A DNA stretch of 61,532 nt from IMG/VR virus record IMGVR_UViG_3300050498_000085, one strand, 5' to 3'. Shown in pieces: positions 1 to 61,532 of the stretch (positions are counted from its first letter, which is position 1; each line of letters starts with the position of its first letter). Under the pieces are notes generated by a model that had not been told where the DNA came from, did not search any database, and worked only from the letters and a program-made list of their open reading frames with translations. Source of the DNA: a virus. Both the position numbers and the translations under genes were made by a program.

Positions 1-127
1 CCCCCTCCTCCGGCGCGCCGCAGTTCTCCTGGATGGACAGCCCTCTGTAGACATGGGCGATGGCGAGTGGTTGATCAGTTGCGCCTGGGAAGTCGATTCG
101 CCTGACCTCTATGACGACGGGCTGGGG
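1..127. repeat. 127-nt terminal direct repeat, left copy (identical to 61406..61532)
   Basis: String 1..127 (CCCCCTCCTCCGGCGCGCCGCAG...GACGACGGGCTGGGG) recurs exactly as the last 127 nt of the window. Confidence 0.95.
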
Positions 128-175
128 ACCGCCACTCGTTACTCGTCCTACCGACTCGTGACACGGGTCGGATAG
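1..175 (+). CDS. 3' end of the ORF that starts at 61128 (tail terminator / tail completion-like); stop TAG 173..175
   Basis: Frame of ORF 61128.. continues through the repeat (base 1 = codon position 3) to TAG at 173..175; joined product 150 aa. Confidence 0.6.
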   Translation, partial: PLLRRAAVLLDGQPSVDMGDGEWLISCAWEVDSPDLYDDGLGTATRYSSYRLVTRVG

Positions 176-239
176 CTCGCCAGCTAGATTCTCGCCACGC
201 GATACCCATGGGTCCCGATTCCCGGGAGAAGGAGTAGCT

Positions 240-776
240 GTGGCGAAGATGCTGGTTCGGTATGTCGGCGGGTCGACGTACCGGGGCCTGACCGAGAGTG
301 ACCTGGCCGGCCTCGGTCTCAAGGTGGACCTGCCTCCCACGGCCGAGTTCTATCGGCGCGTAGTGGGTGCCAACTCCTGGGTGGAGAACGAGCAGCGCCC
401 GATGGACCCGGCTCGTGATCTCGTGTGGGGTCCGCACAACCGATGGACTTTGGAGTTGGACGTCTCTCCGGAGCTGGAGACGGTTCTGCGGGAACAGGAC
501 CACTTCGTCCTCACGGCTGTCACGGACGAGGGCGCCCCAGGCGAGCGCGTGGCTGACGCTGGCCCGCAGGTCAACCATCCGGGTGACACGGTCGTGACGC
601 ACGTGGAAGGCGAGCCGAGCCAGAAGGCGGAAACCCCGCGCGAGGAGGATCTGCCATTCACTGTGGGTGGCGAGACCATCACCCCGGAGCCAGCCGCGAC
701 CGAAGGGCCGGTGGAGCCGGAGCCGACCGCCGAGACCAAGACCAGGCGCCGCGTCAAGGACGACCCGCAGGCGTGA
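240..776 (+). CDS. hypothetical protein, 178 aa, acidic Pro/Glu-rich C-terminus
   Basis: GTG start 6 nt after GGAGAAGGAG; ORF-track protein is non-repetitive; sits between tail-terminator-like gene and major tail gene. Confidence 0.65.
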   Translation: MAKMLVRYVGGSTYRGLTESDLAGLGLKVDLPPTAEFYRRVVGANSWVENEQRPMDPARDLVWGPHNRWTLELDVSPELETVLREQDHFVLTAVTDEGAPGERVADAGPQVNHPGDTVVTHVEGEPSQKAETPREEDLPFTVGGETITPEPAATEGPVEPEPTAETKTRRRVKDDPQA

Positions 777-1015
777 TGGAGCTTCGTTGCGACTCTCGCC
801 TTCATGGACGGTTGTCCGAAGTAGACGGACGGCCGGCTGTGGAGGTCATGTGTCGCAGCGCCTTCTGCGGGCGAACCGAGGGGCGGGTGGTGCTGCATTA
901 CTTCGATGTGACCACCGGTGATCTGATCACCACCAAGCGTTACAAGCAACCAATCCCGAGAGGGGAGGAAAGCCCAGATGGCTTGGGATCTCGCACTGCC
1001 GTACGGCATGCGTGA
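776..1015 (+). CDS. possible small Cys-containing protein (79 aa); alternative starts GTG 839 / ATG 848
   Basis: ATG overlaps upstream stop (TGATG); sequence ...MCRSAFCGRTEGRVVLHYFDVTTGDLITTKRY looks protein-like; it reads through a dispersed motif copy and overlaps the next gene by 38 nt. Confidence 0.35.
   Translation: MELRCDSRLHGRLSEVDGRPAVEVMCRSAFCGRTEGRVVLHYFDVTTGDLITTKRYKQPIPRGEESPDGLGSRTAVRHA
814..830 (+). repeat. dispersed motif copy GTCCGAAGTAGACGGAC (perfect 5-bp inverted arms)
   Basis: Read directly; arms GTCCG/CGGAC flank AAGTAGA. Confidence 0.9.
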
Positions 1016-1526
1016 CGTCATGCTGAAGCCGTTCACGGACTCCGGCCAGACCACGCTCGGCGCCGGCATCGACCTGCCGAACAGCCGGACTCTCAGCTTC
1101 GAGGAAGCGGAGGAGTTCGAGGAGCTGCGCGGTGACGACAAGGTCGTGGCCATCCGTGGTCGTGGCGCCGTCGTGAACTGGGAGCTGGAGAGCGGTGGTA
1201 TCTCCGTTCCCGCCTACCGGCAGATGGCCGGTGGTTCCACGAGTACGACTGGAGTCACGCCGAACCAGGTGACCTCGTACAACAAGAAGGTCACGGACTC
1301 CCGTCCCTACTTCCAGCAGGAGGGGCAGAGCATCTCCGACAACGGTGGCGACTTCCACGCGCGCATCCTGCGCTCGCGGGCGAACGACACCCTGTCGGGC
1401 GAGCTGTCGGATGGGGCCTTCTGGCTCACCGGCGCGAGCGGCCAGGGCCTGCCGGCTCTCACGACCGGCAAGACCGACTGGCTCTACGAGTTCATCCTCA
1501 ACGAGACCGCGACGGCGATCGCATGA
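978..1526 (+). CDS. major tail protein (putative), 182 aa
   Basis: Strong RBS GGGGAGGAAAG; position upstream of chaperone/tape measure; size and sequence style (..RGDDKVVAIRGRGAVVNWELESGG..) typical of actinophage major tail subunits (recall, not searched). Confidence 0.55.
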   Translation: MAWDLALPYGMRDVMLKPFTDSGQTTLGAGIDLPNSRTLSFEEAEEFEELRGDDKVVAIRGRGAVVNWELESGGISVPAYRQMAGGSTSTTGVTPNQVTSYNKKVTDSRPYFQQEGQSISDNGGDFHARILRSRANDTLSGELSDGAFWLTGASGQGLPALTTGKTDWLYEFILNETATAIA

Positions 1527-1870
1527 CCGCCATCACTCCGGTGGCGCTCGGCCAAGGCCAAGCCGTCACTCCGACCGTCATGACCGCATCCGACACCATT
1601 CCCGTTCAGTCCACCGGTCGCTACCTCATGGTGACGCGCAACACGACGGCGACTCCGCTGGTGACGACCGTGGATGACCCGAACAGCGCGGGACCTGCGG
1701 GCGCGCAGGCGTTCAACCCGGACATCCAGGTGACCACACCGATCACCACCGGAGTCCGGGCGACCGTTCTGGACGCCCAGAGGTTCCGTGATCCGGTCAC
1801 CGGCAACATCGCGTTGACCAACACCGGCTTCGCGGCCGGTACCACGGCCGAAGTGTACGGGCCGTTCTGA
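1523..1870 (+). CDS. hypothetical structural protein, 115 aa, Thr/Val/Pro-rich
   Basis: ATGA overlap with upstream stop; lies between major tail and chaperone genes. Confidence 0.6.
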   Translation: MTAITPVALGQGQAVTPTVMTASDTIPVQSTGRYLMVTRNTTATPLVTTVDDPNSAGPAGAQAFNPDIQVTTPITTGVRATVLDAQRFRDPVTGNIALTNTGFAAGTTAEVYGPF

Positions 1871-1873
1871 TCA

Positions 1874-1890
1874 GTCCGAAGTAGACGAAC
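1874..1890 (+). repeat. dispersed motif copy GTCCGAAGTAGACGAAC
   Basis: Starts 4 nt after stop 1868..1870; 25 nt upstream of GTG 1916. Confidence 0.9.
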
Positions 1891-1915
1891 CACTCGGAGT
1901 CCAAGGAGGCCAGAA

Positions 1916-2563
1916 GTGGCTACTGGAACGAAGCGCGAGAAGGCCAAGGATCTGGGGCGAGTTTCCCAGGCCAACAAGCAGCGAAGCTCGGCGGCGGCCT
2001 GGCGTGAGAAGTCAGTCGGCATCGAGATCGAGGTGCCTTCCGGGAACGTCGCCGTGGTGCGCCGTCCCGGGCCGGAGATGTTTCTGAAGACCGGTCGCAT
2101 CCCGGACGCTCTCTTGCCCATCGTGATGGAGGGCATCCGCGAGAAGCAGGGTCTGCCGCCGGAGAAGGCGGCTGGTCTGATGAAGGACCCTGCGATGTTG
2201 CCGCAGGTCATGGAGATGGTCGATGCCGCAGTGGTTGCGGCGTGTATCGAGCCGGTTGTCCGCGAGGACCCACCGTGTGTCCGTCCGTCCGAAGAGGACG
2301 CTGCGGTGTTGTGCCGTCGCGCTCTCGGAGACCCGATCCACTCCGACCCGAAGAACCCCAAGCGTCACGAGTTCATCCCGGGTGACGCCGAGCCGCCGGA
2401 GGATCGTGACCCGGACTTCCTGTACACGGCCGAGATCGACTTCACCGACAAGATGTTCATCTTCCAGTTCGCGCTCGGAGGTAGCGCCGACCTGGAGCGA
2501 TTTCGTGAGGGACTCCAGCAGTCTATGGAGGGCGTGGACGCTGTCGCAAGCGGTCCGAAGTAG
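1916..2563 (+). CDS. tail assembly chaperone (G-like), 215 aa
   Basis: RBS AAGGAGG; position immediately before tape measure; C-terminal ..LYTAEIDFTDKMFIFQFALGGSADLERFR.. resembles actinophage chaperones (recall). Confidence 0.75.
   Translation: MATGTKREKAKDLGRVSQANKQRSSAAAWREKSVGIEIEVPSGNVAVVRRPGPEMFLKTGRIPDALLPIVMEGIREKQGLPPEKAAGLMKDPAMLPQVMEMVDAAVVAACIEPVVREDPPCVRPSEEDAAVLCRRALGDPIHSDPKNPKRHEFIPGDAEPPEDRDPDFLYTAEIDFTDKMFIFQFALGGSADLERFREGLQQSMEGVDAVASGPK
2287..2303 (+). repeat. dispersed motif copy GTCCGAAGAGGACGCTG, intragenic (codes PSEED)
   Basis: Read directly inside 1916..2563. Confidence 0.85.
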
Positions 2564-2813
2564 ACCGTCGAACCTGTACGGAATCGAAGATGAATACGGA
2601 CCGTATGTCGCCTACTGTTTCGACAACGCTGTGGTGGCGTTCGGCCGAGCACTCGAAGCCGAGCTTGACGCGGTGGAGGGGAAGAACAGCAAAGAGATCA
2701 ACAGGAAGCGTGATCGAGTCTTGCGGAAGTGGCTTGACATGCCGATGAAGTTCCGGAACCCTGGGGGACCGACCACCTCCAGTCCGAAGAGGACGGACAG
2801 CACCAGACGTTGA
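2547..2813 (+). CDS. tail assembly chaperone extension (T-like), coded in the +1 (= -2) frame relative to 1916..2563; exact recoding or entry point unknown
   Basis: Frame 0 reads protein-like ..NLYGIEDEYGPYVAYCFDNAVVAFGRALEAELDAVEGKNSKEINRKRDRVLRKWLDMPMKF.. with no ATG/GTG start near it; the -1 frame reads R/S/T-rich junk and stops at 2746. Confidence 0.55.
   Translation, partial: QAVRSRPSNLYGIEDEYGPYVAYCFDNAVVAFGRALEAELDAVEGKNSKEINRKRDRVLRKWLDMPMKFRNPGGPTTSSPKRTDSTRR
2553..2569 (+). repeat. dispersed motif copy GTCCGAAGTAGACCGTC; its TAG is the chaperone stop codon
   Basis: TAG 2561..2563 = stop of 1916..2563. Confidence 0.85.
2782..2798 (+). repeat. dispersed motif copy GTCCGAAGAGGACGGAC (perfect arms)
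   Basis: 25 nt upstream of tape-measure GTG 2824. Confidence 0.9.
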
Positions 2814-2823
2814 GGAGCTGGCG

Positions 2824-5559
2824 GTGGCGGATTACAACCTGGGTCGTGCTGAGGGTGAGATAGCTCTCAAGTACAACCGTACCGGCGCGACCCAGGTCAA
2901 GCGCGATGTTGACGATCTCCAGGCGCGCGGTCGGACGGCCGGTGCGAGCATGGATCGTCTCGGCCGTACCTCCACCATCGCCGGAGCTGCCATCGCGGGT
3001 GGGCTTGCCCTCGCCATCAACGCCGCAGCTAACTTCGAGCAGCGCCTATCCGGGATCAAAGCGGTCAGCGGTGCTACCACGTCGCAGATGGAGGCCATTC
3101 GAAAGAAGGCGCTCCAACTCGGCGCGGATACCAAGTTCAGCGCGAGCCAGGCCGCTCAGGCTATGGAGGAGTTGGCCAAGGCCGGCTTGACCATCCCGGA
3201 GATCATGAATGGCGCGGCCGACGCCACGGTGGCGCTTGCGGCGGCCGGCGAGATCGACCTGCCGCGAGCGGCCGAGATCGCGGCCAACGCGATGAACACC
3301 TTCAACCTGTCGGCCGAGGATCTGCCGAAGGTTGCGGATCTAGTCGCCGGAGCGGCCAATGCCTCGGCCATATCGGTTGAAGAGTTCGCGCAGTCCCTTC
3401 AGCAGTCCGGGGCGGCAGCGAATCTGGCCGGGTTGAGCTTTGTTGATCTCTCTGCGGCTATTGCATTGATGGGTAATGCCGGTATCAAGGGCTCGGACGC
3501 CGGTACATCCCTCAAGACCATGCTGCTGAACTTGAACCCGAGCACCAAGAAGCAGATTGCTCTGTTCAAGGAACTGGGCATCATCACGAAGGATGGCGCC
3601 AATCAATTCTTCGATGCCCAGGGTAAGGCCAAGGGTCTCGCGGACATCGCAGGAGTCCTCTCGAAGTCTTTGGAGGGCATGACACAGCAGCAGAAGCTCG
3701 CTGCTCTAGAGGTCATGTTCGGCTCGGATGCCATCCGAGCGGCGGCAGTATTGGCCAATGCCGGCGCCAAGGGCTTTGAGAACATGGCAGGTGCAATGAC
3801 TAAGGTCAAGGCGGCTGATGTCGCTGCGACCCGCATGGATAACCTCAAAGGCAAGATCGAGCAGATGCGAGGCTCGCTGGAGACAGCGGCCATCGTTATC
3901 GGGTCTATTGTCATCCCAGCGTTGACGACATTCGTCAAGTACATCACCGGGCTCGTGAATGCCTTCGCTCAGCTATCGCCCGGAATGCAAAAGGCAATTG
4001 TGGTTGTTGCCGGCGTTGTCGCCGCATTCTTGCTGATACTTGGCGTTGTCATAAAGATCATCTCGATCATGACGGCCCTTCAGGTGGCAATAGCGGCTGG
4101 GTTCGCACCCTTCCTGATCGTGGCCGCCATCATAGCTGCTGTCATAGCCCTGGGCGCCGCAATCTATTTGCTGTACCAAAGGTTTGAACCGGTACGGAAT
4201 GTTGTAGATGCCGTCGGCCACGCCCTCAAGACAGCATTCATCGCCACCCTCCCTGTGATACAGAGGGTCGGCGAAATCTTCATGACGACCGTCCTGCCGG
4301 CTCTGATAGCGGTGGGGAAGTTCCTCGCAACGACGTTCGGCCCCATCTTCGTCCGGGTGGGGGCGATCATTGCCGGTTGGGTCCGAGCCATCATCGGATA
4401 CTTCCAGTCGATCAACCCACAGTTGACGGCCATCTTCAACGTTCTGCGAGCTATCTGGAACGCGGTCTGGCCGCCCTTGCTCGTCATCGTCCGGTTCATC
4501 TTCGGCCAGGTCTTGTCGTTTGTGATCTCGACGCTCAAGCTACTCGCGACCGGCATTATGCTGGTGTTGAACGGAATCGCAAACATCTTCCGTGGCGTGT
4601 TCAACATCATCGGCGGGATCATCAAGATATTCCTGTCGCTGATCACCGGGCAATGGGGCGCGGCCTGGGAAGGCGTCAAGCAAGTTGTCCGAGGAGTGCT
4701 ACAGATCATCCTCGGTCTCATCCAGACCATTCTGGGTGTGGCGATCATCGCAATTGTGGTCTCATCCGTCAAGGCCATCGGAGCGGTGTTCAAGGCCGGC
4801 TGGGCGATCGTGCGCGGAGTCGTCACGAGCGTCATGGGAGCTATCCGGGCGGTCATCAGCGGCGGTATGAGCTTCGCTGGCGGGATCGTCCGGCGCTACA
4901 TCTCCATCATCGTCGGGACCTTCCGAACGATGACCAATCTCATCGGAGTGGTCAACGGCATATTCGCCCGGATAGTCTCGGTCATCGGATCGGTCTTTGG
5001 TCGAGCCGTCTCGGTAGTGACTGGAGTCCTGGGCCGAGTTGTCGGCGCCGTGACCGGGTTCGGCGGCCGACTCTTCGCGGCCGGAGCGGCGATCATTCAG
5101 CGTCTGGTGGCCGGGATCACATCAAGGATCGGTGCCGTGATTGACACCATCAAGGGTGCTGTGTCCAAGGCGATGTCCTTCCTGCCTGGCTCCCCGGTGA
5201 AGGAAGGACCGGCGCGCGTCCTGAATCGGGGGCACGCCGGAAAGCAGATCATCAACATGCTGATCGACGGGATCAACGCCCGGCGCTCCGACCTTGCCGC
5301 AGCCATGCGGAGCGTGGCGCTAAGCGTGCCGACGACCGTGGATGCTACGGCGGGAGCCCTAGCGGCTTCCGCATCGCGTACGGGTACGGGAGCGCCCACG
5401 ACGCTGGTGGCTCCGGCGAGCGGACCGAGCGCCGAAGCTCTCGCGGAGGCCGTCATGAAGGGCCTGGAGGGCGCTCGCTTCGAGTTCGGACCGGATGGGC
5501 TCGCCCGGATTGTCACGGGTAGCCTGATCCCGGCATTCGTTATGGGAGGGCAAGCGTGA
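2824..5559 (+). CDS. tape measure protein, 911 aa
   Basis: N-terminal core ..FEQRLSGIKAVSGATTSQMEAIRKKALQLGADTKFSASQAAQAMEELAKAG.. (TP901-type tape-measure core, recall); long Gly/Ala/Ile/Val-rich hydrophobic centre; synteny. Confidence 0.95.
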   Translation: MADYNLGRAEGEIALKYNRTGATQVKRDVDDLQARGRTAGASMDRLGRTSTIAGAAIAGGLALAINAAANFEQRLSGIKAVSGATTSQMEAIRKKALQLGADTKFSASQAAQAMEELAKAGLTIPEIMNGAADATVALAAAGEIDLPRAAEIAANAMNTFNLSAEDLPKVADLVAGAANASAISVEEFAQSLQQSGAAANLAGLSFVDLSAAIALMGNAGIKGSDAGTSLKTMLLNLNPSTKKQIALFKELGIITKDGANQFFDAQGKAKGLADIAGVLSKSLEGMTQQQKLAALEVMFGSDAIRAAAVLANAGAKGFENMAGAMTKVKAADVAATRMDNLKGKIEQMRGSLETAAIVIGSIVIPALTTFVKYITGLVNAFAQLSPGMQKAIVVVAGVVAAFLLILGVVIKIISIMTALQVAIAAGFAPFLIVAAIIAAVIALGAAIYLLYQRFEPVRNVVDAVGHALKTAFIATLPVIQRVGEIFMTTVLPALIAVGKFLATTFGPIFVRVGAIIAGWVRAIIGYFQSINPQLTAIFNVLRAIWNAVWPPLLVIVRFIFGQVLSFVISTLKLLATGIMLVLNGIANIFRGVFNIIGGIIKIFLSLITGQWGAAWEGVKQVVRGVLQIILGLIQTILGVAIIAIVVSSVKAIGAVFKAGWAIVRGVVTSVMGAIRAVISGGMSFAGGIVRRYISIIVGTFRTMTNLIGVVNGIFARIVSVIGSVFGRAVSVVTGVLGRVVGAVTGFGGRLFAAGAAIIQRLVAGITSRIGAVIDTIKGAVSKAMSFLPGSPVKEGPARVLNRGHAGKQIINMLIDGINARRSDLAAAMRSVALSVPTTVDATAGALAASASRTGTGAPTTLVAPASGPSAEALAEAVMKGLEGARFEFGPDGLARIVTGSLIPAFVMGGQA

Positions 5560-7691
5560 CCGTCAACACTTTGCGACCGAATGCGCTTAGTTTCAGCACT
5601 GGCGGGATAATTGGTGTTGGCGGCGGCGTGACGATCCATGGCGCCACTTCGGACAATAACGACACTACAGGCGTGCGAGCGAGCCAGGACAATGCATATG
5701 CCATACTGGGGTTGACCGACCCGACTGCTCTTGCATCAAATCAGAGGGTGCGAGCTTGGCGCATTCGGGGTCGTGTAGCCCGTACCGTTGCTGATTCGGG
5801 ACATCTTCAGCGGGCTCAAGTCCGGCTCCGGGACACCGACAATACGCTGAGTGAGTATGACGAGTGGCGGTATGCCAGCACACCCATCAAGGAGTTCATT
5901 GGTCTTTGGCGGCCAAATGCCCCCGGCAAGAAAGCATTCAGCACTGCCCTGAACAATCGGCTTCGGCTTGATATCGCCTGGCCTACTCGGACTGGCGGGG
6001 CAGTCGAGTGGCTCGAAGTCCGTGAGCTATATGTGGACTTGGACTACAACGACCAGCCCGTGGTATCGGCCGTCGACCTAACTGGGTACACGACTACCAG
6101 CTATCCGGATGTGGTCTTCACATACGGCGACACCGAGTTGGACCCACAGGTCCGATTTCGGGCCAAGGTGTTCGTGCAAAGCGACACGACCGCTGGCGGT
6201 TTCAATCCTGAGACTTCAACTCTCGCAGCTTGGGATAGCGGTGAAGTGTCAGGGAATGCCCAGGCCATCACTCTGACAAAGAGCTTGAAGAACGGTGTCG
6301 CATACGTCCCATATGTCAAGGCGGCCCAGGCTTGGAATGGACCAGAGGGACCATACTGGTGGAGCGCCTGGGTTGCCGGAACGGCGCGCACCGTTGCGCT
6401 CACTCCGCCCGCAGTTCCGAGCGTCAGCCTGCTTCATTTGACGACTCTTCCAGACTACCGAGTTCTGCATGATGTCACGGCTGGAAGTCCGGGCGGTGGG
6501 GCGTCCAATACGATCCAGCTTCAGGTATTGGAGAAGTGCTTCCGGGACCGTGGGCCTTTCTACAATTGGGTCCATCCGCAAATTCAAAGCTGCGGTGGAA
6601 TTACAATTGGCACAGATGGCTTCTACAGTCGACAGGCCGCATTCCTGTCGAGCCTCCCTCTGGATGGAGCAGCGCCGGAGACCGGCAAGACCGGCGCCCG
6701 CATGATCTCCTGGCTACCGACTGTGGGAGCTTTCTCTGGTCTCGATATCGGCCTGGACAACAATGCGACCACGGACGAGCAACCGCCGTACCTGTGGCCG
6801 TCAATTCCAGGGCTCGCTATGCGGGCGAGCGTGTGGATGCGTACGCGCTCCGGGACTTTCTCGACTCGGCTTCACCATCTCAGCGTGGATGCGACGAACA
6901 CCCTCGTGTCGGGTGGCGATCAAGTCAGCGGTGGTGGGGTAACCCTTACTGCGGCTTGGCAACGCTTGGAGTTGGCATTCACTCCACCGGCAAACTCCAT
7001 CTACGGTCGGTTGTCCATAGAGAATGTGACTCCCACAACCGGGGTCGAGGTACTACTGCATGGGATTCAGGTTGGCCCTGATCCTGGTGTCGGCGCTCAA
7101 CTTCAAGGTGGAATCGGCAAGTATCTGGCGTTTCCGCCGGATACTTCATGGGTCAACTTGCGTTCCCGCGAGGTGATGTCGGGTATCGCAAGCGGGTCGC
7201 ACGTCTATGTCCACGACAACGAGATCATTCCCGGTCGGCCCGTCATCTACCGAGCGCGCTCTGTGACGACGGTCAGTGGGCAGGAAGTAGTTGGACCTTG
7301 GGTGTACTACAACAATTACGAGCCAATCCCGGCGACCACACTGCTCCGTGACCCATACGAGGGCGAGAACGTCCTGAAGCTCAAGAGGGATGGAAGCGCC
7401 AGCGAGAACAATGAAGAGGACATGTCTGTATGGCATGCGTCCGGCCGAAACGAGGACCCAATCACGCTGAGTGATTGGCGGGGCGGCCAGGATGGCTCTA
7501 TCAAGCTTTCTTGGGATAGCGCCTTGGAGAAGAAGATCATCCGGGATCTCGTTCGCAGTACCCGCCCCCTCCTCATTCAATGGTTCGATGGAGGCGCCAC
7601 ATACATCCGATTCACCTCCCGGAGCTACGATGTTGTGGCTTCTGACTTCGGGTACTTCTCCGGCGACTACATCGAGACGGAGCGACCCTGA
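5556..7691 (+). CDS. minor tail protein, 711 aa
   Basis: GTGA overlap with tape-measure stop; first gene after tape measure; large, visibly lower GC. Confidence 0.65.
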   Translation: MTVNTLRPNALSFSTGGIIGVGGGVTIHGATSDNNDTTGVRASQDNAYAILGLTDPTALASNQRVRAWRIRGRVARTVADSGHLQRAQVRLRDTDNTLSEYDEWRYASTPIKEFIGLWRPNAPGKKAFSTALNNRLRLDIAWPTRTGGAVEWLEVRELYVDLDYNDQPVVSAVDLTGYTTTSYPDVVFTYGDTELDPQVRFRAKVFVQSDTTAGGFNPETSTLAAWDSGEVSGNAQAITLTKSLKNGVAYVPYVKAAQAWNGPEGPYWWSAWVAGTARTVALTPPAVPSVSLLHLTTLPDYRVLHDVTAGSPGGGASNTIQLQVLEKCFRDRGPFYNWVHPQIQSCGGITIGTDGFYSRQAAFLSSLPLDGAAPETGKTGARMISWLPTVGAFSGLDIGLDNNATTDEQPPYLWPSIPGLAMRASVWMRTRSGTFSTRLHHLSVDATNTLVSGGDQVSGGGVTLTAAWQRLELAFTPPANSIYGRLSIENVTPTTGVEVLLHGIQVGPDPGVGAQLQGGIGKYLAFPPDTSWVNLRSREVMSGIASGSHVYVHDNEIIPGRPVIYRARSVTTVSGQEVVGPWVYYNNYEPIPATTLLRDPYEGENVLKLKRDGSASENNEEDMSVWHASGRNEDPITLSDWRGGQDGSIKLSWDSALEKKIIRDLVRSTRPLLIQWFDGGATYIRFTSRSYDVVASDFGYFSGDYIETERP

Positions 7692-8863
7692 TGTGGTATG
7701 GAACTGACCGTCTGTTCCAGTGTTTGACCAAGAATCATCACCAAGTTCGCAGCATGGTCGAGATCCTTGTGGACGGGAAGGTCGAGCTGGTCATCAAGGG
7801 ACGTGCCACAGTCGATCCCGTCACCGGAAAGAAAGTCGCGGCCATCGATGGCGGGGTGAAGGTCTCGCGGACCCAGGTCCGGCGCGAGGGCGACTTGCGG
7901 ATCGTGGACCTATCAGATGTCGCCGGCTCTTTTTCCGTGCGAGATGCGAGCGATCTGTTTGCTCCGCTCCGTACTGAGTTTCGGCTATGGCGCGGATATG
8001 AGTACTGGGATGCGACTCCATACGAGCGCATGACCGGGACCGGAGTGGAATACTGGCCAATCGGCACTTTCATCATCAACAAGGCACCCATGTCTTGGCC
8101 GACGATCGACCTGCATGGATACGATCGGTTGTGGAATCTGCGGGGCCGATTCCAAAGACCGTGGATCGTCGCCGATGGCACTCCGAATATGGTGGAGCTA
8201 GAGCGACTATTGCGGGCGATCATTCCGTCCGCGCAGCAGGACATTGATCTTCCGGTGTCGGATTCCACGGCTGGCGCTTTGGTATGGGAGCAGCAGGACG
8301 ATCAGCTAACGCGGGCCCACGACTTAGCTTTGGCGGACGGCAAGGTCCTGTACGCGGATCAGATGGGAACGATCCGAGCTGCTGAAGAGCCATTCATCGA
8401 CGCTTCGCAGGTGGTCTGGACTTTCAAGCCAGACCGTTACAACATCGGCGCTAACCCGAGCCGGGACATCGACGCAACGGACGCCGAGAATGTCGTCATA
8501 GCCACGGGCGAGAGCGACGGGACCATCCCGCCCGTCTCCGGCCGCGCAGCTGATGAGAATCCGGCGAGCTTCACATATATCGGCAAGACACCAGAGATTG
8601 CCCATTTCTATAGTTCGCCTTTGTTGCGTACGAAGGGGCAATGCGCGGCGGCAGCACGGACCATCCTCATGCGGGAGCTGGGGGTATCCGATCAGGTGGT
8701 CGTGCCGACAGTTCCCCTCCCGGGGTTGGAGAGCGGGGATGTCCTTCGGGTCGAGGACCCGTTGACACGAACGAACGACTTGTTGATTGCTGACGTCTTC
8801 AACATCCCGCTGCGGGCCAACGGCATAATGACGATCGAGTGCCGAACACAAAGGCTGATCTGA
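7691..8863 (+). CDS. minor tail protein, 390 aa
   Basis: TGATG overlap with upstream stop; synteny. Confidence 0.6.
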   Translation: MWYGTDRLFQCLTKNHHQVRSMVEILVDGKVELVIKGRATVDPVTGKKVAAIDGGVKVSRTQVRREGDLRIVDLSDVAGSFSVRDASDLFAPLRTEFRLWRGYEYWDATPYERMTGTGVEYWPIGTFIINKAPMSWPTIDLHGYDRLWNLRGRFQRPWIVADGTPNMVELERLLRAIIPSAQQDIDLPVSDSTAGALVWEQQDDQLTRAHDLALADGKVLYADQMGTIRAAEEPFIDASQVVWTFKPDRYNIGANPSRDIDATDAENVVIATGESDGTIPPVSGRAADENPASFTYIGKTPEIAHFYSSPLLRTKGQCAAAARTILMRELGVSDQVVVPTVPLPGLESGDVLRVEDPLTRTNDLLIADVFNIPLRANGIMTIECRTQRLI

Positions 8864-9465
8864 TGGACACCAGAGCTTTGATGTTGCGTATGATGCGCAA
8901 GGAGTTCGGCAATCTTCTCAATATGGCTCGCATCAAGGTTGTTACGGTCGCATCAGTTGATTGGAACACCTTATCGGCCGTGGTCTCCTTTGCCGAGGGT
9001 GACGCGATTGACCCGGCCACCGACCAGCAAACCGTACATTGGATTGAGAGCTATACCCCAACCGCCGGTGATTTGGCATATCTCCTTATCGCCGAGGGTG
9101 CTCCAGTCCTGATTGGCGTTGTGGATCTGAAGGTATGGAATGACTTCAGCCTGCCCACTGGATATACCACGGTTGCTGGCTACACTGTTCCTGGGTACCG
9201 CCGAGACTCCAATGGCCGGGTTTGGCTTAGAGGGGCATGCAACGTTGCTGCTAGTAACGGGACTGGTGTCAAATTCACATTCCCGGCTGGCTATCGGCCT
9301 ACGAGCGGGACGCGGATGTTGTCGGCACCCTATTCCAATGGCACAGCCATTCTGGACCATCTTCGTTACAATGTAGCAACTAACGGAAATATGTCGTCTG
9401 TGTTGGCAACCCCGGCCGCTACCGTGTTCATGGGGTTTGAGGGACTGAGCTTTGATGTCTTCTAG
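8863..9465 (+). CDS. minor tail protein / possible receptor-binding protein, 200 aa
   Basis: ATG 8863 overlaps upstream stop (TGATG); the ORF track offers 8839, but the coupled start is preferred. Confidence 0.6.
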   Translation: MDTRALMLRMMRKEFGNLLNMARIKVVTVASVDWNTLSAVVSFAEGDAIDPATDQQTVHWIESYTPTAGDLAYLLIAEGAPVLIGVVDLKVWNDFSLPTGYTTVAGYTVPGYRRDSNGRVWLRGACNVAASNGTGVKFTFPAGYRPTSGTRMLSAPYSNGTAILDHLRYNVATNGNMSSVLATPAATVFMGFEGLSFDVF

Positions 9466-9485
9466 AAGAATGAAAAGGGGGCGAA

Positions 9486-9692
9486 GTGAAGATACCACGA
9501 TGGTTGCTCATACTGTTGGTCTTAGTGATCTGCGGGGTGTGGGTGACATCGTTTATCGCGGGTCTGGTCAACCCGGGATATCAACCACCCGAGTCCATCA
9601 ACCTGGTGTTCTCGGCCATGGTGGCGGCATTATTGGCACAGCTCGGGCGTCAGAATGGAGGAAAGGGAGATGACTCCAAACGGGACGATTGA
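9486..9692 (+). CDS. small membrane protein, 68 aa (holin candidate)
   Basis: Two hydrophobic stretches (WLLILLVLVICGVWVTSFIAGLV; VFSAMVAALLAQL) and a charged tail; sits just before the endolysin genes. Confidence 0.55.
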   Translation: MKIPRWLLILLVLVICGVWVTSFIAGLVNPGYQPPESINLVFSAMVAALLAQLGRQNGGKGDDSKRDD

Positions 9693-10203
9693 GTACATCG
9701 TCAACTCGTTGGCATGGTCTGTTGTCGGGGCGGCCATGGTCCTGTTGTACCAGCGAGTTCGCGGGAACGGGAAGGCGAGGAAAGCCTCAATGGCAGGAGA
9801 GAACGAGACGCAACCACATCGCGTCAATTGGGTCTTGGTGATTGCGATGTCGATACTGGTATTTGCAGTGATTTCGACGGTGATTACCTGGGATGTCGAC
9901 CACAGGTATCGGCAATTCGTAAGCTGCCAGGCCATGGTCAACCAGGCCCGTAGTGACGCTCTGGTAGCGCTTCAGGCCATCGGCGCCCAAGATAGGCAGG
10001 CTGTGGACAGACTTGTCTTCTCAGTCGCCAATTCGACCAGTCGGGAGCAGACTCGCGCTGCCTTCGCTGACTATCGAGCGACCCGGGAGCGTCTGGAGAG
10101 AGAGCGCAAGGAGCATCCTCTACCCGAGCCAGAGAATCTTTGCGGCCCGGAACCCAGCTCGATGGGCCCGGCGTTAAGCTCTTTGCTGCGCCGGAGTCGA
10201 TGA
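9670..10203 (+). CDS. membrane protein with C-terminal coiled-coil-like region, 177 aa (lysis-associated?)
   Basis: ATG 9670 after GGAGGAAAGGGAG; two TM-like segments (LAWSVVGAAMVLLY; VNWVLVIAMSILVFAVISTVI). Confidence 0.6.
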   Translation: MTPNGTIEYIVNSLAWSVVGAAMVLLYQRVRGNGKARKASMAGENETQPHRVNWVLVIAMSILVFAVISTVITWDVDHRYRQFVSCQAMVNQARSDALVALQAIGAQDRQAVDRLVFSVANSTSREQTRAAFADYRATRERLERERKEHPLPEPENLCGPEPSSMGPALSSLLRRSR

Positions 10204-10219
10204 CAAGGAAGTGTTACCG

Positions 10220-10963
10220 ATGACCCAACCTCAGATCGTCATGGGACGGACCCTCGACTGGAGGGGCCACCATGATCCAGCCTCCCGCAACTACCCGGTT
10301 CGAATGGTCATCCGGGAGCTGGCCGGCGAAGCTCCGCCGGTCCAACCGCGCTTCTGGACTCCCCCGCCGTTCGTGCTCAATCAGTTCAGCGAGGGTTTCT
10401 GCGTCGGTTTCGGCTGGTCGGCCGAGCTGGCTGCGTCGCCGGTCCGGATCAGGCGCGTGGACAACGACTTCGCACGTGGGCTCTACTTCGGAGCGCAGCG
10501 CCACGACCGGGCCATGGGGAACATCTGGGATGAGGGCGCATCCGTGCTCGCCGGAGCGCAGGAGTGCGCCGAGCGCGGCCTGATCCCGGAGTACCGCTGG
10601 AGCTTCGGACCGGAGGACCTTCGTGACGCTCTGATGCATGTCGGTCCGGCTGTGATCGGCGTGCCCTACTTCGGCTCCATGTTCACGCCGCGCCCGTCCG
10701 GACTCGTGGAGGTGGACGAGGAGACCGACCCACCCGGACACTGCATGTGCATCATCGGCTACCACCCGAGAATGCGTCTCCCGGGCGAGTCGTGGCGCAA
10801 GCGCTTCGCCGTCTACAAGCTGCGGCAGAGTTGGGGCGGCGCCTTCGGTCGCAAGGGTGACATCTATGTCCGGGAGGAGGACATGGCGAACAAGCTGCTC
10901 GTGAAGCGGTACTGGGGCGAGGCCTGCATCCCCGTGACTCGCCGGTATGGTCCCCAGTCCTGA
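10220..10963 (+). CDS. endolysin, papain-like (C1-type) cysteine peptidase
   Basis: Catalytic-type motifs QFSEGFCVGFGWS (Cys), PGHCMCIIGY (His), RQSWGGAFG; RBS AAGGAAG; start 10211 also possible. Confidence 0.7.
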   Translation: MTQPQIVMGRTLDWRGHHDPASRNYPVRMVIRELAGEAPPVQPRFWTPPPFVLNQFSEGFCVGFGWSAELAASPVRIRRVDNDFARGLYFGAQRHDRAMGNIWDEGASVLAGAQECAERGLIPEYRWSFGPEDLRDALMHVGPAVIGVPYFGSMFTPRPSGLVEVDEETDPPGHCMCIIGYHPRMRLPGESWRKRFAVYKLRQSWGGAFGRKGDIYVREEDMANKLLVKRYWGEACIPVTRRYGPQS

Positions 10964-10973
10964 GAGGAGAGAC
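10957..10973 (+). repeat. degenerate dispersed-motif copy GTCCTGAGAGGAGAGAC (contains upstream stop TGA and the next RBS)
   Basis: 13/17 match to GTCCGAAGAGGACGGAC; ends 1 nt before ATG 10974. Confidence 0.5.
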
Positions 10974-12086
10974 ATGACCGGATCGAAAGGTCCCATGACG
11001 GCCGAAGATCGGCGGTTGTGGGAGGCAGCGTCCGAACAGGACCGAGCACGGTCCGAGAAGACGCTGGCGGATCTCATCGAGGAGGACCGTGCCGACCCCA
11101 CGACGCCGGACCACTTCGACGTCCCGCTGAAGGCGCTGGAGCAGGTCGAGGAGGAGTTGGGGGACGGTAGGCGTCTCGGGATCGGCGGGAACACCTACAA
11201 CATCCAGAAGTTCAAGGAGGCGGCGCAACTCCTCCGGGAGTGGGGCTGGACTGTCGTCTTCATGGATGGGTGGTCCACCCGGGGCGCCAGCCGCCGGCAG
11301 CTGAGCGTTCAGTACATCGGCGATCATCATACCGCAGCCGAAGTCGACGTGGACCGCATCCTGCGCGACGGGCGGTCCGATGTTCCGGGACCGCTCTGCG
11401 AGGTGGCGGTCCACGCGGACTCGACCATCGTCATCGTCGCGGCCGGGCCAGCGAACCACTTTGGCGTGGCGACCATCGACAGCTCGGACGCTTTGGGTGT
11501 CGAGAACACTGGACCGATCCCGATCAATGCGAGCGGCAAGAGCGCCTTCCCCAACTACCGCGCCACTCTGGCTGTGTACGTCGCATTCCGGCGGGTGTAC
11601 GGGTTGGGCACAGCTCGCATCGTGCTCCACAAGGAGACGGCTCGCCCGATCGGGCGCAAGATCGACCGCGCGGTGGATGGAGATACCGTGCGGAGGGAAG
11701 CCGCAGTCACCGAAGTCCTCGCGGACGGATCAGAAGGGCAGGACGAATTCGACATGCGTACCGATGCGGAGATCGTGGAGCTGGCGCGGCAGGGAGCCGC
11801 GAAGGCTCTCAACGCGCTGACCGTGTTCGGCCAGCCGAACTTCGTGGAGACGATCAAGGCCCTGTACAACGAGGTTCGGGCGCAGGCAGACGACCAGGCG
11901 CGCATCACCGATGCCATCGCGGCGGCCCAGGGAGCCGTGCTCGGGGCGCTCACCACGGTCGTCGTGGATCTCTCGGACGCGGACATCGATCGTCTCGCCG
12001 AGCAGACCGGCCTCACCCCGGACGCCATCGAGGCGGCCGTGCGCCGGGTGTTCGCCGATGCCGGTCAGGCCGAGCCGACAAGTTGA
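10974..12086 (+). CDS. endolysin, N-acetylmuramoyl-L-alanine amidase (amidase_2/PGRP-like) with C-terminal extension
   Basis: Motifs GDHHTAAE, ANHFGVA, GVENTG, LHKETARPIGRKID read as the amidase_2 pattern (recall); RBS GAGAGGAGAG. Confidence 0.7.
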   Translation: MTGSKGPMTAEDRRLWEAASEQDRARSEKTLADLIEEDRADPTTPDHFDVPLKALEQVEEELGDGRRLGIGGNTYNIQKFKEAAQLLREWGWTVVFMDGWSTRGASRRQLSVQYIGDHHTAAEVDVDRILRDGRSDVPGPLCEVAVHADSTIVIVAAGPANHFGVATIDSSDALGVENTGPIPINASGKSAFPNYRATLAVYVAFRRVYGLGTARIVLHKETARPIGRKIDRAVDGDTVRREAAVTEVLADGSEGQDEFDMRTDAEIVELARQGAAKALNALTVFGQPNFVETIKALYNEVRAQADDQARITDAIAAAQGAVLGALTTVVVDLSDADIDRLAEQTGLTPDAIEAAVRRVFADAGQAEPTS

Positions 12087-12087
12087 C

Positions 12088-12104
12088 CGTCTACTGAGGA
12101 CGGT
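12088..12104 (-). repeat. degenerate, reverse-oriented dispersed-motif copy CCGTCTACTGAGGACGG
   Basis: Differs at 2 positions from the reverse copy at 54602..54618. Confidence 0.45.
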
Positions 12105-12122
12105 CCGAAAAAGGAGGTACAG

Positions 12123-12431
12123 ATGGCCGAACCAGGAGCGCCGACCAATCCGCTCCCGCCCGATACCAAGAAGCCGGAACCGAAGGTGCTGAATGCCACC
12201 GTCTCGGTCGGCGCTGTGATCGGAGCACTCGTCTGGTTGGCGCAGCTCCTCTACAGCCGCGCCGATCTGATCGCATTCCTGCCGGACGAGGCGGAGCCGA
12301 TCGTGATGTCCATCGTGGCGATGATCGCGACGTACGGCGCCGGTTACGTCTCGCGGCACCAGTACCGGTACCGGCCGGACGAGACGGGCGTGCCTCGCGG
12401 GAGCATCGGCCGGAGGACCGGACTCCCGTAA
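12123..12431 (+). CDS. membrane protein, 102 aa (holin-like)
   Basis: RBS AAAAAGGAGG; two TM-like segments (VSVGAVIGALVWLAQLL; IVMSIVAMIATYGAGYV); last gene of the lysis block. Confidence 0.6.
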   Translation: MAEPGAPTNPLPPDTKKPEPKVLNATVSVGAVIGALVWLAQLLYSRADLIAFLPDEAEPIVMSIVAMIATYGAGYVSRHQYRYRPDETGVPRGSIGRRTGLP

Positions 12432-12545
12432 GATCCGCTCGCGCGCCGTCCGAGTCGCGCGGCACCTTCCCGGACCGTCATGCGCCGGGCGCGTAGGAGG
12501 GGTGGGACCCACCGGCGAGGGTCCTGCCCCTCCGCCATCTGCAAG

Positions 12546-12592
12546 ATTACTCCGTTCGGCGGTATTGCAACCCCAATCTGGCCAGTAGCGTC
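12546..12592 (+). promoter_or_regulatory. early conserved box 1 (promoter-like), ATTACTCCGTTCGGCGGTATTGCAACCCCAATCTGGCCAGTAGCGTC
   Basis: About 38/47 identical to 16084..16130; contains TTGCAA and TAGCGT (TAnnnT); followed by 8-bp hairpin 12599..12606/12612..12619. Confidence 0.5.
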
Positions 12593-12638
12593 AGAGGCGC
12601 TCCGCGCCCGACGCGGAGCGGACGAGGGGAGCGGGACG

Positions 12639-12905
12639 ATGGCGAAGCGCCACGGAGGCGAGAAGCGCGGGAACAGCTACGCCCGGCGCGCTCGCAAGCT
12701 GTGGATGCTCGCGACGTGGGGCGATGGCGAGAAGTGCCCGTGTGTCTTCTGCGGGATCTCGCTCAGCTTCGAGACGGTAGAGGCCGACCGGATCATCCCG
12801 GGCGGGACCTATCGGCGCGAGAACGTTCAGCCGGCTTGCCGCCCCTGTAATCTCTCCAAGTCCGACAACCCGAATTGGGCGCCGACTCTGGCGCTCGCCA
12901 TCTAA
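12639..12905 (+). CDS. HNH-like zinc-finger nuclease, 88 aa, with Arg where the first catalytic His is expected
   Basis: CPCVFC...EADRIIPGGTYRRENVQPACRPCNLSKSD: CxxC..CxxC plus the N..N core of HNH, but DR instead of DH; ATG 12639 preferred over the 12480 ORF start, which would cover the promoter-like box. Confidence 0.75.
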   Translation: MAKRHGGEKRGNSYARRARKLWMLATWGDGEKCPCVFCGISLSFETVEADRIIPGGTYRRENVQPACRPCNLSKSDNPNWAPTLALAI

Positions 12906-12918
12906 GGGAGCCACCCCG

Positions 12919-13566
12919 ATGACCACTCGAATCAACGCTCCGCACGATGCCTCCTATGACGACTACCCGATTCCCGGCGCGCCGCAGGGCCGGCAGCGCG
13001 TCCCGCTGACCGACAAGCAGCGCAACTTCATCTTCTCGCTTTCGGCCGAGCGGTCGGCCGGTTGGACCGCTTCGGCCGAGCAGGTGGCGGTCGTGGATGG
13101 TCTCTCCAAGGCCGAGGCATCCGAGATGATTACGAGGCTCCTGGCGCTCCCGAAGCTCGCGAGCGCCAAGCCGACGCGCGAGCCGGCCAAGCCGGTCGAG
13201 ATCCCGGACGGTCGGTACGCGCTCGCCGGCGATGACGGCGTGGTCCGCTTCTACTCCGTGAAGGCCGGCAAGAACCGCTGGGAGGGGTACACCTTCGTCA
13301 AGGGCCTCATCGGCTCGCCCGGCTCGTGGACGGAGATCCGTCTGGGTCGCGTGGAGCGCGAGGAGATCCAGAAGAAGATCGCGGCAGACGTCCAGGGCGC
13401 GGCGAAGCTCTACGGCGACAAGTTCCAGCGCTGTGGCTTCTGCGAATCCCCGCTCTCCGACCCGCGCAGCCGGGCGGCCGGGTACGGCGAGATCTGCGCC
13501 GGGAAGCACTCCCTCCCGTACCCGTCCCTTGCGGACGCTCTGGTCCAGCTCGGAGAGAGCGCCTAG
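12919..13566 (+). CDS. hypothetical protein, 215 aa, C-terminal CxxC..C element (DUF6011-like, recall)
   Basis: GGAGCCACC 3 nt upstream of ATG; ..QRCGFCESPLSDPRSRAAGYGEICAGKH.. Confidence 0.75.
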   Translation: MTTRINAPHDASYDDYPIPGAPQGRQRVPLTDKQRNFIFSLSAERSAGWTASAEQVAVVDGLSKAEASEMITRLLALPKLASAKPTREPAKPVEIPDGRYALAGDDGVVRFYSVKAGKNRWEGYTFVKGLIGSPGSWTEIRLGRVEREEIQKKIAADVQGAAKLYGDKFQRCGFCESPLSDPRSRAAGYGEICAGKHSLPYPSLADALVQLGESA

Positions 13567-13643
13567 CAGCTCAAGCGCCAGAGGCGCGCGTCCGCTAGCG
13601 TCGGGCGTGCGTCTCTGGCTCGCCGGCCGTCAAGGAGGAGACA

Positions 13644-13865
13644 ATGGACACGGTTGCCTTTGGGCACATCGAAGAATCCGACATCGCGGAGCGCGCGGTG
13701 GAAATGCTGGAGGAGTGGATCCACCGGTACAAGCGCGCCCGATTCAAGACCCCCAACAGTGAGCACAGCCAGGGCCGGGCAGAGGCTTACCTCCAGACCG
13801 TCGCTTGGATGTTGGACCTGCCCGTGAAAGAAGTCCGCGAGGCGCTGGACAAGGGAGAGTTGTGA
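13644..13865 (+). CDS. hypothetical protein, 73 aa
   Basis: RBS AAGGAGGAG; compact acidic helical-looking sequence. Confidence 0.7.
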   Translation: MDTVAFGHIEESDIAERAVEMLEEWIHRYKRARFKTPNSEHSQGRAEAYLQTVAWMLDLPVKEVREALDKGEL

Positions 13866-14065
13866 GTCCGCTGGAATGGCTTCTCTTCCCGTTCATCCTT
13901 ATGGTTGCTGCATGGGACATTATCCTTTCGAAGATCCTGGACTCGGTTCGAATTGCATTCGCATTCGCCGTCTTGAATCCATGGATCTCCTTCATAGCAA
14001 TAGGGGTGGGCGCGCTCGCGCTGCTTCTCGATACCGCAAGTCGTCGCCGTCGGAGGGAAATGTAA
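13862..14065 (+). CDS. small membrane protein, 67 aa
   Basis: GTGA overlap with upstream stop; two hydrophobic segments and an RRRRREM tail; locally AT-richer. Confidence 0.55.
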   Translation: MSPLEWLLFPFILMVAAWDIILSKILDSVRIAFAFAVLNPWISFIAIGVGALALLLDTASRRRRREM

Positions 14066-14508
14066 TGAAGCTCACTCAGATCACGCCGGAGATCCGGAAG
14101 CGTGACAAGCTCGGCGCGGCCATCGAGTACGAGCTGGAGCTGGACCACTTAGGAGCCGCCGTAGGCAAACGGACGGCGAGCGTGTACCTCTCTGGCGCCC
14201 TCGCCGTCGACATCCACGACGTGACAGATCAGGCCGCATCGCGAGTGCGCGGGACCATGCTGGAGCAGCTCTGGGACGATCTCATGGCGACCTACGAGCG
14301 GCTGACCGGCGAGTACGGTGACATGGACCTACCGGACGAGGACGAGAGCGGACATCCCCACTCCTACCTGCTGTGGGGCGAAGCTCGCGGCCGAGCGCAG
14401 GGTCTCGCGTTCGCCATCGCCATTCTCGTCAACCCGCTCCATCCGGACATCGAGGCCGTCCGAGAGGAAGCCAACGAGCGCTGGAAGCAGATGCTATCTG
14501 CAAGTTAG
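14065..14508 (+). CDS. hypothetical protein, 147 aa
   Basis: ATG overlaps upstream TAA (TAATG); protein-like composition. Confidence 0.7.
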   Translation: MKLTQITPEIRKRDKLGAAIEYELELDHLGAAVGKRTASVYLSGALAVDIHDVTDQAASRVRGTMLEQLWDDLMATYERLTGEYGDMDLPDEDESGHPHSYLLWGEARGRAQGLAFAIAILVNPLHPDIEAVREEANERWKQMLSAS

Positions 14509-14554
14509 GCCGATCGGCGGTACCGTTGCAGACGAACTGGACATACGCTCGGGC
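14508..14554 (+). promoter_or_regulatory. early conserved box 3 (promoter-like), GGCCGATCGGCGGTACCGTTGCAGACGAACTGGACATACGCTCGGGC
   Basis: Shares CGGCGGTA...TTGCA...CTGG...TA(G/C)CG(T/C)TC with boxes 1 and 2; followed by perfect 9-bp hairpin 14548..14556/14560..14568. Confidence 0.4.
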
Positions 14555-14584
14555 AGTACCTGCCCGAGCGAGAAGGAGCCACCG

Positions 14585-14707
14585 ATGATCCGGATCCGCC
14601 GGAACGAGACCCGGAACCTGGACGGCCGCAAGGTCGTGCGCCTGTCGTCTCCGGTCGCGTCGTCGCGGCCGACCTTGCGAAGCGCTCGGACGCCGAGGCG
14701 CTGCTGA
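14585..14707 (+). CDS. possible very small basic protein, 40 aa
   Basis: GGAGCCACC 1 nt upstream of ATG, as for four other early genes; too short to judge composition. Confidence 0.35.
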   Translation: MIRIRRNETRNLDGRKVVRLSSPVASSRPTLRSARTPRRC

Positions 14708-14717
14708 GCGTGACCCG

Positions 14718-15140
14718 ATGAATGAGTCCCCTGCCTTCCGTGCTCTGATGGACCGATACTCGCGCGCCGTCCGCGAAGGCAAACCTCAGAAGGCCGCGCT
14801 GGTCGTGGCCGAAGCCGCCATCGGTCTCGCGAGCTTCGCGGAAGTCACCGAGTTCATGCGGCGAGTCCGTATCCGCTCTCGCGTCCAGGACCCCGAGATG
14901 CTGCCCGAGGACACCTACAGCCTGTCGACTCGCGTCGGCGCGGAGTCCACGGTGGAGATCGACCGGGCGCACCTCCTCGCGGACATCGAGACGGCTCGCG
15001 CGCAAGGCGAGTCGGTCTACATCGATTGGCCGTCCGTCACTTTCCACTGGGGCGTCATGGTGATCTACGTCATCGATGGCGTTCAGTACCGCGCCGTCTC
15101 TTCCGACTACCAGCTCAGCGAGACCTACCTGTCCTCCTGA
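14718..15140 (+). CDS. hypothetical protein, 140 aa
   Basis: ORF track; protein-like composition. Confidence 0.7.
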   Translation: MNESPAFRALMDRYSRAVREGKPQKAALVVAEAAIGLASFAEVTEFMRRVRIRSRVQDPEMLPEDTYSLSTRVGAESTVEIDRAHLLADIETARAQGESVYIDWPSVTFHWGVMVIYVIDGVQYRAVSSDYQLSETYLSS

Positions 15141-15167
15141 ACGTCCAACCCCGAAGGAGCCACCGCC

Positions 15168-16031
15168 ATGACCACCACCGCTTCGAAGGGCGCCGGTCGC
15201 GCCCGTCACTCCGCGCGGACCACCAAGGCCGCTCAGCGCACTCCCCTCCCGCCCCGCGACGGCTCGCAGAACGCGACTCCGGCCGAAGTCGAGGCGAACG
15301 CCAAGGCCCGTCGTGCGGCCGTCAAGAGCGCCCCCGCGAAGCCGGCCGAGGCCACCGCTCCCGTTGCTGCTGCGAAGCGAGGCGGGAAGGCGACCCAGGC
15401 CGCGAAGGCAGCGGCAGCCGCCATCCCGGAAGGCACCCCGGGCGCTGCGAAGGCGACCCGCATCATGGAGGCCGCTGCGGCGTCCGGGTGGACTGCGAGC
15501 TTAACGGTCAACGGGACGACGCTCCGCGTTCACGTGGAGCGCGGCAGCGAGGCCATCGGAACGACGTTCGTGGACGGCAAGCTGGATCTCTCCGAGATGC
15601 CGACCTACCACGACGGCGACCGCTCCGTGAAGCTCAAGAACGTCTCGGCCGTCCTGAAGCAGATGACAGGCGAGAAGCCGACAGCCAAGCCGGTCACGGA
15701 GCGCCGGACCCGCACCCCTCGCCCAAAGGCCAGCCCGGAAACCGCCGCGCTCCCTTTCGACCCTGAGGCATCCAGTGATGAGGAAGTCCTGGATGCTATT
15801 CGGGGTCGGTCAATCGAGTGGATGAACATGATCTCCCGGAACGTCGAGCACGCGGTTGTGCTGGCGTCTCGGACGATTCGCGGAAAGATGGGGGAGCCGG
15901 TCGAGCGCCCCGTCAAGATCGGCATCGCCCCGCACCCCCAGCGGAACACCCGGGTCGTGACATTCACGGACGGCGAGGCGACCGGCACCCGCTCCGTCGC
16001 GCTGGACCGGATCACCCGGGTCGGCCGGTAG
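15168..16031 (+). CDS. hypothetical protein, 287 aa, basic Ala/Lys-rich N-terminal third (possible nucleic-acid binding)
   Basis: GGAGCCACC 3 nt upstream of ATG; AKARRAAVKSAPAKPAEATAPVAAAKRGGKATQAAKAAAAA low-complexity tract. Confidence 0.75.
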   Translation: MTTTASKGAGRARHSARTTKAAQRTPLPPRDGSQNATPAEVEANAKARRAAVKSAPAKPAEATAPVAAAKRGGKATQAAKAAAAAIPEGTPGAAKATRIMEAAAASGWTASLTVNGTTLRVHVERGSEAIGTTFVDGKLDLSEMPTYHDGDRSVKLKNVSAVLKQMTGEKPTAKPVTERRTRTPRPKASPETAALPFDPEASSDEEVLDAIRGRSIEWMNMISRNVEHAVVLASRTIRGKMGEPVERPVKIGIAPHPQRNTRVVTFTDGEATGTRSVALDRITRVGR

Positions 16032-16083
16032 CTCGTGGCCGGGCGCCCTTCCCTTCCCTTCCCCGGAGGGCGCCCGGCTGCAG

Positions 16084-16130
16084 GTTACGCCGTTCAGCGG
16101 TACTGCAACACCAGATCTGTGACTAGCGTC
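16084..16130 (+). promoter_or_regulatory. early conserved box 2 (promoter-like), GTTACGCCGTTCAGCGGTACTGCAACACCAGATCTGTGACTAGCGTC
   Basis: Paralogous to 12546..12592; followed by 8-bp hairpin 16128..16135/16141..16148, then GGAGCCACC and ATG 16173. Confidence 0.5.
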
Positions 16131-16172
16131 GGGCGCGTACCGCCCGACGAACCGACCGAGGGAGCCACCCCG

Positions 16173-17210
16173 ATGACCGAGACCACCGAGACCACCTTGA
16201 ACGGCGAGAACCTCGACAAGTGGCTGGAGCGCATCGATGCGCTCCACCGCCAGGCCAACCACCCGAACACCGGCCCGGCCGAGGCCGCATCCTTCCGGGC
16301 GAAGGCCGAGCAGCTCATGAACCGGTTCCGCGTTACGGAGTCCATGCTGGTAGGCGAAGACGGGCGCGCGGCCGTGACGCCCGGGGTCGGGACCATCGTG
16401 GTCTGCCCCTCCTCCAGTTCGCCGTACCGTGGGGTGTACCGCAAGATCGCCGGCGACATCCTTTACCACGTTGGCGCTCGCGGCGTGTGGAGGTACACGC
16501 TGGACGTCGAGGCCGGCATTCGGTACGACTCCCTGGAGATCGTGGGATTCGAGTCCGACATCGCCTATGCCAAGATCCTCTACACCTCCGCCCAGACCTA
16601 CTTCGCCAGCCGCATGGAGCCGTCAATCCGGCCGGAGCTTTCCGACCGGTTGAACGTCTACAACCTGCGGAATGCCGGGATGGAGCGCATCGAGATCGCG
16701 CGGAAGATGGGTTGGGGCGAGTCCGGGAGTGCTACCGCGAAGGTGACCCGGCTCTACAAGGAGGAGTGCGCGCTGCGAGGCGAACCGGCGAAGCTTACCG
16801 GGCGCGGCAACTCCGTCGCCACCTACCGCGAAGCGTTCCGCACGGCGTTCCCGGACACGCTCTGGGACCGGCTGTGGACCGCGCGCCATGCCTCGGATGG
16901 CGGTAGCGGCCAGCTCGTTCTGGCCAACCGCGAGGAGCAGGTGGAGGAGGCATTCTATGAGCGCTTCCCGCACCTGCGCCCCACCCCGGACGCGGAGATC
17001 AGCGACCCGAAGCCGCTCACCCCGGCCGAGCAGAGGAAGCGCGAGCGCGAGCGCGAGCGCGAGCTGAAGCGAATTGTGCGCGAGGCGACTGAGCGCGAAG
17101 CTCGGCTTCGCGGCACGCCGGCCGGGCGGCTCGGGACCGCAGCCGGTGAGCACGCCGCGCGCCAGGTCGACATTATCCCGTCCGGTAGCTCGAAGCGCTT
17201 GGAGAGCTGA
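16173..17210 (+). CDS. hypothetical protein, 345 aa, DUF2786-like N-terminus (recall)
   Basis: ATG 16173 preferred (GGAGCCACC 3 nt upstream; the 16035 ORF start would cover the box); ..LDKWLERIDALHRQANHPNTGPAEAASFRAKAEQLMNRF..; RERERERE tract. Confidence 0.8.
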   Translation: MTETTETTLNGENLDKWLERIDALHRQANHPNTGPAEAASFRAKAEQLMNRFRVTESMLVGEDGRAAVTPGVGTIVVCPSSSSPYRGVYRKIAGDILYHVGARGVWRYTLDVEAGIRYDSLEIVGFESDIAYAKILYTSAQTYFASRMEPSIRPELSDRLNVYNLRNAGMERIEIARKMGWGESGSATAKVTRLYKEECALRGEPAKLTGRGNSVATYREAFRTAFPDTLWDRLWTARHASDGGSGQLVLANREEQVEEAFYERFPHLRPTPDAEISDPKPLTPAEQRKRERERERELKRIVREATEREARLRGTPAGRLGTAAGEHAARQVDIIPSGSSKRLES

Positions 17211-17211
17211 C

Positions 17212-17553
17212 ATGAGCAAGTCGAGCGATCGCAAAGTCTGGGAGGCCATGCTGAAGAGCGGCTCCGAGAGCCAAAAGAAGATCGCTCGCGAGAAGTTGGC
17301 CAAGCTGGATCGGCAAGAGGCCGGAGCGAAGCGGTCCGGGGCAACCCGGGCCGGTCGTTACCGCATTGACTCCGGTCGCAAGAAGAAGACGTCATGGCTT
17401 CCTGGCGCTTGGGGCAGTCCTAAGCGTCCTCCAGCGGACGAAGCCCATCTGTGGGTGTCCTGTCCAAAGAACATTCTGGTGCGTGGCGCACATGGCGGGA
17501 CCGAATGGGTGCAATGTCCGAACTGTGGCGGGACTGGTTGGAAGCGGAGGTAA
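17212..17553 (+). CDS. hypothetical protein, 113 aa, with DnaJ-type CxxCxGxG zinc knuckle
   Basis: ..WVQCPNCGGTGWKRR at the C-terminus; ATG 1 nt after upstream stop. Confidence 0.65.
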   Translation: MSKSSDRKVWEAMLKSGSESQKKIAREKLAKLDRQEAGAKRSGATRAGRYRIDSGRKKKTSWLPGAWGSPKRPPADEAHLWVSCPKNILVRGAHGGTEWVQCPNCGGTGWKRR

Positions 17554-17561
17554 GGATTGAC

Positions 17562-17726
17562 ATGGACCCGATTGGCATACTCGGCGTCATAGTCTTTTTG
17601 CTGATCATCTTGAATCAGCCCGTCCGGGGCGACGCGATGCCGGCTCGAAAGGATGTGGTCAAGGGAAGCGGTAACGGCCTGTTGATAATCGCTCTTATCA
17701 TTGTGCTAATTATCATCGCGGCGTAG
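17562..17726 (+). CDS. small membrane protein, 54 aa
   Basis: Two Ile/Leu-rich segments (ILGVIVFLLIIL; LLIIALIIVLIIIAA); AT-richer than surroundings. Confidence 0.5.
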   Translation: MDPIGILGVIVFLLIILNQPVRGDAMPARKDVVKGSGNGLLIIALIIVLIIIAA

Positions 17727-17755
17727 CTGCGGCAAACAAGAGGGAGGATCTCCGA

Positions 17756-18823
17756 ATGAAGACGAGTCGAGCTATTGGAGGAATGGTCATGCGAGGAATC
17801 GGCGTCACGTTGTGCGCCCTGTTGGGGGTGCTGTCCGGGGGAGCTACCGCCGAGGCATATCCTTCAACCCCATCGGGTTGGGCCGCGCTCTTCGCCGGTC
17901 TGCCGATGTCCGGCGATGGCATGGTGAGCGTGAAGCTCGATTCCAGCCGGGTCGCCTTCTTGACCGGCGACTCCATCCCGCGTGCCGGTGGGCAGTGGGC
18001 GCATTCGACCATCACGGTGGTCTCTGGATCGACCGCGACCATGATGCAGCCGAACTACCCGAATCTCAACCCATATCAGGTGATCAACGAGACCGGCGAG
18101 GTGTACCACTGGCTCGGCCCGGCCGCTGCGCCCGGCAACAATCGGATCTACGTGCTGGCGCCGAAGGTGAAATCCACGCCCGGCGTATGGCCCGGATTCG
18201 CCAGCGTCGGGATGGACGTCGCGGTGTTCAGTTACACCGCGACAACCGGGCCGGTCTTCATGACCTTCGTGCCGGCTCCGTCCGGTGGCCCGGTGGCCAT
18301 GGAGTGGAGTGGCGGTTTCGTCGCCAAGGGCTCCACTCTGTACGCATTCGGCGTGACCAAGGATGCCACGGATGGATGGACCGGACGGGACGTGTACGTG
18401 GCGCGGATCTCCTCATTCGACGTCGCCAGCGGGGCCTGGAAGTACGGACACGCGGATGCGCTCGGCGTGATGCAGTGGAGTTCCGACGCGGGCACGGCCG
18501 CTCCCATTCTGCGCAGCAGCGTGGATGGCGGTGTGGAGAACAGTTTCTCCGCCACGTGGAACGGCACGGGATGGAAGCTCGCGAGCCGGCACGGCGGTCG
18601 GTGGGGACCGGGCCAGGTCACCGAGTGGTCGACCCCGGTACTCGGCTCGCCGTGGCTCCAGACGACCATCGCCACCGTGCCGAACGACGATCCGTCCACG
18701 CCCGAGAACGAAGGCGCGTACCTGGCCTGGAAGCACTACGCCGTTCCGGCGCTCCCGTCCGGGCAGCGGCTGATGACGTACAACGTCGAGGGGCATGACG
18801 CGGTCTGGGCCAGCGTGCCCTGA
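17756..18823 (+). CDS. secreted protein, 355 aa (Sec-type signal peptide; beta-rich, possibly glycosidase-like/DUF4185-like, unverified)
   Basis: RBS AGAGGGAGG; N-terminus MKTSRAIGGMVMRGIGVTLCALLGVLSGGATAEA/YP. Confidence 0.8.
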   Translation: MKTSRAIGGMVMRGIGVTLCALLGVLSGGATAEAYPSTPSGWAALFAGLPMSGDGMVSVKLDSSRVAFLTGDSIPRAGGQWAHSTITVVSGSTATMMQPNYPNLNPYQVINETGEVYHWLGPAAAPGNNRIYVLAPKVKSTPGVWPGFASVGMDVAVFSYTATTGPVFMTFVPAPSGGPVAMEWSGGFVAKGSTLYAFGVTKDATDGWTGRDVYVARISSFDVASGAWKYGHADALGVMQWSSDAGTAAPILRSSVDGGVENSFSATWNGTGWKLASRHGGRWGPGQVTEWSTPVLGSPWLQTTIATVPNDDPSTPENEGAYLAWKHYAVPALPSGQRLMTYNVEGHDAVWASVP

Positions 18824-19079
18824 GCCGCCATGGCCCTACGATGGACCGAGGGCAACGATGCCTGCAGAACGGTACGAGGAGACCGGCCCGGCCCTGATTG
18901 TCCAGGAGGGTCCAACTCCGGCCCAGCGCCGTGCAGTCCTGCGTAGCCGCGCCCCCGCTACCCGGGCCATCGTCCACCGCGTCCGTGTCCGGCGACTCCA
19001 GGAGGCGCTCCGCCAGGCGCGCCAGTCGCTACGTCGAGGTACGGTCAGACGCGCACGACCCTTCGCCGGAGGAGCCACC

Positions 19080-21002
19080 GTGGATGTCACCATCGAGAAG
19101 TTCGATACTCCAAATGGGCCGCGCATCTACATTCGCAGTCCGTACTCCGAGATCAATCGGGATCGATGCAAGGCCATCCCGGGTGCGAGGTGGAACAAGA
19201 CGGCGAAGGCTTGGAGCTACCCACTGGATCTTGAAGTCTGTGCGGAGGCGCGCCGGTGGTTCGGTAGCTCGCTCCAGATCGGGCCGCAGCTTTGGGCATG
19301 GGCGGCCGAGGAGAAGCGTCGCGAGGGCGAGCTGATCAAGACGGCCCGGTTGGACCCGACCGTCAAGCATCCTTTGCCCGGTGTCGAGGCGCTCGCCCCG
19401 AAGCTCGCAGCCGCCATGTACTCCCGTGGCTACCAGACCGTGGCCGCAAAGTTCGGCGCGCTCTCCGGGACGCACATCAATGGCGATGAGATGGGCTTGG
19501 GAAAGTGTGTCGAGTCGATGGGCGCCCTTCTGGAGCGCGGGACATACGGCAAGATCCTCGTTATCGCTCCGCTCCGCGCGCTCGCCGGTACGTGGATGGG
19601 CGAGATCGACAAATGGCTGGATGACGCAAAGCTCTCCGTTGTCGCTATCAATTCCACGGTCCAGCCGTACAAGACCAAGCCGGGACTACGGTCGGCGACA
19701 TCAGCCGAGCGTCATGAGGCCATAGCTCGCTATCGGCGCGAGGCTGAGACGGCCGGCATGTCCTTCCTCTTGATCAATCCGGAGATGCTCCGGATGAACA
19801 AGATCAAAAGCGAGGAGACCGGGAAGCTCATCGCCTGGGAGCTGGAGTATCCGGAGCTGTTCGAGATTGAGTGGGATGCCGTCATTGCGGATGAGACGCA
19901 TCGGTACCTCCTGAACCCTTCGAAGCGCTCGAACAACTCCAGCCAGGTTGGTCAAGGCGCAGCTTCGCTCAAGACTTCGCGTGACGGCGTCAAGATCGCG
20001 CTGACCGGCTCTATCCTGAAGGGGAAGCGTCGGAACCTCTGGGGCACCCTCCACTTCCTGTGGCCGGAAAAGTACACGAGCCGGTGGCGTTGGGTCGGCA
20101 AGTTCTTCCGTCGCAATCCCAACCCGTGGAGCGATTACGACTACACGGATGACTTCATCGATGAGGTGGCTGAGAAGGAATTTGGTCGTGAGTTGGATGC
20201 CATGATGATTCGGCGTACGGCCGATGAACTTCACGCGATCAATCCGGAGTGGGCACCTCCGCCGGTTCAGTACTATGAGCGCTGGGTGGAGTTGGGACCG
20301 AAGCAGCGGGACCAGTATGAGCAAATGCTTCACGAGCAGGCGGTGGAGCTAGGTGATCGGACCTTGCTAGCCAATGGGATTCTCTCCCATATGACCCGTC
20401 TTCGCCAGCTCGCAAGTTGCTGCGGTGAGATGATCGGTGATGACTTCCGGCCGACTCTTCCGTCCGCGAAGTTCGATGAGCTGATTGAGGTCCTGTACGA
20501 GCTGGGGATCACCGGTCGGCCCGAGACCGAATCCGGCGACGGCAAGGTGATCGTTGCGTCGCAGTTCACCAGCATGATCAAGGTCTGGTACAGGGCTCTT
20601 CTAGATCGCGGTATCCCGGCATTGATGATTACCGGCGAGACCAATGTGGGTGACACCGAACAGATTCGGAACGCTTTTCAGAACGACGAAGAGCACCGAG
20701 TCATTCTTCTGAATACGAATGCGGGTGGTGTCTCGTTGACACTGGACCGCGCCGACGATGTTGTGATCATGGATGAGACCTGGGTGCCGGACGATCAAGA
20801 CCAGGTCATCGGCCGGGCGCGTCGAGCGTCGAATGTTCGGCATCAGGTCCGAGCTACGTTCATCCGCTCTCGCGACACCTTCGAAGAGGACATTGCCCGT
20901 GAGGTCGGCGAGAAGGATTGGAACCAGTACCGAGTGTTGGACGCTCGGCGCGGAGTCGAGTGGGCAAAGCGCAATCTGCGGGTCAAGGAGGAAGCAGCAT
21001 GA
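19080..21002 (+). CDS. SNF2/RAD54-family helicase, about 640 aa (start could be ATG 18858 or 18795)
   Basis: DEMGLGKC (motif I), ADETHRY (II), NTNAGGVSLTL (V), QDQVIGRARR (VI); GTG 19080 directly follows GGAGGAGCCACC. Confidence 0.85.
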   Translation: MDVTIEKFDTPNGPRIYIRSPYSEINRDRCKAIPGARWNKTAKAWSYPLDLEVCAEARRWFGSSLQIGPQLWAWAAEEKRREGELIKTARLDPTVKHPLPGVEALAPKLAAAMYSRGYQTVAAKFGALSGTHINGDEMGLGKCVESMGALLERGTYGKILVIAPLRALAGTWMGEIDKWLDDAKLSVVAINSTVQPYKTKPGLRSATSAERHEAIARYRREAETAGMSFLLINPEMLRMNKIKSEETGKLIAWELEYPELFEIEWDAVIADETHRYLLNPSKRSNNSSQVGQGAASLKTSRDGVKIALTGSILKGKRRNLWGTLHFLWPEKYTSRWRWVGKFFRRNPNPWSDYDYTDDFIDEVAEKEFGRELDAMMIRRTADELHAINPEWAPPPVQYYERWVELGPKQRDQYEQMLHEQAVELGDRTLLANGILSHMTRLRQLASCCGEMIGDDFRPTLPSAKFDELIEVLYELGITGRPETESGDGKVIVASQFTSMIKVWYRALLDRGIPALMITGETNVGDTEQIRNAFQNDEEHRVILLNTNAGGVSLTLDRADDVVIMDETWVPDDQDQVIGRARRASNVRHQVRATFIRSRDTFEEDIAREVGEKDWNQYRVLDARRGVEWAKRNLRVKEEAA

Positions 21003-21232
21003 ACACGGTCCGAGGCGAATGGGGGAAGGTCCCTAATGTAGAAGTGGAGTACGACGTCACCGAGCACGTCAAGTTCGGCCTGCGATGGTGGACGGGTCGG
21101 AAGACCACCATGAACTGGTTCACGGTCGGACCCATGCGAGTGGACGACCGATTCAAAGGCCAGATCGTCGGTGTGATGGTGACGGTCGCCGGCCGCGTAT
21201 ACGGAGTCTCGTTCAACGAATGGTGGACATGA
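20999..21232 (+). CDS. hypothetical protein, 77 aa
   Basis: ATGA overlap with helicase stop. Confidence 0.65.
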   Translation: MNTVRGEWGKVPNVEVEYDVTEHVKFGLRWWTGRKTTMNWFTVGPMRVDDRFKGQIVGVMVTVAGRVYGVSFNEWWT

Positions 21233-21459
21233 TGCCCGGGTCGCTCCTCATACTCCTACTGGTGCTGGCGACCCTGTCTGGCGGAGCTATCGGCTTCGTC
21301 ATCGGCAGTTCGCGAGGACGCAAGCTAGGGCGCAAGAGCGCCTGGGACGAGTGGGCGAGGCATACGGGGCATGAGCCGCCTGTCAGCCTCAACCAGCAAC
21401 CCGCGCTTCCTCTGCAGCCCAAACCGGCAACTCAGGATAGTGCGGAGTTCATGCATTAG
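21229..21459 (+). CDS. small membrane protein, 76 aa
   Basis: ATGA overlap; N-terminal TM segment LLILLLVLATLSGGAIGFVIG. Confidence 0.6.
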   Translation: MMPGSLLILLLVLATLSGGAIGFVIGSSRGRKLGRKSAWDEWARHTGHEPPVSLNQQPALPLQPKPATQDSAEFMH

Positions 21460-21475
21460 ATATATGCATAGATAT
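21451..21475. repeat. AT-rich tandem duplication ATGCATTAGATAT / ATGCATAGATAT (contains palindrome TATGCATA)
   Basis: Read directly; overlaps stop of 21229..21459; upstream of 21561. Confidence 0.7.
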
Positions 21476-21560
21476 GCCGAATCAAGCTGAACGCCAGTTC
21501 GTCTGGAGTAGTAGGTTCGATCCGAACGCAATACCCGCCGGAACCAGCCAAGGAGAAGAC

Positions 21561-22055
21561 ATGCCTCCCAAGTCCAAGACCACGCGCGAGCCGCTCGTGG
21601 AGATCGACCCCAGGTACGAGCTGTTCAAGCAGTACCTAGTGGAGCAGGTGGACGAGAAGTTCGCCGAAATCCCGCCCGATCACCTCCAGATCGCCATCCG
21701 CAACTACGGCGCGTTCCAGCGCTCCGACATGAACCGGCAGGCGAACGAGGAGCGCAAGGCCGGCAACGCCGAGGAGCGCGAGGAGCGCGCACGGAAGGCC
21801 GAGGAGCGGCGCCAGGCCGCAGCCGAGAAGCGCGAGGTGGCCGAGGCGCGCCGGGCCGAGCGCGAGGCGGCCAAGGCGGCCAAGGCCGAGGCGAAGGCAG
21901 CCGAGCCTGCGAAGGCCACGAAGGCGGCCAAGGCCAGCAAGTCCACTCCTGCTCCGGTCGCCGACCCGACCGCGACTCCGGCGAGCGCTCCCGCTCCGGC
22001 GAAGGCCGCGAAGGCGACCAAGCGCGCGGGTACCGGGGCCAAGGCGCCCTTCTGA
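21561..22055 (+). CDS. hypothetical protein, 164 aa, Glu/Arg/Ala/Lys-rich charged C-terminal half ending GAKAPF
   Basis: RBS AAGGAGAAG; last 4 residues and the following hairpin are shared with the SSB-like gene. Confidence 0.75.
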   Translation: MPPKSKTTREPLVEIDPRYELFKQYLVEQVDEKFAEIPPDHLQIAIRNYGAFQRSDMNRQANEERKAGNAEEREERARKAEERRQAAAEKREVAEARRAEREAAKAAKAEAKAAEPAKATKAAKASKSTPAPVADPTATPASAPAPAKAAKATKRAGTGAKAPF

Positions 22056-22062
22056 GGGCGCC
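22043..22062 (+). terminator. 8-bp stem-loop GGCGCCCT-tctg-AGGGCGCC spanning stop codon TGA 22053..22055
   Basis: Perfect inverted repeat read directly; near-identical cassette at 25225..25243. Confidence 0.55.
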
Positions 22063-22069
22063 GACGATC

Positions 22070-22121
22070 GGTGCGGCGCTCCCCCGATCCCGGGCGCCAG
22101 GTAGAACGGGGGAGCCGCACC
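22070..22121 (+). terminator. long GC-rich hairpin GGTGCGGC(G)CTCCCCCG ... CGGGGGAGCCGCACC
   Basis: 15 bp with one bulge, about 20-nt loop. Confidence 0.5.
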
Positions 22122-22126
22122 CCTAG

Positions 22127-22163
22127 CGGACGGGTGGGAACCGGCACGGACACCGCCCGTCCG
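22127..22163 (+). terminator. GC-rich hairpin CGGACGGGTGG ... CCGCCCGTCCG
   Basis: 8 perfect bp, then a G-U pair and 2 more bp. Confidence 0.5.
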
Positions 22164-22251
22164 TCTAGGAGATCGGCCGAGGGGTTGGGGTGGCTCCTCT
22201 CTCGGCCGGTCCCCTAGGTGCAACGCTAGGGAACAGAGAGACAGAGATACA

Positions 22252-23286
22252 GTGGATACAGAGCCTGAGGGCGAACAAGTTCAAATACCGACCTTCACCA
22301 CTTCGGAGCGGCGTGCTGCGAAGCGGTGTATTGCTCGGTGGTGGTGGGAGTACCGCGAGGGATTGCGACCGCCCGATCCAAACATCAAGCTGTGGTTCGG
22401 CATCGGAATCCATGAAGCTCTCGCCGTGTACTACGGACGGACCGGGTACAAACGCGACCGGAGCTACATCGACCGCTGGCGTGAATACTGCGACGCGGAT
22501 GAATACTCCCGAGCCATCAGGGTCCGGTTGGACGACACCGGCAAGGATGAGTCCGAGTGGATGGACGCTCGCGCGCTCGGTGAGAACTTGTTGTTGGAAT
22601 ATCCGGAATGGTGGGGCGGTGACCCGAATTGGGACGTCATCGCCACCGAGCGGCCATTTGCCATCGAGATCCCGGACCCCGATGATCCGGATCAGACGGT
22701 CGGCATCTTCAAGTCGACCTTCGATGGTGTCTATCGCGACAAGAGCGATGGCCGCATCCGATTGATGGAGCACAAGACCACGACGGATACGAACACGTCA
22801 TGGCTCGCCTTGGATGACCAAGGTGGCGCCTATTGGGCTTTAGCGCCGCTCATCCTCCGCGACTCGGGTGTACTCGGACCGCGCGACTCCATCCACTCCA
22901 TACAGTACAACTTCATCCGCAAGGCCAAGCCGGATGACCGTCCCCGGAACGCGGCCGGCCTCTACCTGAACCAAAATGGCTCCGTCTCCAAGGTCCAGCC
23001 CAAGCCGCGTTTCTTCCGACCCGACCCGGTACGCCGCACCAAGCGCGAGCAGGCTACACAGATCCGTCGCATCGCCGATGAGTTGCTAGCGTTGGAGCGC
23101 TTCCGGACCGGCGAGCTACGCATCACCAAGACTCCCACTCGGGACTGCCACTGGGATTGCGCATTCTTCCAGATGTGTCAGCTTCACGAGATGGGCGGTC
23201 CAGACTGGACCGAGTACCGGGATGCCGTGTATCTGGTCGAGGACCCGTACAGCCGGTACAAGCTTCGCAAGTCCGCATCGTCCTAA
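22252..23286 (+). CDS. PD-(D/E)XK exonuclease, Cas4/RecB-like with Fe-S cysteines
   Basis: N-terminal Cys (AAKRC) plus C-terminal CHWDCAFFQMC; ..FDGVYRD..IRLMEHKT (D..ExK); QGGAYWAL. Confidence 0.8.
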   Translation: MDTEPEGEQVQIPTFTTSERRAAKRCIARWWWEYREGLRPPDPNIKLWFGIGIHEALAVYYGRTGYKRDRSYIDRWREYCDADEYSRAIRVRLDDTGKDESEWMDARALGENLLLEYPEWWGGDPNWDVIATERPFAIEIPDPDDPDQTVGIFKSTFDGVYRDKSDGRIRLMEHKTTTDTNTSWLALDDQGGAYWALAPLILRDSGVLGPRDSIHSIQYNFIRKAKPDDRPRNAAGLYLNQNGSVSKVQPKPRFFRPDPVRRTKREQATQIRRIADELLALERFRTGELRITKTPTRDCHWDCAFFQMCQLHEMGGPDWTEYRDAVYLVEDPYSRYKLRKSASS

Positions 23287-23296
23287 GAGGACGGTC
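23280..23296 (+). repeat. dispersed motif copy GTCCTAAGAGGACGGTC (TAA = exonuclease stop)
   Basis: Read directly; 16 nt upstream of ATG 23313. Confidence 0.8.
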
Positions 23297-23312
23297 AACC
23301 CGGAGGAGAGTC

Positions 23313-23621
23313 ATGGCCAATGTGAGTCCGGACTACGGACTGTCAAGGGAGACGCGCGCCTATGCCATCTGGCTCGGTGTACGGCTCGGAAAGCACGTCG
23401 CGGAGTCAGACAAGACGGCCGAGATGGACAAGTGGAAGGGGTGGTGCTTTGAGGCGTTCCGCCTCAACGGACTGAACTGGACGCCGGCCGGCTCGGACTT
23501 CGAGTCCCAGGTGCGGTTCATGGTCGACACCATCAATGACGTCCTGCTCGCTGGCTCCACGATGGAGGTTCGCCTAGCCTCCAAGAGTCCGCAGTGGGTT
23601 GCCAACCCTGAGGCCGGCTGA
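23313..23621 (+). CDS. hypothetical protein, 102 aa
   Basis: RBS GGAGGAGAG; ATG 23313 within ORF-track 23157..23621. Confidence 0.7.
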   Translation: MANVSPDYGLSRETRAYAIWLGVRLGKHVAESDKTAEMDKWKGWCFEAFRLNGLNWTPAGSDFESQVRFMVDTINDVLLAGSTMEVRLASKSPQWVANPEAG

Positions 23622-24658
23622 TGCCCCCGAAGCTCCCACGGGCGATTGTTGACCCGGCTGAGCACCGGTCCAAGCATCCGAACATCCTCATCTACGGGCC
23701 GAGCGGAGTTGGGAAGACCCCCTGGATCATGCAACTCCCAAATCTCCTGGTTCTGAGCGTCGACCCAGAGGGAACCATATCGGCCCGGACCTGGGGGAAG
23801 GGCACGAAGATCTGGCCCATCCGCCGGTACCCGGACTTCGTGGCCGCCATGGAGTACCTGGAGAAAGGCGAGCACCCCTTCAAGTACGTCCTGGTAGACA
23901 CCATCGGGACGCTTCAGACCCGTCTGCTCCGCGAGATCCTGGAGGCCGCGCACAGGATCAATCCGGCGAAGTACCATCGCGACATTCCGCAGATTCAGGA
24001 CCATCAGCACTGGCAGCTCGTGCTGAAGCGGATCGTCATGGATCTCAACGACATGCCGATCACCGTCATCTGGACCGCTCACGAGATGCTGCGGGAGGAC
24101 GCCAACGGGGATGAGATGACGCTGCCGCTGTTGCCGGGCGGCAAGAACCAGTACGAGATCAGCATGTGGGTCCTGTCGATCATGCATGTGGTCGGCCGGG
24201 TCGGTGTGAAATCCGTGGAGCTGAAAGGAGGTAGCCTGCGGTACGACCGTGGGGTGATCTTCGCGAACCGTCCACCGGTCGTGGCGCGAGATCGGACCGG
24301 GACGCTCCCGGAGTCCCTCCGCATCGCAGCCGGTCCGCGAATCGAGACCACCTTCAGTGAGATCATGGACATGATCGAGGCCGGAGGTGAGGCTGCGCTG
24401 GAGCGGGCCGAGGCCATGGTGGAAGCTCGCACCGACGATCCGGCCGAGATCGCAGGCGACATGATCGACGCACAGGATGCGATCGACATGCAGGACCGTG
24501 ACGAGTCCGAAGCGGACGGACAGACTGAGACCGACCGGATGGTGGCCGAGCAGAACGGCGACGATCCGTACGACGAAGCTCCGCCAACCAAGACGGCCGC
24601 GAAGAAAGCGGCCCCCAAGAAGTCCGGCCGGAAGTTCCAGCCGGCAGATGAGGAGTAG
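23621..24658 (+). CDS. AAA_24/RecA-like recombination ATPase (Sak4-like), acidic C-terminal third
   Basis: Walker A ILIYGPSGVGKTP, Walker B-like YVLVDTIG; synteny between exonuclease and SSB-like gene. Confidence 0.8.
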   Translation: MPPKLPRAIVDPAEHRSKHPNILIYGPSGVGKTPWIMQLPNLLVLSVDPEGTISARTWGKGTKIWPIRRYPDFVAAMEYLEKGEHPFKYVLVDTIGTLQTRLLREILEAAHRINPAKYHRDIPQIQDHQHWQLVLKRIVMDLNDMPITVIWTAHEMLREDANGDEMTLPLLPGGKNQYEISMWVLSIMHVVGRVGVKSVELKGGSLRYDRGVIFANRPPVVARDRTGTLPESLRIAAGPRIETTFSEIMDMIEAGGEAALERAEAMVEARTDDPAEIAGDMIDAQDAIDMQDRDESEADGQTETDRMVAEQNGDDPYDEAPPTKTAAKKAAPKKSGRKFQPADEE

Positions 24659-24661
24659 GCA

Positions 24662-25237
24662 ATGCCGAAGGCACGATGGGCAGTCCCGTCCGAAGAGCCG
24701 GAGGACGTCGAGAGCTATGACGTCTATGACGGTGAGAAGCCGCCAGCCGGCGTGTACGCGGTCCGGCTGACCCGGCTCACCGTGAAGGCCAACAAGAACG
24801 ACGACCCGATGCTGAATGGCCTTCTGGTGGTCGCCGAGCCGAAGGGGAGCACCAAGTCCCAGTACAACGGCTACCCCATCTGGTTCAACCAGAACGTCAC
24901 CGAACAGGGCGCGCCGTACGTCAAGCAGTTCCTCGCTGCGCTCGGCATCACCTGGGCCGAGTTCCGGACCAAGACGGTGACCGAGGGCGACATGCCCGAG
25001 CGCAAGGGCGAGCCGGCGACCCGCATCATGAAGATCGGTTCCGTCAAGTTCAACGACGGGAACGAGCCGGCCCTGCGGGTCGCCACCAAGGAGGACAGCT
25101 ACAACAGCGCGCCGAAGCTCTCGGTGGTCCAGTTCATGAAGCCACGCGACCAAGCGAACGAGGAGGACGACGCGGACGAGTCCGGCGACTCGGACGACGA
25201 CGACAGCGCTACCCCGGGCGGCAAGGCGCCCTTCTAG
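24662..25237 (+). CDS. single-stranded DNA-binding protein, T7 gp2.5/DUF669-like
   Basis: Acidic tail ..EEDDADESGDSDDDDSATPGGKAPF with terminal Phe; position after the AAA_24 ATPase (recall of this module). Confidence 0.65.
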   Translation: MPKARWAVPSEEPEDVESYDVYDGEKPPAGVYAVRLTRLTVKANKNDDPMLNGLLVVAEPKGSTKSQYNGYPIWFNQNVTEQGAPYVKQFLAALGITWAEFRTKTVTEGDMPERKGEPATRIMKIGSVKFNDGNEPALRVATKEDSYNSAPKLSVVQFMKPRDQANEEDDADESGDSDDDDSATPGGKAPF

Positions 25238-25243
25238 GGCGCC
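25225..25243 (+). terminator. 8-bp stem-loop GGCGCCCT-tct-AGGGCGCC spanning stop codon TAG 25235..25237
   Basis: Same cassette as 22043..22062. Confidence 0.55.
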
Positions 25244-25262
25244 GAGCGGTCCTGTCGTCCGT

Positions 25263-25304
25263 GGCAGGGTCTTGGGGCGTAGAGCGGCGACCCGAGACCC
25301 TGCC
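25263..25304 (+). terminator. hairpin GGCAGGGTCT ... AGACCCTGCC (10-bp perfect stem)
   Basis: Read directly, 26 nt after the SSB-like stop. Confidence 0.55.
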
Positions 25305-25434
25305 AGTCCGTCTCGCTCCAAACTAGGGGGCACGCCGGTGTGTACGAGGATCGGTCGGAGAGTCTTGCTCCGCGCGCTCGCGCGTAGGCCCCCGCCCGCG
25401 AGGCTCAGGGCTCCAGTACCGCGAGAGAGTTGTG

Positions 25435-25460
25435 ATCACTCCTACGCGCGTAGGAGTGAT
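25435..25460. promoter_or_regulatory. perfect 26-bp palindrome ATCACTCCTACGC|GCGTAGGAGTGAT (operator-like)
   Basis: Verified base by base; lies in the 415-nt non-coding gap before the primase genes; halves recur at 43853..43870, 43906..43923, 43999..44013. Confidence 0.85.
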
Positions 25461-25652
25461 TGCGTTCCGGATGAACTAGGGGTTGTTGTTTCTTCGCGGG
25501 CCGGGGCGCTCGCGCGTACGCGAGAGGCATGAGTATGGCCTGGTCATCAATGCCTCGCGCGCTCGCGCGAGAGCAATTCGCGCCAAGTCGGCCGGTCGTA
25601 GGCTTCCGGTCCCGCTAGTCAAGATCGCGGATTCCCGAGAGGGTGCATATAG

Positions 25653-25958
25653 ATGAATGCCTCACAGCAACGCTGGACCCGGATCGACCCGGACGACGGC
25701 ACCACCCGGCTCGGACCCTCGCCGTCGCAGAAGGAGTTGTGGGGGAATCTGATCACCGGCGACCCTGACCCGCACGGCTGGTACAACGGTTGGTGTCCCG
25801 TCATCGATCCGGGTGGCTCGGACCCGACCCGGCCGAGCGCTCAGTTCAACTTCCTGGCCGGAGCGTTCCGCTGCTTACACGAACCAAGGTGTCACGATCG
25901 ACGGTCGATCTCCCTGAACAACCTTCTGGTTCTGCTTTCCCGGACCAGGAGTGAGTGA
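25653..25958 (+). CDS. stand-alone degenerate primase-type zinc-finger paralog, 101 aa
   Basis: GWCPVIDPGGSDPTRPSAQFNFLAGAFRCLHEPRC aligns with GFCPRHEDPKTSGSPSASFNFNRDLWHCMGC of the next gene. Confidence 0.7.
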   Translation: MNASQQRWTRIDPDDGTTRLGPSPSQKELWGNLITGDPDPHGWYNGWCPVIDPGGSDPTRPSAQFNFLAGAFRCLHEPRCHDRRSISLNNLLVLLSRTRSE

Positions 25959-28803
25959 CGCGCTCGCCCTGCTGGACGAAGACGAACGCGAGTTCATCGG
26001 TCCGCTTCTGTCTGCGAGTCGGCCGGGCAAGGGTGGGGAATGGCGCGGATTCTGTCCGCGTCACGAGGACCCCAAGACATCGGGTAGTCCGAGCGCCTCA
26101 TTCAACTTTAACCGGGACCTTTGGCATTGCATGGGTTGTAATGAGGGTGGGAAGATTACCACTCTCATCGCCGAGCTTCGAAGTGATCGTGACCCGGACT
26201 CGGCCAATGTGGTCGACATCAAGTCCCGGCAGAGGAAGGCCCGTGCCACCCCGCTCCCAACCCGCAGCAACTTGGAGGGCTGGCACAATGTACTCATGGG
26301 CGATGACAAGCTGCGGAAGATGCTCATGGACCGGCGCGGCTTCACCCGGGAAACTCTGAAGCGTTGGCTCATCGGTTGGAGCGCGGCCGACTCGCGCTAC
26401 ACCATCCCTGTGTTCTCCCCGGACGGCGAGCTACTCGCCGTGAAGCTCTATTGGCCGAACGCCAAGGCGCCTTCCCCCAAAATGTACTTCTGGGGCGAGG
26501 ACAACGACACGACTCTGTTCAATGCGAGGGTGTTGAGCGAGGCAGACAATGTGGTTTATACCGAGGGTGAGTTAGACTGCATACTCCTTTGCCAGAAGGG
26601 CATCCCGGCCGTCACCTCTACCGGGGGCGCCAAGGGATTCCAACCAGACTGGGCGCGCTCGTTCGAGGGCAAGAACGTCTGGATCACGCCGGATGACGAC
26701 GCGACCGGCTCTGAGGGAGCGGTCCGGACCGCCGAGATGTTGGAGGGCATAGCGGCTTCGGTTCATATTGTCCAGCTTGACACCGGTATCAAGGGTGGGG
26801 ATGTCACCGACTACTTCATCAAGAATGAGGGGACAGTTGAGGAGTTCCGTCGGTTGCTGGATCGGGCCGAAGAGTTCACGGCCGTTCCTCCTCCCCGCGA
26901 ACCGCCTACAGAGGGACGACCAGTTTCCCTCGTCAAGTCGCAAGATCCGGCGCTGAACGGTGAGCCTGTAGAGGTCACGGTGATGGTATCTGGGAAGATC
27001 ACCCCGCCCATCATGGCCCCGAAGAAGTTGGAGGCGACTTGTGATCGAAAGAAAGGTGAAGTCTGTAAGTTCTGCGTGATGTACCGATTTGGTGGCGAGC
27101 GCGAGGTGGAGATACCGAGCGACGATCCAACCTTGTTGGCGTACAACGGCGCTAATGTCAATATGAGACAGGCGCTCATGGTCGAGGCGACCGGGGCGAA
27201 GTGCTCGACAAACATCAAGTTCGTTGTCAAGGAATCGACTGGATTGGAGGAGTTGATCGTCACTCAATCGGTTGGGCACCGTACCGAGGGAGCTGAGCAA
27301 CCGCTATCGCGCAAGGTGTTGAATGTTGGTACCTTCGAGACCGGAGTCAACTCCACAGTGAGGATCGTTGGGACGCAACGACCCGACCCGCGCGACTCAC
27401 GGGGCATCCTTCATGGTTGGAAGCTAACGCAAGTCGCCGTTGACATCGACACCTTCGTCCTGTCCGAAGAGGACCTGGACGAGTTGTCCATCTTCCAGAG
27501 GGAGTCACACCAGACGCCACTAGAGAAGTGTTTGGAGATCGCCGAGGACATGGCGGCCAACGTGACGGGTATCCGGGGCCGGCCATACCTCCATGTTGGG
27601 TATGATCTCGTCTGGCATTCTCTGCTTGGCTTTGAGATGTTGGGGAAGCCAGTGCCCAAAGGCTGGCTCGAAGCTCTCGTGATCGGCGACACCCGGACCG
27701 GCAAGAGTGACACAGCGCTCTACCTCTCACAGCACTACAACTCCGGGATCGTCAAGAGCTGCGAGGGCGCGACGTTCGCCGGCCTCGTGGGTGGAGCCAC
27801 TCAGACGCCGCAGGGGCGCGGGTGGATGATCACGTGGGGCACGATCCCGTTGCACGATCGACGGCTTGTGGTACTGGATGAGTTCTCTGGCATTAAGGAC
27901 AAGGACATCATCGAGCAGATGTCCTCCATTCGATCGAGCGGAGTGGCCAGTCTTCAGAAGATCATCAGCGAGGAGGCGTCAGCGCGGACTCGGTTGATCT
28001 GGATCTCCAATGACCCGGACGGGAAGCGGATGCCGGAGACGGACGGTATGGATGCTCTGCGCCGTCTCGTTCACCAGCCGGAGGACATTGCTCGCTTTGA
28101 CTTCGCAATGGCGTTGTCCAATGCCGAGGTTCCGTCCTCGCTCATCAACTCCAAGGTCGTGACCCATCCGGAGAATGCCACATATACCTCGGAGCTGTGT
28201 GCGAAGCTCGTGTTGTGGGCCTGGTCCCGCCGGAGCGACGCTGTGCGTTGGCACAAAGGGAGCGACGACGCGATCATCGCCGCAGCTGAGGCGATGGGAT
28301 CCAAATACGTCAGCACGCCACCTTTGGTGCAAGTAGAGAACATCCGTATGAAGTTGGCCCGGATCGCGGTAGCGCTCGCGGCTCGGACGTTCTCAACCGA
28401 CCGGACCGGGGAGCGCGTCGTGGTGCGACCGGAGCACGTCCGCTCGGCCGTCGACTTCCTGGACGCGCTGTATGGATCGGAAGTCTTCGGCTATCTTCGG
28501 CATTCGCGTCGTGTCCTCGCCGGCCGCGAGCAAGCGGCCCAAAACCATGATGCGGTGCTGGCGTACCTCCGCGAGAATGCCGGCGCCTTGGTCGCCCTGC
28601 GGACAGTCTCAGGCGATAAGTTCCGGCTCCGGGACTTCGAGGACTTCGGAGCTTTCGACCCGGACAGCGGAGTGGTAGATGCCCGGTCCCTCGTTCACTC
28701 CCTCCTGAAGTGGAAGATGATTCGGCGCTTGGAGCGCGGATACATCGCTATGGAACCGGAGCTGATCGCCATCCTCAAGGAGATGGAGGACGAAGGACTG
28801 TGA
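25951..28803 (+). CDS. bifunctional DNA primase (CHC2 Zn finger + TOPRIM) / MCM-like AAA+ helicase, 950 aa
   Basis: CPRH..HCMGC; TOPRIM VYTEGELDCILL..WITPDDDATG; OB/Zn region CDRKKGEVCKFC; AAA+ VIGDTRTGKS (Walker A), LVVLDEFSG (Walker B), DIARFDFAMAL (MCM SRFD-like Arg finger). Confidence 0.85.
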   Translation: MSDALALLDEDEREFIGPLLSASRPGKGGEWRGFCPRHEDPKTSGSPSASFNFNRDLWHCMGCNEGGKITTLIAELRSDRDPDSANVVDIKSRQRKARATPLPTRSNLEGWHNVLMGDDKLRKMLMDRRGFTRETLKRWLIGWSAADSRYTIPVFSPDGELLAVKLYWPNAKAPSPKMYFWGEDNDTTLFNARVLSEADNVVYTEGELDCILLCQKGIPAVTSTGGAKGFQPDWARSFEGKNVWITPDDDATGSEGAVRTAEMLEGIAASVHIVQLDTGIKGGDVTDYFIKNEGTVEEFRRLLDRAEEFTAVPPPREPPTEGRPVSLVKSQDPALNGEPVEVTVMVSGKITPPIMAPKKLEATCDRKKGEVCKFCVMYRFGGEREVEIPSDDPTLLAYNGANVNMRQALMVEATGAKCSTNIKFVVKESTGLEELIVTQSVGHRTEGAEQPLSRKVLNVGTFETGVNSTVRIVGTQRPDPRDSRGILHGWKLTQVAVDIDTFVLSEEDLDELSIFQRESHQTPLEKCLEIAEDMAANVTGIRGRPYLHVGYDLVWHSLLGFEMLGKPVPKGWLEALVIGDTRTGKSDTALYLSQHYNSGIVKSCEGATFAGLVGGATQTPQGRGWMITWGTIPLHDRRLVVLDEFSGIKDKDIIEQMSSIRSSGVASLQKIISEEASARTRLIWISNDPDGKRMPETDGMDALRRLVHQPEDIARFDFAMALSNAEVPSSLINSKVVTHPENATYTSELCAKLVLWAWSRRSDAVRWHKGSDDAIIAAAEAMGSKYVSTPPLVQVENIRMKLARIAVALAARTFSTDRTGERVVVRPEHVRSAVDFLDALYGSEVFGYLRHSRRVLAGREQAAQNHDAVLAYLRENAGALVALRTVSGDKFRLRDFEDFGAFDPDSGVVDARSLVHSLLKWKMIRRLERGYIAMEPELIAILKEMEDEGL

Positions 28804-28961
28804 CCGTAATGACCGTCGAGTACGACTGCGGGAAGTCGTACGAGATCCCTGTGGCTCTGCGCGAAGACCAGACGCTGCTGGCTAATGCACCCCTCGGCGA
28901 CACGTTGGTCGCCCTTTCTGATGCATCTCACGACCAGGAGTGCAACTGTGGCCGTGATTGA
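28800..28961 (+). CDS. hypothetical small protein, about 50-53 aa (start GTG 28800 or ATG 28809)
   Basis: GTGA overlap with helicase stop. Confidence 0.45.
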   Translation: MTVMTVEYDCGKSYEIPVALREDQTLLANAPLGDTLVALSDASHDQECNCGRD

Positions 28962-29178
28962 GGTTGTTCTGGTGCCGGCGGCCGACGACATGGATGACGA
29001 GACCATGTGTAAGCACATCAACGCTCGACACAGCGAGGATCACCTCACGACGGTGGCGTACATGCCACTCGCGCTGCCGAGCTACATGGGGTCGGTCCGG
29101 GCCTTCCACGCCCGGCTCCACGCTCTCGCGACACCGGGCCAGTACGACCACGAGCACGACGAACCCAGCGGCAGCTGA
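28948..29178 (+). CDS. hypothetical protein, 76 aa, His-rich
   Basis: GTG 28948 within ORF-track 28885..29178; overlaps upstream gene by 14 nt. Confidence 0.55.
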   Translation: MAVIEVVLVPAADDMDDETMCKHINARHSEDHLTTVAYMPLALPSYMGSVRAFHARLHALATPGQYDHEHDEPSGS

Positions 29179-29202
29179 CAGAGTCGAGGGAGACTTCACA
29201 CC

Positions 29203-30060
29203 GTGACATTCGTACCCGTCGAGGACGACATGCGGCAGCATGGCTCGCACACCAAGCCATTTCGGGTGGCTATCTTGGGTTGTGGCCCAGCCGGCTTAGT
29301 CGCAGCCCATGCGGTCAATACTTGCGGTGTACGGGAGTTCGGGATATTGTCTTATGCACGCCCCTCCCCTCTGTATGGCGCACAGTACCTTCATGCTCCG
29401 ATCCCAGGTGTCTACTTGCCCGAGCCGGTGATGATCCATTACCAGATGCGAGGAACTTCGGAGCGCTACCGGCATCGGGTCTATGGCCTGGACTGGGATG
29501 GTTCGGTCTCGGCGGACGAGCTGGAAGAGCACCACTACGGCTGGGACATCCGCTCGGCTTATCAGTCCCTTTGGGAGAGCTACTCGGACTACATCTCAGC
29601 CCGTGAGGTTCGGCCGAGGGACATTCAAGGGATATCTGATTCGGTCGATCTGGTAATCAACACCATCCCCCTCCCTCGGGTCTGCATGAAAGGTCATCAA
29701 TTCAAGGGCCAGAAGATATGGGCCGCCGGAGACGCGCCCGGTCTCGGTATCAAGATCCCCTACAGCTGCCCCGATGGCGTTATCTTCCTGAATGGTGAAC
29801 CGGAGGGCGACAGTCCGGCTTGGTACCGGCTCGCGAACATCTATGGCCACAAGACGATCGAGTGGCCGGGCCGGATACCGAAGCCACCGATCAAGAGTGT
29901 CGCTGAAGTCACAAAGCCGTTGGAGACAAATTGTGATTGCCATCCGGGAATGATGCGGGTTGGGCGCTTTGGTTCGTGGTCCAAGGGAGTACTGGTACAC
30001 CAGATCTTCGAGCAAGTGCGTACAAAGGTCCTAGCAATGCGAGAGGAATCGCCGGTATGA
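29203..30060 (+). CDS. FAD/NAD(P)-binding Rossmann-fold protein (oxidoreductase-like), 285 aa
   Basis: N-terminal dinucleotide-binding motif FRVAILGCGPAGLVAAHAV; later ..IWAAGDAPG.. Confidence 0.7.
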   Translation: MTFVPVEDDMRQHGSHTKPFRVAILGCGPAGLVAAHAVNTCGVREFGILSYARPSPLYGAQYLHAPIPGVYLPEPVMIHYQMRGTSERYRHRVYGLDWDGSVSADELEEHHYGWDIRSAYQSLWESYSDYISAREVRPRDIQGISDSVDLVINTIPLPRVCMKGHQFKGQKIWAAGDAPGLGIKIPYSCPDGVIFLNGEPEGDSPAWYRLANIYGHKTIEWPGRIPKPPIKSVAEVTKPLETNCDCHPGMMRVGRFGSWSKGVLVHQIFEQVRTKVLAMREESPV

Positions 30061-30389
30061 ACAGTCCTTGGCTAGTAGTGAGCATAGTGGTGTTCGCTTA
30101 TCCGGTAGCTCTCGTGCTACGGCGCTTGCTGGGATTCCTTTTGGCATCTGTAGACGAGAAGCGCGCTATGAGTCAGTTCCGGGAGTGCTACCGGGCGGCC
30201 AAGATTCTGGCGCTTCGGGAGTACCGGACCACCGGTGTCCTCATGACAGAGAACCAGATTGTGTCGGTGGCCATTCACAGTATGAGGTTGCGTGAAGATG
30301 TGAATGTCGGGAGACATCGCTTCGGCGAGAGCGCGACCAACATGATGGGTCGCATTCCGACCGACAACCGATTCCTCGTGGCGTCCTAG
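30057..30389 (+). CDS. membrane-anchored hypothetical protein, 110 aa
   Basis: ATGA overlap; N-terminal TM WLVVSIVVFAYPVALVL. Confidence 0.65.
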   Translation: MNSPWLVVSIVVFAYPVALVLRRLLGFLLASVDEKRAMSQFRECYRAAKILALREYRTTGVLMTENQIVSVAIHSMRLREDVNVGRHRFGESATNMMGRIPTDNRFLVAS

Positions 30390-30557
30390 ATGGCCAAGCT
30401 CGCCGAGTACCGAGGACGCTGCGGCGCATGCGGTGAAGACATCGAAGAGGGCGACCCCATAGTGCCCGATGAGGACTACGGCTGGGTTCACGAGGACTGC
30501 GCCGAAGATGACCCGACCGATTTCGAGGGGACAGTGTGGTACCGTGGCCGAGACTGA
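30390..30557 (+). CDS. small zinc-ribbon-like protein, 55 aa (below ORF-track cutoff)
   Basis: ATG directly after upstream TAG; MAKLAEYRGRCGACGEDIEEGDPIVPDEDYGWVHEDC..; translated by hand. Confidence 0.5.
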   Translation: MAKLAEYRGRCGACGEDIEEGDPIVPDEDYGWVHEDCAEDDPTDFEGTVWYRGRD

Positions 30558-30747
30558 GATTGAGGAGTACAAAGACTTCAGCGAATCCGAGTATGTCAAG
30601 TTGCTACTCGTCTTTGCCGTCGACTCAAATACGGCTCGCGAGTTCACGGTCACATCCTTCATCGAAGTCGAGATGTCCAGCTCATTCTTGCGGGCGATCA
30701 AGGCCGACCGTGTCCGCGTTCGGGAGTTCAAGGTGGTTGGCGAATGA
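30544..30747 (+). CDS. hypothetical protein, 67 aa (alternative start ATG 30508)
   Basis: GTG 30544 in frame of ORF-track 30469..30747. Confidence 0.5.
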   Translation: MAETEIEEYKDFSESEYVKLLLVFAVDSNTAREFTVTSFIEVEMSSSFLRAIKADRVRVREFKVVGE

Positions 30748-31379
30748 CCGGCCAACCCCGGCCAGTGGTTGCTCTCGACATCGATGGGACGTTGGGCGAC
30801 TATCACGGGCACTTCACGCGGTTCGCCGAGGCGTGGATTGGCCGGCCGATGCCCGACCCGAAGGAGATCAACCCGGGCCAGCCTCTGTACAAGCACTTGG
30901 GTATGAGCAAGGCTACATACCGTCGATGCAAGGTCGCCTACCGTAGCGGTGGTCTGAAGCGCTCCATGCCCGCCTACGAGGGCGCAGCCGACTTGGTGCA
31001 GTACCTCCGAGCCGAAGGGGCAGAGGTCTGGTTCACGACTACCCGTCCCTACCTCAAGTATGACGGTATCGACCCGGATACGCGACACTGGTTGCGACGG
31101 AATGGCATCTACAAGTACGACGGATTGATTTTCAGCTCAGACCGAAAGTATGTGGACCTCATTCGTGCTGTTGGGCGGGAACGTATCATCCTTGTTGTTG
31201 ACGACTTGCCGGAGCAGATCGAGGCTGCGAGGCGATTGAAGCTCGCGAAGCTCGTCATCAGGGATCAACCGTACAATCAGCACTATGAGACTCAGTGGCG
31301 GATTTGGGATGTGGATGCGATCCGCTACCACTTCAAGGATGCACAGTTCCGTTACCGGATAGGACTCCCACTGCTATGA
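30744..31379 (+). CDS. HAD-superfamily phosphatase, 5'(3')-deoxyribonucleotidase (NT5C)-like
   Basis: Motif I VVALDIDGTLGDY (DxDxT), motif IV-like IILVVDDLPE; ATGA overlap. Confidence 0.7.
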   Translation: MTGQPRPVVALDIDGTLGDYHGHFTRFAEAWIGRPMPDPKEINPGQPLYKHLGMSKATYRRCKVAYRSGGLKRSMPAYEGAADLVQYLRAEGAEVWFTTTRPYLKYDGIDPDTRHWLRRNGIYKYDGLIFSSDRKYVDLIRAVGRERIILVVDDLPEQIEAARRLKLAKLVIRDQPYNQHYETQWRIWDVDAIRYHFKDAQFRYRIGLPLL

Positions 31380-32275
31380 ACCAGATCGCCGGCTGGATCA
31401 CCGACTCGGTTGCTGACCCGGAGCCGGGTGACTTCCCACTCTCGCACTACCCAACCGATCAAGCTGAGGACATCATCGAGCGTCTCGTGCCGGAGTGGGC
31501 GCGGCTCTTCCTCGTGAAGAACAATGCATACGGGAGGGTCGACAATCATCTAGGTCCGGCCGGAGTCTTCCCGGACATCAACCGGAAGACCGGCCGGCTG
31601 GAGCGGGATCTGTGGGACAAAGAGCCGGTTGCGCCGGGTATGGAGCCGACTCGGCGCGTCATCCTCGATCTCATCGGGCATCTCTTCCTCGCGCTCCACA
31701 TGTTGGATGATGAGGAGTTGGCCGAGATGGCCACCAAGTACAGCCGAGGCGATGTCCATGATGCCGTGGCCGAAGAGATCGCCCTGGGGGAGACAACTCC
31801 AGACGATCTGGAGAGCGTCATGGAAGCTCTCCGGCGTGTCCTCGCCGGCTCCCCTATCACTCCAGAGCAGGGCGCGTCCATCAAGCGCTTCATCGCGGAG
31901 CGCCCGGACCCAGATCGTCCCGACACCGGGGTCAATTTGCCGGGCGGGATCTCTTATGCGGAGCACGGTATGCCCTCGCCGTCGACTCGGCATCTGTACG
32001 AAAAGCAGACTGTCATTCCCTTGCCGGACTTCTATCTTGGTGCCGACGGGATGGTGACACCGGTTTCGGACCGCGCTCTTGATCTTTGGCGTGGGACTAT
32101 CGCGGCTCAGTCGAAGTTGCCGGATGCTCCGACTTCAGACGGTTGGGATACTCTCCCAAAGCCGATCCAGGACATCATCCGGTTGCTCGCCGAGGGGTAC
32201 GAAGTCACAGCGGACACGGAGACGCGGAATGCGGCCTCGCAGTACCTCTCGGATGTAGGGCAGGATGGGCTCTAG
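31376..32275 (+). CDS. DUF1599-like all-alpha domain protein with C-terminal extension, 299 aa
   Basis: ..LFLVKNNAYGRVDNHLGPAGVFPDINRKTGRLERDLW..EPTRRVILDLIGHLFLALHML.. matches my recollection of the DUF1599 pattern; unverified. Confidence 0.65.
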   Translation: MNQIAGWITDSVADPEPGDFPLSHYPTDQAEDIIERLVPEWARLFLVKNNAYGRVDNHLGPAGVFPDINRKTGRLERDLWDKEPVAPGMEPTRRVILDLIGHLFLALHMLDDEELAEMATKYSRGDVHDAVAEEIALGETTPDDLESVMEALRRVLAGSPITPEQGASIKRFIAERPDPDRPDTGVNLPGGISYAEHGMPSPSTRHLYEKQTVIPLPDFYLGADGMVTPVSDRALDLWRGTIAAQSKLPDAPTSDGWDTLPKPIQDIIRLLAEGYEVTADTETRNAASQYLSDVGQDGL

Positions 32276-32873
32276 CGTGGACGCTCGCCGACTGTTAGAG
32301 GCGGTCTGGTCCGACTATGCACAGGACCCGGCATTCAACAGCTTACGGTCATGGATGGACCCGGAGGTGGGTACCGTCCGGTTTGTTCCGGGCGAGGGTT
32401 CAATGCGGCCATGGGTCACATTCATCGGCGAGGCTCCCGGCGCAGATGAGGACCGTATGGGCCGGCCGTTTGTTGGCCAGTCCGGGCAGCTCATCCGATC
32501 ACTCATAGCCGAAGAGTTGAAGCTGGACCCGGCCGACTGTTGGATCACGAATGTGGTCAAGTACCGGCCGCTCAACAACGCCACGCCGAACATTCGGGAT
32601 CAGATCAACTCCTGGCCCTACCTTCGGCGCGAGCTAGAGTGCCTGGCACCGCGCGCCAAGGTGGTCGTCCCACTCGGCGCAGTCGCCTGGTCGGTATTCG
32701 ATCCTTCCATGTCGATCTCTTCTGTGGAGGGGACTATGCGCATGGGCAAGAATGGTTGGTTGATAGTCCCGATGTTTCACCCAAGTTTTATCGGGAGGAA
32801 TCCCAAGCAGCGTCTCCCCCAATACCGCAAGCGCTTCGCGGTCATCCGCGAAGCCATCGACACACCTGAATAA
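32265..32873 (+). CDS. uracil-DNA glycosylase superfamily protein, family-4-like
   Basis: FIGEAPGADEDRMGRPFVGQSGQLI and ..VPMFHPSF.. motifs. Confidence 0.75.
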   Translation: MGSSVDARRLLEAVWSDYAQDPAFNSLRSWMDPEVGTVRFVPGEGSMRPWVTFIGEAPGADEDRMGRPFVGQSGQLIRSLIAEELKLDPADCWITNVVKYRPLNNATPNIRDQINSWPYLRRELECLAPRAKVVVPLGAVAWSVFDPSMSISSVEGTMRMGKNGWLIVPMFHPSFIGRNPKQRLPQYRKRFAVIREAIDTPE

Positions 32874-33113
32874 GTGCCTTGCGCGAAGGGGATGCGAGCT
32901 TGTAAGCCGAGCTGTCTCCATCGCGATATGGTCGCTGGCTACCGGGCGGCAAGAGCGAGCTACGTCGAGAATCGAGAAGCGGCCGGCCTCGGGTACGACA
33001 CCGAGACTCGTGAGTATGACGAATCCCATAACGGCGGAGTCACATTCAAGAATTGGTTGTGCTGGAACAAAGGGAGCGGCGATGAGGAGGGAGGTCAGTC
33101 GGTCTACTCGTAA
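32874..33113 (+). CDS. hypothetical Cys-containing protein, 79 aa
   Basis: GTG immediately after upstream TAA. Confidence 0.45.
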   Translation: MPCAKGMRACKPSCLHRDMVAGYRAARASYVENREAAGLGYDTETREYDESHNGGVTFKNWLCWNKGSGDEEGGQSVYS

Positions 33114-33453
33114 GGCGGCATTCCCAAGTCGTTGCCGCATTTGCGGAGATAGAAACTACAAAGGCGACGAGATCGGATTTTTGGAGGTACCGGATCTTGG
33201 TTGGAAGCCGATTTGTCTACGGTGTTGGTCGCGCGAGCATCCCGAACCAGAGCCAGAGAAACCGAAGACCAATAAGGATTACTTGGAGTGGAGCCGTAAA
33301 CAGCTAGCCAAGCTTGATTCCGAGACGGGTCAGAGATCTGACGACTGGAGAGAGAATGCAAGATTAGGGATACCGGCCTTGATTGATACATTCTCGGACT
33401 ACGAGGCGTATGTGAACTTCTTGCGGAAGAGATGGGAGAGCGGCAAGCGATGA
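33082..33453 (+). CDS. zinc-ribbon protein, 123 aa
   Basis: RBS AAGGGAG; CRICGD..(x20)..CLRCW. Confidence 0.6.
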   Translation: MRREVSRSTRKAAFPSRCRICGDRNYKGDEIGFLEVPDLGWKPICLRCWSREHPEPEPEKPKTNKDYLEWSRKQLAKLDSETGQRSDDWRENARLGIPALIDTFSDYEAYVNFLRKRWESGKR

Positions 33454-36400
33454 AGTACGTATCGCTACACCACCACTCGACCTTCAGCTACATGGATGGC
33501 TTCGGGACGCCGGAGCGACATGTGGAGCGAGCGGTGGAGTTGGGAATGTCGGCGCTCGCGTTGACCGAGCACGGCAACGTCTCGTCCCATGTCCAGCACG
33601 AGAAGTACGCGACCAAGGCCGGAATCCAGCCCATCTTCGGCTTGGAGGCTTACACCGCGCCCGACCTACAGACCCGGCGAAAGTGGCACCTCACGATCCT
33701 CGCGGAGACGGCCGAGGGTTACCGCAACCTGATGAAGCTCGTGACGCGCTCGTATGCCGAGGGTTTCTACCAATACCCAACCATCACCGGACCGATGTTG
33801 GCCGAGCACGCGGACGGCCTCATCGTCCTTTCGGGATGCGCCGACTCCAAGCTGGCTTGCGACCTGCTAGGCGGGAAGGGCGTGAACCCCCACCCTCCCG
33901 ACCTACCCGCAGCCGAGCGCACCGCCTCCGCGTTCAAGGCGTTGTTGGGTGACCGGTACTTCATCGAGGCCCAGCAATTCCCGGAGTTGGAGCGGACGCG
34001 CACCCTCAATCCGATCTTCGAGGACATCGCTCGCCGGTTGAAGATCCCGCTAGTGGCGACGGCCGACGTTCATTACCCGATGCCCGACGACAATGAGATG
34101 CAGGTGATTCTCCATGCGGCCGGCCGAGGGACAAACAACGTCGCCCAACAGGTTGAGTCCTGGGAATATGACATCCGCCTCACTCATCCTGCTTCTGATG
34201 CAGTCGTGTTGGAGCGGCTACGTGGCACTGGTCTTAGCCGTCGCGCTGCTGCTTTTGCGATTGCTTCGACAGAGGACATCGCCGCTCGCTGCCGCATCGA
34301 GCTACCCAAGGTCGACCGACTTCGGTATCCGCTCCCAGACGGTCAATCTTCACGAGACCTCATATGGTCTTGGCTCCGCGACGGCTGGAGCTATCGCACG
34401 CGCAGCAACCGCCGAATACAACAGCATGAAGCGGAGTATGTTGCGCGTCTGAAGTACGAGATGGACCTGATTACCGACAAGGATTTCATCGACTACTTCC
34501 TGATGTTGAGCGATGCGGTCCGCTGGGCGAAGGATCGCGGCATCCCGGTCGGGCCGGCTCGTGGCTCGGCTGCGGCCTCCCTCACCTGTTACCTCTTGCG
34601 GATCACCGAGGTTGATCCACTCCAATTCCCCATGATGTACTTCGAGCGTTTCATCGCTCACAACCGGACCGACGTCCCGGACATTGACCTGGACTTCTCG
34701 GATGAGCGCCGGGACGAGTTGCGGCAGTACTTGGTCGAGAAGTACGGTGCGGACCGCGTTGGCAACATCGGTACGTACACGAAGTACAAGGGCAAGAATG
34801 CGCTCATCGACGTCGCCCGGGTGAATGGGGTGCCGGACTACGAAATCAAGGTCATCAAGGATCTGATGATTGACCGAAGCTCCGGCGACGCGCGAGCTGA
34901 GGGCACGCTCGAAGACACCATCGCGATGTTCCCCCAAGCGCAAGCCGTCATGGAGAAGTTCCCAGAGCTATGGAAGGCTCTGCGGTTGGAGGGGAACTAT
35001 CGAGGCTCTAGCGTCCACGCCGCTGGGCTCGTAGTGGCCAACGAGCCGCTGACTGATGCGGTCGCAACATACGAGCGCACGAGCGGTACCGGCACCCACC
35101 GCGTGACACGTCAGGTGGTCTCGGCCGACAAGTACGATGCGGAGCACTTGGGCCTGATGAAGATCGACGCGCTTGGACTCTCGACAATGGGGATGATCCA
35201 GCACTCGCTCGACATCGTCGGGATGACCCTGGATGAGTTGTACACCGAGACGGCCGACCTGGACGACCAGACCATCATCCAAGCCTTCCGCGACGGCGAT
35301 GTAACGGGCATCTTCCAGTTCGGCGGAGGCGCGACCCGCATCGTCAACGCGGATGTCAAGCCAGATACATTCCTGGAGTTAGCCGACATCAACGCGCTCT
35401 CGCGCCCCGGACCGCTTCACTCTGGATCGACTCAGGACTACATCGACATCAAGCACGGCCGGAAGCGTCCGCCCACCCAGCACCCGGCCGTCGCGAAGAT
35501 CACATCCTGGACCAAGGGCCAGATCATCTATCAGGAGCAGATCCTGGCGGCAACGCTAGAGATCGGAGATATGGGATGGGTGCACGCCCAGGAGATTCGC
35601 AAGATTGTTTCGTTGAAACACGGCGTGGCCGCGTTCAATATGAAGTTCCCGATGTTCGCCGAGGGTGCTCGCCGGCTCCATGGGATGACGGAGGAGGAGG
35701 CATCCGACATCTGGCGCCGGATGGCGACGGCCGGGACCTACGCATTCAACATAGCGCACAGCGTGTCATACGCGATGCTGGCCTATTGGACGATGTGGTT
35801 CAAGGTTTATCACCCGGCAGCATTCTACGCAGCCTCACTACGTAAGTTTCCTGATGAGCAATATTGGCTATTGCGCGATGCCTTGCGGCACAGTATTGAC
35901 ATTCTCCCGCCCGATCCAAATCGCAGCCCGATCCACTGGGCGGTTGAGGGCACGTCCGTCCGAAGCGGACTGTTGACGCTCCCTGGGGTCGGTGAGGCGC
36001 TCGCAGCGGAGATCATCCGGGACCGGAAGGTGCGCGGGTCGTTCGACAATTGGGGGGAGTTGATACGAGTCAAGGGCATCGGGCCGGCGAAGCTCGCGCC
36101 GATTCTCGATCGCGCTGGCGATGACCCGTTCGGGATCTATGCAGTAGAGCGCAAGATCCAGACCGTTCGTGATTGGCTCCGCTCCAACCCGGGCATGCCC
36201 TACCCAACGCACAAGGGGACGGAGATCCCAACCGAGGGTGACCACGACATTGTGTTCCTCGGGTTACCGGTCAAGCGCGACTCTCGTGACGTCATCGAGG
36301 ATGAGCGCGGCCAGACCGGCGAGGACTATGAGACCATTCGCGGCCGGATGAAGGACCCGGACAAGATCAAGCGGATGATCGTGCACGTGGTCGACGACAC

Positions 36401-36578
36401 CGACACTACCGTGTACCTACGCTGGAACCGTTGGAACTTCGCTAAGGGCAATACTGAGCGAGCACTATGGGACATGAGGCTTGGAGAGGACCTGATACTG
36501 GTACGGGGTCGCAAGCGTTCCGGCTTCGGGACTTCCATACAGGTCAAGGACTTCTGGATCATCAATCCGGACGACTGA
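33450..36578 (+). CDS. dnaE: DNA polymerase III alpha subunit (DnaE-type) with N-terminal PHP domain, 1042 aa
   Basis: LHHHSTFSYMDG, LTEHGN, ATADVHYP (PHP); ..PVGPARGSAAASLTCYLLRITEVDP.., DIDLDF, ..HAAGLVV.. polymerase core. Confidence 0.95.
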   Translation: MKYVSLHHHSTFSYMDGFGTPERHVERAVELGMSALALTEHGNVSSHVQHEKYATKAGIQPIFGLEAYTAPDLQTRRKWHLTILAETAEGYRNLMKLVTRSYAEGFYQYPTITGPMLAEHADGLIVLSGCADSKLACDLLGGKGVNPHPPDLPAAERTASAFKALLGDRYFIEAQQFPELERTRTLNPIFEDIARRLKIPLVATADVHYPMPDDNEMQVILHAAGRGTNNVAQQVESWEYDIRLTHPASDAVVLERLRGTGLSRRAAAFAIASTEDIAARCRIELPKVDRLRYPLPDGQSSRDLIWSWLRDGWSYRTRSNRRIQQHEAEYVARLKYEMDLITDKDFIDYFLMLSDAVRWAKDRGIPVGPARGSAAASLTCYLLRITEVDPLQFPMMYFERFIAHNRTDVPDIDLDFSDERRDELRQYLVEKYGADRVGNIGTYTKYKGKNALIDVARVNGVPDYEIKVIKDLMIDRSSGDARAEGTLEDTIAMFPQAQAVMEKFPELWKALRLEGNYRGSSVHAAGLVVANEPLTDAVATYERTSGTGTHRVTRQVVSADKYDAEHLGLMKIDALGLSTMGMIQHSLDIVGMTLDELYTETADLDDQTIIQAFRDGDVTGIFQFGGGATRIVNADVKPDTFLELADINALSRPGPLHSGSTQDYIDIKHGRKRPPTQHPAVAKITSWTKGQIIYQEQILAATLEIGDMGWVHAQEIRKIVSLKHGVAAFNMKFPMFAEGARRLHGMTEEEASDIWRRMATAGTYAFNIAHSVSYAMLAYWTMWFKVYHPAAFYAASLRKFPDEQYWLLRDALRHSIDILPPDPNRSPIHWAVEGTSVRSGLLTLPGVGEALAAEIIRDRKVRGSFDNWGELIRVKGIGPAKLAPILDRAGDDPFGIYAVERKIQTVRDWLRSNPGMPYPTHKGTEIPTEGDHDIVFLGLPVKRDSRDVIEDERGQTGEDYETIRGRMKDPDKIKRMIVHVVDDTDTTVYLRWNRWNFAKGNTERALWDMRLGEDLILVRGRKRSGFGTSIQVKDFWIINPDD

Positions 36579-36586
36579 GGAGAGTT

Positions 36587-36982
36587 GTGATCATCCCCCG
36601 CTCTATAGCAGAAGAGATCCGCAAGCACTCTCTCGAAGCTGCGCCAGCCGAGGCGTGCGGGGTGCTGAGTGGGCCTACCCTGGTGTGTCACCCGGTGAAG
36701 AATCTCTCAACAGTTGAGGGGTACTTCGAGATGGACCCGGACGAGGAGTTGGAGGTGTTCATCTCTGCGGCCGAGCAAGGGCGAACCATTTGGGCCGTAT
36801 GGCACTCTCACCCGACTCAGCCCGCCATCCCGTCGCCGGCCGACATCGAAATGGCCCTGGATCGAGACATCATTTACCTCATATGCTCGCCAACTCGCGA
36901 AGGCAGCGGGCAACTACGAGCATGGAGGATCGTCGCTGGAGCTACCGCCGAAATCCCGGTGGAGATCAACGAGGAGGAATGA
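36587..36982 (+). CDS. JAB/MPN+ (JAMM) metalloprotease-domain protein, 131 aa
   Basis: EACG .. WHSHPTQPAIPSPADI (E..HxH..S..D); RBS GAGGAGAG. Confidence 0.8.
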   Translation: MIIPRSIAEEIRKHSLEAAPAEACGVLSGPTLVCHPVKNLSTVEGYFEMDPDEELEVFISAAEQGRTIWAVWHSHPTQPAIPSPADIEMALDRDIIYLICSPTREGSGQLRAWRIVAGATAEIPVEINEEE

Positions 36983-37653
36983 AAGTGATCAAGAAGATTC
37001 TCTTGAGTGTCATCGGGACGATGACGCTCCTTCTGTTCGTTCCGGTCGACGGGGCCGGAGCTTCGCCGACTGGGCCGGTCCCGATACCCCAGGTGGACCC
37101 CAACGCGACCGTCGAGGTGATGCCGGAGGTCATGACCCCGGAGATCCTCGCGTACAAGCGTGCCAACCAGGACGCCCGACCGCTTCGAGCGGCGCGAGCG
37201 ATGTCGGCCGGCCCGGCCGGATGGTCGTTCAACTGGTACAGCTACAGCGACACCTTCGTGAACGGGGGCGGCCACACGATCGCCAAGTACGTCGTCGCGG
37301 TCGAGGAGTACCGCATCGGTGAGAACTACGGCGTGACCCTGCATCGCGGGTATGCCTCCGGACGGCGCTACCCGGAGTACGGCGTGACTGGCATCCTGGT
37401 GGACCGCTCAGCGTACAGCCTGGCCGAGCCGCCCGGATCGACGCAGGTCCTTCGGGCCGAGACGCTCGCGGACGCGCTGGATGGCGGAACCTGCTGCGCG
37501 ACTTCGCGTACCACCAGCGTGGGCGTTCGGGAGTGCTCGTTCTGCGGCGAGGCGCGAGCATCCGGGATCTTCGTGATCAAGTGGAACGGGACGTACTACA
37601 AGAGCGCCAACACCCTGAGCAATCTCACGCAGGCCAACTACGCCCTCCGCTGA
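36979..37653 (+). CDS. secreted protein, 224 aa (signal peptide; Cys-rich C-terminal part)
   Basis: ATGA overlap after GAGGAGGA; MKVIKKILLSVIGTMTLLLFVPVDGAGA/SP. Confidence 0.75.
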   Translation: MKVIKKILLSVIGTMTLLLFVPVDGAGASPTGPVPIPQVDPNATVEVMPEVMTPEILAYKRANQDARPLRAARAMSAGPAGWSFNWYSYSDTFVNGGGHTIAKYVVAVEEYRIGENYGVTLHRGYASGRRYPEYGVTGILVDRSAYSLAEPPGSTQVLRAETLADALDGGTCCATSRTTSVGVRECSFCGEARASGIFVIKWNGTYYKSANTLSNLTQANYALR

Positions 37654-38027
37654 TGGCCGGCTACGCCGATGAGATCGGCATCGTCCCCGATCGGGCCAGC
37701 GCTCGCGACATCCTGAGGCGAGCAACCGAGCTGGATGCCCGGCGGTTGTGGCGGATCTCCAACCAGGTTGATGCTATCAACCGGCTCCTTGCGGCGAGCG
37801 CTACGCCGGAAGGAGCCAGCTATGGGGCGGAGATGGCCGCTCTCCACGAGCGGCTCGCTCTCGCAGAGCGTCGGTCTCAGCTGCTGATTCAACAACTACG
37901 GTCCAGCTCGCGGGCATGGGGGCGCCCGGAGGCTCTCGCGCTGGAAGCGGTCATAGCCGAAGTCGAGAGAATCACCAATTTGCCGGGCGCGCGGGGTAGC
38001 GCCAGCGCGGCCGGCGAGAAAGGCTAG
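37653..38027 (+). CDS. hypothetical helical protein, 124 aa
   Basis: TGATG overlap. Confidence 0.65.
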   Translation: MAGYADEIGIVPDRASARDILRRATELDARRLWRISNQVDAINRLLAASATPEGASYGAEMAALHERLALAERRSQLLIQQLRSSSRAWGRPEALALEAVIAEVERITNLPGARGSASAAGEKG

Positions 38028-38231
38028 GGGAGCCGAGTCGGGCGAGGTTACAAAAGCAAGCGTTGTGTCGGCGAGCGCAGATAGCGGCGTGAGCGACCGA
38101 TCCGTGACCTAGGCACGGGGAGTTTGCGAGTAGTGCTCAGTGGAGGTTCCGACTCGGCCCCACCGACCGGAGGGTGGGGGTGGCGTTCCCCGTGCGCTGC
38201 CCTCGCCCTCCTCCCAACAGAAGGATCGGAA

Positions 38232-38666
38232 ATGCCGGACATGGAGCACGGAATGAAGGCCGACCCGAGTCAGTGGAGCGCGCGCGAGGAGATCAAGAGG
38301 GCGATAGAGGGAACCGAGGACAATCCTCGCCTCCCGGACACGCCGATCTTCGATCTGTTGGCGCGAGCCAACTCGATCCGGAGGGAGGTCAATTCCACTC
38401 AGGCGCAGGCGCCGGAGGACACTCCGGACATCACGCGGACGGCCCAGATGCTGGACGGCGTGATTCAGTCCGTGGAGCGCGCGGCGGCCGAGCTGGTGGC
38501 CCGACTCGCGCCGGTCCTGACCGATATCGACGTACCGACTTCGGTGGCGTTCGATCGGGATCTGCATCCGGCCTCGACTCACGGCCAGGCGCTCTGGTCG
38601 TTCTGCCTGCGGCTGTCGGCGGTCGAAAGCGTGCTGGTGGTTACCGAGTCGCGTCTGGCGGTCTGA
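38232..38666 (+). CDS. hypothetical protein, 144 aa
   Basis: ATG 38232 after a 204-nt gap; RBS-like GAAGGA. Confidence 0.65.
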   Translation: MPDMEHGMKADPSQWSAREEIKRAIEGTEDNPRLPDTPIFDLLARANSIRREVNSTQAQAPEDTPDITRTAQMLDGVIQSVERAAAELVARLAPVLTDIDVPTSVAFDRDLHPASTHGQALWSFCLRLSAVESVLVVTESRLAV

Positions 38667-38667
38667 C

Positions 38668-40194
38668 GTGCCTCTCCTGGAGCCGACCGGCCTACCGCAG
38701 TGGTACATCGACTGCTGTAACGAGATGAGTGCCCGCGCCAGCGCTCTGGTCTCTGAGGCCGACAACGCGTCCAACGTCCTCTTCGGACGGTCGCTGTACG
38801 GCGACCGGGTGTACGTCGGCTCGCGCGACGTGGATGACGACCGCGTCACGAACCTGCTGCGGGATGTCGCGTTCAACCGGCATTCGATGAACGACGGGCA
38901 GCACGTCTCGCCACTCGACAACGGCCGACTCCAGGTCGGGACGGATGGGATCATCGTCAAGCTGGTCCAGGGCCTCGATGAGGCCGCATTCAAGCGCACG
39001 CTGGACATGGCGACCCGCGCGACGATCGGGATGGACCTCTCGCAGCCGATCCCGGGCGACTGGGAGCCATGCCCCGAGTTCACCGCCGCGCGGGCGAGGC
39101 AGCTCGACTCGCCGGCCGATCCGTCCAACCGGGGTGACGTGATCGAGCTTCGCTGCGGCCATGCCAGTCACCGATCGACCACGATCAACCCAGGCTGGCA
39201 GGGCGAGGAGACCTCGGTGGGCCTCGCCCTGCTATGGGAGGGACAGGTGGCCGGGGGCGAGTGGGAGGAGATGCTGAAGGGCGGACTCCAGACCGCGCTG
39301 GAGTCGCAGGTGATCGTGTTTGCCGTCTCCGGCATCTCGCGTACGTGCACCCACCAGCTCGTGCGCTCCCGTCGGGCCGCCTTCCACCAGCAGTCGCAGC
39401 GCGCGAGTTTCTACGGTGTCGCGCCGGAAGTCCGGATGCCCGAATCGGTCTGGCTCAACCCGCGCGCTCGGCGGGCCGCACTGGACGCCTATGCTGCCGC
39501 ACAAGAGGCATACCGGATCATCTGCGAGGAGGACATCAGCTACCAGGACGCGCGATTCGTTCTCCCGGAAGGGACGACCAACTACATCCTCTGTGAGTAC
39601 AACGTCAAGGAGTTCCGCGATGTCTTCGCCTATCGCGGTTGCTCGATGTTCTCCTGGGAGATCGTCCATGTGATGCGGGAGATGCGGCGCCTCTTGGTCG
39701 AGGCCCATCCATTCCTCGCGGACTTGATCAAGATCAGCTGCGAGAAGACCAGCCGGGCAAAGGATCGCGACCCTGGATATGCGACGCTTCCGGGCGGGGA
39801 GGGCGCGGCCCACACATGTACCTTCCAGGGGTGGGAGCGCGTCGATGGGCAATGCGACTTCCCGTGGGCGCGCGACACCAACCGCACGTTCCGCTCGGCC
39901 ACGTACGAGATCGGGCGGAAGCCGGAGACCTACAGTCCGGCGGGACTCCTTTCGGATGCCGAGGCGAAAGAGCGAGCAGCTGAGCTTCTGAAGCGTCGTC
40001 GTCCCGGATCATCTCATCCCGCAGCCCAAGCCATCGCGAGGCACCCGGAGGAGGATGGGTTGGCCCACGAGTTGAGGGAGATGGCGCGTTCGGATGGAAC
40101 CATCGGCGCCGGAGACCCCGGGGAGCCACGCGTGCCCTCCACGGACTCCGAGGCTCGCCGGCCGGACCACTACCCGGGGCGAGGTGGGTGGTAG
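38668..40194 (+). CDS. divergent ThyX-like (flavin-dependent thymidylate synthase family) protein with N- and C-terminal extensions, 508 aa
   Basis: ..VSGISRTCTHQLVRSRRAAFHQQSQRASF.. against the canonical ThyX ..RHRxxSxxxxSxR signature; ..ARFVLPEGTTNYIL.. downstream block. Confidence 0.7.
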   Translation: MPLLEPTGLPQWYIDCCNEMSARASALVSEADNASNVLFGRSLYGDRVYVGSRDVDDDRVTNLLRDVAFNRHSMNDGQHVSPLDNGRLQVGTDGIIVKLVQGLDEAAFKRTLDMATRATIGMDLSQPIPGDWEPCPEFTAARARQLDSPADPSNRGDVIELRCGHASHRSTTINPGWQGEETSVGLALLWEGQVAGGEWEEMLKGGLQTALESQVIVFAVSGISRTCTHQLVRSRRAAFHQQSQRASFYGVAPEVRMPESVWLNPRARRAALDAYAAAQEAYRIICEEDISYQDARFVLPEGTTNYILCEYNVKEFRDVFAYRGCSMFSWEIVHVMREMRRLLVEAHPFLADLIKISCEKTSRAKDRDPGYATLPGGEGAAHTCTFQGWERVDGQCDFPWARDTNRTFRSATYEIGRKPETYSPAGLLSDAEAKERAAELLKRRRPGSSHPAAQAIARHPEEDGLAHELREMARSDGTIGAGDPGEPRVPSTDSEARRPDHYPGRGGW

Positions 40195-40499
40195 TGAGAA
40201 CCGCTGACGAGATCATCGAGGAGATCAAGGTCAGCTCGCTGTCGGCCGAGGATCTCGGCCGGATCATGTCGGCTGCGACGACCAAGATGATGGCCAATGC
40301 CTTCGTGGATGGCGGTCTCGACATGATGAGCGACCCGGGGATCTGGGGTCGGTTCAATACCAGCACCGGTCTCATGCCGGAGATCTGTGGCGCTCGCGGG
40401 GTGGGCGAGCACCGAGGGAAAGTCTGCGTCCGAGATGCAGGGCATCCCGCTATCGAATCGATGTTCGGGCACCGCGACAAGGATGGGAATGAGTGGTAA
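40188..40499 (+). CDS. hypothetical protein, 101-103 aa
   Basis: GTG 40188/40194 overlapping upstream stop. Confidence 0.65.
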   Translation: MVVRTADEIIEEIKVSSLSAEDLGRIMSAATTKMMANAFVDGGLDMMSDPGIWGRFNTSTGLMPEICGARGVGEHRGKVCVRDAGHPAIESMFGHRDKDGNEW

Positions 40500-40723
40500 T
40501 GAGTCGAGTTGTTCGTCAAGGTGGGGGTTCACTCGCCAACCTTCACCTGGTCGTACTTCCCCAGCTCTCCGGCATACGGTCCATCGTCAACGAGTCCAAG
40601 GGCCGGGTCGAGCTACGGACTGTCTTCGGCTCTCTCTATTTTCAGGCCGAGGACCGGGTGGCCATCGCGGCCTACCTTTCCGATCTCGCCGACGCAATTC
40701 TCAGCTCGGAGGCCAAGTCATGA
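40499..40723 (+). CDS. hypothetical protein, 74 aa
   Basis: TAATG overlap. Confidence 0.6.
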   Translation: MSRVVRQGGGSLANLHLVVLPQLSGIRSIVNESKGRVELRTVFGSLYFQAEDRVAIAAYLSDLADAILSSEAKS

Positions 40724-40980
40724 ACCTCACCCTGGCCACCCTTGTATCGGTTGAATGGCCGACCTTCAGCGTCGCCAATGGCCAGTACGAAGTGACAGTG
40801 CATAAGGGAGTTCTGACCTGGGCGGTGACGGACGGTGTGCTGTTGGTCGAGGAGTACCCCGAAGGTGCCACACGCATGTTGGTCGACCAGTGGGATTACC
40901 TCCCAAAGCAGACTTTCATCTACCCATTGACTTCTGTGCGTCGGTTCCGAACCGAGCCGGCTTCAGAGATGGTGAAGTAG
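40720..40980 (+). CDS. hypothetical protein, 86 aa
   Basis: ATGA overlap; RBS GGAGG. Confidence 0.65.
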   Translation: MNLTLATLVSVEWPTFSVANGQYEVTVHKGVLTWAVTDGVLLVEEYPEGATRMLVDQWDYLPKQTFIYPLTSVRRFRTEPASEMVK

Positions 40981-41652
40981 ATGGATGTCCGGCGTGACTT
41001 CGAGGCGCGCCCTCCGCGCGAGCCGTTGATGTCGCTCGCGGCCTATGTCCGCGACTTCCAATGGCGTTTCCCTGTTGATCGGCGGGACATGGTAGTGGAG
41101 TTCTGCCGGACTGCCCCGGACTTCCGCATGGCTGTTCGGCGGGCTTGTGCCAGCCGGAACGCTCTAGGGAAGATGCACAACCACCAATCCCGGGTCCGGG
41201 AGTCGGACCGAGTGATTTTTGGCGATGAGATCATCTCCAATGCTCGCGCCGTGGAGGACTTCGCCCGGCTCGAAGGATTCGACTCCATGCATGACTACTT
41301 GGACCATATCAAGCCGCAAGGCATCGGCCCGGTGACGGTGTATGACGTGGCGGTCCGGTTGGGCGCCTACTTCGGGGTGGAGCCGCAGTCACTCTACCTC
41401 CACGCTGGAGTACGGCAAGGATGGATCTCGATGAAGCTCGCGCTCGAAGGAGTCGCATGGCCAACGAGGGGAGCCGGGTCAATTCTCGCACAGATTCGTG
41501 CTGAAGCTCGCCAGCCGTACATTCGGCGCGAAGACTGGCCCAAACCGCTACAGGTACTCACGGCGGATGAGGCCGAGGACTTCTGCTGTACGTACCGCGA
41601 AGAGATCCGACGGTACCGGAATACGCACGGCCGACTGGAGGAAGGGCAATGA
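40981..41652 (+). CDS. hypothetical protein, 223 aa, with helix-hairpin-helix-like segment
   Basis: ..IKPQGIGPVTVYDVAVRLGAYFG..LYLHAG.. resembles an HhH/DNA-glycosylase-fold signature; unverified. Confidence 0.7.
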   Translation: MDVRRDFEARPPREPLMSLAAYVRDFQWRFPVDRRDMVVEFCRTAPDFRMAVRRACASRNALGKMHNHQSRVRESDRVIFGDEIISNARAVEDFARLEGFDSMHDYLDHIKPQGIGPVTVYDVAVRLGAYFGVEPQSLYLHAGVRQGWISMKLALEGVAWPTRGAGSILAQIRAEARQPYIRREDWPKPLQVLTADEAEDFCCTYREEIRRYRNTHGRLEEGQ

Positions 41653-41933
41653 CGCCAGAACAGATGTTGGAACGCTCCTTGCGATTGAGCGTTCAGGGCC
41701 ACCAGATCATCCATCTGGAATGGGAGCCGGCCGAGAATCCGGGCGAGCCAGACAAGCGAATTGTCAAGAGCGCCCGACCCGCCACCTCTGTCGAATTCAA
41801 GATGTGGGATCGACTCCTCATCTTGGAGCGTCTCGTGAATGGTTACGAGCGCGACATCAACGAGTTGAGGGCCGAGATCGACCGTCTGCGGAGACCCGCT
41901 AGTTACCACGCGAGTGAGCCGAAGCGCGTCTGA
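41649..41933 (+). CDS. hypothetical protein, 94 aa
   Basis: ATGA overlap. Confidence 0.65.
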   Translation: MTPEQMLERSLRLSVQGHQIIHLEWEPAENPGEPDKRIVKSARPATSVEFKMWDRLLILERLVNGYERDINELRAEIDRLRRPASYHASEPKRV

Positions 41934-41934
41934 G

Positions 41935-42210
41935 ATGCTCGGCCGGTTCTTGACTTGGTACGGTTGGCGCCGTCTAGAGCGACATGTCTTCGTCCGGCCG
42001 AGGCATTACATCCAGTACAGCGCGCGTCATCGGGACGGCAGCCGGACCATCTATCCATCCGAGGCTGCATATCGGAATGACCCGGTCTGGGACCGGGGTG
42101 GCGCTGTGACCGAAGCTCGCGCCATAGACGCCGAAGGTCGACCATTGACGGGGTGGACCGGGGTGTATCCAAAAGATCCCAAGGCGATACGTAGGGAATG
42201 GGATGACTGA
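41935..42210 (+). CDS. hypothetical protein, 91 aa (alternative GTG 41914)
   Basis: ATG 1 nt after upstream stop. Confidence 0.55.
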   Translation: MLGRFLTWYGWRRLERHVFVRPRHYIQYSARHRDGSRTIYPSEAAYRNDPVWDRGGAVTEARAIDAEGRPLTGWTGVYPKDPKAIRREWDD

Positions 42211-42353
42211 TGCCGCGCTGGGTTGCGTATGGGGTAACTCTGTTGGCCGTGTCCGAAATCTGTAGCGGTCGGGATTGGCAATGGATCATCGCCAGCATCA
42301 TATTCGCTTGGTGCGCCGTGTTTGAGAGCGAGCGAGCCGATGTCCGGAAGTAG
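42210..42353 (+). CDS. small membrane protein, 47 aa (below ORF-track cutoff)
   Basis: TGATG overlap; MPRWVAYGVTLLAVSEICSGRDWQWIIASIIFAWCAVF..; translated by hand. Confidence 0.45.
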   Translation: MPRWVAYGVTLLAVSEICSGRDWQWIIASIIFAWCAVFESERADVRK

Positions 42354-42597
42354 AGCATCCTCACCTCGCCGGCCCAAGAAGTTCCGAGGCCTGGAGGCCG
42401 AGCTACACGAGCAGGCGCGCGAAGGCAAGTTGGACGCCGTGCGGCACGGCCATGGCGTCTGTGAAGATTGTGGGGGAGAGCAAGCAAAGGGCATCAATGT
42501 GGTCTACAAGAAGGGCCATGTGAAGTGCCATAACGGACCGGGTTGTAGGGCGCGCCAGAAGCGCGCTGCGCGGAAGGCAGAGCGCGATGACGGATGA
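42340..42597 (+). CDS. basic Cys/His-containing protein, 85 aa
   Basis: ..HGHGVCEDCGGEQAKG..HVKCHNGPGC.. Confidence 0.55.
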   Translation: MSGSRASSPRRPKKFRGLEAELHEQAREGKLDAVRHGHGVCEDCGGEQAKGINVVYKKGHVKCHNGPGCRARQKRAARKAERDDG

Positions 42598-42919
42598 GTT
42601 CATGACCGAGGCGATGGTGGATGTCCTCATCCGGGAGCGCTGCCCGGCGTGTGGCGGGGAGCTACTGCCGCCATGGCTCTCGGTGACCGGCTCGGAGCGC
42701 TCCATACTCCAATGGCGGTTCTGTGCGGCTTCGTGTGGGCTATGGTCGGCCGTCTGCGAGCGCGTTCCGCTCCGGCCGCACCTGATCGTGGCAACTCCCG
42801 GCCCGCTTGCCTACGCGGCCGCAGCTTTGTCCGGGGAGATGTTGTTCCCGGAGCTGGTCAAGTATGAGCGGTCCCGCTGCGGCCGGGAGGGGCATAGCAT
42901 ACCTGTAGACATGAACTGA
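42587..42919 (+). CDS. zinc-ribbon protein, 110 aa
   Basis: ..RCPACGGELLPP..FCAASCGLWSAVC.. Confidence 0.6.
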   Translation: MTDEFMTEAMVDVLIRERCPACGGELLPPWLSVTGSERSILQWRFCAASCGLWSAVCERVPLRPHLIVATPGPLAYAAAALSGEMLFPELVKYERSRCGREGHSIPVDMN

Positions 42920-42988
42920 TTTCGCCGGGTCGGGTCGGCACGTCCGAATGCGGGCGGCCGTCCTGATGTGTCCATAGAGGGAGTCGCC

Positions 42989-43636
42989 GTGGCAAGAGTC
43001 GCTGGGTGGGAGATCGAAGACACACCCTACATCACCGCCATCTGGTTGGACCCGGGAGGGACGACCGGGTGGTGCGTCATGTCCGTACTCCCGGAGGCTC
43101 TGTCTGATCCGGATATGCGCATTCTGGACAACATATATCACTGGACGTCGGGCCAGATCGTTGGCCCGGAACCGGATCAGGCGGACGAGATCGCTGAGTT
43201 GATCACGGCTTGGCCCGGCGCTCTAGTCGGCATCGAGAGCTTCGAGTTACGGCAGTTCCGGAAGGACCGGGATCTGCTCTCTCCGGTCCGGATCGGCGCC
43301 ATGGTGGAGTGGGCTGCGCTACGTGGCGGGGGAGCCGGTGTCCGGGCGGACGCTCCCCCGGCCGTGGTCGAATGGCAATCGCCGTCGCTCGCCAAGAAGA
43401 CCGCATCTGACGACTCCCTCAAGGAGTGGGGCCTGTACCGGCGGGAGGGTGGTGAGGAGCACGCCCGAGACGCTACCAGGCACGCCATCACTTTCTACCG
43501 GCGTTGTAAGTCCGGGGCGCAGGGCTCCAAGGCCGGCGAGACCCGAGCGCGGCACCTACGGGCGCGAGCATGGCCGTACCGCTTTGCGGAGGACGAGGGG
43601 CCGGACGGCTCGGCTACGGGTGCGGGCATTGGCTAG
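42989..43636 (+). CDS. RuvC-like Holliday-junction resolvase
   Basis: AIWLDPGGTTGW (Asp), VGIESFE (Glu), EEHARDATRHAI; GTG 42989 five nt after GAGGGAG (ORF track offers 42968). Confidence 0.8.
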   Translation: MARVAGWEIEDTPYITAIWLDPGGTTGWCVMSVLPEALSDPDMRILDNIYHWTSGQIVGPEPDQADEIAELITAWPGALVGIESFELRQFRKDRDLLSPVRIGAMVEWAALRGGGAGVRADAPPAVVEWQSPSLAKKTASDDSLKEWGLYRREGGEEHARDATRHAITFYRRCKSGAQGSKAGETRARHLRARAWPYRFAEDEGPDGSATGAGIG

Positions 43637-43748
43637 CGGTGGAACGGGAGGGCATAGCGTGGGCGTCTCGCTCGTTCGGGCGGTCCGGCGGACGGGAGAT
43701 GCCCGCCGGACCTTCCCCGGCGCGCCCCCGGTGCAAAGGGCGCCTGGA

Positions 43749-43774
43749 ACGACAAGGGGTCGCAGCCTTGTCGT
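43749..43774 (+). terminator. hairpin ACGACAAGG-ggtcgcag-CCTTGTCGT
   Basis: 9-bp perfect stem, 113 nt after the RuvC-like stop. Confidence 0.45.
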
Positions 43775-43852
43775 CCGCGCGTAAGCGTACGCGCTCGCGC
43801 GTCCGTCCCAACCGGCGCGAGGCACAGAGGGCTTGGGTCGTTCGGATTGGTG

Positions 43853-43870
43853 ATCACTCCTACGCGCGTA
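43853..43870 (+). promoter_or_regulatory. operator half-site ATCACTCCTACGCGCGTA (left arm)
   Basis: 21 nt (43851..43871) identical to 25433..25453. Confidence 0.8.
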
Positions 43871-43905
43871 GCTCGCGCGATACGACGCGAGGCGGACATG
43901 TTCCT

Positions 43906-43923
43906 TACGCGCGTAGGAGTGAT
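43906..43923 (-). promoter_or_regulatory. operator half-site TACGCGCGTAGGAGTGAT (right arm, reverse complement of 43853..43870)
   Basis: 20 nt (43906..43925) identical to 25443..25462; arms separated by 35 nt. Confidence 0.8.
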
Positions 43924-43926
43924 TGT

Positions 43927-43941
43927 GATTTTTTGAAAATC
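43927..43941. promoter_or_regulatory. AT-rich inverted repeat GATTTT-ttg-AAAATC
   Basis: Most AT-rich stretch I saw in the genome, directly after the right operator arm. Confidence 0.5.
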
Positions 43942-43998
43942 CATGTTAGTCGTGCCGCGCGGGTTGGGGCCAGCGAGCGCGTACGCTCCCGGGTCGGT

Positions 43999-44013
43999 CG
44001 CGCGTAGGAGTGA
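43999..44013 (-). promoter_or_regulatory. third operator half-site CGCGCGTAGGAGTGA, overlapping the RBS of 44027
   Basis: 15-nt match to the right arm; 13 nt upstream of ATG 44027. Confidence 0.7.
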
Positions 44014-44026
44014 GGGGCGGGTCGTC

Positions 44027-44383
44027 ATGCAGATCAGCGAGGCGCAAGCCAAGTCGGCCGAGATCGGTCTAGAGCCGGGATCATTCATCCGGGTTGATAT
44101 CTCGGCTGAAGTGGAGAAGGTTGGCCGGAGTGGAGCGATGCGACTCCGGGATACTGGGTTCAAGTCGGAGAGTATGGTCAGCTCGCGTCATGTCGCGGAT
44201 GGTGACTTGAAGATCCGAAAGGACCGAGACGAGTTCACCGGGACTCTTCACGGCTACTTTGAGGAGTGGCTGGGTGGGTCTACCGGGGTGGCACTTCGGA
44301 TCTCTGGGAATGGCGTGGTCTCCCGGATATCTGTGCATCACATCACCGACTTCCGTATGTTGAGTCCTACCCTCGGCGCATGA
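44027..44383 (+). CDS. hypothetical protein, 118 aa (first gene of the late operon)
   Basis: ATG 44027 in ORF-track 43943..44383; the upstream part is operator DNA. Confidence 0.7.
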   Translation: MQISEAQAKSAEIGLEPGSFIRVDISAEVEKVGRSGAMRLRDTGFKSESMVSSRHVADGDLKIRKDRDEFTGTLHGYFEEWLGGSTGVALRISGNGVVSRISVHHITDFRMLSPTLGA

Positions 44384-44631
44384 CGACTTTCGGACCGTTC
44401 GATGAGCCGGTGGATCTGGTCAACTCGGAGTACGGCGGGGGACGCGGCCTGGTTCAGCTCGGCCCGGAAGGGCGCGAGCTGTACGGAGGCGAAAAGCTCG
44501 GCATCATTACCCGAGCTGCGAAGCGGATCGAGCGCGACCCGGGAGCGCTAGGCGTCGAGGACGCTGTGGACCCGGTGACGGGGATCTCGGTGACCGAGGC
44601 GCAGGCCGAGGGAGTTGTGGAGCCTAGGTAG
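44380..44631 (+). CDS. hypothetical protein, 83 aa
   Basis: ATGA overlap. Confidence 0.6.
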   Translation: MTTFGPFDEPVDLVNSEYGGGRGLVQLGPEGRELYGGEKLGIITRAAKRIERDPGALGVEDAVDPVTGISVTEAQAEGVVEPR

Positions 44632-44685
44632 GCTCGCATCCCATATTGCGGGGCCTAGAATGAAGAGAGGGGCGGTGACCTCCCA

Positions 44686-45258
44686 TTGACCAGGGACAAA
44701 GATCAGGAGGGCAGGCCATCAGCCGCTGAGAAGTCGCGTGATGGGCTCCCGGACAACGTCACGACGCTCACACCGCGAGAGCGGTCGAGCGCAGTCGGCC
44801 GGGCCAATTTCGCCAAGGGCACCGAGGCCGCAAAGGAGCGCGGACGTGTGCCGCGTGATCCCGACTACGTGAGCCGTCGTCAGCAGTTCGTGGATGGCAC
44901 GTTGAAGGTCGAGGATCTGGAAGACGAGGAGTTGGAGAAACTCCAGTTCAAGGATCGTCACGGAAACTTCACAGGGCGCCCTCCTGCCCTCACGACCGCG
45001 CAGCAGCGCCAGCTCCATGTCGAGTGGCGAAAGCGCATTGCCCGACGTTTCGAGGCCGAGGCCGCTGCGGCGATGGAGGTCATGAAGTCCATCATGAACT
45101 CCAGGGGCGCCAAGGATACGGACCGCCTACGTGCGGCCGAGATGATGCTGGCGCGTGCTATTGGTCGAGAGCAGCAGACGGTCGTGAATGTGAATGCGAC
45201 CTGGGAGGACTTCGAAGAGGGCACGATTGTGGAGATCAACCGGGAGGATGTCGGATGA
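44686..45258 (+). CDS. terminase small subunit-like protein (putative), 190 aa
   Basis: TTG start from ORF track; ..DTDRLRAAEMMLARAIGRE.. resembles small-terminase C-terminal pattern (recall); position upstream of the packaging genes. Confidence 0.5.
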   Translation: MTRDKDQEGRPSAAEKSRDGLPDNVTTLTPRERSSAVGRANFAKGTEAAKERGRVPRDPDYVSRRQQFVDGTLKVEDLEDEELEKLQFKDRHGNFTGRPPALTTAQQRQLHVEWRKRIARRFEAEAAAAMEVMKSIMNSRGAKDTDRLRAAEMMLARAIGREQQTVVNVNATWEDFEEGTIVEINREDVG

Positions 45259-45446
45259 GTACCCCGGGTCGGCGCCGGGTGTTGCGGGCGCTGGCTGCTC
45301 GGAAGCGAGCGAATGCCGCGCGGGTAGCACGTGGGCAGAAGCCCATCCTTCAAGGGAAGCAAGTAGCTCTGTCGACCTTCAACTGGAAGACCGGAGCCGG
45401 ACTCACCAAGAAGAAGGCAAGGCAACGAGTCAAGAAGCGCGGATGA
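45255..45446 (+). CDS. small very basic protein, 63 aa
   Basis: ATGA overlap. Confidence 0.55.
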   Translation: MSTPGRRRVLRALAARKRANAARVARGQKPILQGKQVALSTFNWKTGAGLTKKKARQRVKKRG

Positions 45447-45640
45447 TCGCCGAGCGGGATGGAATTTGCGCTCGCAGGGATCTCCACTGGGACGCGCCAG
45501 AATCCGCGCGGTTCGAAGAGGGAGACTCAATCGCCTGGTCCTTCGTCGGCGCCGGATGGGCTCACATCCAATGTGTCCGGGATGAGGAAGAGCCAGAGGA
45601 ATTCGCCGGTACGCCGCGCTGGAAGTCGCAGGCGTCCTAA
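45443..45640 (+). CDS. hypothetical protein, 65 aa
   Basis: ATGA overlap. Confidence 0.55.
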   Translation: MIAERDGICARRDLHWDAPESARFEEGDSIAWSFVGAGWAHIQCVRDEEEPEEFAGTPRWKSQAS

Positions 45641-45650
45641 GTAGACGGAG
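45634..45650 (+). repeat. dispersed motif copy GTCCTAAGTAGACGGAG (TAA = upstream stop)
   Basis: Ends 5 nt before ATG 45656. Confidence 0.8.
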
Positions 45651-45655
45651 GGGTA

Positions 45656-45955
45656 ATGATCAAGAGCAAGAGAGTTCTGAAGCTCCATTCCCAGTACGCG
45701 GGCGTGGTGCTCTTCACGAATGGTGAGGAGGGGATGGCGGAGGAGCATATCAGCCAGGTCCGTCTACCCGAGCAGGACTGGATGGATATGCTGTGCCCTC
45801 GTGAACTCACTGTCACGATCGAGCCGGGCGACAAGCTCAATGTCCCGGGTGTGGAGGGAGCGGATGAGATCGCGCGCTCGGTCACGACTCCGGCCAAGGA
45901 GCGTGCGGGCGGCCCCTCGGACCCGTACGGAGTTCGTCCGAATAGGACGGACTGA
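45656..45955 (+). CDS. hypothetical protein, 99 aa
   Basis: ORF track; motif/RBS directly upstream. Confidence 0.7.
   Translation: MIKSKRVLKLHSQYAGVVLFTNGEEGMAEEHISQVRLPEQDWMDMLCPRELTVTIEPGDKLNVPGVEGADEIARSVTTPAKERAGGPSDPYGVRPNRTD
45936..45952 (+). repeat. dispersed motif copy GTCCGAATAGGACGGAC (perfect arms)
   Basis: Ends 2 nt before ATG 45955. Confidence 0.85.
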
Positions 45956-46512
45956 TGCCCGACAGCGATGTCATTGGGGCCGAGGACGGCGAGAGCGTCA
46001 GTGACGCCGGTCATGGCCCGGCTGTCCCTGCTCCCTCGGTCGAGCCGGAGGACAGCTGGCTGGGCGCGGATGAAGTCATCCGCATCCTGAAGTTCTGCGG
46101 GCAAGTAGGTCGGCTACTCGGTCTGCCCGACTTCCGGTATGTCTTCGCGGCTGATCCGTCCGAAGAGGACTGTCATGCGTCCGTGACGGTTGCCTCGAAA
46201 CGGTACGTTGCCGTGGTCGCCGTGAACAAGGAGTGGGGCGGCTACACGGTACGGGCGAAGGCCGAGAGCCTGGCGCATGAGGTACTCCATTGCTTCATGG
46301 CTCGGCTCGATGAGATCTGGGATCAGGCCTGCTTCAACGACTTCATCCCCTCGCCGACCGCCCAGATGCTCCAGCGGGTCTGGGTCCGCGAGATGGAGCT
46401 GGTCGTGGATCTCCTGACCATGTTCGTCTACAACACCAAGGATCTGGAGAAACTCTGGGACGACTGCGGACCGTCCGAAGAGGACGAAGTGACACCCATA
46501 GGACCGTCCTGA
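45955..46512 (+). CDS. HExxH zinc-metalloprotease-motif protein, 185 aa
   Basis: ..AESLAHEVLHCFMARL..; TGATG overlap. Confidence 0.7.
   Translation: MPDSDVIGAEDGESVSDAGHGPAVPAPSVEPEDSWLGADEVIRILKFCGQVGRLLGLPDFRYVFAADPSEEDCHASVTVASKRYVAVVAVNKEWGGYTVRAKAESLAHEVLHCFMARLDEIWDQACFNDFIPSPTAQMLQRVWVREMELVVDLLTMFVYNTKDLEKLWDDCGPSEEDEVTPIGPS
46158..46174 (+). repeat. dispersed motif copy GTCCGAAGAGGACTGTC, intragenic (PSEED)
   Basis: Read directly. Confidence 0.85.
46473..46489 (+). repeat. dispersed motif copy GTCCGAAGAGGACGAAG, intragenic (PSEED)
   Basis: Read directly. Confidence 0.85.
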
Positions 46513-46522
46513 GAGGACCGTT
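46506..46522 (+). repeat. dispersed motif copy GTCCTGAGAGGACCGTT (TGA = stop of 45955..46512)
   Basis: Ends 1 nt before ATG 46523. Confidence 0.75.
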
Positions 46523-46744
46523 ATGGCATTCCAGGAAGTCGGCAAGCTGTTCCATTCCCAGGATGGGCTCTACTTCGGACGCACGGAGGACGGTTCGGTG
46601 TACGTCCGATGGAATAGCAATGAGACCACACTACCCGAGGCAAGCTGGGCGAGCGTTGTAGCCTCGGTATCGGCGCGCGGCGACAACTCGAAGACGTGGG
46701 CCGAGGCTTGCGACTTCCACAATGGTTTCGAGGATCATTCATGA
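46523..46744 (+). CDS. hypothetical protein, 73 aa
   Basis: ORF track. Confidence 0.65.
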   Translation: MAFQEVGKLFHSQDGLYFGRTEDGSVYVRWNSNETTLPEASWASVVASVSARGDNSKTWAEACDFHNGFEDHS

Positions 46745-46851
46745 GGTTCCCGCCCGATGGCATAGGCAAGGTCGACATCCTAGTGGTCCTGATAGGACTG
46801 TTGGCCTTGATCGCGATTATGGCCGTGCTCTTCACTCGGATTCCCGGATGA
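46741..46851 (+). CDS. very small membrane protein, 36 aa (below ORF-track cutoff)
   Basis: ATGA overlaps at both ends; VDILVVLIGLLALIAIMAVLF; translated by hand. Confidence 0.4.
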   Translation: MRFPPDGIGKVDILVVLIGLLALIAIMAVLFTRIPG

Positions 46852-47153
46852 CCGGGGCGCGGCTCGAAGCTCGGCTGACGGTATCGGGCAATCACTGCAC
46901 CGTTCACGGATACCACTGGCCTGAGCCGCTTCGGACCGTCAAACACCACATTCTTCCGGAGAGCGAGGGAGGGAAGGCGACCCCGGACAACCTTGTCCTG
47001 GTGTGCGATACCGGGCACTACAGTATTCACCACATCCTCGACATAGCGTTGGCGACCGGGAAGCTCCCCGCGCTCGGCACCCGCAAGGAGCGCGAGATCG
47101 CATCCGAGGGTTACCGGCGGATCAAGGCCAAGGCCAACAAAGCTCCGAAGTAG
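46848..47153 (+). CDS. HNH endonuclease, 101 aa (terminase-associated)
   Basis: ..VKHHILPESEGGKATPDNLVLVCDTGHYSIHH..; directly upstream of the large terminase. Confidence 0.85.
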   Translation: MTGARLEARLTVSGNHCTVHGYHWPEPLRTVKHHILPESEGGKATPDNLVLVCDTGHYSIHHILDIALATGKLPALGTRKEREIASEGYRRIKAKANKAPK

Positions 47154-47159
47154 ACGGAC
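47143..47159 (+). repeat. dispersed motif copy CTCCGAAGTAGACGGAC (TAG = HNH stop)
   Basis: TAG 47151..47153. Confidence 0.85.
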
Positions 47160-47309
47160 GTGACCGAGCTGCCACTTTGGTTCTGGGCCATCCCCGGTAC
47201 CGTCTTCCTCTTGACGGCAGCGCTGCCGCTCATATCGCGAGCGCTGTACGGGAGGAGGGTGTGGGGCGATGCCGAAGATTCTGGCGGTCAGTCCGAAGAG
47301 GACGTTTGA
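47160..47309 (+). CDS. possible small membrane protein, 49 aa, overlapping the terminase start by 41 nt
   Basis: GTG directly after a motif copy; VTELPLWFWAIPGTVFLLTAALPLISRALYGRRVWGDAEDSGGQSEEDV; translated by hand; weak. Confidence 0.3.
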   Translation: MTELPLWFWAIPGTVFLLTAALPLISRALYGRRVWGDAEDSGGQSEEDV

Positions 47310-48657
47310 GGCCGTTGGATACTACCCACACCCGGGCCAGGCCACGATCCACCGCTCAAAGGCGCGTCATCGGGTCGCCTCCTGCGGTCGCCGGTACGGC
47401 AAGACGAACGTGGGCGGGGCCGAACTTCTGCTGGAGCAACGCCGCACCCGGCTTCTCCTGCCACAGCTCTACCACACCGGAAAGCGCCGGGAGTTCTGGA
47501 TCGTGGGGCCGGAGTACACGGATGCTGAGAAGGAGTTCCGTTGGCTCTATGACCGGTTGAGCGCTCTGGGCGCTCCATTCGACCGACCCGGCACGTACTA
47601 CTCGGCCCATGACGCGGACTTGGTACTCTCCATGTACGGCGGGAAGTTCCTGGTTCAAGGCAAGTCCGCAAAGCATCCGGAGCGCCTTGTGGGTGAGGGT
47701 CTGGCCGGCGTGATCATGGCCGAGGCCGCGAAGCAGCGCGAGACAACGTGGACCAAGTACATCCGGCCGACACTTGCCGATGACCTAGGTTGGAGCCTCC
47801 ATACTTCTACCCCAGAGGGCCGCAATTGGTTCTATGACTTGTGGGTTCGTGGTCAGTCCGACCGATTCGCGGAATGGGAGAGCTGGCGCCGACCGGCCTG
47901 GCTCAACTCGTATGTGTACCCGCTCGGTATCCGGGACCCAGAGGTCAAGTCACTCCGAGAGGATCTGACCGTGGAGAGCTTCAACCAAGAGATCGCGGCT
48001 ATGTTCACGGAGTTTGCCGGCCGTGTGTTCAATGAATGGGATGACGAAGTACACCTGAAGGATCTCAGCTACAACCCGGCCTGGCCGGTCTATGGTGCTT
48101 GCGACTACGGCTTCACCAATCCGTTCGTCTGGCTCGTGATCCAAGTCTCCCCGGTCGACGGTACGGTGTATGTCATCGATGAGTTCTATCAGGACGGGCT
48201 CACGATCGATGAGATAGCCGCCGCGTTGTATTCCCGGCCCGGATTGGTGCCTACGGCCATGCGGGAGTTCTTTCCGGACCCGGCGTCCCCCGGAGACTCC
48301 CGGGTGCTGGAGCAGCGCCTACGGCTGCGCTCGCGGGGCGGTACCGGTGGGGAGTTGAATGACCGGCTGCGTTTGATTCGCGCCGCGCTTAAGGTCCGCA
48401 ACCGGCGTTTGCCCAACGGCGACTCGGAGCGGCGGCCGAAGCTGTTTGTGGATCGTACCAAATGTCCCAATCTCGTCCGTGAAATGAACATGTACCGGTA
48501 CCCCAAGAAGAAGGGCGAGGTTGACAAGAATTCACCCGAGCTACCCATGAAGAAGGATGACCACGCGCCGGAGGCACTTGGCCGTGCATTCATCGGTTTG
48601 TTTGGCCGGGGCGGTGCTGGTCGCGCGTCGGTCGAGGATGCCGACCTAGCGGCCTAG
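47269..48657 (+). CDS. terminase large subunit, 462 aa
   Basis: Walker A ..ASCGRRYGKTNVG..; RBS GGGAGGAGGG; followed by portal. Confidence 0.9.
   Translation: MPKILAVSPKRTFEAVGYYPHPGQATIHRSKARHRVASCGRRYGKTNVGGAELLLEQRRTRLLLPQLYHTGKRREFWIVGPEYTDAEKEFRWLYDRLSALGAPFDRPGTYYSAHDADLVLSMYGGKFLVQGKSAKHPERLVGEGLAGVIMAEAAKQRETTWTKYIRPTLADDLGWSLHTSTPEGRNWFYDLWVRGQSDRFAEWESWRRPAWLNSYVYPLGIRDPEVKSLREDLTVESFNQEIAAMFTEFAGRVFNEWDDEVHLKDLSYNPAWPVYGACDYGFTNPFVWLVIQVSPVDGTVYVIDEFYQDGLTIDEIAAALYSRPGLVPTAMREFFPDPASPGDSRVLEQRLRLRSRGGTGGELNDRLRLIRAALKVRNRRLPNGDSERRPKLFVDRTKCPNLVREMNMYRYPKKKGEVDKNSPELPMKKDDHAPEALGRAFIGLFGRGGAGRASVEDADLAA
47291..47307 (+). repeat. dispersed motif copy GTCCGAAGAGGACGTTT, inside the terminase N-terminus (reads SPKRT there)
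   Basis: Read directly. Confidence 0.85.
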
Positions 48658-48687
48658 ACTCCGCGCACCTAGACGTCGGAGGGGACG

Positions 48688-50160
48688 ATGACATCACCGG
48701 GCGCAGCCGCGTTCACGCCATACAGCACGGTGCGCTCGTTGCTCGGTACGCTGCCCGAATGGATGGCGCTGCTTGACGCGGAGCGGACTCGGAGCTACGC
48801 GCTCTATGAGCAGATGTACTGGAACGTCCCCGACACTTTCAAGCTTGTTCTTCGCGGTACTGATGCATCACCAATATATATTCCAACTGGTCGTCAGATT
48901 GTTGACACGGTTGACCGGTATGTGGGCGCCAACTTCGGCTGGACCATTGTCGGCGCCGAGGGAACTGAGGCCGAGTCGGCTCGTGCCGCATTCCAAGCCT
49001 TGTTCAACCGTGAGCGCTTCATGTCGTGGTACTCGGCCAACAAGCTCTTCGGGATCATGCGGGGAGACTGGGCCTGGCACGTGTTCGCGAACGCCGACAA
49101 GCCGGAGGGTGCGCGGATCTCCATCCGCGCCGTGGACCCGGGGTCCATGTTCAAGATCACCCATCCGGAGGACGTCGACCGGGTCATGGGCATCGACCTG
49201 ATCGAGAACTTCACGGATGGTGACGACGAATTCGTCAAGGTCCAGCGCTACAGCAAGGGCGCTAACCCGTACGACCCGGCTACCGAGGATGGCCTGATCT
49301 GGTCCGCCTCCTTGATCTACACGCTGGATGACTACGGCGATCCGAAGGCGACGAAGACCATCCGCCCGGCCTCGCCTCTCCCGGCGCAGATCACGGCTCT
49401 GCCGGTCTACCACATTCCTCACAATGAGCAGCCGGGGAATCCCTTTGGATCGAGCGAGTTGCGGGGCCTGGAACGAGTCATGGCCGCCGTGAACCAGGCA
49501 ATCTCGGATGAGGAGTTGGCTCTGGCGCTCGAAGGTCTGGGCGTCTACTCGACTGACGCGGGAGCGCCGATCGACCGCGCGACCGGCCGGACGACGACAT
49601 GGAAGCTCGGCCCGGGGTCGGTGGTCAACCGGCCGGCCGGCACGACCTTCGAACGGGTTAGCGGGATCTCCACAGTTCAGCCCTACATCAATCACTTGGA
49701 CTGGTTGATCAAGGCGCTCCGCGAGACGTCCGGGGCGAGCGACTCGGCCATGGGCAAGGTGGACGTTTCTGTTGCAGAGTCGGGCATTTCGCTCGTCATG
49801 CAGCTATCCCCCATTCTCGCGAAGGCGGCCAAGTACGACACGACCATCGGCGACATCCACCGTCAGATGTTCTTTGACCTCAAGGGATTCCTGGAGGCTT
49901 ACGAAGGGATCGGGACCGGCCTGGCGCTGGTGGAGCCGATATTCGGGGCGAAGCTTCCCACGAACAGGCCCCAGGAGATCACGAACATCCTGGCGATTGT
50001 TGAGGCGACCGGGATGATGGAGTGGGGGATTCGCGAGCTGGCGAAGCTCGGATACGAGTTCACTCCAGAGGACATTGCCGCCGCGCTCGCGGACCGGCAA
50101 GCGCGCAATACCGATCCGTTTGCGGCTCGTGCTGCTGCGGAAACAGGAGGGGAAGAGTAG
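48688..50160 (+). CDS. portal protein, 490 aa
   Basis: Size and position after the large terminase; RBS GGAGGGG. Confidence 0.85.
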   Translation: MTSPGAAAFTPYSTVRSLLGTLPEWMALLDAERTRSYALYEQMYWNVPDTFKLVLRGTDASPIYIPTGRQIVDTVDRYVGANFGWTIVGAEGTEAESARAAFQALFNRERFMSWYSANKLFGIMRGDWAWHVFANADKPEGARISIRAVDPGSMFKITHPEDVDRVMGIDLIENFTDGDDEFVKVQRYSKGANPYDPATEDGLIWSASLIYTLDDYGDPKATKTIRPASPLPAQITALPVYHIPHNEQPGNPFGSSELRGLERVMAAVNQAISDEELALALEGLGVYSTDAGAPIDRATGRTTTWKLGPGSVVNRPAGTTFERVSGISTVQPYINHLDWLIKALRETSGASDSAMGKVDVSVAESGISLVMQLSPILAKAAKYDTTIGDIHRQMFFDLKGFLEAYEGIGTGLALVEPIFGAKLPTNRPQEITNILAIVEATGMMEWGIRELAKLGYEFTPEDIAAALADRQARNTDPFAARAAAETGGEE

Positions 50161-50394
50161 ATGGCCACCGTCACAGTCACATTCCAGCGAGAGGACGGAG
50201 TGCGCAACTTCGATCTCTCTCAGTACGGGACGATCACCAGCCGGTCGGCCCCGGCTCCGCGAGCCGCTCATCCGGACCAGGCGCGCGACCCGCTCAGCCG
50301 CCAGACCGTCATCGTGGTCAACACCGGGGCGATCACTCTGGCGGAGGTCCAGCGAGCGCTCCTGGCGGCCGGAATCAAGGCGTCGGCGGTTTGA
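50161..50394 (+). CDS. hypothetical protein, 77 aa
   Basis: ATG directly after portal stop. Confidence 0.55.
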   Translation: MATVTVTFQREDGVRNFDLSQYGTITSRSAPAPRAAHPDQARDPLSRQTVIVVNTGAITLAEVQRALLAAGIKASAV

Positions 50395-50601
50395 GTGACC
50401 AACGCACAAGCGGCCATGATTGCTGCCACATCCGGTGTCAGTTGGGACACTAAGCAGGCGATTCGACGCGCCGAGGAATTCAAAGCCTGGCTGGACGCCC
50501 AGGATGCCAAGCCGTACTCGGAGACCCTGGAGGAGATCCTGCGCGCCAAGGCCAAGTCGGTCATCTCGGAGGAGTTGCATGGGATCAGTCGATCCTCGTG
50601 A
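50395..50601 (+). CDS. hypothetical protein, 68 aa
   Basis: GTG directly after upstream TGA. Confidence 0.55.
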   Translation: MTNAQAAMIAATSGVSWDTKQAIRRAEEFKAWLDAQDAKPYSETLEEILRAKAKSVISEELHGISRSS

Positions 50602-51433
50602 GCCGCTCCGGGCGGTCCTGGGGGTCCATCGCGTCTCGGATGCAGAGATCCGGCGTCTACTTAGGACGGCTGCGGCCGACCTGACAGACGTCATTCTCGC
50701 CAACCCTCTGGATACCGGGGTCGGGACGGCGCTCCGACAGGCCCAACTACGGATCCAAGCCGATGAGATCCTCCGGACACTTTGGCTCAACACCGGGCGG
50801 ACCGTGACGCGAGGCCGGCTGGCCGCCGTAGCTCGCGCGGCGCAGCTCGGAGAGTCCCAGATGCGCCAGCTCCTGGGCGATCTCCCACCCCGGGCGGTCC
50901 AGCAGCTGCTAGATGGCACACGTATGGCAGCTAGGATGGCCGTAGCTCGCGCAACGGCCCGTTTGGCAGGCGAGGGTGCCTATGACCTGTCCGTTCGCGT
51001 CTATCGCAACTACGCGCTCATGCGGGGGCGCGTCGATCGCATGGTCAACTCGGCTATCGCCCGCAACCTGGGGGCGCGAGAGCTGGCGCGGGAGGCTCGC
51101 GCCTACATCCTCCCGACTGCGCCGGGTGGAGCGAGCTACTCGGCGCTGCGACTCGCCCGGACCGAGATCAACAACAGCTTTCACGCCATGACGACCGGCT
51201 ACTATGCGGACAATCCGCTCGTGGACCAGATGCGGTGGCAACTATCGAGGTCTCATCCGCGCGCTGACACCTGCGATGACTTGGTTGGGGATTACTCGAA
51301 GCTTGAGGTGCCGTCCAAACCGCACCCACAGTGCTTCTGTTATGTCACACCAGCTCCGCTCAACGAGCGCGAGGTCTTGCGGCGTCTCGATCGCGGCGAG
51401 TTGGACAGTTGGCTGCAGCGTATGGGAGTCTAG
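50579..51433 (+). CDS. MuF-like / SPP1 gp7-like head morphogenesis protein, 284 aa
   Basis: ..RLARTEINNSFH.. and C-terminal ..KPHPQCFCYVTP.. motifs; ATG 50579 after GGAGGAG (the ORF-track N-terminus from 50420 is Arg/Ser/Pro junk). Confidence 0.75.
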   Translation: MGSVDPREPLRAVLGVHRVSDAEIRRLLRTAAADLTDVILANPLDTGVGTALRQAQLRIQADEILRTLWLNTGRTVTRGRLAAVARAAQLGESQMRQLLGDLPPRAVQQLLDGTRMAARMAVARATARLAGEGAYDLSVRVYRNYALMRGRVDRMVNSAIARNLGARELAREARAYILPTAPGGASYSALRLARTEINNSFHAMTTGYYADNPLVDQMRWQLSRSHPRADTCDDLVGDYSKLEVPSKPHPQCFCYVTPAPLNEREVLRRLDRGELDSWLQRMGV

Positions 51434-51440
51434 TTCGGAC
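51428..51440 (-). repeat. reverse-oriented dispersed-motif core GTCTAGTTCGGAC (TAG = MuF-like stop)
   Basis: 1 mismatch to the reverse complement of GTCCGAAGTAGAC. Confidence 0.6.
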
Positions 51441-51528
51441 TGTTGGCTCGTGCCCCGGTCCCCACCGGCACCGCAGCTAGGATCGGCCGCCATCGGCCCG
51501 ACCGCCACGACCAGGGAGAGACTGAAAC

Positions 51529-52293
51529 ATGAAGCTGAAGATGCGTCCTCGTCCGCTCGCGTGGATCGACGGTCGGCCGGTGTGGCCGTTCGCCGGTGCC
51601 GAGGGTGAGGGCGAGGGCGACAACGCGACCGGTACACAGGGCGGTACTGGGGGCGCCGGCTCCACACAGAGCGGTGGTACGTCGGATGGTGGGACGTCGG
51701 ACAAGAAGGACGACGCACAGAGCGGCGGTCAGTCCTCTTCGGACGACAAGGTGGAGCGCTCCGAGTTCGAAGCGATCAAGCAGAAGATGATCGCTGCGGA
51801 CCGGCGTGCGGAGGCCGCAGAGAAGAAGGCCAAGGAGTACGAGGACAAGGACAAGGGCGAGCTGGAGAAGGCCACAGAGCGGGCCGAAGCAGCCGAGAAG
51901 CGCGTCCAGACCCTCGAAGACGAACTGGCCGACATGCGGCTCAACCAGGCGATGTTGACCGATCCCAACTACGGCGCGGACAAGTGGCACGACGTCGAGG
52001 ACGTCCTGACGCGACTTCGCAAGGCCGTGAAGGACGACGGGTCATCGGTGACCATCGCCGAGGACGGCACTGTCAAGGGCGTCTCGGCGTTCCTGAAGCA
52101 GCTGGCGACCAACAAGAAGTACCTGCTCAAGACCGCAGCGCAGAACGCGGGTGGGGGAGCTTCGGGCGACCCGGCCAACGGCGATCGGCGCGGCGGTGGT
52201 GGCGGCTCGGACGGCGCGGGCACCGGCAAGTCCGGAGTCAGCAAGGAGCGTCGCGCGAAGCTCGCTGAGACCTACCCATCCATCCGACGCTGA
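51529..52293 (+). CDS. scaffolding protein (putative), 254 aa
   Basis: Gly-rich N-terminus, then a charged coiled-coil-like region; position before the capsid genes. Confidence 0.7.
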   Translation: MKLKMRPRPLAWIDGRPVWPFAGAEGEGEGDNATGTQGGTGGAGSTQSGGTSDGGTSDKKDDAQSGGQSSSDDKVERSEFEAIKQKMIAADRRAEAAEKKAKEYEDKDKGELEKATERAEAAEKRVQTLEDELADMRLNQAMLTDPNYGADKWHDVEDVLTRLRKAVKDDGSSVTIAEDGTVKGVSAFLKQLATNKKYLLKTAAQNAGGGASGDPANGDRRGGGGGSDGAGTGKSGVSKERRAKLAETYPSIRR

Positions 52294-52312
52294 CGCAACT
52301 TCAGGAGGGCGC

Positions 52313-52681
52313 GTGAGCAGGTTCGACAAAGTCGAGCCGCTGGGCGGTAGCTTCAGGGCTGCCCTTGCCGCAGCGGTCGTCATTGGCGACGTCGGTGTGA
52401 TCAAGGGCGTGTCGCTGAACTCCAGCGGTCGGCTCGTGCAGGGCGCTGCGGCGCTCGGCGCCTACAAGGGCGTCATCTGCGCGGATTACACCATGGCCGC
52501 CACCCAGCCCATCGACGTGATGACGGACGGCGAGATCGTGGATCTCCCGGCCGGTTTCACCGCTGGGGCCGACATCTTCATCGCCGTGGCGACCGGTCTT
52601 CTGACCATGACCGCGACGTCCAACCAGTACCTGGGGCACATGGTCGAGACCGACCGCCTCATCGTGCGGATTGCGAGGTGA
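52313..52681 (+). CDS. head decoration / DUF2190-like protein, 122 aa
   Basis: GTG 52313 after AGGAGGG; small Gly/Ala/Val-rich protein directly before the major capsid gene. Confidence 0.6.
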   Translation: MSRFDKVEPLGGSFRAALAAAVVIGDVGVIKGVSLNSSGRLVQGAAALGAYKGVICADYTMAATQPIDVMTDGEIVDLPAGFTAGADIFIAVATGLLTMTATSNQYLGHMVETDRLIVRIAR

Positions 52682-53976
52682 GGGACGTGACCAAGGTCCT
52701 GGACCCCATCTTCGATCTGTCCCGGGTGTCGACCCTCGTGTACCCGGGCATGCGCCCGTTCGTCATCCCGGCCGGAGCGCTGCGCGCGCCCCGGTCCGAA
52801 GAGGACGCCGCACGGATCGTGGAGCTTCAGCGGCTCGGCGTGGTCCCCGGCTTCGCGGGTGGCGAGTACGGCTACAACTCCACGGGCGACTTGCTCACGC
52901 GGACGTCCGACGGATTCGACCTGAACGAGCTGTGGGACGAGTTCGTGGACGTCGTGAACCTGAACAACGAGCCGCGCGACAACATGGTCTCCTTCCTGAC
53001 CTTCCCGGTGACGGAGCCGGTGGAGCGCGTTCCTCAGGCCGGAAACCTCGTCAACTTCGAGGTGGCCACCGAGTACGGCGAGCCGCGCGGCGTGCGCGTC
53101 AAGCTGACGTACTTCTCGCTGGCCTACGACATCGAGTGGTACGACGTCGGCGTGCGGTACACGTACCGCTTCCTGGCGACCGCTCCGGCGTCGCAGCTCC
53201 GGGCCATCGCCAACTCGGTCAACGAGGCGGACAACCGGAACGTCTTCACGAAGGTCATGCGGACGATCTTCAACTCCGCCAACCTGACCGCGACGATCGA
53301 GGGTCAGCCGTACACCGTCTACAAGTTCTACAACAACGACGGCACGGTTCCTCCGGCGTACAAGACGAACACGTTCCTCTCGACCCACCAGCACTACGTC
53401 ACGAGCGGTGCGGCGACGGTGGACAGCGAGGACGTGGAGCGCCTCATCGGTCTGGTAACCGAGCACGGCTACGAGCCGGCTGTGGGTTACCAGCTGATCC
53501 TCCTGGTGAACAAGCAGGAGGGGACGCAGATCCGGAAGTTCCGGCTGGGGCAGACAAACAACAACGCGGCCGTGGCCAACTACGACTTCATCCCGGCCGT
53601 CAACCAGCCGGACTTCCTGCTGTCGGCAACGCAGCAGGTCGTGGGAGCGCGGCCGGCCGGAACGCTCCAGGGCCTCACGGTCATTGGGTCGTACGCGGAC
53701 GTCCTGGTCGTGCAGGACGACTACATCCCGGCCGGGTACATGGTGTGCTTCGCGACCGGTGGGCCACGGAACCTGCAGAACCCTGTGGGCTTTCGGCAGC
53801 ACGCGCAGGCCGCTCTTCAGGGCCTGCAGCTGGTTCGTGGTCCGGTGCCGGACTACCCGCTCATCGACTCCTTCTATCAGAGGATCTTCGGGACGGGCAT
53901 CCGGCAGCGCGGCGGTGGCGCGGTCATGCAGGTCACCGCTGCCGGTTCGTACACGGCCCCGGCCGCGTACACGTGA
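52678..53976 (+). CDS. major capsid protein, 432 aa
   Basis: GTGA overlap; size and synteny (after scaffold and decoration genes). Confidence 0.8.
   Translation: MRDVTKVLDPIFDLSRVSTLVYPGMRPFVIPAGALRAPRSEEDAARIVELQRLGVVPGFAGGEYGYNSTGDLLTRTSDGFDLNELWDEFVDVVNLNNEPRDNMVSFLTFPVTEPVERVPQAGNLVNFEVATEYGEPRGVRVKLTYFSLAYDIEWYDVGVRYTYRFLATAPASQLRAIANSVNEADNRNVFTKVMRTIFNSANLTATIEGQPYTVYKFYNNDGTVPPAYKTNTFLSTHQHYVTSGAATVDSEDVERLIGLVTEHGYEPAVGYQLILLVNKQEGTQIRKFRLGQTNNNAAVANYDFIPAVNQPDFLLSATQQVVGARPAGTLQGLTVIGSYADVLVVQDDYIPAGYMVCFATGGPRNLQNPVGFRQHAQAALQGLQLVRGPVPDYPLIDSFYQRIFGTGIRQRGGGAVMQVTAAGSYTAPAAYT
52794..52810 (+). repeat. dispersed motif copy GTCCGAAGAGGACGCCG, inside the capsid gene (RSEED)
   Basis: Read directly. 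Confidence 0.85.
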
Positions 53977-54035
53977 TCTCCGGGCGGGGCGCCCAAAGGC
54001 GGTCGGGTCTGCGGGCGCTCCGCACGGTTCCAACA

Positions 54036-54052
54036 GTCCGAAGAGGACGGAA
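54036..54052 (+). repeat. dispersed motif copy GTCCGAAGAGGACGGAA followed by a second GAAGAGGAC
   Basis: Intergenic; 9 nt before ATG 54062. Confidence 0.85.
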
Positions 54053-54061
54053 GAGGACAAC

Positions 54062-54577
54062 ATGAGGCAGATCGACATGAGCAAGCCTCTCTCGGACGAC
54101 GACCGGGACTGGCTGTTGGCGAACAACGGCGAGGATCAGGTGCGCCGGAACGCGGAGGAGCACGGCCTGGAGCTTCCGGAGGGGATGCCCAACCGTCCCG
54201 CCGGTACCGTCACCACCGGGGCCGAGCCGGCTCACCTCTCCGACCGGCTCTACCCCACCGGTCTCACTCCGGCCACGGCCGAGGCGGATCTGGATCGGCA
54301 GCGTCGGGAGGCGCAGTTTCAGGCCGCTCTGGATGCCGAGCGTCCCGAGGACGACCCGGACGTGGACCAGAGTGGCGAGGCTTCGCCGCTCGGTACCCGT
54401 GGGCTCACCGTGGAGACGGACGACAACCCGTACGAGAGCTGGAAGGGCGATGCCCTCAAGGCGGAGCTGGAGAAGCGCGAGCTGAGCAAGTCCGGGAACA
54501 AGGACGAGCTGGCGGCGCGTCTCCGGGCCGACGATGAGGAGCGTGCGGCAGCGGCCGAGGACGAGACGGCCGAGTGA
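54062..54577 (+). CDS. SAP/HeH-domain protein, 171 aa
   Basis: ..WKGDALKAELEKRELSKSGNKDELAARLRADD.. SAP-like helix-extended-helix; ATG 54062 (upstream part of the ORF-track frame overlaps the capsid gene). Confidence 0.65.
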   Translation: MRQIDMSKPLSDDDRDWLLANNGEDQVRRNAEEHGLELPEGMPNRPAGTVTTGAEPAHLSDRLYPTGLTPATAEADLDRQRREAQFQAALDAERPEDDPDVDQSGEASPLGTRGLTVETDDNPYESWKGDALKAELEKRELSKSGNKDELAARLRADDEERAAAAEDETAE

Positions 54578-54601
54578 GGTCTGGGGAGGGGCCGGGAGCA
54601 A

Positions 54602-54618
54602 CCGTCTACTTCGGACGG
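54602..54618 (-). repeat. reverse-oriented dispersed motif copy CCGTCTACTTCGGACGG
   Basis: Reverse complement = CCGTCCGAAGTAGACGG. Confidence 0.85.
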
Positions 54619-54660
54619 CCCGGTCCCTCCCAACTGCAATAAACCAAGGGAGCGCTCAGC

Positions 54661-55290
54661 ATGTTCACCGACTTCGCCAAGGGCCTGATGCTGGACGCCC
54701 TGGACGAGAGCCAGACCAATGGGGCCAAGTTCTGGTCCCTCCATTCGGCCTACTCCGCGACCGGCACCAGTGAGCTGTCCGGCGGTTCCTACGCTCGGCA
54801 GGCTGCGACTTGGGCTGCCGCGAGCGGTTCGCCCCGTACGAAGGTCTCCACCGGCTCGCCGGCCGCCTCATTCTCGGTGCCGGCCTCCACCGTCGCCTGG
54901 GTGGGGCGATGGGACGCGGTCACGGCCGGGAACTTCCTCGGCATGGGCCCGGCCGGTGGCGGAGCGCGTCGGCAGTTCAACGTCTCGGATGCGGCCGATG
55001 TCACCGCCAACACGATCGACTCTCCGGCGCACGGTCTCTCGGCTGGCAACCAGGTCGTGTTCTGGGCCGCTTCGGGCGCGGCTCTTCCGGCCGGTCTGAC
55101 GGAGGGCACCATCTACTTCGTCATCGCGGCCGGCCTCACCACCGATGTCTTTTCCGTCTCGACCACGAGCGGTGGCAGCGCCGTCGACATCACCGGCAAC
55201 GGGGACGGCGAGTTCCAGACGATCACACCGGAGGTGTTCGCCGGACCTGGTACGTACCAGCTGACGAGCGACACGCTCGCCCTGCCGTAG
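54661..55290 (+). CDS. fibre-like / receptor-binding-like structural protein, 209 aa
   Basis: RBS AAGGGAG; ..LHSAYSATGTSELSGGSYARQAATWAAA..VAWVGRWDAVTAGNFL.. and ..HGLSAGNQVVFWA..LPAGLTEGTIYFVI.. patterns recalled from phage fibre-type proteins; unverified. Confidence 0.6.
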   Translation: MFTDFAKGLMLDALDESQTNGAKFWSLHSAYSATGTSELSGGSYARQAATWAAASGSPRTKVSTGSPAASFSVPASTVAWVGRWDAVTAGNFLGMGPAGGGARRQFNVSDAADVTANTIDSPAHGLSAGNQVVFWAASGAALPAGLTEGTIYFVIAAGLTTDVFSVSTTSGGSAVDITGNGDGEFQTITPEVFAGPGTYQLTSDTLALP

Positions 55291-55349
55291 CTCGCGGCGT
55301 ACGGTTCGGCCGTCCTCGGCCCGCACGGGGCCGACCAACAGGAGGATCC

Positions 55350-57128
55350 ATGAACACCTTGAGGCGATGGCTCATCGTCTTGGCCGGAGCGCTCACGATC
55401 GTGGGCATCTCGCCGGCCGTCGCACACGCGGCGGTTACGAACACCCTGGGCAATGCGACGGTGGACAGTCCGAACGGGACGGACTTCACCTGGACGTGCA
55501 CCGTCAACCCGGGCGGAGCGAGCATCTGGATCACCGGGACGTCCTGGAACGACCCGAGCAACCCGGCGTATCCGCAGCAGTTCACGGGCGCGGACGGGAT
55601 GCCCTCGACCAACAACCGGACGAACGTGACCGGCAGCTCGCCGATCGTGCTGACGTTCAAGAGGGCGACGACGCTGGAGAACCAGTCGATGGGGTACCGG
55701 TGCATCTGGTACTCGTCCGCGACGACCAGCACCCAGCTCGGCAAGGACCCCACTGCGAAGTACGTCACCACGACGTTCGACAACGACCCGCCGAATGCGG
55801 TCCTCACCCAGCCCGACCCGGTGGACGAGGACGCCAACACGACTCTGACGGCGATCGACTCCACCGACCCGGACGACGGGATCGCCACGTATGACTGGGA
55901 CTTCGGCGACGGTACGTCCTCGCAGAACCACGCCTGGTGGTTCGTGGATCACGTCTATGCCGATCCCGGGACCTACACGGTCACGGTCACTGTGCAGGAC
56001 AACGGCGGTTTGACCGACACGGACTCCAAGTCGATCGTGGTCAACGACGTGAACGATCCGCCGGAGGCCGGCTTGACCGCCAGCCTCACGACCGTGGTCG
56101 AGGGCAACGCGATCATCGCGGACGCCAGCACCTCGACCGACCCGCAGCCGGGTGATGTTCTCAGCTACACGTTCGACTTCGGCGACGGGACCACAGTCGG
56201 CCCGCAGTCCGGAGCTACGGCCTCTCATACCTACACGGACGAGGGGACGTACAACGTCAGCGTGACCGTCTCGGATGGGACGCTCAGCGATACGGCCGGG
56301 CCGGTGGCCATCGTGGTGAAGACCACTACGATGTTCGGGTCCAACGTGGACGGCTCCACGGGTACCGAGACGTTCGCCCAGGCGCTCGCGCGGCAGGACG
56401 CAGCGTACGCGCCGGAGGTCATGCGGCTGTTCTTCAGCGGGCTGCCGTCGACTTCATGCACGGGGAACGAGCGGAACGCGCTCGCCCGGCAGCGTGCGTC
56501 GATCATGTCCTGGAAGGGCTCCGCTGCGACGCTTCTCACGGGCGGGTACGACTCCACGCTCAACGCGTGGTTCGCGTGCATGAACCGGCCGACTCGGGTG
56601 ACGTACTACCACGAGCCGGAGAACCCCACCAAGCCGTTCCAGACCACCGCCGAGAAGGCCGAGTACCGTGCGGCGTCCCAGTACTTCTACACGCTGGCGC
56701 ACAACCACGCGAACGCGGCCAACCTGATCGTGGTCCAGATCTTCATGGACTACACGCTCGATCCGACGTCGGGACGGAACATCCTCGACTGGTACGCGGG
56801 TGACGCCTACGTGGATGAGCTGGTGTTCGATCTCTATAGCTTCAAGGAGGAGGACACCAACGCCACGAACGACGAGACGATGGCCATGCACCAGGTTCGT
56901 CGTCCGTCGCTGGCGTTCGCCCAGGCGCACGGCAAGCCCTACTCGATCGGAGAGCTGGGATATGACGTGACGACCGGTCGGCCCGAGTTCCTCGCCGACG
57001 CAGCGGAGTGGGCTCGGGACAACGACGTGGTGGCGTTCTGCTACTTCGACAGCATCGGCAATCTCGGTGACCATCGCCTGCTCGACACAGCTTCGCAAGA
57101 GATCTGGGCGGCAGCAGTCGCCAGCTAG
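55350..57128 (+). CDS. secreted glycoside hydrolase: signal peptide + 2 PKD-like domains + GH26-like (clan GH-A) domain, 592 aa
   Basis: RBS AGGAGGA; MNTLRRWLIVLAGALTIVGISPAVAHA/A; YDWDFGDGT..HVYADPGTYTVTVTVQDNGG and YTFDFGDGT..HTYTDEGTYNVSVTVSDG; YYHEPEN, WYAGDAYVDELVFDLYS, SIGELG. Confidence 0.8.
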   Translation: MNTLRRWLIVLAGALTIVGISPAVAHAAVTNTLGNATVDSPNGTDFTWTCTVNPGGASIWITGTSWNDPSNPAYPQQFTGADGMPSTNNRTNVTGSSPIVLTFKRATTLENQSMGYRCIWYSSATTSTQLGKDPTAKYVTTTFDNDPPNAVLTQPDPVDEDANTTLTAIDSTDPDDGIATYDWDFGDGTSSQNHAWWFVDHVYADPGTYTVTVTVQDNGGLTDTDSKSIVVNDVNDPPEAGLTASLTTVVEGNAIIADASTSTDPQPGDVLSYTFDFGDGTTVGPQSGATASHTYTDEGTYNVSVTVSDGTLSDTAGPVAIVVKTTTMFGSNVDGSTGTETFAQALARQDAAYAPEVMRLFFSGLPSTSCTGNERNALARQRASIMSWKGSAATLLTGGYDSTLNAWFACMNRPTRVTYYHEPENPTKPFQTTAEKAEYRAASQYFYTLAHNHANAANLIVVQIFMDYTLDPTSGRNILDWYAGDAYVDELVFDLYSFKEEDTNATNDETMAMHQVRRPSLAFAQAHGKPYSIGELGYDVTTGRPEFLADAAEWARDNDVVAFCYFDSIGNLGDHRLLDTASQEIWAAAVAS

Positions 57129-57142
57129 TCCAAGGAGGAACG

Positions 57143-57817
57143 GTGGCGGAACGACCAGTTGGGGTCACAGATCAGGCCTCAGGTGCGGGAATTGCGCAGG
57201 TCCGGACGCGTGAGCGCGTTATCGGCTCGGACACGATAGCTGAGCAATATGTCATCCCGGTCATCGAATATCTTGAGGGATACAAACTGTCCTATCGAGG
57301 TATGGTGGCGTCGTTCCGCATCCCTGGGCTGGCGACCGGGAACCACAACCTTTTCACGGCTTTCAACAAGACCGGATCGACGAAGATTCTGGCGATTAGG
57401 AGAGTCATCCTCCAAGTAGACGACACAGGTGCCTTGCTGACTGTCGCGCCGCTCATTCAGTCGTCCCGAATTACCACGTTGCCGACTGGCGGGACTGTGC
57501 TAACAAAGGTGCCATTCGACACTGCATTGACTCCAGATACAAACTGTGAATTCATGGGAGGCGCCTCTGCGGACGGTACTGGCGCAACTATCACAAGTAC
57601 GGCCGGGACCCGAGCTTGGGCGCAGTTTAAGATGCGAGCTGCAACGCAGGTCGGGCAATTCCTCTACCCGGATGAGCCGATGATCCCGTCAATCGCAGAC
57701 GACACCCCAATCCTGCTACGAGCATTGGAGGGTATCAATATACAGGTTGTGCAGGCTGCTGTGACAACCGCGCACTATGTGGTTGCCTGCATGTTCGAAG
57801 AACTGGTGGCAGTCTAG
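57143..57817 (+). CDS. hypothetical protein, 224 aa, paralog A
   Basis: RBS AAGGAGGAA; N-terminus MAERPVGVTDQASGAGIAQVRTRERVIG matches 58103 product. Confidence 0.75.
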   Translation: MAERPVGVTDQASGAGIAQVRTRERVIGSDTIAEQYVIPVIEYLEGYKLSYRGMVASFRIPGLATGNHNLFTAFNKTGSTKILAIRRVILQVDDTGALLTVAPLIQSSRITTLPTGGTVLTKVPFDTALTPDTNCEFMGGASADGTGATITSTAGTRAWAQFKMRAATQVGQFLYPDEPMIPSIADDTPILLRALEGINIQVVQAAVTTAHYVVACMFEELVAV

Positions 57818-57829
57818 TCAGGAGGAGAA

Positions 57830-58009
57830 ATGGCAGTCGAGATCACCCAGGCTACGTACGATCAACTCTCTGGCTTGCAGCAGTACGCCCAGAATGAGGC
57901 GAATCAGTCGGCCAATGTGTCGAACCTCGAAGGAATCAATCGCGATGCAGCGCAGGCCAGAGCGGATGCGCTTGCGGCCATGCTCGCAGACGCAACCATC
58001 GTCGGCTGA
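57830..58009 (+). CDS. small helical protein, 59 aa (below ORF-track cutoff)
   Basis: RBS AGGAGGAGAA; MAVEITQATYDQLSGLQQYAQNEANQSANVSNLEG..; translated by hand and re-indexed. Confidence 0.55.
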   Translation: MAVEITQATYDQLSGLQQYAQNEANQSANVSNLEGINRDAAQARADALAAMLADATIVG

Positions 58010-58039
58010 CCTATGGCTCTGCTGACGAGTGATCAGGTC

Positions 58040-58063
58040 GCAAAGGTCTATGGACCTTTTGCG
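58040..58063 (+). terminator. weak hairpin AAAGGTC-tatg-GACCTTT followed by T-run
   Basis: 7-bp perfect stem 58042..58048 / 58053..58059. Confidence 0.3.
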
Positions 58064-58102
58064 GATAGGGTGTGGCTACTCGCGGTGGGGGTGTCGGCGT
58101 AG

Positions 58103-58762
58103 ATGGCCGAGCGGCCAGTTGGGGTCAGTGACCTCGCATCCGGGGCGGGTGTGGCACGATACCGCACTCGTGAGCGTACTGTCGGCGGAGAATCTGTTGT
58201 CGAACAGTACCTAATCCCACTGGCCGATCGAGTGCTGTCTTACCAGGGTCTGGTATCGACTTTCCGGACTCCAGGATCTGCGGCACTTCAGGGCGTCATG
58301 TCGCTCTTCAACAAAGCTGGGTCTGGTGTACTGGTAGCGGTTCGATTCGCAATCCTCCAAGCCGATCGGACTGTGAACACAAGTACAGTAAGGTGGATCG
58401 GCGCGAGCCGAATTACTACGGCTCCAACTGACGGCACTTTGTTGACTCCTATAGCTCTTGACTCTGCGGACTCGCATTCCTCGTCTGTTGAGGCTCGTGG
58501 CTTGGCATCCGCAGATGGTACCGCAGGGACCCTTACAGTGACTCCTGGCGTGTCTGGGTGGAGGACTTCAGCAGTGAGGCACACAGATAGTACAACTGCT
58601 GCACAATCGCTGTATCCTGATGGGTTCCTGTTGCCTAGAGCAGCGAATAATGACCCGGTTGTTCTCCTTGAGGGAGAAGGGTTGCTTGCGTACTTCATTG
58701 ACGTTTGGCCTAACACAAGCCACTTTGTAGTGCAATTGATGTTTGAGGAGTTCACAATATGA
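58103..58762 (+). CDS. hypothetical protein, 219 aa, paralog B
   Basis: MAERPVGVSDLASGAGVARYRTRERTVG..; both paralogs end ..MFEE(L/F).. Confidence 0.75.
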   Translation: MAERPVGVSDLASGAGVARYRTRERTVGGESVVEQYLIPLADRVLSYQGLVSTFRTPGSAALQGVMSLFNKAGSGVLVAVRFAILQADRTVNTSTVRWIGASRITTAPTDGTLLTPIALDSADSHSSSVEARGLASADGTAGTLTVTPGVSGWRTSAVRHTDSTTAAQSLYPDGFLLPRAANNDPVVLLEGEGLLAYFIDVWPNTSHFVVQLMFEEFTI

Positions 58763-59808
58763 CTCTCCTCAGCATTCTCCGCGATACATCAACTCCAACT
58801 GCTTCAGGTTCCTCCCTGTCTTCGTCCTCGCCCGCAGATAGAGCGCTGGGTGTCAAGATCGGCATTGGATCTTCAAGGTCACAAAGCACGCCAAGTGACT
58901 GGCCGATTGGCTCGGCTGTTGGGCCATCCGGAGCATCGTGGTCGAGCTCAGCGCCTTCTGACCGTCCTCTGGGGACGAAGATTGCTGCTGGAGCGTCTAC
59001 CTCCTTTGCATCGGTCTCAGATCGGCCGGCCGGGGTCAAGATTTCGGCGAAGACCACAGTTAGTTCCACAACCCCGAATGAGCGAGCAATTGGGTCCAAG
59101 GTTGCCGCAAATACAACGGTCTCTTCCTCCACACCCAGCAGTCGGACCGCTCTTGGTGTGAAGATAGTCGCTCGCGCAACGATTTCTGCGACGACCCCGA
59201 ATGAGCGGCCGACTGGGTTGAAGATTGTCGCCCGTAGCAGCTATACGAGTAGCACGCCCTGGGATCTCCCGAGCAAGGGCATCATATTCGCGCATAGCTC
59301 GCTTTCTTCAGCAACGCCGAGCGCGCTGGCGGCCGGAACAAAGGTTGCAGTAACGGTCTCGCGCTCGCAAGGTACGCTGAGCGATCGGCCGGCTGGGGCG
59401 AAGTCGGTAGCTCGTACATCCTTCTCCAGTACTCCGGCTGACGATCGAGGTATTGGTCGCAAGATCGTAACTGTATCCAGTGTATCGAGTGGAACGCCGA
59501 ACGACCGGCCGACCGGGAGACACATCGCGGCAGGGTCTAGTCGTGTGTCTACGGGTGCGGAGGACCGACCCGCAGGACGGAAGGTCGGCCAAGGCGTCAG
59601 CTACAGCTCGGGCACACCAGCCGACTGGGCTACTCGGGTGTTGTTCTATCGCAATATCACCATCAGATCAGGGCGAGTTTCAGGAAGAGGACCAATCGGA
59701 ACACTAGTCCGATCTGTGCCAGATGGATCAGTACGCCCGGCTACCCTCTCGGGGTCGGTATTCCATAGGATCCGTGGAGGGAGGCTCCAGCGCTATGGCC
59801 GTTCCTGA
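58759..59808 (+). CDS. repeat protein, 349 aa: about fourteen tandem 20-aa units (S-x-S-S-x-T-P-x-D-R-P-x-G-x-K-I-x-A...)
   Basis: Units read from ORF-track protein, e.g. TVSSTTPNERAIGSKVAANT / TISATTPNERPTGLKIVARS / SVSSGTPNDRPTGRHIAAGS. Confidence 0.75.
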   Translation: MTLLSILRDTSTPTASGSSLSSSSPADRALGVKIGIGSSRSQSTPSDWPIGSAVGPSGASWSSSAPSDRPLGTKIAAGASTSFASVSDRPAGVKISAKTTVSSTTPNERAIGSKVAANTTVSSSTPSSRTALGVKIVARATISATTPNERPTGLKIVARSSYTSSTPWDLPSKGIIFAHSSLSSATPSALAAGTKVAVTVSRSQGTLSDRPAGAKSVARTSFSSTPADDRGIGRKIVTVSSVSSGTPNDRPTGRHIAAGSSRVSTGAEDRPAGRKVGQGVSYSSGTPADWATRVLFYRNITIRSGRVSGRGPIGTLVRSVPDGSVRPATLSGSVFHRIRGGRLQRYGRS

Positions 59809-60091
59809 CGAGATCCCCCACGGCAGCAAGGAGTTCTTGACTGTTGTTCTTGACTCGACGGATGATCTCACTACATCGTCTGTGGAAATCGGTGTGACGG
59901 TTGACCCAGTGGGACAGCCTAGCAGCTACATGGCAGCGGCCTGGGTGCCGTTGCCTGCGAAGAACACTGCTCGCACGGCATCGATCTGGGACACGACCAA
60001 CGTCGCCCTGGGATTCTATGCGATCTGGGCCAAGGTGACTGACTCGCCAGAGATCATTCCTCGGCGCTATGGGACGGTGAGGGTGGTATGA
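59795..60091 (+). CDS. hypothetical structural protein, 98 aa
   Basis: ATG 59795 after GGAGGGAGG; ORF-track N-terminus from 59723 overlaps the repeat gene. Confidence 0.6.
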   Translation: MAVPDEIPHGSKEFLTVVLDSTDDLTTSSVEIGVTVDPVGQPSSYMAAAWVPLPAKNTARTASIWDTTNVALGFYAIWAKVTDSPEIIPRRYGTVRVV

Positions 60092-60414
60092 CACTCGAAG
60101 ATATTGCCCTAGTCCGTCACTACATCGATGAGCAGGATGAGGCTCAATGGGGAAACTCGCTCATCGAGGATCTCATCGAGCGTCTGCCGAACCTGTATGC
60201 GGTCGCGGCCGAGCTTTGGCGGATGAAGGCTGCTCGATGGGCTCGACTCGTCACGACGGCTGAGGCCGGAGCGAGCAAGAACCTCAGCGATCTCGTGTCG
60301 CACGCGAAGACGATGGCGGCGGAGTATCAGGCGCGGTCGGATGCCGAGGAAGCTGCGCTGCCCCCGGAGGAGATCGTCACCGGTGCGTTCGTCGTCCCGA
60401 TCGAGCGACGCTGA
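60088..60414 (+). CDS. head-tail connector / adaptor protein (putative), 108 aa
   Basis: ATGA overlap; size and synteny. Confidence 0.6.
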   Translation: MTLEDIALVRHYIDEQDEAQWGNSLIEDLIERLPNLYAVAAELWRMKAARWARLVTTAEAGASKNLSDLVSHAKTMAAEYQARSDAEEAALPPEEIVTGAFVVPIERR

Positions 60415-60788
60415 TGACCGCGCCCTTGTCCGATGTTGAGACGGCCGTCCGACGGAGGCTGACGGATGAGTTCATCGCGGCCAATCCTCGCACGATCGTC
60501 CTACAGCGACCGTCCCGAGTAGACGATGGTGCGGGTGGATTCACGGACGGCGCGCCGACCGCCGTCAAGTCCCAAGTGATGCGCTTGGTGGCGCTCAACC
60601 GAGAGGTGCCCTCCCGGACGACTGTGGATGGGCGCGAGGTCTCACCAAGCTACCGGCTCGTGGCGGCCAACGACGCAGACCTACTACCCGGGGACTATTG
60701 GATGGACGGCCCGGTCAAGTACGAGGTTGTATGGGTCGAGCCGGACCGGTTGGACGCCACACGAGCTGAGGTCGTGTACGGGCGATGA
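60414..60788 (+). CDS. head closure / head-tail joining protein (putative), 124 aa
   Basis: TGATG overlap; synteny. Confidence 0.6.
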   Translation: MTAPLSDVETAVRRRLTDEFIAANPRTIVLQRPSRVDDGAGGFTDGAPTAVKSQVMRLVALNREVPSRTTVDGREVSPSYRLVAANDADLLPGDYWMDGPVKYEVVWVEPDRLDATRAEVVYGR

Positions 60789-61126
60789 TGGTCTGGCGCG
60801 GAGAGCTTCCGGCGAACATCCGGAACCTGGACCGGCACATACTGCGCCGCTCAGCTGTTGCCGCAGCTGGATTTGCGCCTCGCGTCGAGTCACATATGAG
60901 AAACACGGCTCCGTGGACGGATCAAACTGGGAATGCCCGGGCCGGTCTGTTTGCCCGTCCGGAAGTCGAGGCGAGTGGCGCCAAGATCGTGTTCGGGCAC
61001 AGTGTGTACTATGGGATCTTCCTGGAGACGCGCTGGAGCGGTCGGTACGCGGTTGTACTTCCGACGCTCGAAGAGTTGGGGCCACAGTTCATGAGCTACG
61101 CGGCGCGAATCATCTTCAGGGGTTGA
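60785..61126 (+). CDS. HK97 gp10-like tail-completion/neck protein, 113 aa
   Basis: ..APWTDQTGNARAGLF.. pattern (recall); ATGA overlap. Confidence 0.65.
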   Translation: MMVWRGELPANIRNLDRHILRRSAVAAAGFAPRVESHMRNTAPWTDQTGNARAGLFARPEVEASGAKIVFGHSVYYGIFLETRWSGRYAVVLPTLEELGPQFMSYAARIIFRG

Positions 61127-61127
61127 C

Positions 61128-61532
61128 ATGGGAGCTAGGTCCTGGATCGTGAATCGTCTTCGCGGGGATGCGACATTCACGGGCATCCTCGGGACGGTGG
61201 AGGGAGTAGCTCCAGCCGGGCGCATTGTCTCGTCTGGGTCCATAGGGATACCGGGGACCACAAACGCCGAGATCAAGCGTCCCTTTGTCGTCGTGCGAGC
61301 GAATCTGGCCGGCCGCGCCTTGAGCGGGGCCGACAAGCGCTATCCGGCCCAGCCCTGGATGTTGTGGATGCACGATTCGCCCGGCTCATATGAGGCCAAC
61401 ATCGCCCCCCTCCTCCGGCGCGCCGCAGTTCTCCTGGATGGACAGCCCTCTGTAGACATGGGCGATGGCGAGTGGTTGATCAGTTGCGCCTGGGAAGTCG
61501 ATTCGCCTGACCTCTATGACGACGGGCTGGGG
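61128..61532 (+). CDS. tail terminator / tail completion-like protein, 5' part; no stop in window, continues at 1..175
   Basis: ATG 61128 one nt after upstream TGA; frame stays open to the window end and through the terminal repeat. Confidence 0.6.
   Translation, partial: MGARSWIVNRLRGDATFTGILGTVEGVAPAGRIVSSGSIGIPGTTNAEIKRPFVVVRANLAGRALSGADKRYPAQPWMLWMHDSPGSYEANIAPLLRRAAVLLDGQPSVDMGDGEWLISCAWEVDSPDLYDDGLG
61406..61532. repeat. 127-nt terminal direct repeat, right copy (identical to 1..127)
   Basis: See 1..127. Confidence 0.95.

Follow-up and report, generated by a model that had tools for sequence, protein, structure and literature searches.

What acts on a short DNA motif that recurs along the genome of an uncultured actinobacterial phage, often where one gene ends and the next begins? 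The window analyzed here, a stretch of 61,532 nucleotides, consists of the 61,405-bp phage genome plus a 127-bp assembly overlap. The motif is 13 bp long and two-armed, GTCC-N5-GGAC, commonly takes the form GTCCGAAG[A/T][G/A]GAC, and is present in ~30 copies (Table 1). The original prediction of a dispersed motif was real, but its tally of about 20 copies was an undercount. All seven sites it gave for TCCGAAGAGGAC are correct, but the total is ten, as the copies at 27463(+), 38776(-) and 51732(-) had been omitted. For TCCGAAGTAGAC, our recount agrees with the four forward copies and one reverse copy (54604-54615) reported previously. The variants proposed at 10957, 23280, 45634, 45936, 46506, 51428(-) and 12089(-) are also present, while the "split copy" at 24688 is a partial copy, GTCCGAAGAGCCG, with 3 mismatches.

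We compared the abundance of the motif with that in codon-preserving shuffles, a check suggested with the original prediction. Exact matches to GTCCGAAG[AT][AG]GAC numbered 11 on the forward strand (0.15 expected) and 3 on the reverse strand (0.06 expected). With at most one mismatch to the 13-mer, we observed 18 forward and 6 reverse copies (1.7 and 0.65 expected), and with at most two mismatches 26 and 11 (8.0 and 5.0 expected). Dinucleotide shuffles predicted 0 exact 12-mers, and the 17-mer with up to 3 mismatches had 23 matches versus 0.92 expected.

One explanation for these copies is that they have no independent function and are a by-product of a recurrent peptide (SEED or SEVD), chance, or the footprints of a small mobile element. 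Many intragenic copies do encode one peptide, and inverted copies flank the SAP-domain gene. However, the excess over protein-preserving shuffles argues against this proposal, as does codon usage: the proteome contains 6 SEED peptides versus 0.36 expected, all 6 are encoded as G|TCC|GAA|GAG|GAC, and of all Glu codons just 17% are GAA. As every SEED peptide uses identical codons, the DNA dictates the peptide, and selection acts at the nucleotide level, not on the peptide. Furthermore, copies are found in all three reading frames and also outside coding sequence, those within genes are in-place substitutions that align to homologs without gaps or insertions, and in the leader of the tail assembly chaperone (TAC) gene the 13-mer replaces 11 nt of otherwise conserved sequence with no duplication. 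The shuffle excess, the uniform SEED codons and the gap-free alignments effectively refute a motif without function, which we regard as extremely improbable.

Table 1. Copies of the motif in the window, with their sequence context and counterparts in relatives (L numbers followed by position; TerS and TerL, small and large terminase).
Position	Strand	Form	Context	Counterparts and remarks
814..826	+	exact GTCCGAAGTAGAC, extended GTCCGAAGTAGACGGAC	inside ORF 776-1015 (phrog_5278), L-S-E-V-D-G	small, conserved ORF upstream of major tail gene; orthologous codons in L104:7907 are GTCTGAAGTAGAC
1874..1886	+	exact	intergenic, 4 nt past stop of gene 1523-1870	ends 29 nt before TAC start 1916; exact ortholog at L104:8963; motif-negative L107 has GCACACCAACC in this conserved leader
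2287..2299	+	exact	inside TAC gene, S-E-E-D	in-place substitution, not insertion, versus AnnaSerena homolog
2553..2565	+	exact	contains TAG stop of TAC-G (2561-2563)	downstream T ORF passes through in +1 frame; L105:2343 GTCCTCAGTAGAC has stop at same motif positions
2782..2794	+	exact, extended to GGAC	end of T ORF	motif start 42 nt upstream of tape-measure start 2824; L015/L007 dyad TTGCCGGAGGCAA is 41 nt upstream of theirs
10957..10969	+	variant GTCCTGAGAGGAG	embeds TGA stop of gene 10220-10963; ATG 10974 4 nt on	
11030..11042	+	one-mismatch dyad GTCCGAACAGGAC	endolysin gene, 56 nt in	
12089..12101	-	reverse variant GTCCTCAGTAGAC	within 7-bp-stem hairpin directly after endolysin stop	
23280..23292	+	GTCCTAAGAGGAC	embeds TAA stop of exonuclease gene; next start +20 nt	
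24505..24517	+	GTCCGAAGCGGAC	Sak4-like gene	could be chance
27462..27474	+	exact	mid primase/helicase gene, S-E-E-D in variable linker	
35958..35970	+	GTCCGAAGCGGAC	DNA polymerase gene, over conserved residues	may be chance
38776..38788	-	exact reverse	ThyX-like gene, 108 nt in (V-L-F-G)	
45634..45646	+	GTCCTAAGTAGAC	embeds TAA stop; next ATG +9 nt	first of 8 sites in TerS-TerL interval; kept at L097:1473, flanks diverged
45936..45948	+	GTCCGAATAGGAC, extended to GGAC	gene 3' end; next ATG +6 nt	
46158..46170	+	exact	gene 45955-46512, S-E-E-D	perfect match at L097:1965; flanks about 55-60% identical (alignment read by eye)
46473..46485	+	exact	near 3' end of gene 45955-46512, S-E-E-D	GTAGAC variant near same C-terminus at L097:2280
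46506..46518	+	GTCCTGAGAGGAC	embeds TGA stop; next ATG +4 nt	
46568..46580	-	reverse, one mismatch	45 nt into gene 46523-46744	
46786..46798	.	dyad GTCCTGATAGGAC	small membrane-protein ORF 46741-46851, 45 nt in	
47143..47155	+	CTCCGAAGTAGAC	embeds TAG stop of HNH gene; next GTG +4 nt	
47291..47303	+	exact	TerL, 22 nt in (P-K-R-T); also 3' end of overlapping small ORF 47160-47309 (S-E-E-D)	kept at L097:2437; L015/L007 dyad 13 nt into their TerL
50655..50667	-	reverse, one mismatch	head-morphogenesis gene, 76 nt in	
51428..51440	-	reverse, one mismatch	overlaps TAG stop of gene 50579-51433	
51732..51744	-	exact reverse	scaffold gene, TCC TCT TCG GAC (S-S-S-D)	identical at L102:13181, rare TCT codon; N-terminal region otherwise hypervariable
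52794..52806	+	exact	N-terminal extension of major capsid gene (S-E-E-D)	ends 12 nt before in-frame GTG 52819, residue 1 of AnnaSerena capsid protein (alignment)
54036..54048	+	exact	intergenic, after capsid-gene hairpin, 13 nt before SAP-domain gene start 54062	followed by half-repeat GGAAGAGGAC
54604..54616	-	exact reverse	apex of strong hairpin after SAP-domain gene	junction also has copies at L104:2322 (forward) and L102:15867 (reverse); orientation flips, three lineages

Previously, it had been proposed that the best copies have 5-bp inverted arms (GTCCG..CGGAC). However, just a few copies do; as a rule, the symmetry lies in the internal GTCC/GGAC dyad, and the information content of the motif ends after position 14, with nothing informative outside positions 1-14. 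GTCC-N5-GGAC occurs 22 times in the window (2.5 expected), 17 times in the relative L102 and 5 times in L099. Only the 5-nt spacing is enriched for these arms; other spacings and swapped arms are at background. The GTAGAC variant breaks the fourth stem pair, yet is kept in L097, L098, L099, L102 and L104, which fits degenerate half-sites (GTCY/RGAC) and not an RNA stem. Folding revealed no consistent stable RNA hairpin across the motif copies, and this result, the conservation of GTAGAC despite the lost pair, and the conservation of reverse copies all speak against the RNA-hairpin role suggested earlier. Strand symmetry by itself, however, leaves room for RNA, as palindromic arms give an identical RNA stem in both directions.

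A particular form of hairpin would be a boxB/nut-like antitermination element, GUCC-GAAGA-GGAC, bound by an arginine-rich N-like peptide and enabling RNA polymerase to read through hairpin terminators in the late operon. The GAGGAC variant folds as a 4-bp stem with a GAAGA loop, and GAAGA is the pentaloop of lambda nutL boxB. A 63-aa protein (pI 12, arginine-rich N-terminus) is encoded at 45255-45446 beside a site cluster, and strong terminator-like hairpins adjoining motif copies follow the capsid and SAP-domain genes. However, the loop cannot form in the GTAGAC variant, in reverse copies or with the varied spacers of L102, the copies have no boxA-like flank, and the basic 63-aa protein has no detected homolog in relatives. 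Furthermore, nut sites are few and close to promoters, whereas this motif has tens of copies, many inside ORFs. An antitermination role is thus very unlikely.

The motif is kept in metagenomic relatives with a 63-85% identical TerL or an 80% identical major tail protein. Conservation in relatives, another check named with the original prediction, is accompanied by turnover: a subset of copies occupies orthologous positions, pointing either way and set in diverged flanks. A sister lineage (L015, L007 and L002) carries another dyad with this geometry, TTGC-N5-GCAA with variable spacers, in 17, 15 and 8 copies, respectively (17 versus 0.3 expected). As the arms are identical within a genome and different between lineages, these data point to a trans-acting, sequence-specific reader that co-evolves with its sites.

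We observed that the late region (44.0 kb via the wrap-around to 12.1 kb, 48% of the genome) holds 19 of 24 copies, as had been claimed for the late operon. Of the 18 forward copies, 7 are followed by an annotated start within 30 nt (null 4.8%, p = 1.2e-5), and 7 are no more than 5 nt away from a stop (null 3.6%, p = 1.8e-6). The proposed siting on gene junctions therefore holds as an enrichment of forward copies (p about 1e-5 to 1e-6), but about half of the copies are inside ORFs. We verified the embedded stops at 2561, 10961, 23284, 45638, 46510, 47151 and 51431, the adjacent stop at 45953, and the downstream starts, which lie 4-13 nt after the motif. The ratio of forward to reverse copies is 18:6 in the window and 22:7 among exact copies pooled with relatives (p = 0.008), so that the earlier figure of 17 of about 20 copies along transcription reflected a real bias and overstated its size.

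This placement raises the alternative of an RNA-level translation-initiation element resembling start-associated sequences (SAS), in which the ribosome or a phage RNA-binding protein would bind the mRNA at a purine-rich core (AGAGGA) with its flanks and so set how downstream cistrons are translated, with re-initiation where stop and start overlap and perhaps at internal starts as well. The forward bias favors such an element, and in the pooled set 18 of the 37 forward copies fall between -45 and +60 nt relative to a start (p = 7e-6). Five copies stop 4-9 nt short of a start codon and have their AGGA at Shine-Dalgarno distance, and by our own reading AGAGGA can pair with the 16S rRNA 3' end at 6 positions, one of them a G-U. 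Downstream of the capsid-gene copy is an in-frame GTG that matches the N-terminus of the AnnaSerena capsid protein in alignment, and Microbacterium Cluster EF, the nearest cultured relatives, has a true 13-bp SAS, GGGAAAGGACCCC, with the AGGAC core in common. However, the distance from motif to start codon varies from 3 to 29 nt, compared to 2-7 nt for SAS, and about half of the copies are intragenic, compared to 6 of 125 for SAS. The GTAGAC variant lacks complementarity to the anti-Shine-Dalgarno sequence, and a separate Shine-Dalgarno sequence follows it. In-frame starts after intragenic copies are not conserved in relatives (L097:1965, L102:8665, L099:1415), and in L102 the two orientations are almost balanced and the spacers vary. 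Finally, reverse copies are enriched and conserved; as both orientations are selected, an RNA-only element or the translational-coupling element suggested originally is a poor fit. We therefore consider a role in translation initiation unlikely.

Sites are most dense between TerS (44686-45258, phrog_10899) and TerL, where the window contains 8 sites in 2.0 kb versus about 0.5 per kb genome-wide. Five GTCC-dyad lineages (the window, L097, L098, L099 and L102) have three to eight sites in this interval despite different genes there. Sites are likewise crowded directly upstream of TerL in the TTGC lineage, where L015 has 5 dyads in 2.3 kb, and no TerS was identified there. Such density would suit DNA sites with a non-regulatory function: TerS recognition, with a spread-out pac region and secondary sites; marking or organizing of the genome, comparable to matS/MatP, parS/ParB or DNA uptake sequences; or the target of a dimeric nuclease or methyltransferase with interrupted-palindrome specificity. 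N5-interrupted palindromes are typical of dimeric DNA enzymes, the phage encodes two HNH endonucleases and a methyltransferase, and the tolerant placement and in-frame encoding recall uptake sequences. However, conservation at orthologous junctions extends to copies 6-17 kb away from the terminase genes, namely those preceding the TAC gene, within the scaffold gene and on either side of the SAP-domain gene, whereas known pac and cosB sites span just a few hundred bp, and TerS is only 37-45% identical among lineages with an identical motif. Restriction-type sites are usually depleted, not enriched, in phage genomes, and start-codon proximity is left unexplained by any of these functions, which we judge improbable.

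We tentatively favor the possibility that the motif is a putative double-stranded DNA site for a lineage-specific, likely dimeric protein that modulates the late operon; a protein operator is the best fit among the three roles suggested originally. What we observe directly is the enrichment, the strict dyad geometry, selection at the nucleotide level, conservation with turnover among relatives, and the late-region clustering; we infer a protein ligand, action on DNA and not RNA, and transcriptional control as the outcome. Also in favor of this model are the selection of both orientations, the lineage-specific arms, the recurrent site density in the TerS-TerL interval, the Cluster O precedent and a lack of promoter partners: no promoter elements flank the motif, and scans for consensus promoters and terminators were at background. 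Each subunit of the dimer would read one GTCY half-site; the distance between half-sites would be fixed at 5 bp, with GAAG(A/T) as a spacer that adds to the fit. The phage would maintain its sites most densely in the TerS-TerL interval and onward through the head and tail genes, placed in tolerant sequence: leaders between genes, overlaps of stop and start codons, the opening ~100 nt of genes, and variable protein linkers. Bound protein could then modulate RNA polymerase passage or initiation across the late operon as a roadblock or timing device, similar to stoperators and to the proposal for Cluster O dyad repeats. Pfam and PHROGs scans recognized no DNA-binding regulator, sigma factor, RNA polymerase, repressor or integrase in the genome, upholding the previous statement that no repressor is evident, and the reader protein is thus hypothetical.

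Several features sit less easily with an operator for a dimer. The 3:1 bias of exact copies to the transcribed orientation is not predicted by a symmetric dimer; purine skew, together with tolerance in coding and Shine-Dalgarno sequence, may account for it instead. The spacer in the window is far more conserved than pure half-sites need, and 4-bp half-sites are short for an operator. The distance of most sites from recognizable promoters also counts against a transcriptional role.

Beyond the original prediction, our analysis adds the strictness of the N5 dyad, the SEED encoding within genes, the exact reverse-strand copies and the sister-lineage dyad. The analogy previously drawn to dispersed motifs of actinophages was apt, given that the Cluster EF relatives carry their own SAS, and this motif, neither a stoperator nor an SAS, is a further form of the unexplained repeat motifs already known from actinobacteriophages. 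Its closest analogue is the 17-bp dyad repeat of Cluster O, whose 34 copies comprise 14 that are intergenic, 10 near ORF 5' ends and 10 that are internal (PMC4351075). The authors of that study interpreted the repeat as a site for dimeric DNA-binding proteins, and considered a transcriptional role unlikely as most sites have no recognizable promoter nearby (PMC4351075).

Copies of the dispersed motif exceed chance expectation in the window at every level of match that we applied. The original prediction had described a real repeat but undercounted it: TCCGAAGAGGAC has ten copies (eight forward, meaning in the direction of transcription, and two reverse) and TCCGAAGTAGAC has five (four forward and one reverse), where zero are expected from dinucleotide shuffles. 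The excess also held under the codon-preserving shuffle that had been proposed as a control, in which synonymous codons are permuted within each gene and bases are shuffled within each gap. Exact matches to GTCCGAAG[AT][AG]GAC numbered 11 forward and 3 reverse (expected: 0.15 and 0.06), matches with at most one mismatch 18 and 6 (expected: 1.7 and 0.65), and matches with at most two mismatches 26 and 11 (expected: 8.0 and 5.0). The window holds about 27-33 sites, distributed over intergenic DNA, the 5' ends of ORFs and ORF interiors. Beside these counts, the view that the repeat has no function is scarcely credible and effectively refuted.

When 24 copies were aligned with 30-nt flanks, information was confined to the 13 motif positions and, weakly, to a G at position 14, so there is no -35/-10 partner and no boxA-like neighbor. 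The longer arms described earlier, GTCCG...CGGAC, are present but in a few copies only, and the general symmetry is the internal dyad GTCC-N5-GGAC, which occurs 22 times in the window versus 2.47 expected (largest shuffle value, 7). N5 is the sole enriched spacing; the other spacings within 0-11 gave 0-9 copies and swapped arms gave 0-7. The spacer is usually GAAGA, and motif positions 9-10 are almost always AG or TA. Written as duplexes, the forms of the 13-mer are GTCCGAAGAGGAC and a second major form, GTCCGAAGTAGAC, whose right arm is relaxed to AGAC and often supplies a TAG stop codon.

The window corresponds to a genome of 61,405 bp, with bases 1-127 equal to bases 61406-61532; a 127-bp terminal direct repeat of this kind is typical of a circular assembly overlap. 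Identical 61.4-kb contigs are found in JGI sample 3300006844 and in Logan run SRR5582436. Our own heuristic gene calls, which agree with family matches and with the genes called on contigs that are identical or related, place essentially all genes on the + strand in a siphovirus layout, with the tail genes running across the wrap-around (table). TerL, the large terminase, is at most 52% identical to those of cultured phages, the nearest of which have actinobacterial hosts, and the Microbacterium Cluster EF phage AnnaSerena matches the window in gene order and in ~26 proteins at 25-57% identity. The DnaE-type polymerase is encoded by a single 1042-aa gene in the window and by two genes in Cluster EF (AnnaSerena 56 and 57). 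Using PHROGs and Pfam, we recognized no RNA polymerase, sigma factor, repressor, integrase or partition gene in the window, and no repressor, integrase, ParA/B or HTH family among its ~80 proteins, a search that small divergent DNA-binding proteins might escape.

Coordinates of genes, motif copies and other features in the window and in compared sequences (window genes assigned with PHROGs and Pfam)
Feature	Sequence	Position	Remarks
Small conserved ORF	window	776-1015	tail; 79 aa, Cys-rich, phrog_5278
Major tail protein	window	978-1526	tail
Tail assembly chaperone (TAC) gene	window	1916-2563	tail; with extension (T ORF, end 2813), region 1916-2813
TAC-G stop codon (TAG)	window	2561-2563	inside motif copy
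Tape measure	window	2824-5559	tail
Lysis region	window	up to ~12.1 kb	
Replication block	window		helicase, exonuclease, Sak4, methyltransferase, primase/helicase, DnaE-type polymerase, ThyX
DnaE-type polymerase	window	33450-36578	
TerS (small terminase)	window	44686-45258	packaging
Basic 63-aa protein	window	45255-45446	pI 12; arginine-rich N-terminus MSTPGRRRVLRALAARKRANAARVARG...
HNH	window	46848-47153	packaging
TerL (large terminase)	window	47269-48657	packaging
Portal	window		packaging
Morphogenesis protein, scaffold	window		head
Major capsid	window	52687-53976	head
Capsid N-terminal extension	window	52687-52818	44 residues
In-frame GTG of capsid gene	window	52819	motif copy ends 12 nt before it
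SAP-domain protein	window	54062-54577	head
Motif copy	window	45634	matches L097:1473
Motif copy	window	46158	matches L097:1965 perfectly
Motif copy	window	47291	matches L097:2437
Reverse motif copy	window	51732	matches L102:13181
Reverse motif copies in terminator-like hairpins	window	12089, 54604	after genes
G+C-rich hairpins	window	53977-54035, 54578-54640	
G+C-rich hairpins	L104	1655-1720, 2259-2320	
G+C-rich hairpin	L102	15813-15866	
Second repeat, GCGCGTAGGAG	window	12489-12499, 25435-25458, 43857-43867(-), 43909-43919, 44000-44010	25435-25458 is a perfect 24-bp palindrome, TCACTCCTACGCGCGTAGGAGTGA
TTGC-N5-GCAA dyads (examples)	L015	4789, 15190, 13755	
Sequences before SAS copies (examples)	AnnaSerena (L093/L094)	7889-7946, 45380-45437	GTAGCGAAA...TATAGT/TATACT

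Several observations concern annotation, since gene starts, stops and small ORFs near the motif are easily miscalled (for example the small tail ORF, the small ORF 47160-47309 and the +1-frame T ORF). The small tail ORF runs 38 nt into the major tail gene. Its conservation extends to L104 and L107, two metagenomic relatives, in the first of which the gene caller put an opposite-strand ORF in this region. The extension of the TAC gene lies in the +1 frame relative to the G product, not in the -1 frame, and 8 of 10 substitutions between the T ORF and the closely related fragment L077 fall at third positions of that +1 frame; the AnnaSerena record labels its chaperone frameshift 'slip weird'. The N-terminal extension of the major capsid protein has very high GC3 and is absent from AnnaSerena gp18, whose residue 1 aligns with the in-frame GTG; two capsid isoforms are conceivable. 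Occurrences of a second repeat, GCGCGTAGGAG, are confined to the three intergenic regions of greatest length (12.4, 25.4 and 43.6-44.0 kb) and adjoin A+T-rich stretches. The three regions probably serve as promoter/operator (or origin) regions at the boundaries of the early, middle and late transcription units.

The stop codons inside copies and the start codons 4-13 nt downstream that the original prediction listed are all present, and the concentration of copies in the late region was confirmed, with 19 of 24 copies lying in the late transcription unit that makes up 48% of the genome. An annotated start follows within 30 nt for seven of the 18 forward copies (null 4.8%, p = 1.2e-5), and a stop lies at most 5 nt away for seven (null 3.6%, p = 1.8e-6). 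Of the 18 (with at most one mismatch), three are followed by an annotated start 4-9 nt after their end, as are two GTCCTGAGAGGA variants; the remaining forward copies end 13-29 nt before a start or lie inside genes. With all lineages pooled, proximity to a start holds for 18 of the 37 forward copies (-45 to +60 nt; p = 7e-6) and for 8 of the 13 reverse copies (-60 to +120 nt; p = 0.011), and exact copies are forward in 22 cases versus reverse in 7 (p = 0.008). This 3:1 orientation bias may be explained at least partly by the ease with which forward copies can be encoded as the tetrapeptide SEED; before starts, the forward strand would be Shine-Dalgarno-like and the reverse strand anti-Shine-Dalgarno-like, and the purine skew of the + strand could be a further part of the cause. 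The placement of the copies is what one expects of sites that are needed at some density and settle where the sequence is tolerant: they occupy intergenic leaders, overlaps of stop and start codons, variable linkers and the beginnings of genes (first ~100 nt).

About half of the copies are intragenic, and the forward ones are mostly read as x-TCC-GAA-GAG-GAC. The proteome (19,067 residues) contains six SEED tetrapeptides, each of them encoded by TCC-GAA-GAG-GAC, although GAA makes up only 17% of Glu codons; SEED was observed 6 times versus 0.36 expected, and SDED, SEDD, TEED, SEEE and SEDE 0 times each. Other intragenic copies are read in frames that give P-K-R-T, V-L-F-G or S-S-S-D. Selection on the intragenic copies acts on nucleotides, not on peptides, and a peptide-driven repeat was ruled out by the codon-preserving shuffle and by the codon identity of the SEED peptides. 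Aligned with their AnnaSerena homologs, the intragenic copies show up as substitutions without gaps, in stretches that are variable and hydrophilic, which led us to reject the footprint of an insertion or mobile element. An in-frame start lies 3-12 nt downstream of five of six intragenic copies in the window; we dropped internal translation starts as a general rule because these starts are not conserved in the relatives L097, L099 and L102, although the capsid-gene GTG at 52819 may be an exception.

We assembled an identity ladder of relatives, all of them partial contigs, from a TerL protein search and a major-tail-protein search followed by contig look-ups. Multiple exact copies of both variants were found in L097, L098, L099 and L102/L103 (TerL 85%, 72%, 71% and 63% identical to the window), and the motif is present in L104-L106 (major tail protein 80% identical); it is absent from L100/L101 (TerL 63%) and L107 (major tail protein 69%). 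Motif-bearing relatives are represented in Logan runs SRR33230217, SRR30224771, SRR22808050 and SRR30224746 and in JGI 3300067093, and dyad-free ones by SRR27563686_5296 and Ga0604621_0000315. Capsid-based relatives in IMG/VR and JGI metagenomes were all at most 62% identical and all lacked the motif, and apparent matches in another compared sequence, L084, proved to be an acidic low-complexity coding region. When IMG/VR was scanned for an exact 15-mer, only chance singletons came back, except for L077, which is a fragment of this phage type with 96% identity and few substitutions near motifs.

Examination of related phages, which had been put forward as a check on the motif, thus spoke for it: the motif is kept in several of them, partly at matching positions with diverged flanks. 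The flanks of the copy that is perfectly matched in L097 are ~55-60% identical, as read from an alignment by eye, and the reverse copy shared with L102 keeps TCC TCT TCG GAC within the hypervariable, low-complexity N-terminus of the scaffold. The leader upstream of the TAC gene contains the exact 13-mer in both the window and L104, and the motif-free L107 keeps the same surroundings with GCACACCAACC at the motif's place. The TAC-G stop occupies motif positions 9-11 in both the window and L105. At the junction after the SAP-domain gene, the copy is reverse in the window and in L102 and forward in L104. At the junction before this gene, the window has GTCC-GAAGA-GGAC, L104 has GTCC-TGACA-GGAC, and L102 has an inverted pair. 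The GTCC dyad with N5 spacing is also enriched in L099 and L102; in the latter we counted 17 dyads in 18.5 kb versus 0.73 expected, with varying spacers (TGTTA, TCTTC, CTTTC and others) and about equal orientations.

The interval between the TerS and TerL genes contains 3-8 sites in the window, L097, L098, L099 and L102, and its gene content differs in each. This terminase-adjacent cluster, present in five lineages, ties the motif to the entry of the packaging/structural operon, and it supports a non-regulatory DNA transaction, such as TerS/pac recognition, genome marking or the action of a dimeric DNA enzyme, a reading that we consider unlikely yet worth keeping in view. A terminase recognition region (pac/cosB) would comprise repeated TerS-binding elements grouped beside the terminase genes, but conserved sites also occur 6-17 kb from these genes.

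An unbiased screen for dyads with 4-mer arms and spacings of 2-8 nt recovered GTCC-N5-GGAC in the window, L102, L099 and L097. In more distant relatives, L015 (IMGVR_UViG_3300037420_000593), L007 and L002, it revealed TTGC-N5-GCAA, often as GTTGC...GCAAC, with 17, 15 and 8 copies. The IMG/VR records of this lineage also include UViG_3300030732_000064. The 17 copies in L015 compare with 0.28 expected, N5 is again the sole enriched spacing, the spacers vary, and 5 dyads lie in the 2.3 kb upstream of TerL. There is no cross-carriage beyond chance: the window has 0 TTGC dyads, and L015 and L007 have 0 and 2 GTCC dyads. Within TerL, the L015/L007 dyad is 13 nt from the gene start and the window motif 22 nt; upstream of the tape-measure start, the respective distances are 41 nt and 42 nt. 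These coincidences are suggestive only, because both lineages favor start-proximal positions.

An RNA hairpin, one of the roles offered in the original prediction, was not borne out as a stable structure, as the folding energies of 41-nt + strand RNA windows around the copies were spread between percentiles 2 and 96 of random windows, with no consistent stability. The GAGGAC form could produce a 4-bp stem with a GAAGA loop, and the GTAGAC form loses the fourth pair. That the motif acts as a boxB-like antitermination hairpin, with the arginine-rich 63-aa protein as its reader, is very improbable; the gene for this protein lies between TerS and the motif cluster. Lambda-type nut sites combine a GNRA-like pentaloop hairpin with an adjacent boxA in a few promoter-proximal copies. 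We rejected this identity for the window motif, which has a GAAGA loop on a 4-bp stem in the GAGGAC variant only, unconserved flanks, no consistent stability and tens of copies. Known RNA families and tRNAs were likewise set aside as identities, with no tRNA and no Rfam match in the window. An interval of L099 that matches the position of the 63-aa gene encodes a 39-aa protein, also of pI 12, and both are possible nucleic-acid binders.

Two reverse copies lie inside strong terminator-like hairpins after genes. We observed strong G+C-rich hairpins without U-tracts 3' of the capsid gene (window and L104) and of the SAP-domain gene (window, L104 and L102), each of which is followed by a motif copy or, in one case, capped by one. 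A promoter reading was rejected, with no conserved partner element in the 30-nt flanks of 24 copies and no recognized RNA polymerase or sigma gene; the TAGACG hexamer of the motif lacks the final T, and scans with consensus promoters and terminators gave background levels.

The identical arms within a genome, the different arms in a sister lineage, the single spacing and the codon-overriding selection suggest a reader that acts in trans, is sequence-specific and co-evolves with the sites. As reverse copies are enriched and conserved, the copy at a conserved junction flips orientation, and the GTAGAC form is conserved with a broken stem, we favor a dimer that recognizes duplex DNA through degenerate GTCY half-sites over an RNA stem or a ribosome-binding element. 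The bound protein would then modulate transcription through the late operon, a role suggested by likeness to stoperators; we advance this combination of a dimeric duplex-DNA reader with late-operon modulation tentatively, as something short of probable. Presence and absence across the partial contigs of relatives gave no clean candidate for the reader, and the basic 63-aa protein, the SAP-domain protein and TerS are guesses. A different and rather doubtful proposal is that the dyads are a lineage-specific 'genome signature' instead of gene-expression signals, marking self DNA for packaging, protection or organization. Each lineage's 13-bp N5 dyad (GTCC..GGAC or TTGC..GCAA) would have a co-evolving specificity protein as its reader, of which the small terminase or a protein that enters the particle with the DNA would be examples, and sites would be written into coding sequence wherever proteins tolerate them, as a phage counterpart of DNA uptake sequences or matS/MatP, with the TerS-TerL pile-up as the primary recognition region.

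Selection on the sites is strong enough to override codon choice and even to create a proteome-wide SEED signature. The relatives fall into those with the same motif, those with a different dyad of identical geometry and those with neither. They form a natural covariation series, by which phylogenetic profiling could lead to the reader protein once complete genomes are compared. If found, it would represent a new regulator or recognition system for lytic actinophages, and the 13-mer would be a portable control element.

Sites such as those of matS/MatP, parS/ParB, SlmA and Noc, and DNA uptake sequences, resemble the window motif: they are ~12-16 bp long, often palindromic and dispersed over one genomic domain, and they occur in coding and non-coding DNA, the coding copies in tolerated frames. 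Unlike the window motif, they have no link to gene starts. We found no homologs of MatP, ParB, SlmA, Noc or uptake-type binding proteins in the window, and the exact motif sequence returned nothing relevant from the searchable literature. Dispersed short motifs recur in actinobacteriophages, including stoperators, SAS/ESAS and the repeats of Clusters O, EC, EG and EI, and among these only stoperators have a demonstrated function (PMC4351075, PMC7302621, PMC3203893).

The likeness to stoperators and start-associated sequences (SAS) drawn in the original prediction holds as a resemblance among dispersed motifs, but identity with either does not: the dyad and the lack of recognized repressor or temperate functions speak against stoperators, and the spacing, intragenic fraction and reverse copies against SAS. 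Stoperators of Cluster A mycobacteriophages are asymmetric sites for a monomeric two-domain immunity repressor of temperate phages (L5 gp71 and relatives), whose binding blocks transcription elongation (PMC9283540, PMC6550527). They share with the window motif a 13-bp length, many genome-wide copies mostly in one orientation relative to transcription, frequent placement in short intergenic gaps over stop/start codons, and sequence variation between related lineages. Unlike them, the window motif is dyad-based with an asymmetric spacer and has half of its copies inside ORFs, and the window has no detected repressor, integrase or parABS.

SAS of Cluster K (GGGATAGGAGCCC) and of Microbacterium Cluster EF (GGGAAAGGACCCC) lie 2-7 nt before the start codon, in the ribosome-binding position, mostly among non-structural genes; they are coupled to upstream ESAS elements and almost never fall inside ORFs (PMC3203893, PMC7302621), with 6 of 125 doing so in Cluster K (PMC3203893). 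Cluster EF contains the nearest cultured relatives of the window phage and shares its gene order, and the window motif resembles SAS in its 13-bp length, short G+C-rich symmetric ends, purine-rich Shine-Dalgarno-like core, mostly single orientation and upstream stop codons held in some copies. Judged by eye, AGAGGA of the GAGGAC variant could pair with a 16S rRNA 3' end and GUAGAC could not. In contrast to SAS, the window motif has spacings of 3-29 nt or more, is half intragenic, includes selected reverse copies, favors the structural operon and has no conserved flanking element, and we regard an SAS-like RNA element of translation initiation regions as unlikely, if a serious contender. In AnnaSerena, SAS start 15-19 nt from the start codon, apart from one 1-mismatch copy at 35 nt. 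Positional orthology with the EF sites was rejected, these being upstream of genes 15, 49-51, 58-61, 63 and 65, mostly non-structural, with no match to the window junctions. Several AnnaSerena SAS copies are preceded within ~45 nt by sequences that look like promoters with an actinobacterial -10 (table), so the published 'ESAS' may be promoters.

Microbacterium Cluster EG has an 18-bp inverted repeat, GATCAACCNNGGTTGATC, and Cluster EC an 18-bp asymmetric motif (PMC7302621). Like the window motif, both are lineage-specific elements of lytic actinophages, and they sit 14-30 bp upstream of start codons; theirs are restricted to short intergenic regions with 8-12 copies, whereas the window motif has ~30 copies and is also intragenic.

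The closest analog is the 17-bp dyad repeat TGTTCGGNNNCCGAACA of Cluster O mycobacteriophages (Cresawn et al. 2015, PMC4351075), which has 34 copies, of which 14 are intergenic, 10 near ORF 5' ends and about 10 internal, and for which the authors propose dimeric DNA-binding proteins. Both repeats have tens of dispersed copies with invariant inverted arms (except that the GTAGAC variant relaxes one arm position in the window), a fixed spacer length and a biased spacer (TTT/AAA in Cluster O, GAAGA in the window). Both also mix intergenic, ORF 5' end and ORF-internal sites with a slight orientation preference, at positions that are conserved among relatives with occasional loss. Their sequences are unrelated, and because arms and spacing differ (4 bp with N5 in the window, 7 bp with N3 in Cluster O), the window motif is an analog and not the same repeat. 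Its spacer is much more conserved and asymmetric, with a 3:1 orientation bias, and a second right arm, AGAC, is allowed and often gives a TAG stop. Cluster O encodes recognizable DNA-binding proteins, whereas none was recognized in the window, and its intergenic sites are mainly among non-structural genes, whereas the window sites are concentrated in the packaging/structural operon. What is new here is therefore a dyad of N5 spacing whose spacer is conserved and asymmetric and whose alternative arm carries a stop codon, concentrated in the packaging/structural operon of an uncultured lytic actinophage clade.

Follow-up and report, generated by a model that had tools for sequence, protein, structure and literature searches.

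Gene content of the locus

The window analysed here is a whole stretch of 61,532 nucleotides from the virus record IMGVR_UViG_3300050498_000085. The part of interest carries the following features:

25951..28803, + strand: primase/helicase, 950 aa (Toprim_2/MCM matches recorded by the source assembly)
29203..30060, + strand: orphan FAD-type flavoprotein, 285 aa (phrog_8720, E 5e-79)
30057..30389, + strand: small ORF with a hydrophobic N-terminus, 110 aa (source-contig gene call)
30390..30557, + strand: small Cys-containing ORF, 55 aa (phrog_1581, E 4e-11)
30744..31379, + strand: HAD phosphatase of the NT5C (5'(3')-deoxyribonucleotidase) family, 211 aa (Pfam NT5C 32.2 bits)
31376..32275, + strand: helical protein, 299 aa (phrog_10271)
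32265..32873, + strand: family-4-like uracil-DNA glycosylase (UDG), 202 aa (Pfam UDG 91.9 bits)
32874..33113, + strand: small ORF, 79 aa (phrog_7933), beginning directly after the UDG stop codon
33432..36578, + strand: DnaE-type DNA polymerase III alpha, 1048 aa (50.5% full-length identity to Cluster D mycobacteriophage DnaE)
38668..40194, + strand: divergent ThyX-like protein, 508 aa (Pfam Thy1 96.6 bits; phrog_35637, E 4e-110)

The first-pass annotation had proposed four genes within positions 29203-32873 (flavoprotein, HAD, helical protein and UDG), and the ORF list contains all of them on the + strand at these coordinates. Their placement upstream of dnaE is correct, DnaE starting at 33432, and the ThyX-like gene expected about 6 kb further on was located at 38668, 5.8 kb beyond the UDG gene. 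The HAD and helical genes overlap (ATGA), as do the helical and UDG genes (by 11 nt), and the small ORF 30057..30389 is in frame with a longer ORF (29937-30389).

A conserved, essentially phage-exclusive module

Gene order was counted in 59 related, independent viral loci with enough flanking sequence. It is near-invariant: flavoprotein, HAD, helical protein, (UDG), DnaE and ThyX-like protein. DnaE lies 1-5 kb downstream of the flavoprotein gene in all 59 loci, and the helical protein is found in 57, the HAD protein in 54, the ThyX-like protein in 53 and the UDG in 20 of them. In loci L039, L056 and L060, the ThyX-like gene is inside the block. Most relatives have the primase/helicase as the upstream edge of the module; in 24 of the 59 loci, its homologue precedes the flavoprotein gene by about 4 kb, and its counterparts in Wollypog and Krampus are named 'DNA primase/helicase'. 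The recurrence of this arrangement in 59 independent viral loci is far beyond chance.

Furthermore, the accessory genes of the relatives are also pyrimidine-related. Among 89 sequences (88 fetched loci and the window), 13 carry a dCMP-deaminase-like gene and 17 a DUF4406 gene, and MazG/PRA-PH genes are found in relatives as well. Small-molecule-type methyltransferases occur within the block in 10 of these 89 sequences and an SDR reductase in 37 of the 59 loci; the accessory-gene search found no SDR in the window itself.

Well over a hundred actinobacteriophages carry the gene set beside DnaE and a divergent ThyX. Among cultured phages, the flavoprotein (126 records), the HAD protein (84) and the helical protein (110) are distributed over the same host genera. 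Cultured carriers, for instance Cluster D PBI1/Prager, Onyinye, Gordonia DV Xenia2, Streptomyces Wentworth, Microbacterium EF Krampus and Arthrobacter Wollypog, have the same families in the same order, labelled successively 'oxidoreductase', '5' nucleotidase/phosphatase', hypothetical protein (the helical domain), DnaE and 'ThyX-like thymidylate synthase'. Their proteins share 40-64% identity with those of the window, and no similarity was found at the nucleotide level. The window differs from them by the addition of the UDG, as in about one third of metagenomic relatives, by the lack of two enzymes present in Cluster D and DV, a methyltransferase and a FabG-like SDR, and by a ThyX-like protein with long N- and C-terminal extensions. 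In Krampus (EF), the order is oxidoreductase, ThyX-like protein, helical protein and DnaE, with 4-nt overlaps, so that the flavoprotein gene directly abuts the ThyX-like gene. In all these phages, the block is annotated but uncharacterised: paper searches on the module yielded only genome announcements and comparative-genomics gene lists, and none of these deals with the role of the module or with a modified base. The genes are nucleotide-related and behave as a unit, as had been supposed, and the module is closely conserved and nearly confined to phages.

Flavoprotein and helical protein

The small GxGxxG flavoprotein was recognized correctly: it has a GCGPAG motif, and its AlphaFold (AF2) model (pLDDT 93.2) matches FAD enzymes, the best Foldseek matches being D-amino-acid oxidase (DAAO), UDP-galactopyranose mutase (UGM) and TetX-type proteins (E 4e-8 to 1e-6, TM about 0.5). 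HMM searches with the single sequence and with the family consensus gave no Pfam family above cut-off; SEA-PHAGES labels it 'oxidoreductase'. Invariant residues include G26, G28, P29 and G31, GAQYLH, C161, H165, C244 and C246, and GRxGxWxKG. The family was found in 193 viral contigs in addition to the cultured phages and, outside viruses, among 185,579 genomes, in just one 1.7-kb MAG contig that may come from a phage. It is therefore essentially phage-only.

The N-terminal half of the helical protein had been likened to DUF1599. The likeness is fair, PF07659 DUF1599 being the top Pfam match of the family consensus over positions 1-58 of 61 (E 0.0047), but assignment to the family is unsupported, the score of 17.7 bits lying under the cut-off of 25; neither the single sequence nor 40 relatives gave a DUF1599 match in HMM searches. 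The protein thus seems to resemble distantly DUF1599/Nmad1, whose full name is 'Nucleotide modification associated domain 1', over about residues 25-115 (window 31445-31723), and its C-terminal half is poorly conserved. The AF2 model has three long helices, with pLDDT above 90 across residues 25-123, and its best Foldseek match, the YpjD pyrophosphatase, is not significant (E 0.84). Relatives, of which 1033 were found among 1.84 billion representative proteins, have variable, long acidic tails, and a conserved acidic metal-binding set is absent.

The HAD protein: nucleotidase or end-processing enzyme

Assignment of the HAD protein to the 5'(3')-deoxyribonucleotidase type is borne out by its Pfam NT5C score, above the gathering score of 24.8, and by that of the family consensus (37.5 bits). 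Motifs I-IV (D12-x-D14-G-T, T99/T100, K135 and D154) do not vary among 34 homologues, the protein shows 57-64% identity to its homologues in 84 cultured phages, and the match to the dNT structure 2jao is weak (E 0.1). Among PHROGs, the closest match is phrog_415 (E 1e-21), named 'polynucleotide kinase', a label that some curators also give to homologues. The enzyme might then be a polynucleotide 3'-phosphatase (PNKP-phosphatase type) that cooperates with the UDG and the replisome when bases are excised and ends healed in phage DNA; in that case, the flavoprotein and helical protein would assist the replisome as accessories, and any link to nucleotide pools would be incidental. Along the same line, the HAD family aligns over motifs II-IV with the HAD_PNKP family of Pbunavirus gp59 (hhalign probability 78%, E 2e-5), the acidic tails of the helical-domain relatives resemble protein-interaction tails, and the block is surrounded by helicase, exonuclease, Sak4-like annealase and RuvC genes. 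However, the deoxynucleotidase family is the only one above threshold for the HAD protein, and neither the protein nor the consensus matches PF25109 in Pfam even at E 10. The 86 residues between motifs I and II, as read from the sequence, make a cap-sized insert, and no kinase domain is attached. Moreover, the UDG occurs in only a third of the loci whereas the HAD protein is near-universal, so the two are no obligate pair, and the ThyX-like gene is inserted within the block in several lineages. We consider this end-processing role quite unlikely.

In Pbunavirus (PB1/E217), whose hosts are Proteobacteria, a difference from the window, gp59 is also a HAD phosphatase but belongs to PF25109 (PNKP type) and carries a helical domain fused at its C-terminus. 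A relationship of that domain to the helical domain of the window is unsupported (hhalign probability 0.6%).

UDG and ThyX-like protein

The UDG-fold protein proved family-4-like, as proposed: besides its Pfam UDG match, it matches Thermotoga and Thermus family-4 UDG structures (PDB 1l9g, 1vk2 and 1ui0) at about 1e-25, and it reaches 109.5 bits against TIGR00758, under the cut-off of 125.3. It keeps the motifs GEAPG (55-59), N96 and H172-P-S. Since C92 and C126 are its only cysteines, with Y100 in place of a cluster cysteine, it lacks the 4Fe-4S site. A UDG with intact family-4 motifs is incompatible with dU-DNA.

The ThyX core of the ThyX-like protein spans about residues 185-365; the protein scores 72.7 bits against TIGR02170, under the cut-off of 87.9. 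In an alignment numbered after M. tuberculosis ThyX, all 51 relatives retain R87, H91, R95, R97, Q103, S105, R107, R172 and R199, and the changed positions are H69>L, H75>S, E92>Q, H96>S and Y108>A. Hence, all dUMP-binding residues are invariant and two conserved histidines are lost. Pbunavirus combines a DnaE-type polymerase with a ThyX of the same variant (RTR replacing RHR, Q at M. tuberculosis E92 and A at Y108), and a GxGxxG flavoprotein, gp67, lies 1.2 kb upstream (hhalign probability 76% against the flavoprotein family of the window).

Some module proteins could serve the ThyX-like enzyme rather than nucleotides: the flavoprotein and HAD protein, with the SDR in relatives, would make or recycle its folate, pterin or flavin cofactor. 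FolM/PTR1-type SDRs are pterin reductases, and the riboflavin and folate pathways employ HAD phosphatases; the tight linkage of the set to the ThyX-like gene and the frequency of the SDR agree with such a supply. It is nonetheless very unlikely, HMM searches having detected no pterin, folate or riboflavin biosynthesis domain in any module protein, the HAD protein falling above threshold only among deoxynucleotidases, and the SDR being missing from the window.

Is thymine replaced?

The first-pass annotation had viewed the locus as a pyrimidine-pool / DNA-modification cluster; its nucleotide-related, conserved nature stands, but nothing shows a non-canonical base. If there were one, the ThyX-like enzyme would make a 5-substituted dUMP instead of dTMP, by water, amine or amino-acid addition to the exocyclic-methylene intermediate, and DnaE would incorporate the analogue in full or partial replacement of thymine. 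The flavoprotein (with SDR and methyltransferase in relatives) would tailor the base and the NT5C-type phosphatase would drain dTMP, as in PBS1 and hmU phages. The hmU Bacillus phages (SPO1/SP8 type) pair an altered thymidylate-synthase homologue, a dUMP hydroxymethylase of the ThyA family, with deoxynucleotide phosphatase (dTMPase/dTTPase) and dUTPase/dTTPase activities. The window shares this logic, but its homologue is of the ThyX family, and pyrophosphatase and kinase were not found.

The Dtm protein of PBS1 is a PF06941 (NT5C-family) enzyme, experimentally shown to be a dTMP phosphatase that strips dTMP from the pool (PMC12697855), and the HAD protein of the window passes the PF06941 gathering score. 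PBS1 makes dU-DNA with Dcd and Dtm/Dtt, whereas the window has genes for a UDG and a ThyX homologue and no detected dCTP deaminase, a gene content contrary to the needs of a dU-DNA phage. The ThyX clade retains the dUMP-binding residues but has lost two histidines, and PolB, a neofunctionalised ThyX paralogue of polyoxin biosynthesis, gives a precedent for a changed substrate or product in the ThyX fold (PMC5954106); PolB itself, however, belongs to cellular secondary metabolism. Pseudomonas phage PaMx11 hypermodifies thymidine with a cassette of gp46 (transferase), gp47 (FAD-dependent lyase), gp48 (acetyltransferase) and gp49 (5-hmdU DNA kinase); gp47, of 286 aa, is also a small FAD enzyme, belongs to the DAO/MnmC1 fold class and is encoded near a thymidylate synthase (PMC8989533). 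However, the flavoprotein matches gp47 over the GxGxxG dinucleotide-binding motif only (hhalign probability 27%, 32 columns), and transferase, kinase and acetyltransferase are absent. The name of the Pfam family nearest to the helical domain, the variable tailoring-type enzymes in relatives' blocks and the strict linkage of the phage-only flavoprotein to the set also favor a modified pyrimidine.

Several data oppose it. A scan of the approximately 50 ORFs of the window found no dNMP kinase (including one for an unusual nucleotide), dUTPase/dTTPase, dCTP/dCMP deaminase, 5-hmdU DNA kinase (5-HMUDK), aGPT-Pplase, amino-acid:DNA transferase or ThyA-type hydroxymethylase; the kinase, transferase, hydroxymethylase and acetyltransferase of known hypermodification pathways were all undetected in the window. 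Moreover, the five most avoided genome hexamers are restriction-type palindromes, four of which contain T (observed vs expected: GAGCTC, 1 vs 36.5; CTCGAG, 0 vs 21.2; GGATCC, 6 vs 23.9; AGATCT, 9 vs 27.0), and relatives similarly avoid T-containing restriction palindromes. This avoidance fits DNA exposed to restriction at thymine-containing sites and argues against a global restriction-blocking replacement of thymine. In addition, sequences exist for more than 120 cultured carriers and the papers found report no modified base, which is weak evidence, and a literature search gave no report of modified DNA for the Pbunaviruses sharing the ThyX variant. Replacement of thymine is thus rather unlikely.

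A proposed thymidylate/uracil management unit

We favor, with a probability of roughly 45%, a replication-coupled thymidylate/uracil management unit in a phage whose DNA contains ordinary thymine. Some features count against it. The flavoprotein and helical protein, its two most conserved parts, are explained by inference alone, and flavin reductases do not usually have the fold of a GR2-type flavoprotein with one dinucleotide-binding domain. Pairing a thymidylate synthase with a dTMP/dUMP phosphatase seems futile without tuned specificities, and the SDR and methyltransferase of the relatives are unneeded for plain dTMP supply. The nucleotide-modification name of the Pfam family nearest to the helical domain and the polynucleotide kinase/phosphatase cluster as best PHROG of the HAD protein also count against it. 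On the other hand, 'ordinary salvage' alone does not explain a strictly conserved, phage-only flavoprotein and helical protein.

In such a management unit, the ThyX-like enzyme, with its invariant dUMP residues, would bind dUMP and presumably yield dTMP by folate/flavin one-carbon chemistry. The orphan flavoprotein would be its partner, most plausibly for redox, because the two co-occur and are directly adjacent in Cluster EF phages and because two histidines, that of RHR and that of the upstream GH, are lost in this ThyX clade. The HAD enzyme, judging from its family membership, would dephosphorylate pyrimidine dNMP (dUMP and/or dTMP) and thereby set the pools. The helical protein may be a non-catalytic adaptor or regulator, since it has no conserved acidic metal-binding set and its relatives carry variable acidic tails. 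Finally, the UDG, whose motifs A and B are intact, would excise uracil resulting from incorporation by DnaE or from deamination.

Organization and conservation of the gene block

The window is an actinophage-like genome of ~61.5 kb with ~62% G+C. No nucleotide-level relative of the region was found among 50,697 phage records, and all comparisons beyond this nucleotide search were made at the protein level. The four ORFs that the first-pass annotation had grouped into a candidate pyrimidine-pool or DNA-modification cluster are real: all of them were found on the + strand, between the primase/helicase and DnaE genes. The main features are:

25951-28803, + strand, primase/helicase, upstream boundary of the named ORFs
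29203-30060, + strand, flavoprotein (phrog_8720)
30744-31379, + strand, HAD protein (Pfam NT5C)
31376-32275, + strand, helical protein (DUF1599-like family consensus)
32265-32873, + strand, UDG (Pfam UDG)
33432-36578, + strand, DnaE polymerase, downstream of the four named ORFs
38668-40194, + strand, ThyX-like protein of 508 aa (Pfam Thy1)

Judging from the gene arrangement, the four ORFs are most likely co-translated, since an ATGA overlap joins the HAD and helical protein genes, an 11-nt overlap joins the helical protein and UDG genes and the next ORF begins right after the UDG stop codon.

Several other ORFs of the window deserve mention. A small ORF flanking the block genes (30390-30557, +; phrog_1581) encodes a CxxC-type cysteine pair, as does a 147-aa ORF located just 5' of DnaE (33010-33453, +), which also has a weak double-zinc-ribbon match. 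The ORF at 36467-36982 (+) encodes a Prok-JAB/MPN domain (Pfam, 69 bits; NCBIfam 'desampylase', 63 bits); the Pfam match begins at residue 45 (~36599), just beyond the DnaE stop at 36578, a GTG lies at ~36587, and no counterpart in the same position was found in the 88 related loci searched. Furthermore, a 191-aa ORF located 3' of a Sak4-like annealase (24662-25237, +) has no Pfam match and is assigned to phrog_9460 'methyltransferase' (77 bits), a label that may be a PHROG annotation artefact. HNH endonuclease ORFs are found among the tail/lysis-region genes (12480-12905, +) and just upstream of the presumed terminase (46722-47153, +). DnaE is one 1048-aa ORF in the window; it consists of two ORFs (~300 and ~770 aa), in some cases separated by an HNH endonuclease, in the phages Krampus, Wollypog and Onyinye and in many IMG/VR loci.

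To follow the block across viruses, 80 viral contigs were fetched with the flavoprotein profile, and homologues of each window protein were sought among their ORFs by means of iterated profiles. Co-occurrence was counted in the 59 loci where the sequence extends 9 kb or more on the downstream side of the flavoprotein. DnaE was found in all 59 loci, the helical domain in 57, the HAD protein in 54, the ThyX-like protein in 53 (in the remaining loci, its gene probably lies beyond the flank) and the UDG in 20. The order is nearly always flavoprotein, HAD, helical protein, (UDG), DnaE and ThyX-like protein. Hence, the cluster proposed from the sequence alone is conserved, and the gene set forms a unit. 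Cultured-phage records from the same genera include 126 with the flavoprotein, 110 with the helical domain and 84 with the HAD protein, annotated examples being Prager/PBI1, Wollypog, Wentworth, Xenia2 and Onyinye. In Krampus (Microbacterium Cluster EF), the genes encoding an oxidoreductase, the ThyX-like protein, the helical protein and DnaE follow each other with 4-nt overlaps and there is no HAD gene; the ThyX-like gene is also inside the block in three metagenomic loci. Therefore, the core association is that of the flavoprotein, the helical protein, the ThyX-like protein and DnaE, the HAD gene being nearly always present and the UDG gene optional.

Many relatives carry additional genes. 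An SDR reductase gene is inserted in 37 of the 59 loci. The other accessory genes were counted in 89 sequences (88 fetched loci and the window): DUF4406 was found in 17, a dCMP-deaminase-like gene in 13 and a small-molecule-type methyltransferase in 10. MazG/PRA-PH genes are also inserted in relatives. None of these five types of accessory genes was found in the window. UDG and SDR are not mutually exclusive alternatives, both being present in 13 loci (Fisher p = 1).

A similar gene set adjoins the DnaE-type polymerase of the Pbunaviruses PB1 and E217, which infect Proteobacteria. In E217, the flavoprotein gp67, ThyX, gp59 and the DnaE-type polymerase are encoded at 6668-7669, 8881-9798, 9994-11010 and 11637-14747, respectively. 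The 333-aa GxGxxG flavoprotein gp67 is a distant relative of the window flavoprotein family (hhalign probability 76%, E 2e-5, 139 columns). The Pbunavirus ThyX is of RTR type and shows the same deviations as the ThyX-like clade of the window. Protein gp59 combines a PNKP-type HAD phosphatase (PF25109; the HAD protein of the window belongs to PF06941) with a helical domain at its C-terminus; this C-terminal domain resembles the window helical domain by eye, but hhalign does not support a relationship (probability 0.6%). The parallel between the Pbunavirus block and the window module is suggestive, not proven.

Properties of the encoded proteins

The flavoprotein carries the expected GxGxxG dinucleotide-binding motif at its N-terminus (GCGPAG). 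Both this motif and the predicted fold match the DAAO/UGM/PHBH (GR2) class of two-domain FAD flavoenzymes. The AlphaFold model, built from an alignment and of high confidence (pLDDT 93.2, pTM 0.89), retrieved D-amino-acid oxidase, UDP-galactopyranose mutase and TetX/PHBH-type FAD enzymes in Foldseek (E 4e-8 to 1e-6), the likeness to DAAO, UGM and TetX being loose (TM of just 0.45-0.52). No curated flavoenzyme family was recovered: only the first ~30 residues, which include GCGPAG, match Pfam, NCBIfam or PDB sequences, and a PDB sequence search with the family profile returned generic motifs at most. Among the positions that do not vary are GAQYLH, a GDAP-like motif, several Arg, Lys and Tyr residues and C161/H165/C244/C246; the last four may form a metal site. 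The flavoprotein is not a relative of PaMx11 gp47, the MnmC1-type FAD lyase of a thymidine hypermodification cassette: hhalign probability was 27% over 32 columns, BLASTP gave no significant match and the likeness is limited to the GxGxxG motif. The family has 352 relatives in a set of 5.8 billion proteins, and their contigs, among those of tens of kilobases, are mostly 40-65 kb long, the size of a phage genome; a 61,546-bp metagenomic contig encodes an identical flavoprotein. In a scan covering one genome per species for 185,579 species of Bacteria and Archaea, the only match was a 1.7-kb MAG fragment, so that in practice the family is confined to phages. A role of the module in cofactor supply was ranked fourth among the readings considered and appears very improbable.

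The ThyX-like protein contains a Pfam Thy1 core (96.6 bits) and is divergent, as proposed, its score for the equivalog family TIGR02170 (72.7) being below the cut-off (87.9). The core is flanked by long extensions of ~180 aa at the N-terminus and ~140 aa at the C-terminus; Cys and charged residues abound in the C-terminal part, and relatives range from ~300 to 669 aa. The dUMP-contacting residues R87, R95, R97, Q103, S105, R107, R172 and R199 (M. tuberculosis ThyX numbering) are invariant in 51 relatives. The histidine of the RHRx7S signature is lost (RSR in the window protein; S, T or Q across relatives), as is the upstream GH histidine, M. tuberculosis H69 aligning to Leu. Compared with the M. 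tuberculosis enzyme, E92 is also replaced by Gln and Y108 by Phe, Ala or Ser. The loss of these histidines suggests changed flavin or NADPH handling in this clade.

The HAD protein was assigned to the 5'(3')-deoxyribonucleotidase type by the first-pass annotation. In agreement with this, it scores 32.2 bits (family consensus, 37.5) against Pfam NT5C (PF06941; gathering cut-off, 24.8) and has motifs I-IV (DxDxT/V, T/S, K, DD), with D12, D14, T99/T100, K135 and D154 invariant in 34 sequences and motif sequences DIDGT and VVDDLPE. A dTMP phosphatase of the same Pfam family has been experimentally shown in PBS1, a phage with dU-DNA (PMC12697855). Matches to solved structures of deoxyribonucleotidases are limited to a weak one between the single sequence and 2jao (E 0.1); the family profile matches none of them and recovers generic motifs at most in PDB sequences. 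No other member of the set is conserved as well as the HAD protein (57-64% identity to cultured-phage homologues). Its top match in PHROGs is a cluster labelled 'polynucleotide kinase', and the public names of its homologues disagree (phosphatase, hydrolase, nucleotidase, polynucleotide kinase, pyrophosphohydrolase, exonuclease).

The UDG (Pfam UDG, 91.9 bits) is family-4-like, as first proposed: it is closest to the Thermotoga and Thermus enzymes of known structure, TM0511 and T. thermophilus UDGA (~1e-25, vs ~1e-7 for UdgX), and keeps motif A (GEAPG, 55-59) and motif B (HPS, 172-174), both conserved in 28 phage homologues, as well as the uracil-recognition Asn. Like its phage relatives, it lacks the four cysteines of the 4Fe-4S cluster (its two Cys are C92 and C126), it has VKYRP in place of VKCRP, the Tyr being conserved across the phage clade, and its TIGR00758 score (109.5 bits) is below the trusted cut-off (125.3). 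A reading in which the HAD protein and the UDG act in repair or end-processing was ranked third, and we regard it as rather improbable.

The conserved part of the helical protein is an N-terminal domain of ~95 residues, for which a search of 1.84 billion representatives gave 1033 relatives; the C-terminal half is poorly conserved. AlphaFold predicts three long helices for residues 28-123 (pLDDT >90), in agreement with the small all-alpha domain typical of DUF1599. The likeness to DUF1599 proposed by the first-pass annotation was reasonable, since the top Pfam match of the family consensus is PF07659, DUF1599 'Nucleotide modification associated domain 1' (E 0.0047; 58 of the 61 model positions), but it does not establish membership: the score (17.7 bits) is below the gathering cut-off of 25, and direct Pfam scans of the protein and 40 relatives gave no family match, DUF1599 included. 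Nmad domains were reportedly defined by Iyer et al. in 2013. A MazG/HisE-like pyrophosphohydrolase identity was rejected from profile comparisons (hhalign <1% against MazG/PRA-PH proteins of related loci) and gained no support from structure (Foldseek to YpjD, E 0.84). The domain has no conserved acidic metal-binding set, E90 being the only acidic residue at least 90% conserved, and its profile found generic motifs at most in PDB sequences. In longer relatives, the motif (D/E)EFA(D/E)xDxxQHGVG recurs in tails that are acidic and of low complexity, whereas several window-like relatives have a C-terminal GWDxLPxxIxxxLR motif in common. Both may be protein-interaction motifs. The acidic tails with their recurring motif suggest that the helical protein would be an adaptor rather than an enzyme.

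Does the module modify DNA?

Scans of ~50 window ORFs with Pfam and/or PHROGs detected neither a dNMP kinase nor a dUTPase/dTTPase, a deaminase or a glycosyltransferase, although small or very divergent genes can be missed. The enzymes of the known thymidine hypermodification pathway, namely a ThyA-type dUMP hydroxymethylase, a 5-hmdU DNA kinase (5-HMUDK) and an amino-acid:DNA transferase (aGPT-Pplase), were likewise not detected in these scans. The window also differs from the dU-DNA system, which combines Dcd, Dtm/Dtt and a UDG inhibitor: no deaminase was detected, and dU-DNA is ruled out because the window encodes a UDG with intact catalytic motifs and a ThyX-like protein.

Moreover, the five hexamers that are most depleted across the genome are palindromic without exception (z -9.1 to -4.6), a strong restriction-avoidance signature.

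Most under-represented hexamers (whole window)
GAGCTC: 1 observed, 36.5 expected (z -9.1)
CCGCGG: 0 observed, 32.8 expected
CTCGAG: 0 observed, 21.2 expected
GGATCC: 6 observed, 23.9 expected
AGATCT: 9 observed, 27.0 expected

Similar avoidance was found in 41 of 47 related loci, 18 of which avoid an A/T-containing palindrome. [quoted passage not shown] Partial or non-protective modification may be compatible with it. The cluster postulated by the first-pass annotation is conserved; its proposed role in DNA modification is supported only in part, and nothing in the window shows such a role.

These data bear directly on a ThyX-based non-canonical pyrimidine, a reading ranked second that we consider unlikely. 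The phage-specific ThyX clade (R[S/T/Q]R instead of RHR, GH histidine lost) and the flavoprotein would make a 5-substituted dUMP, the HAD protein would drain dTMP and DnaE would incorporate the analogue. Thymine would then be replaced partly or wholly, an equally doubtful outcome; more than 120 cultured actinophages belong to the clade concerned. The avoidance of palindromes, including T-containing ones, and the lack of known hypermodification enzymes speak against this route. In a milder alternative, the module may be a two-component thymidylate synthase, the flavoprotein being the obligatory reductase of a ThyX that no longer uses NADPH itself.

Functional interpretation and significance

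A plain supply of dTMP needs neither a strictly conserved phage-only flavoprotein and a Nmad1-like protein nor the SDR and methyltransferase of relatives. Furthermore, a thymidylate synthase beside a predicted dTMP/dUMP-type phosphatase requires tuned specificities. Given these features and the evidence on DNA modification, we therefore rank first a replication-coupled module for thymidylate/uracil management, in which the flavoprotein would be the partner of ThyX (probability of roughly 45%), ahead of the non-canonical pyrimidine.

Annotations of the genes themselves exist in many phage genomes in public databases, and phage nucleotide-pool modules are already known; our literature search found no functional study of the module, of ThyX-like phage enzymes or of DUF1599/Nmad1. 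What distinguishes this module is the coupling of a ThyX variant with a near-phage-only flavoprotein and a Nmad1-like protein, in a near-invariant gene order found in hundreds of viral contigs and in more than 120 cultured phages of Mycobacterium, Gordonia, Streptomyces, Microbacterium and Arthrobacter. The finding is of moderate interest because cultured, engineerable relatives allow direct tests; phages of M. smegmatis are easy to grow and engineer, so the question is directly testable there. In the case of an ordinary module, the discordant names given to its genes in public records could be unified. A flavoprotein dedicated to ThyX would make the module a new form of flavin-dependent thymidylate synthesis, and a product other than dTMP would make it the first known case of DNA base replacement through ThyX.
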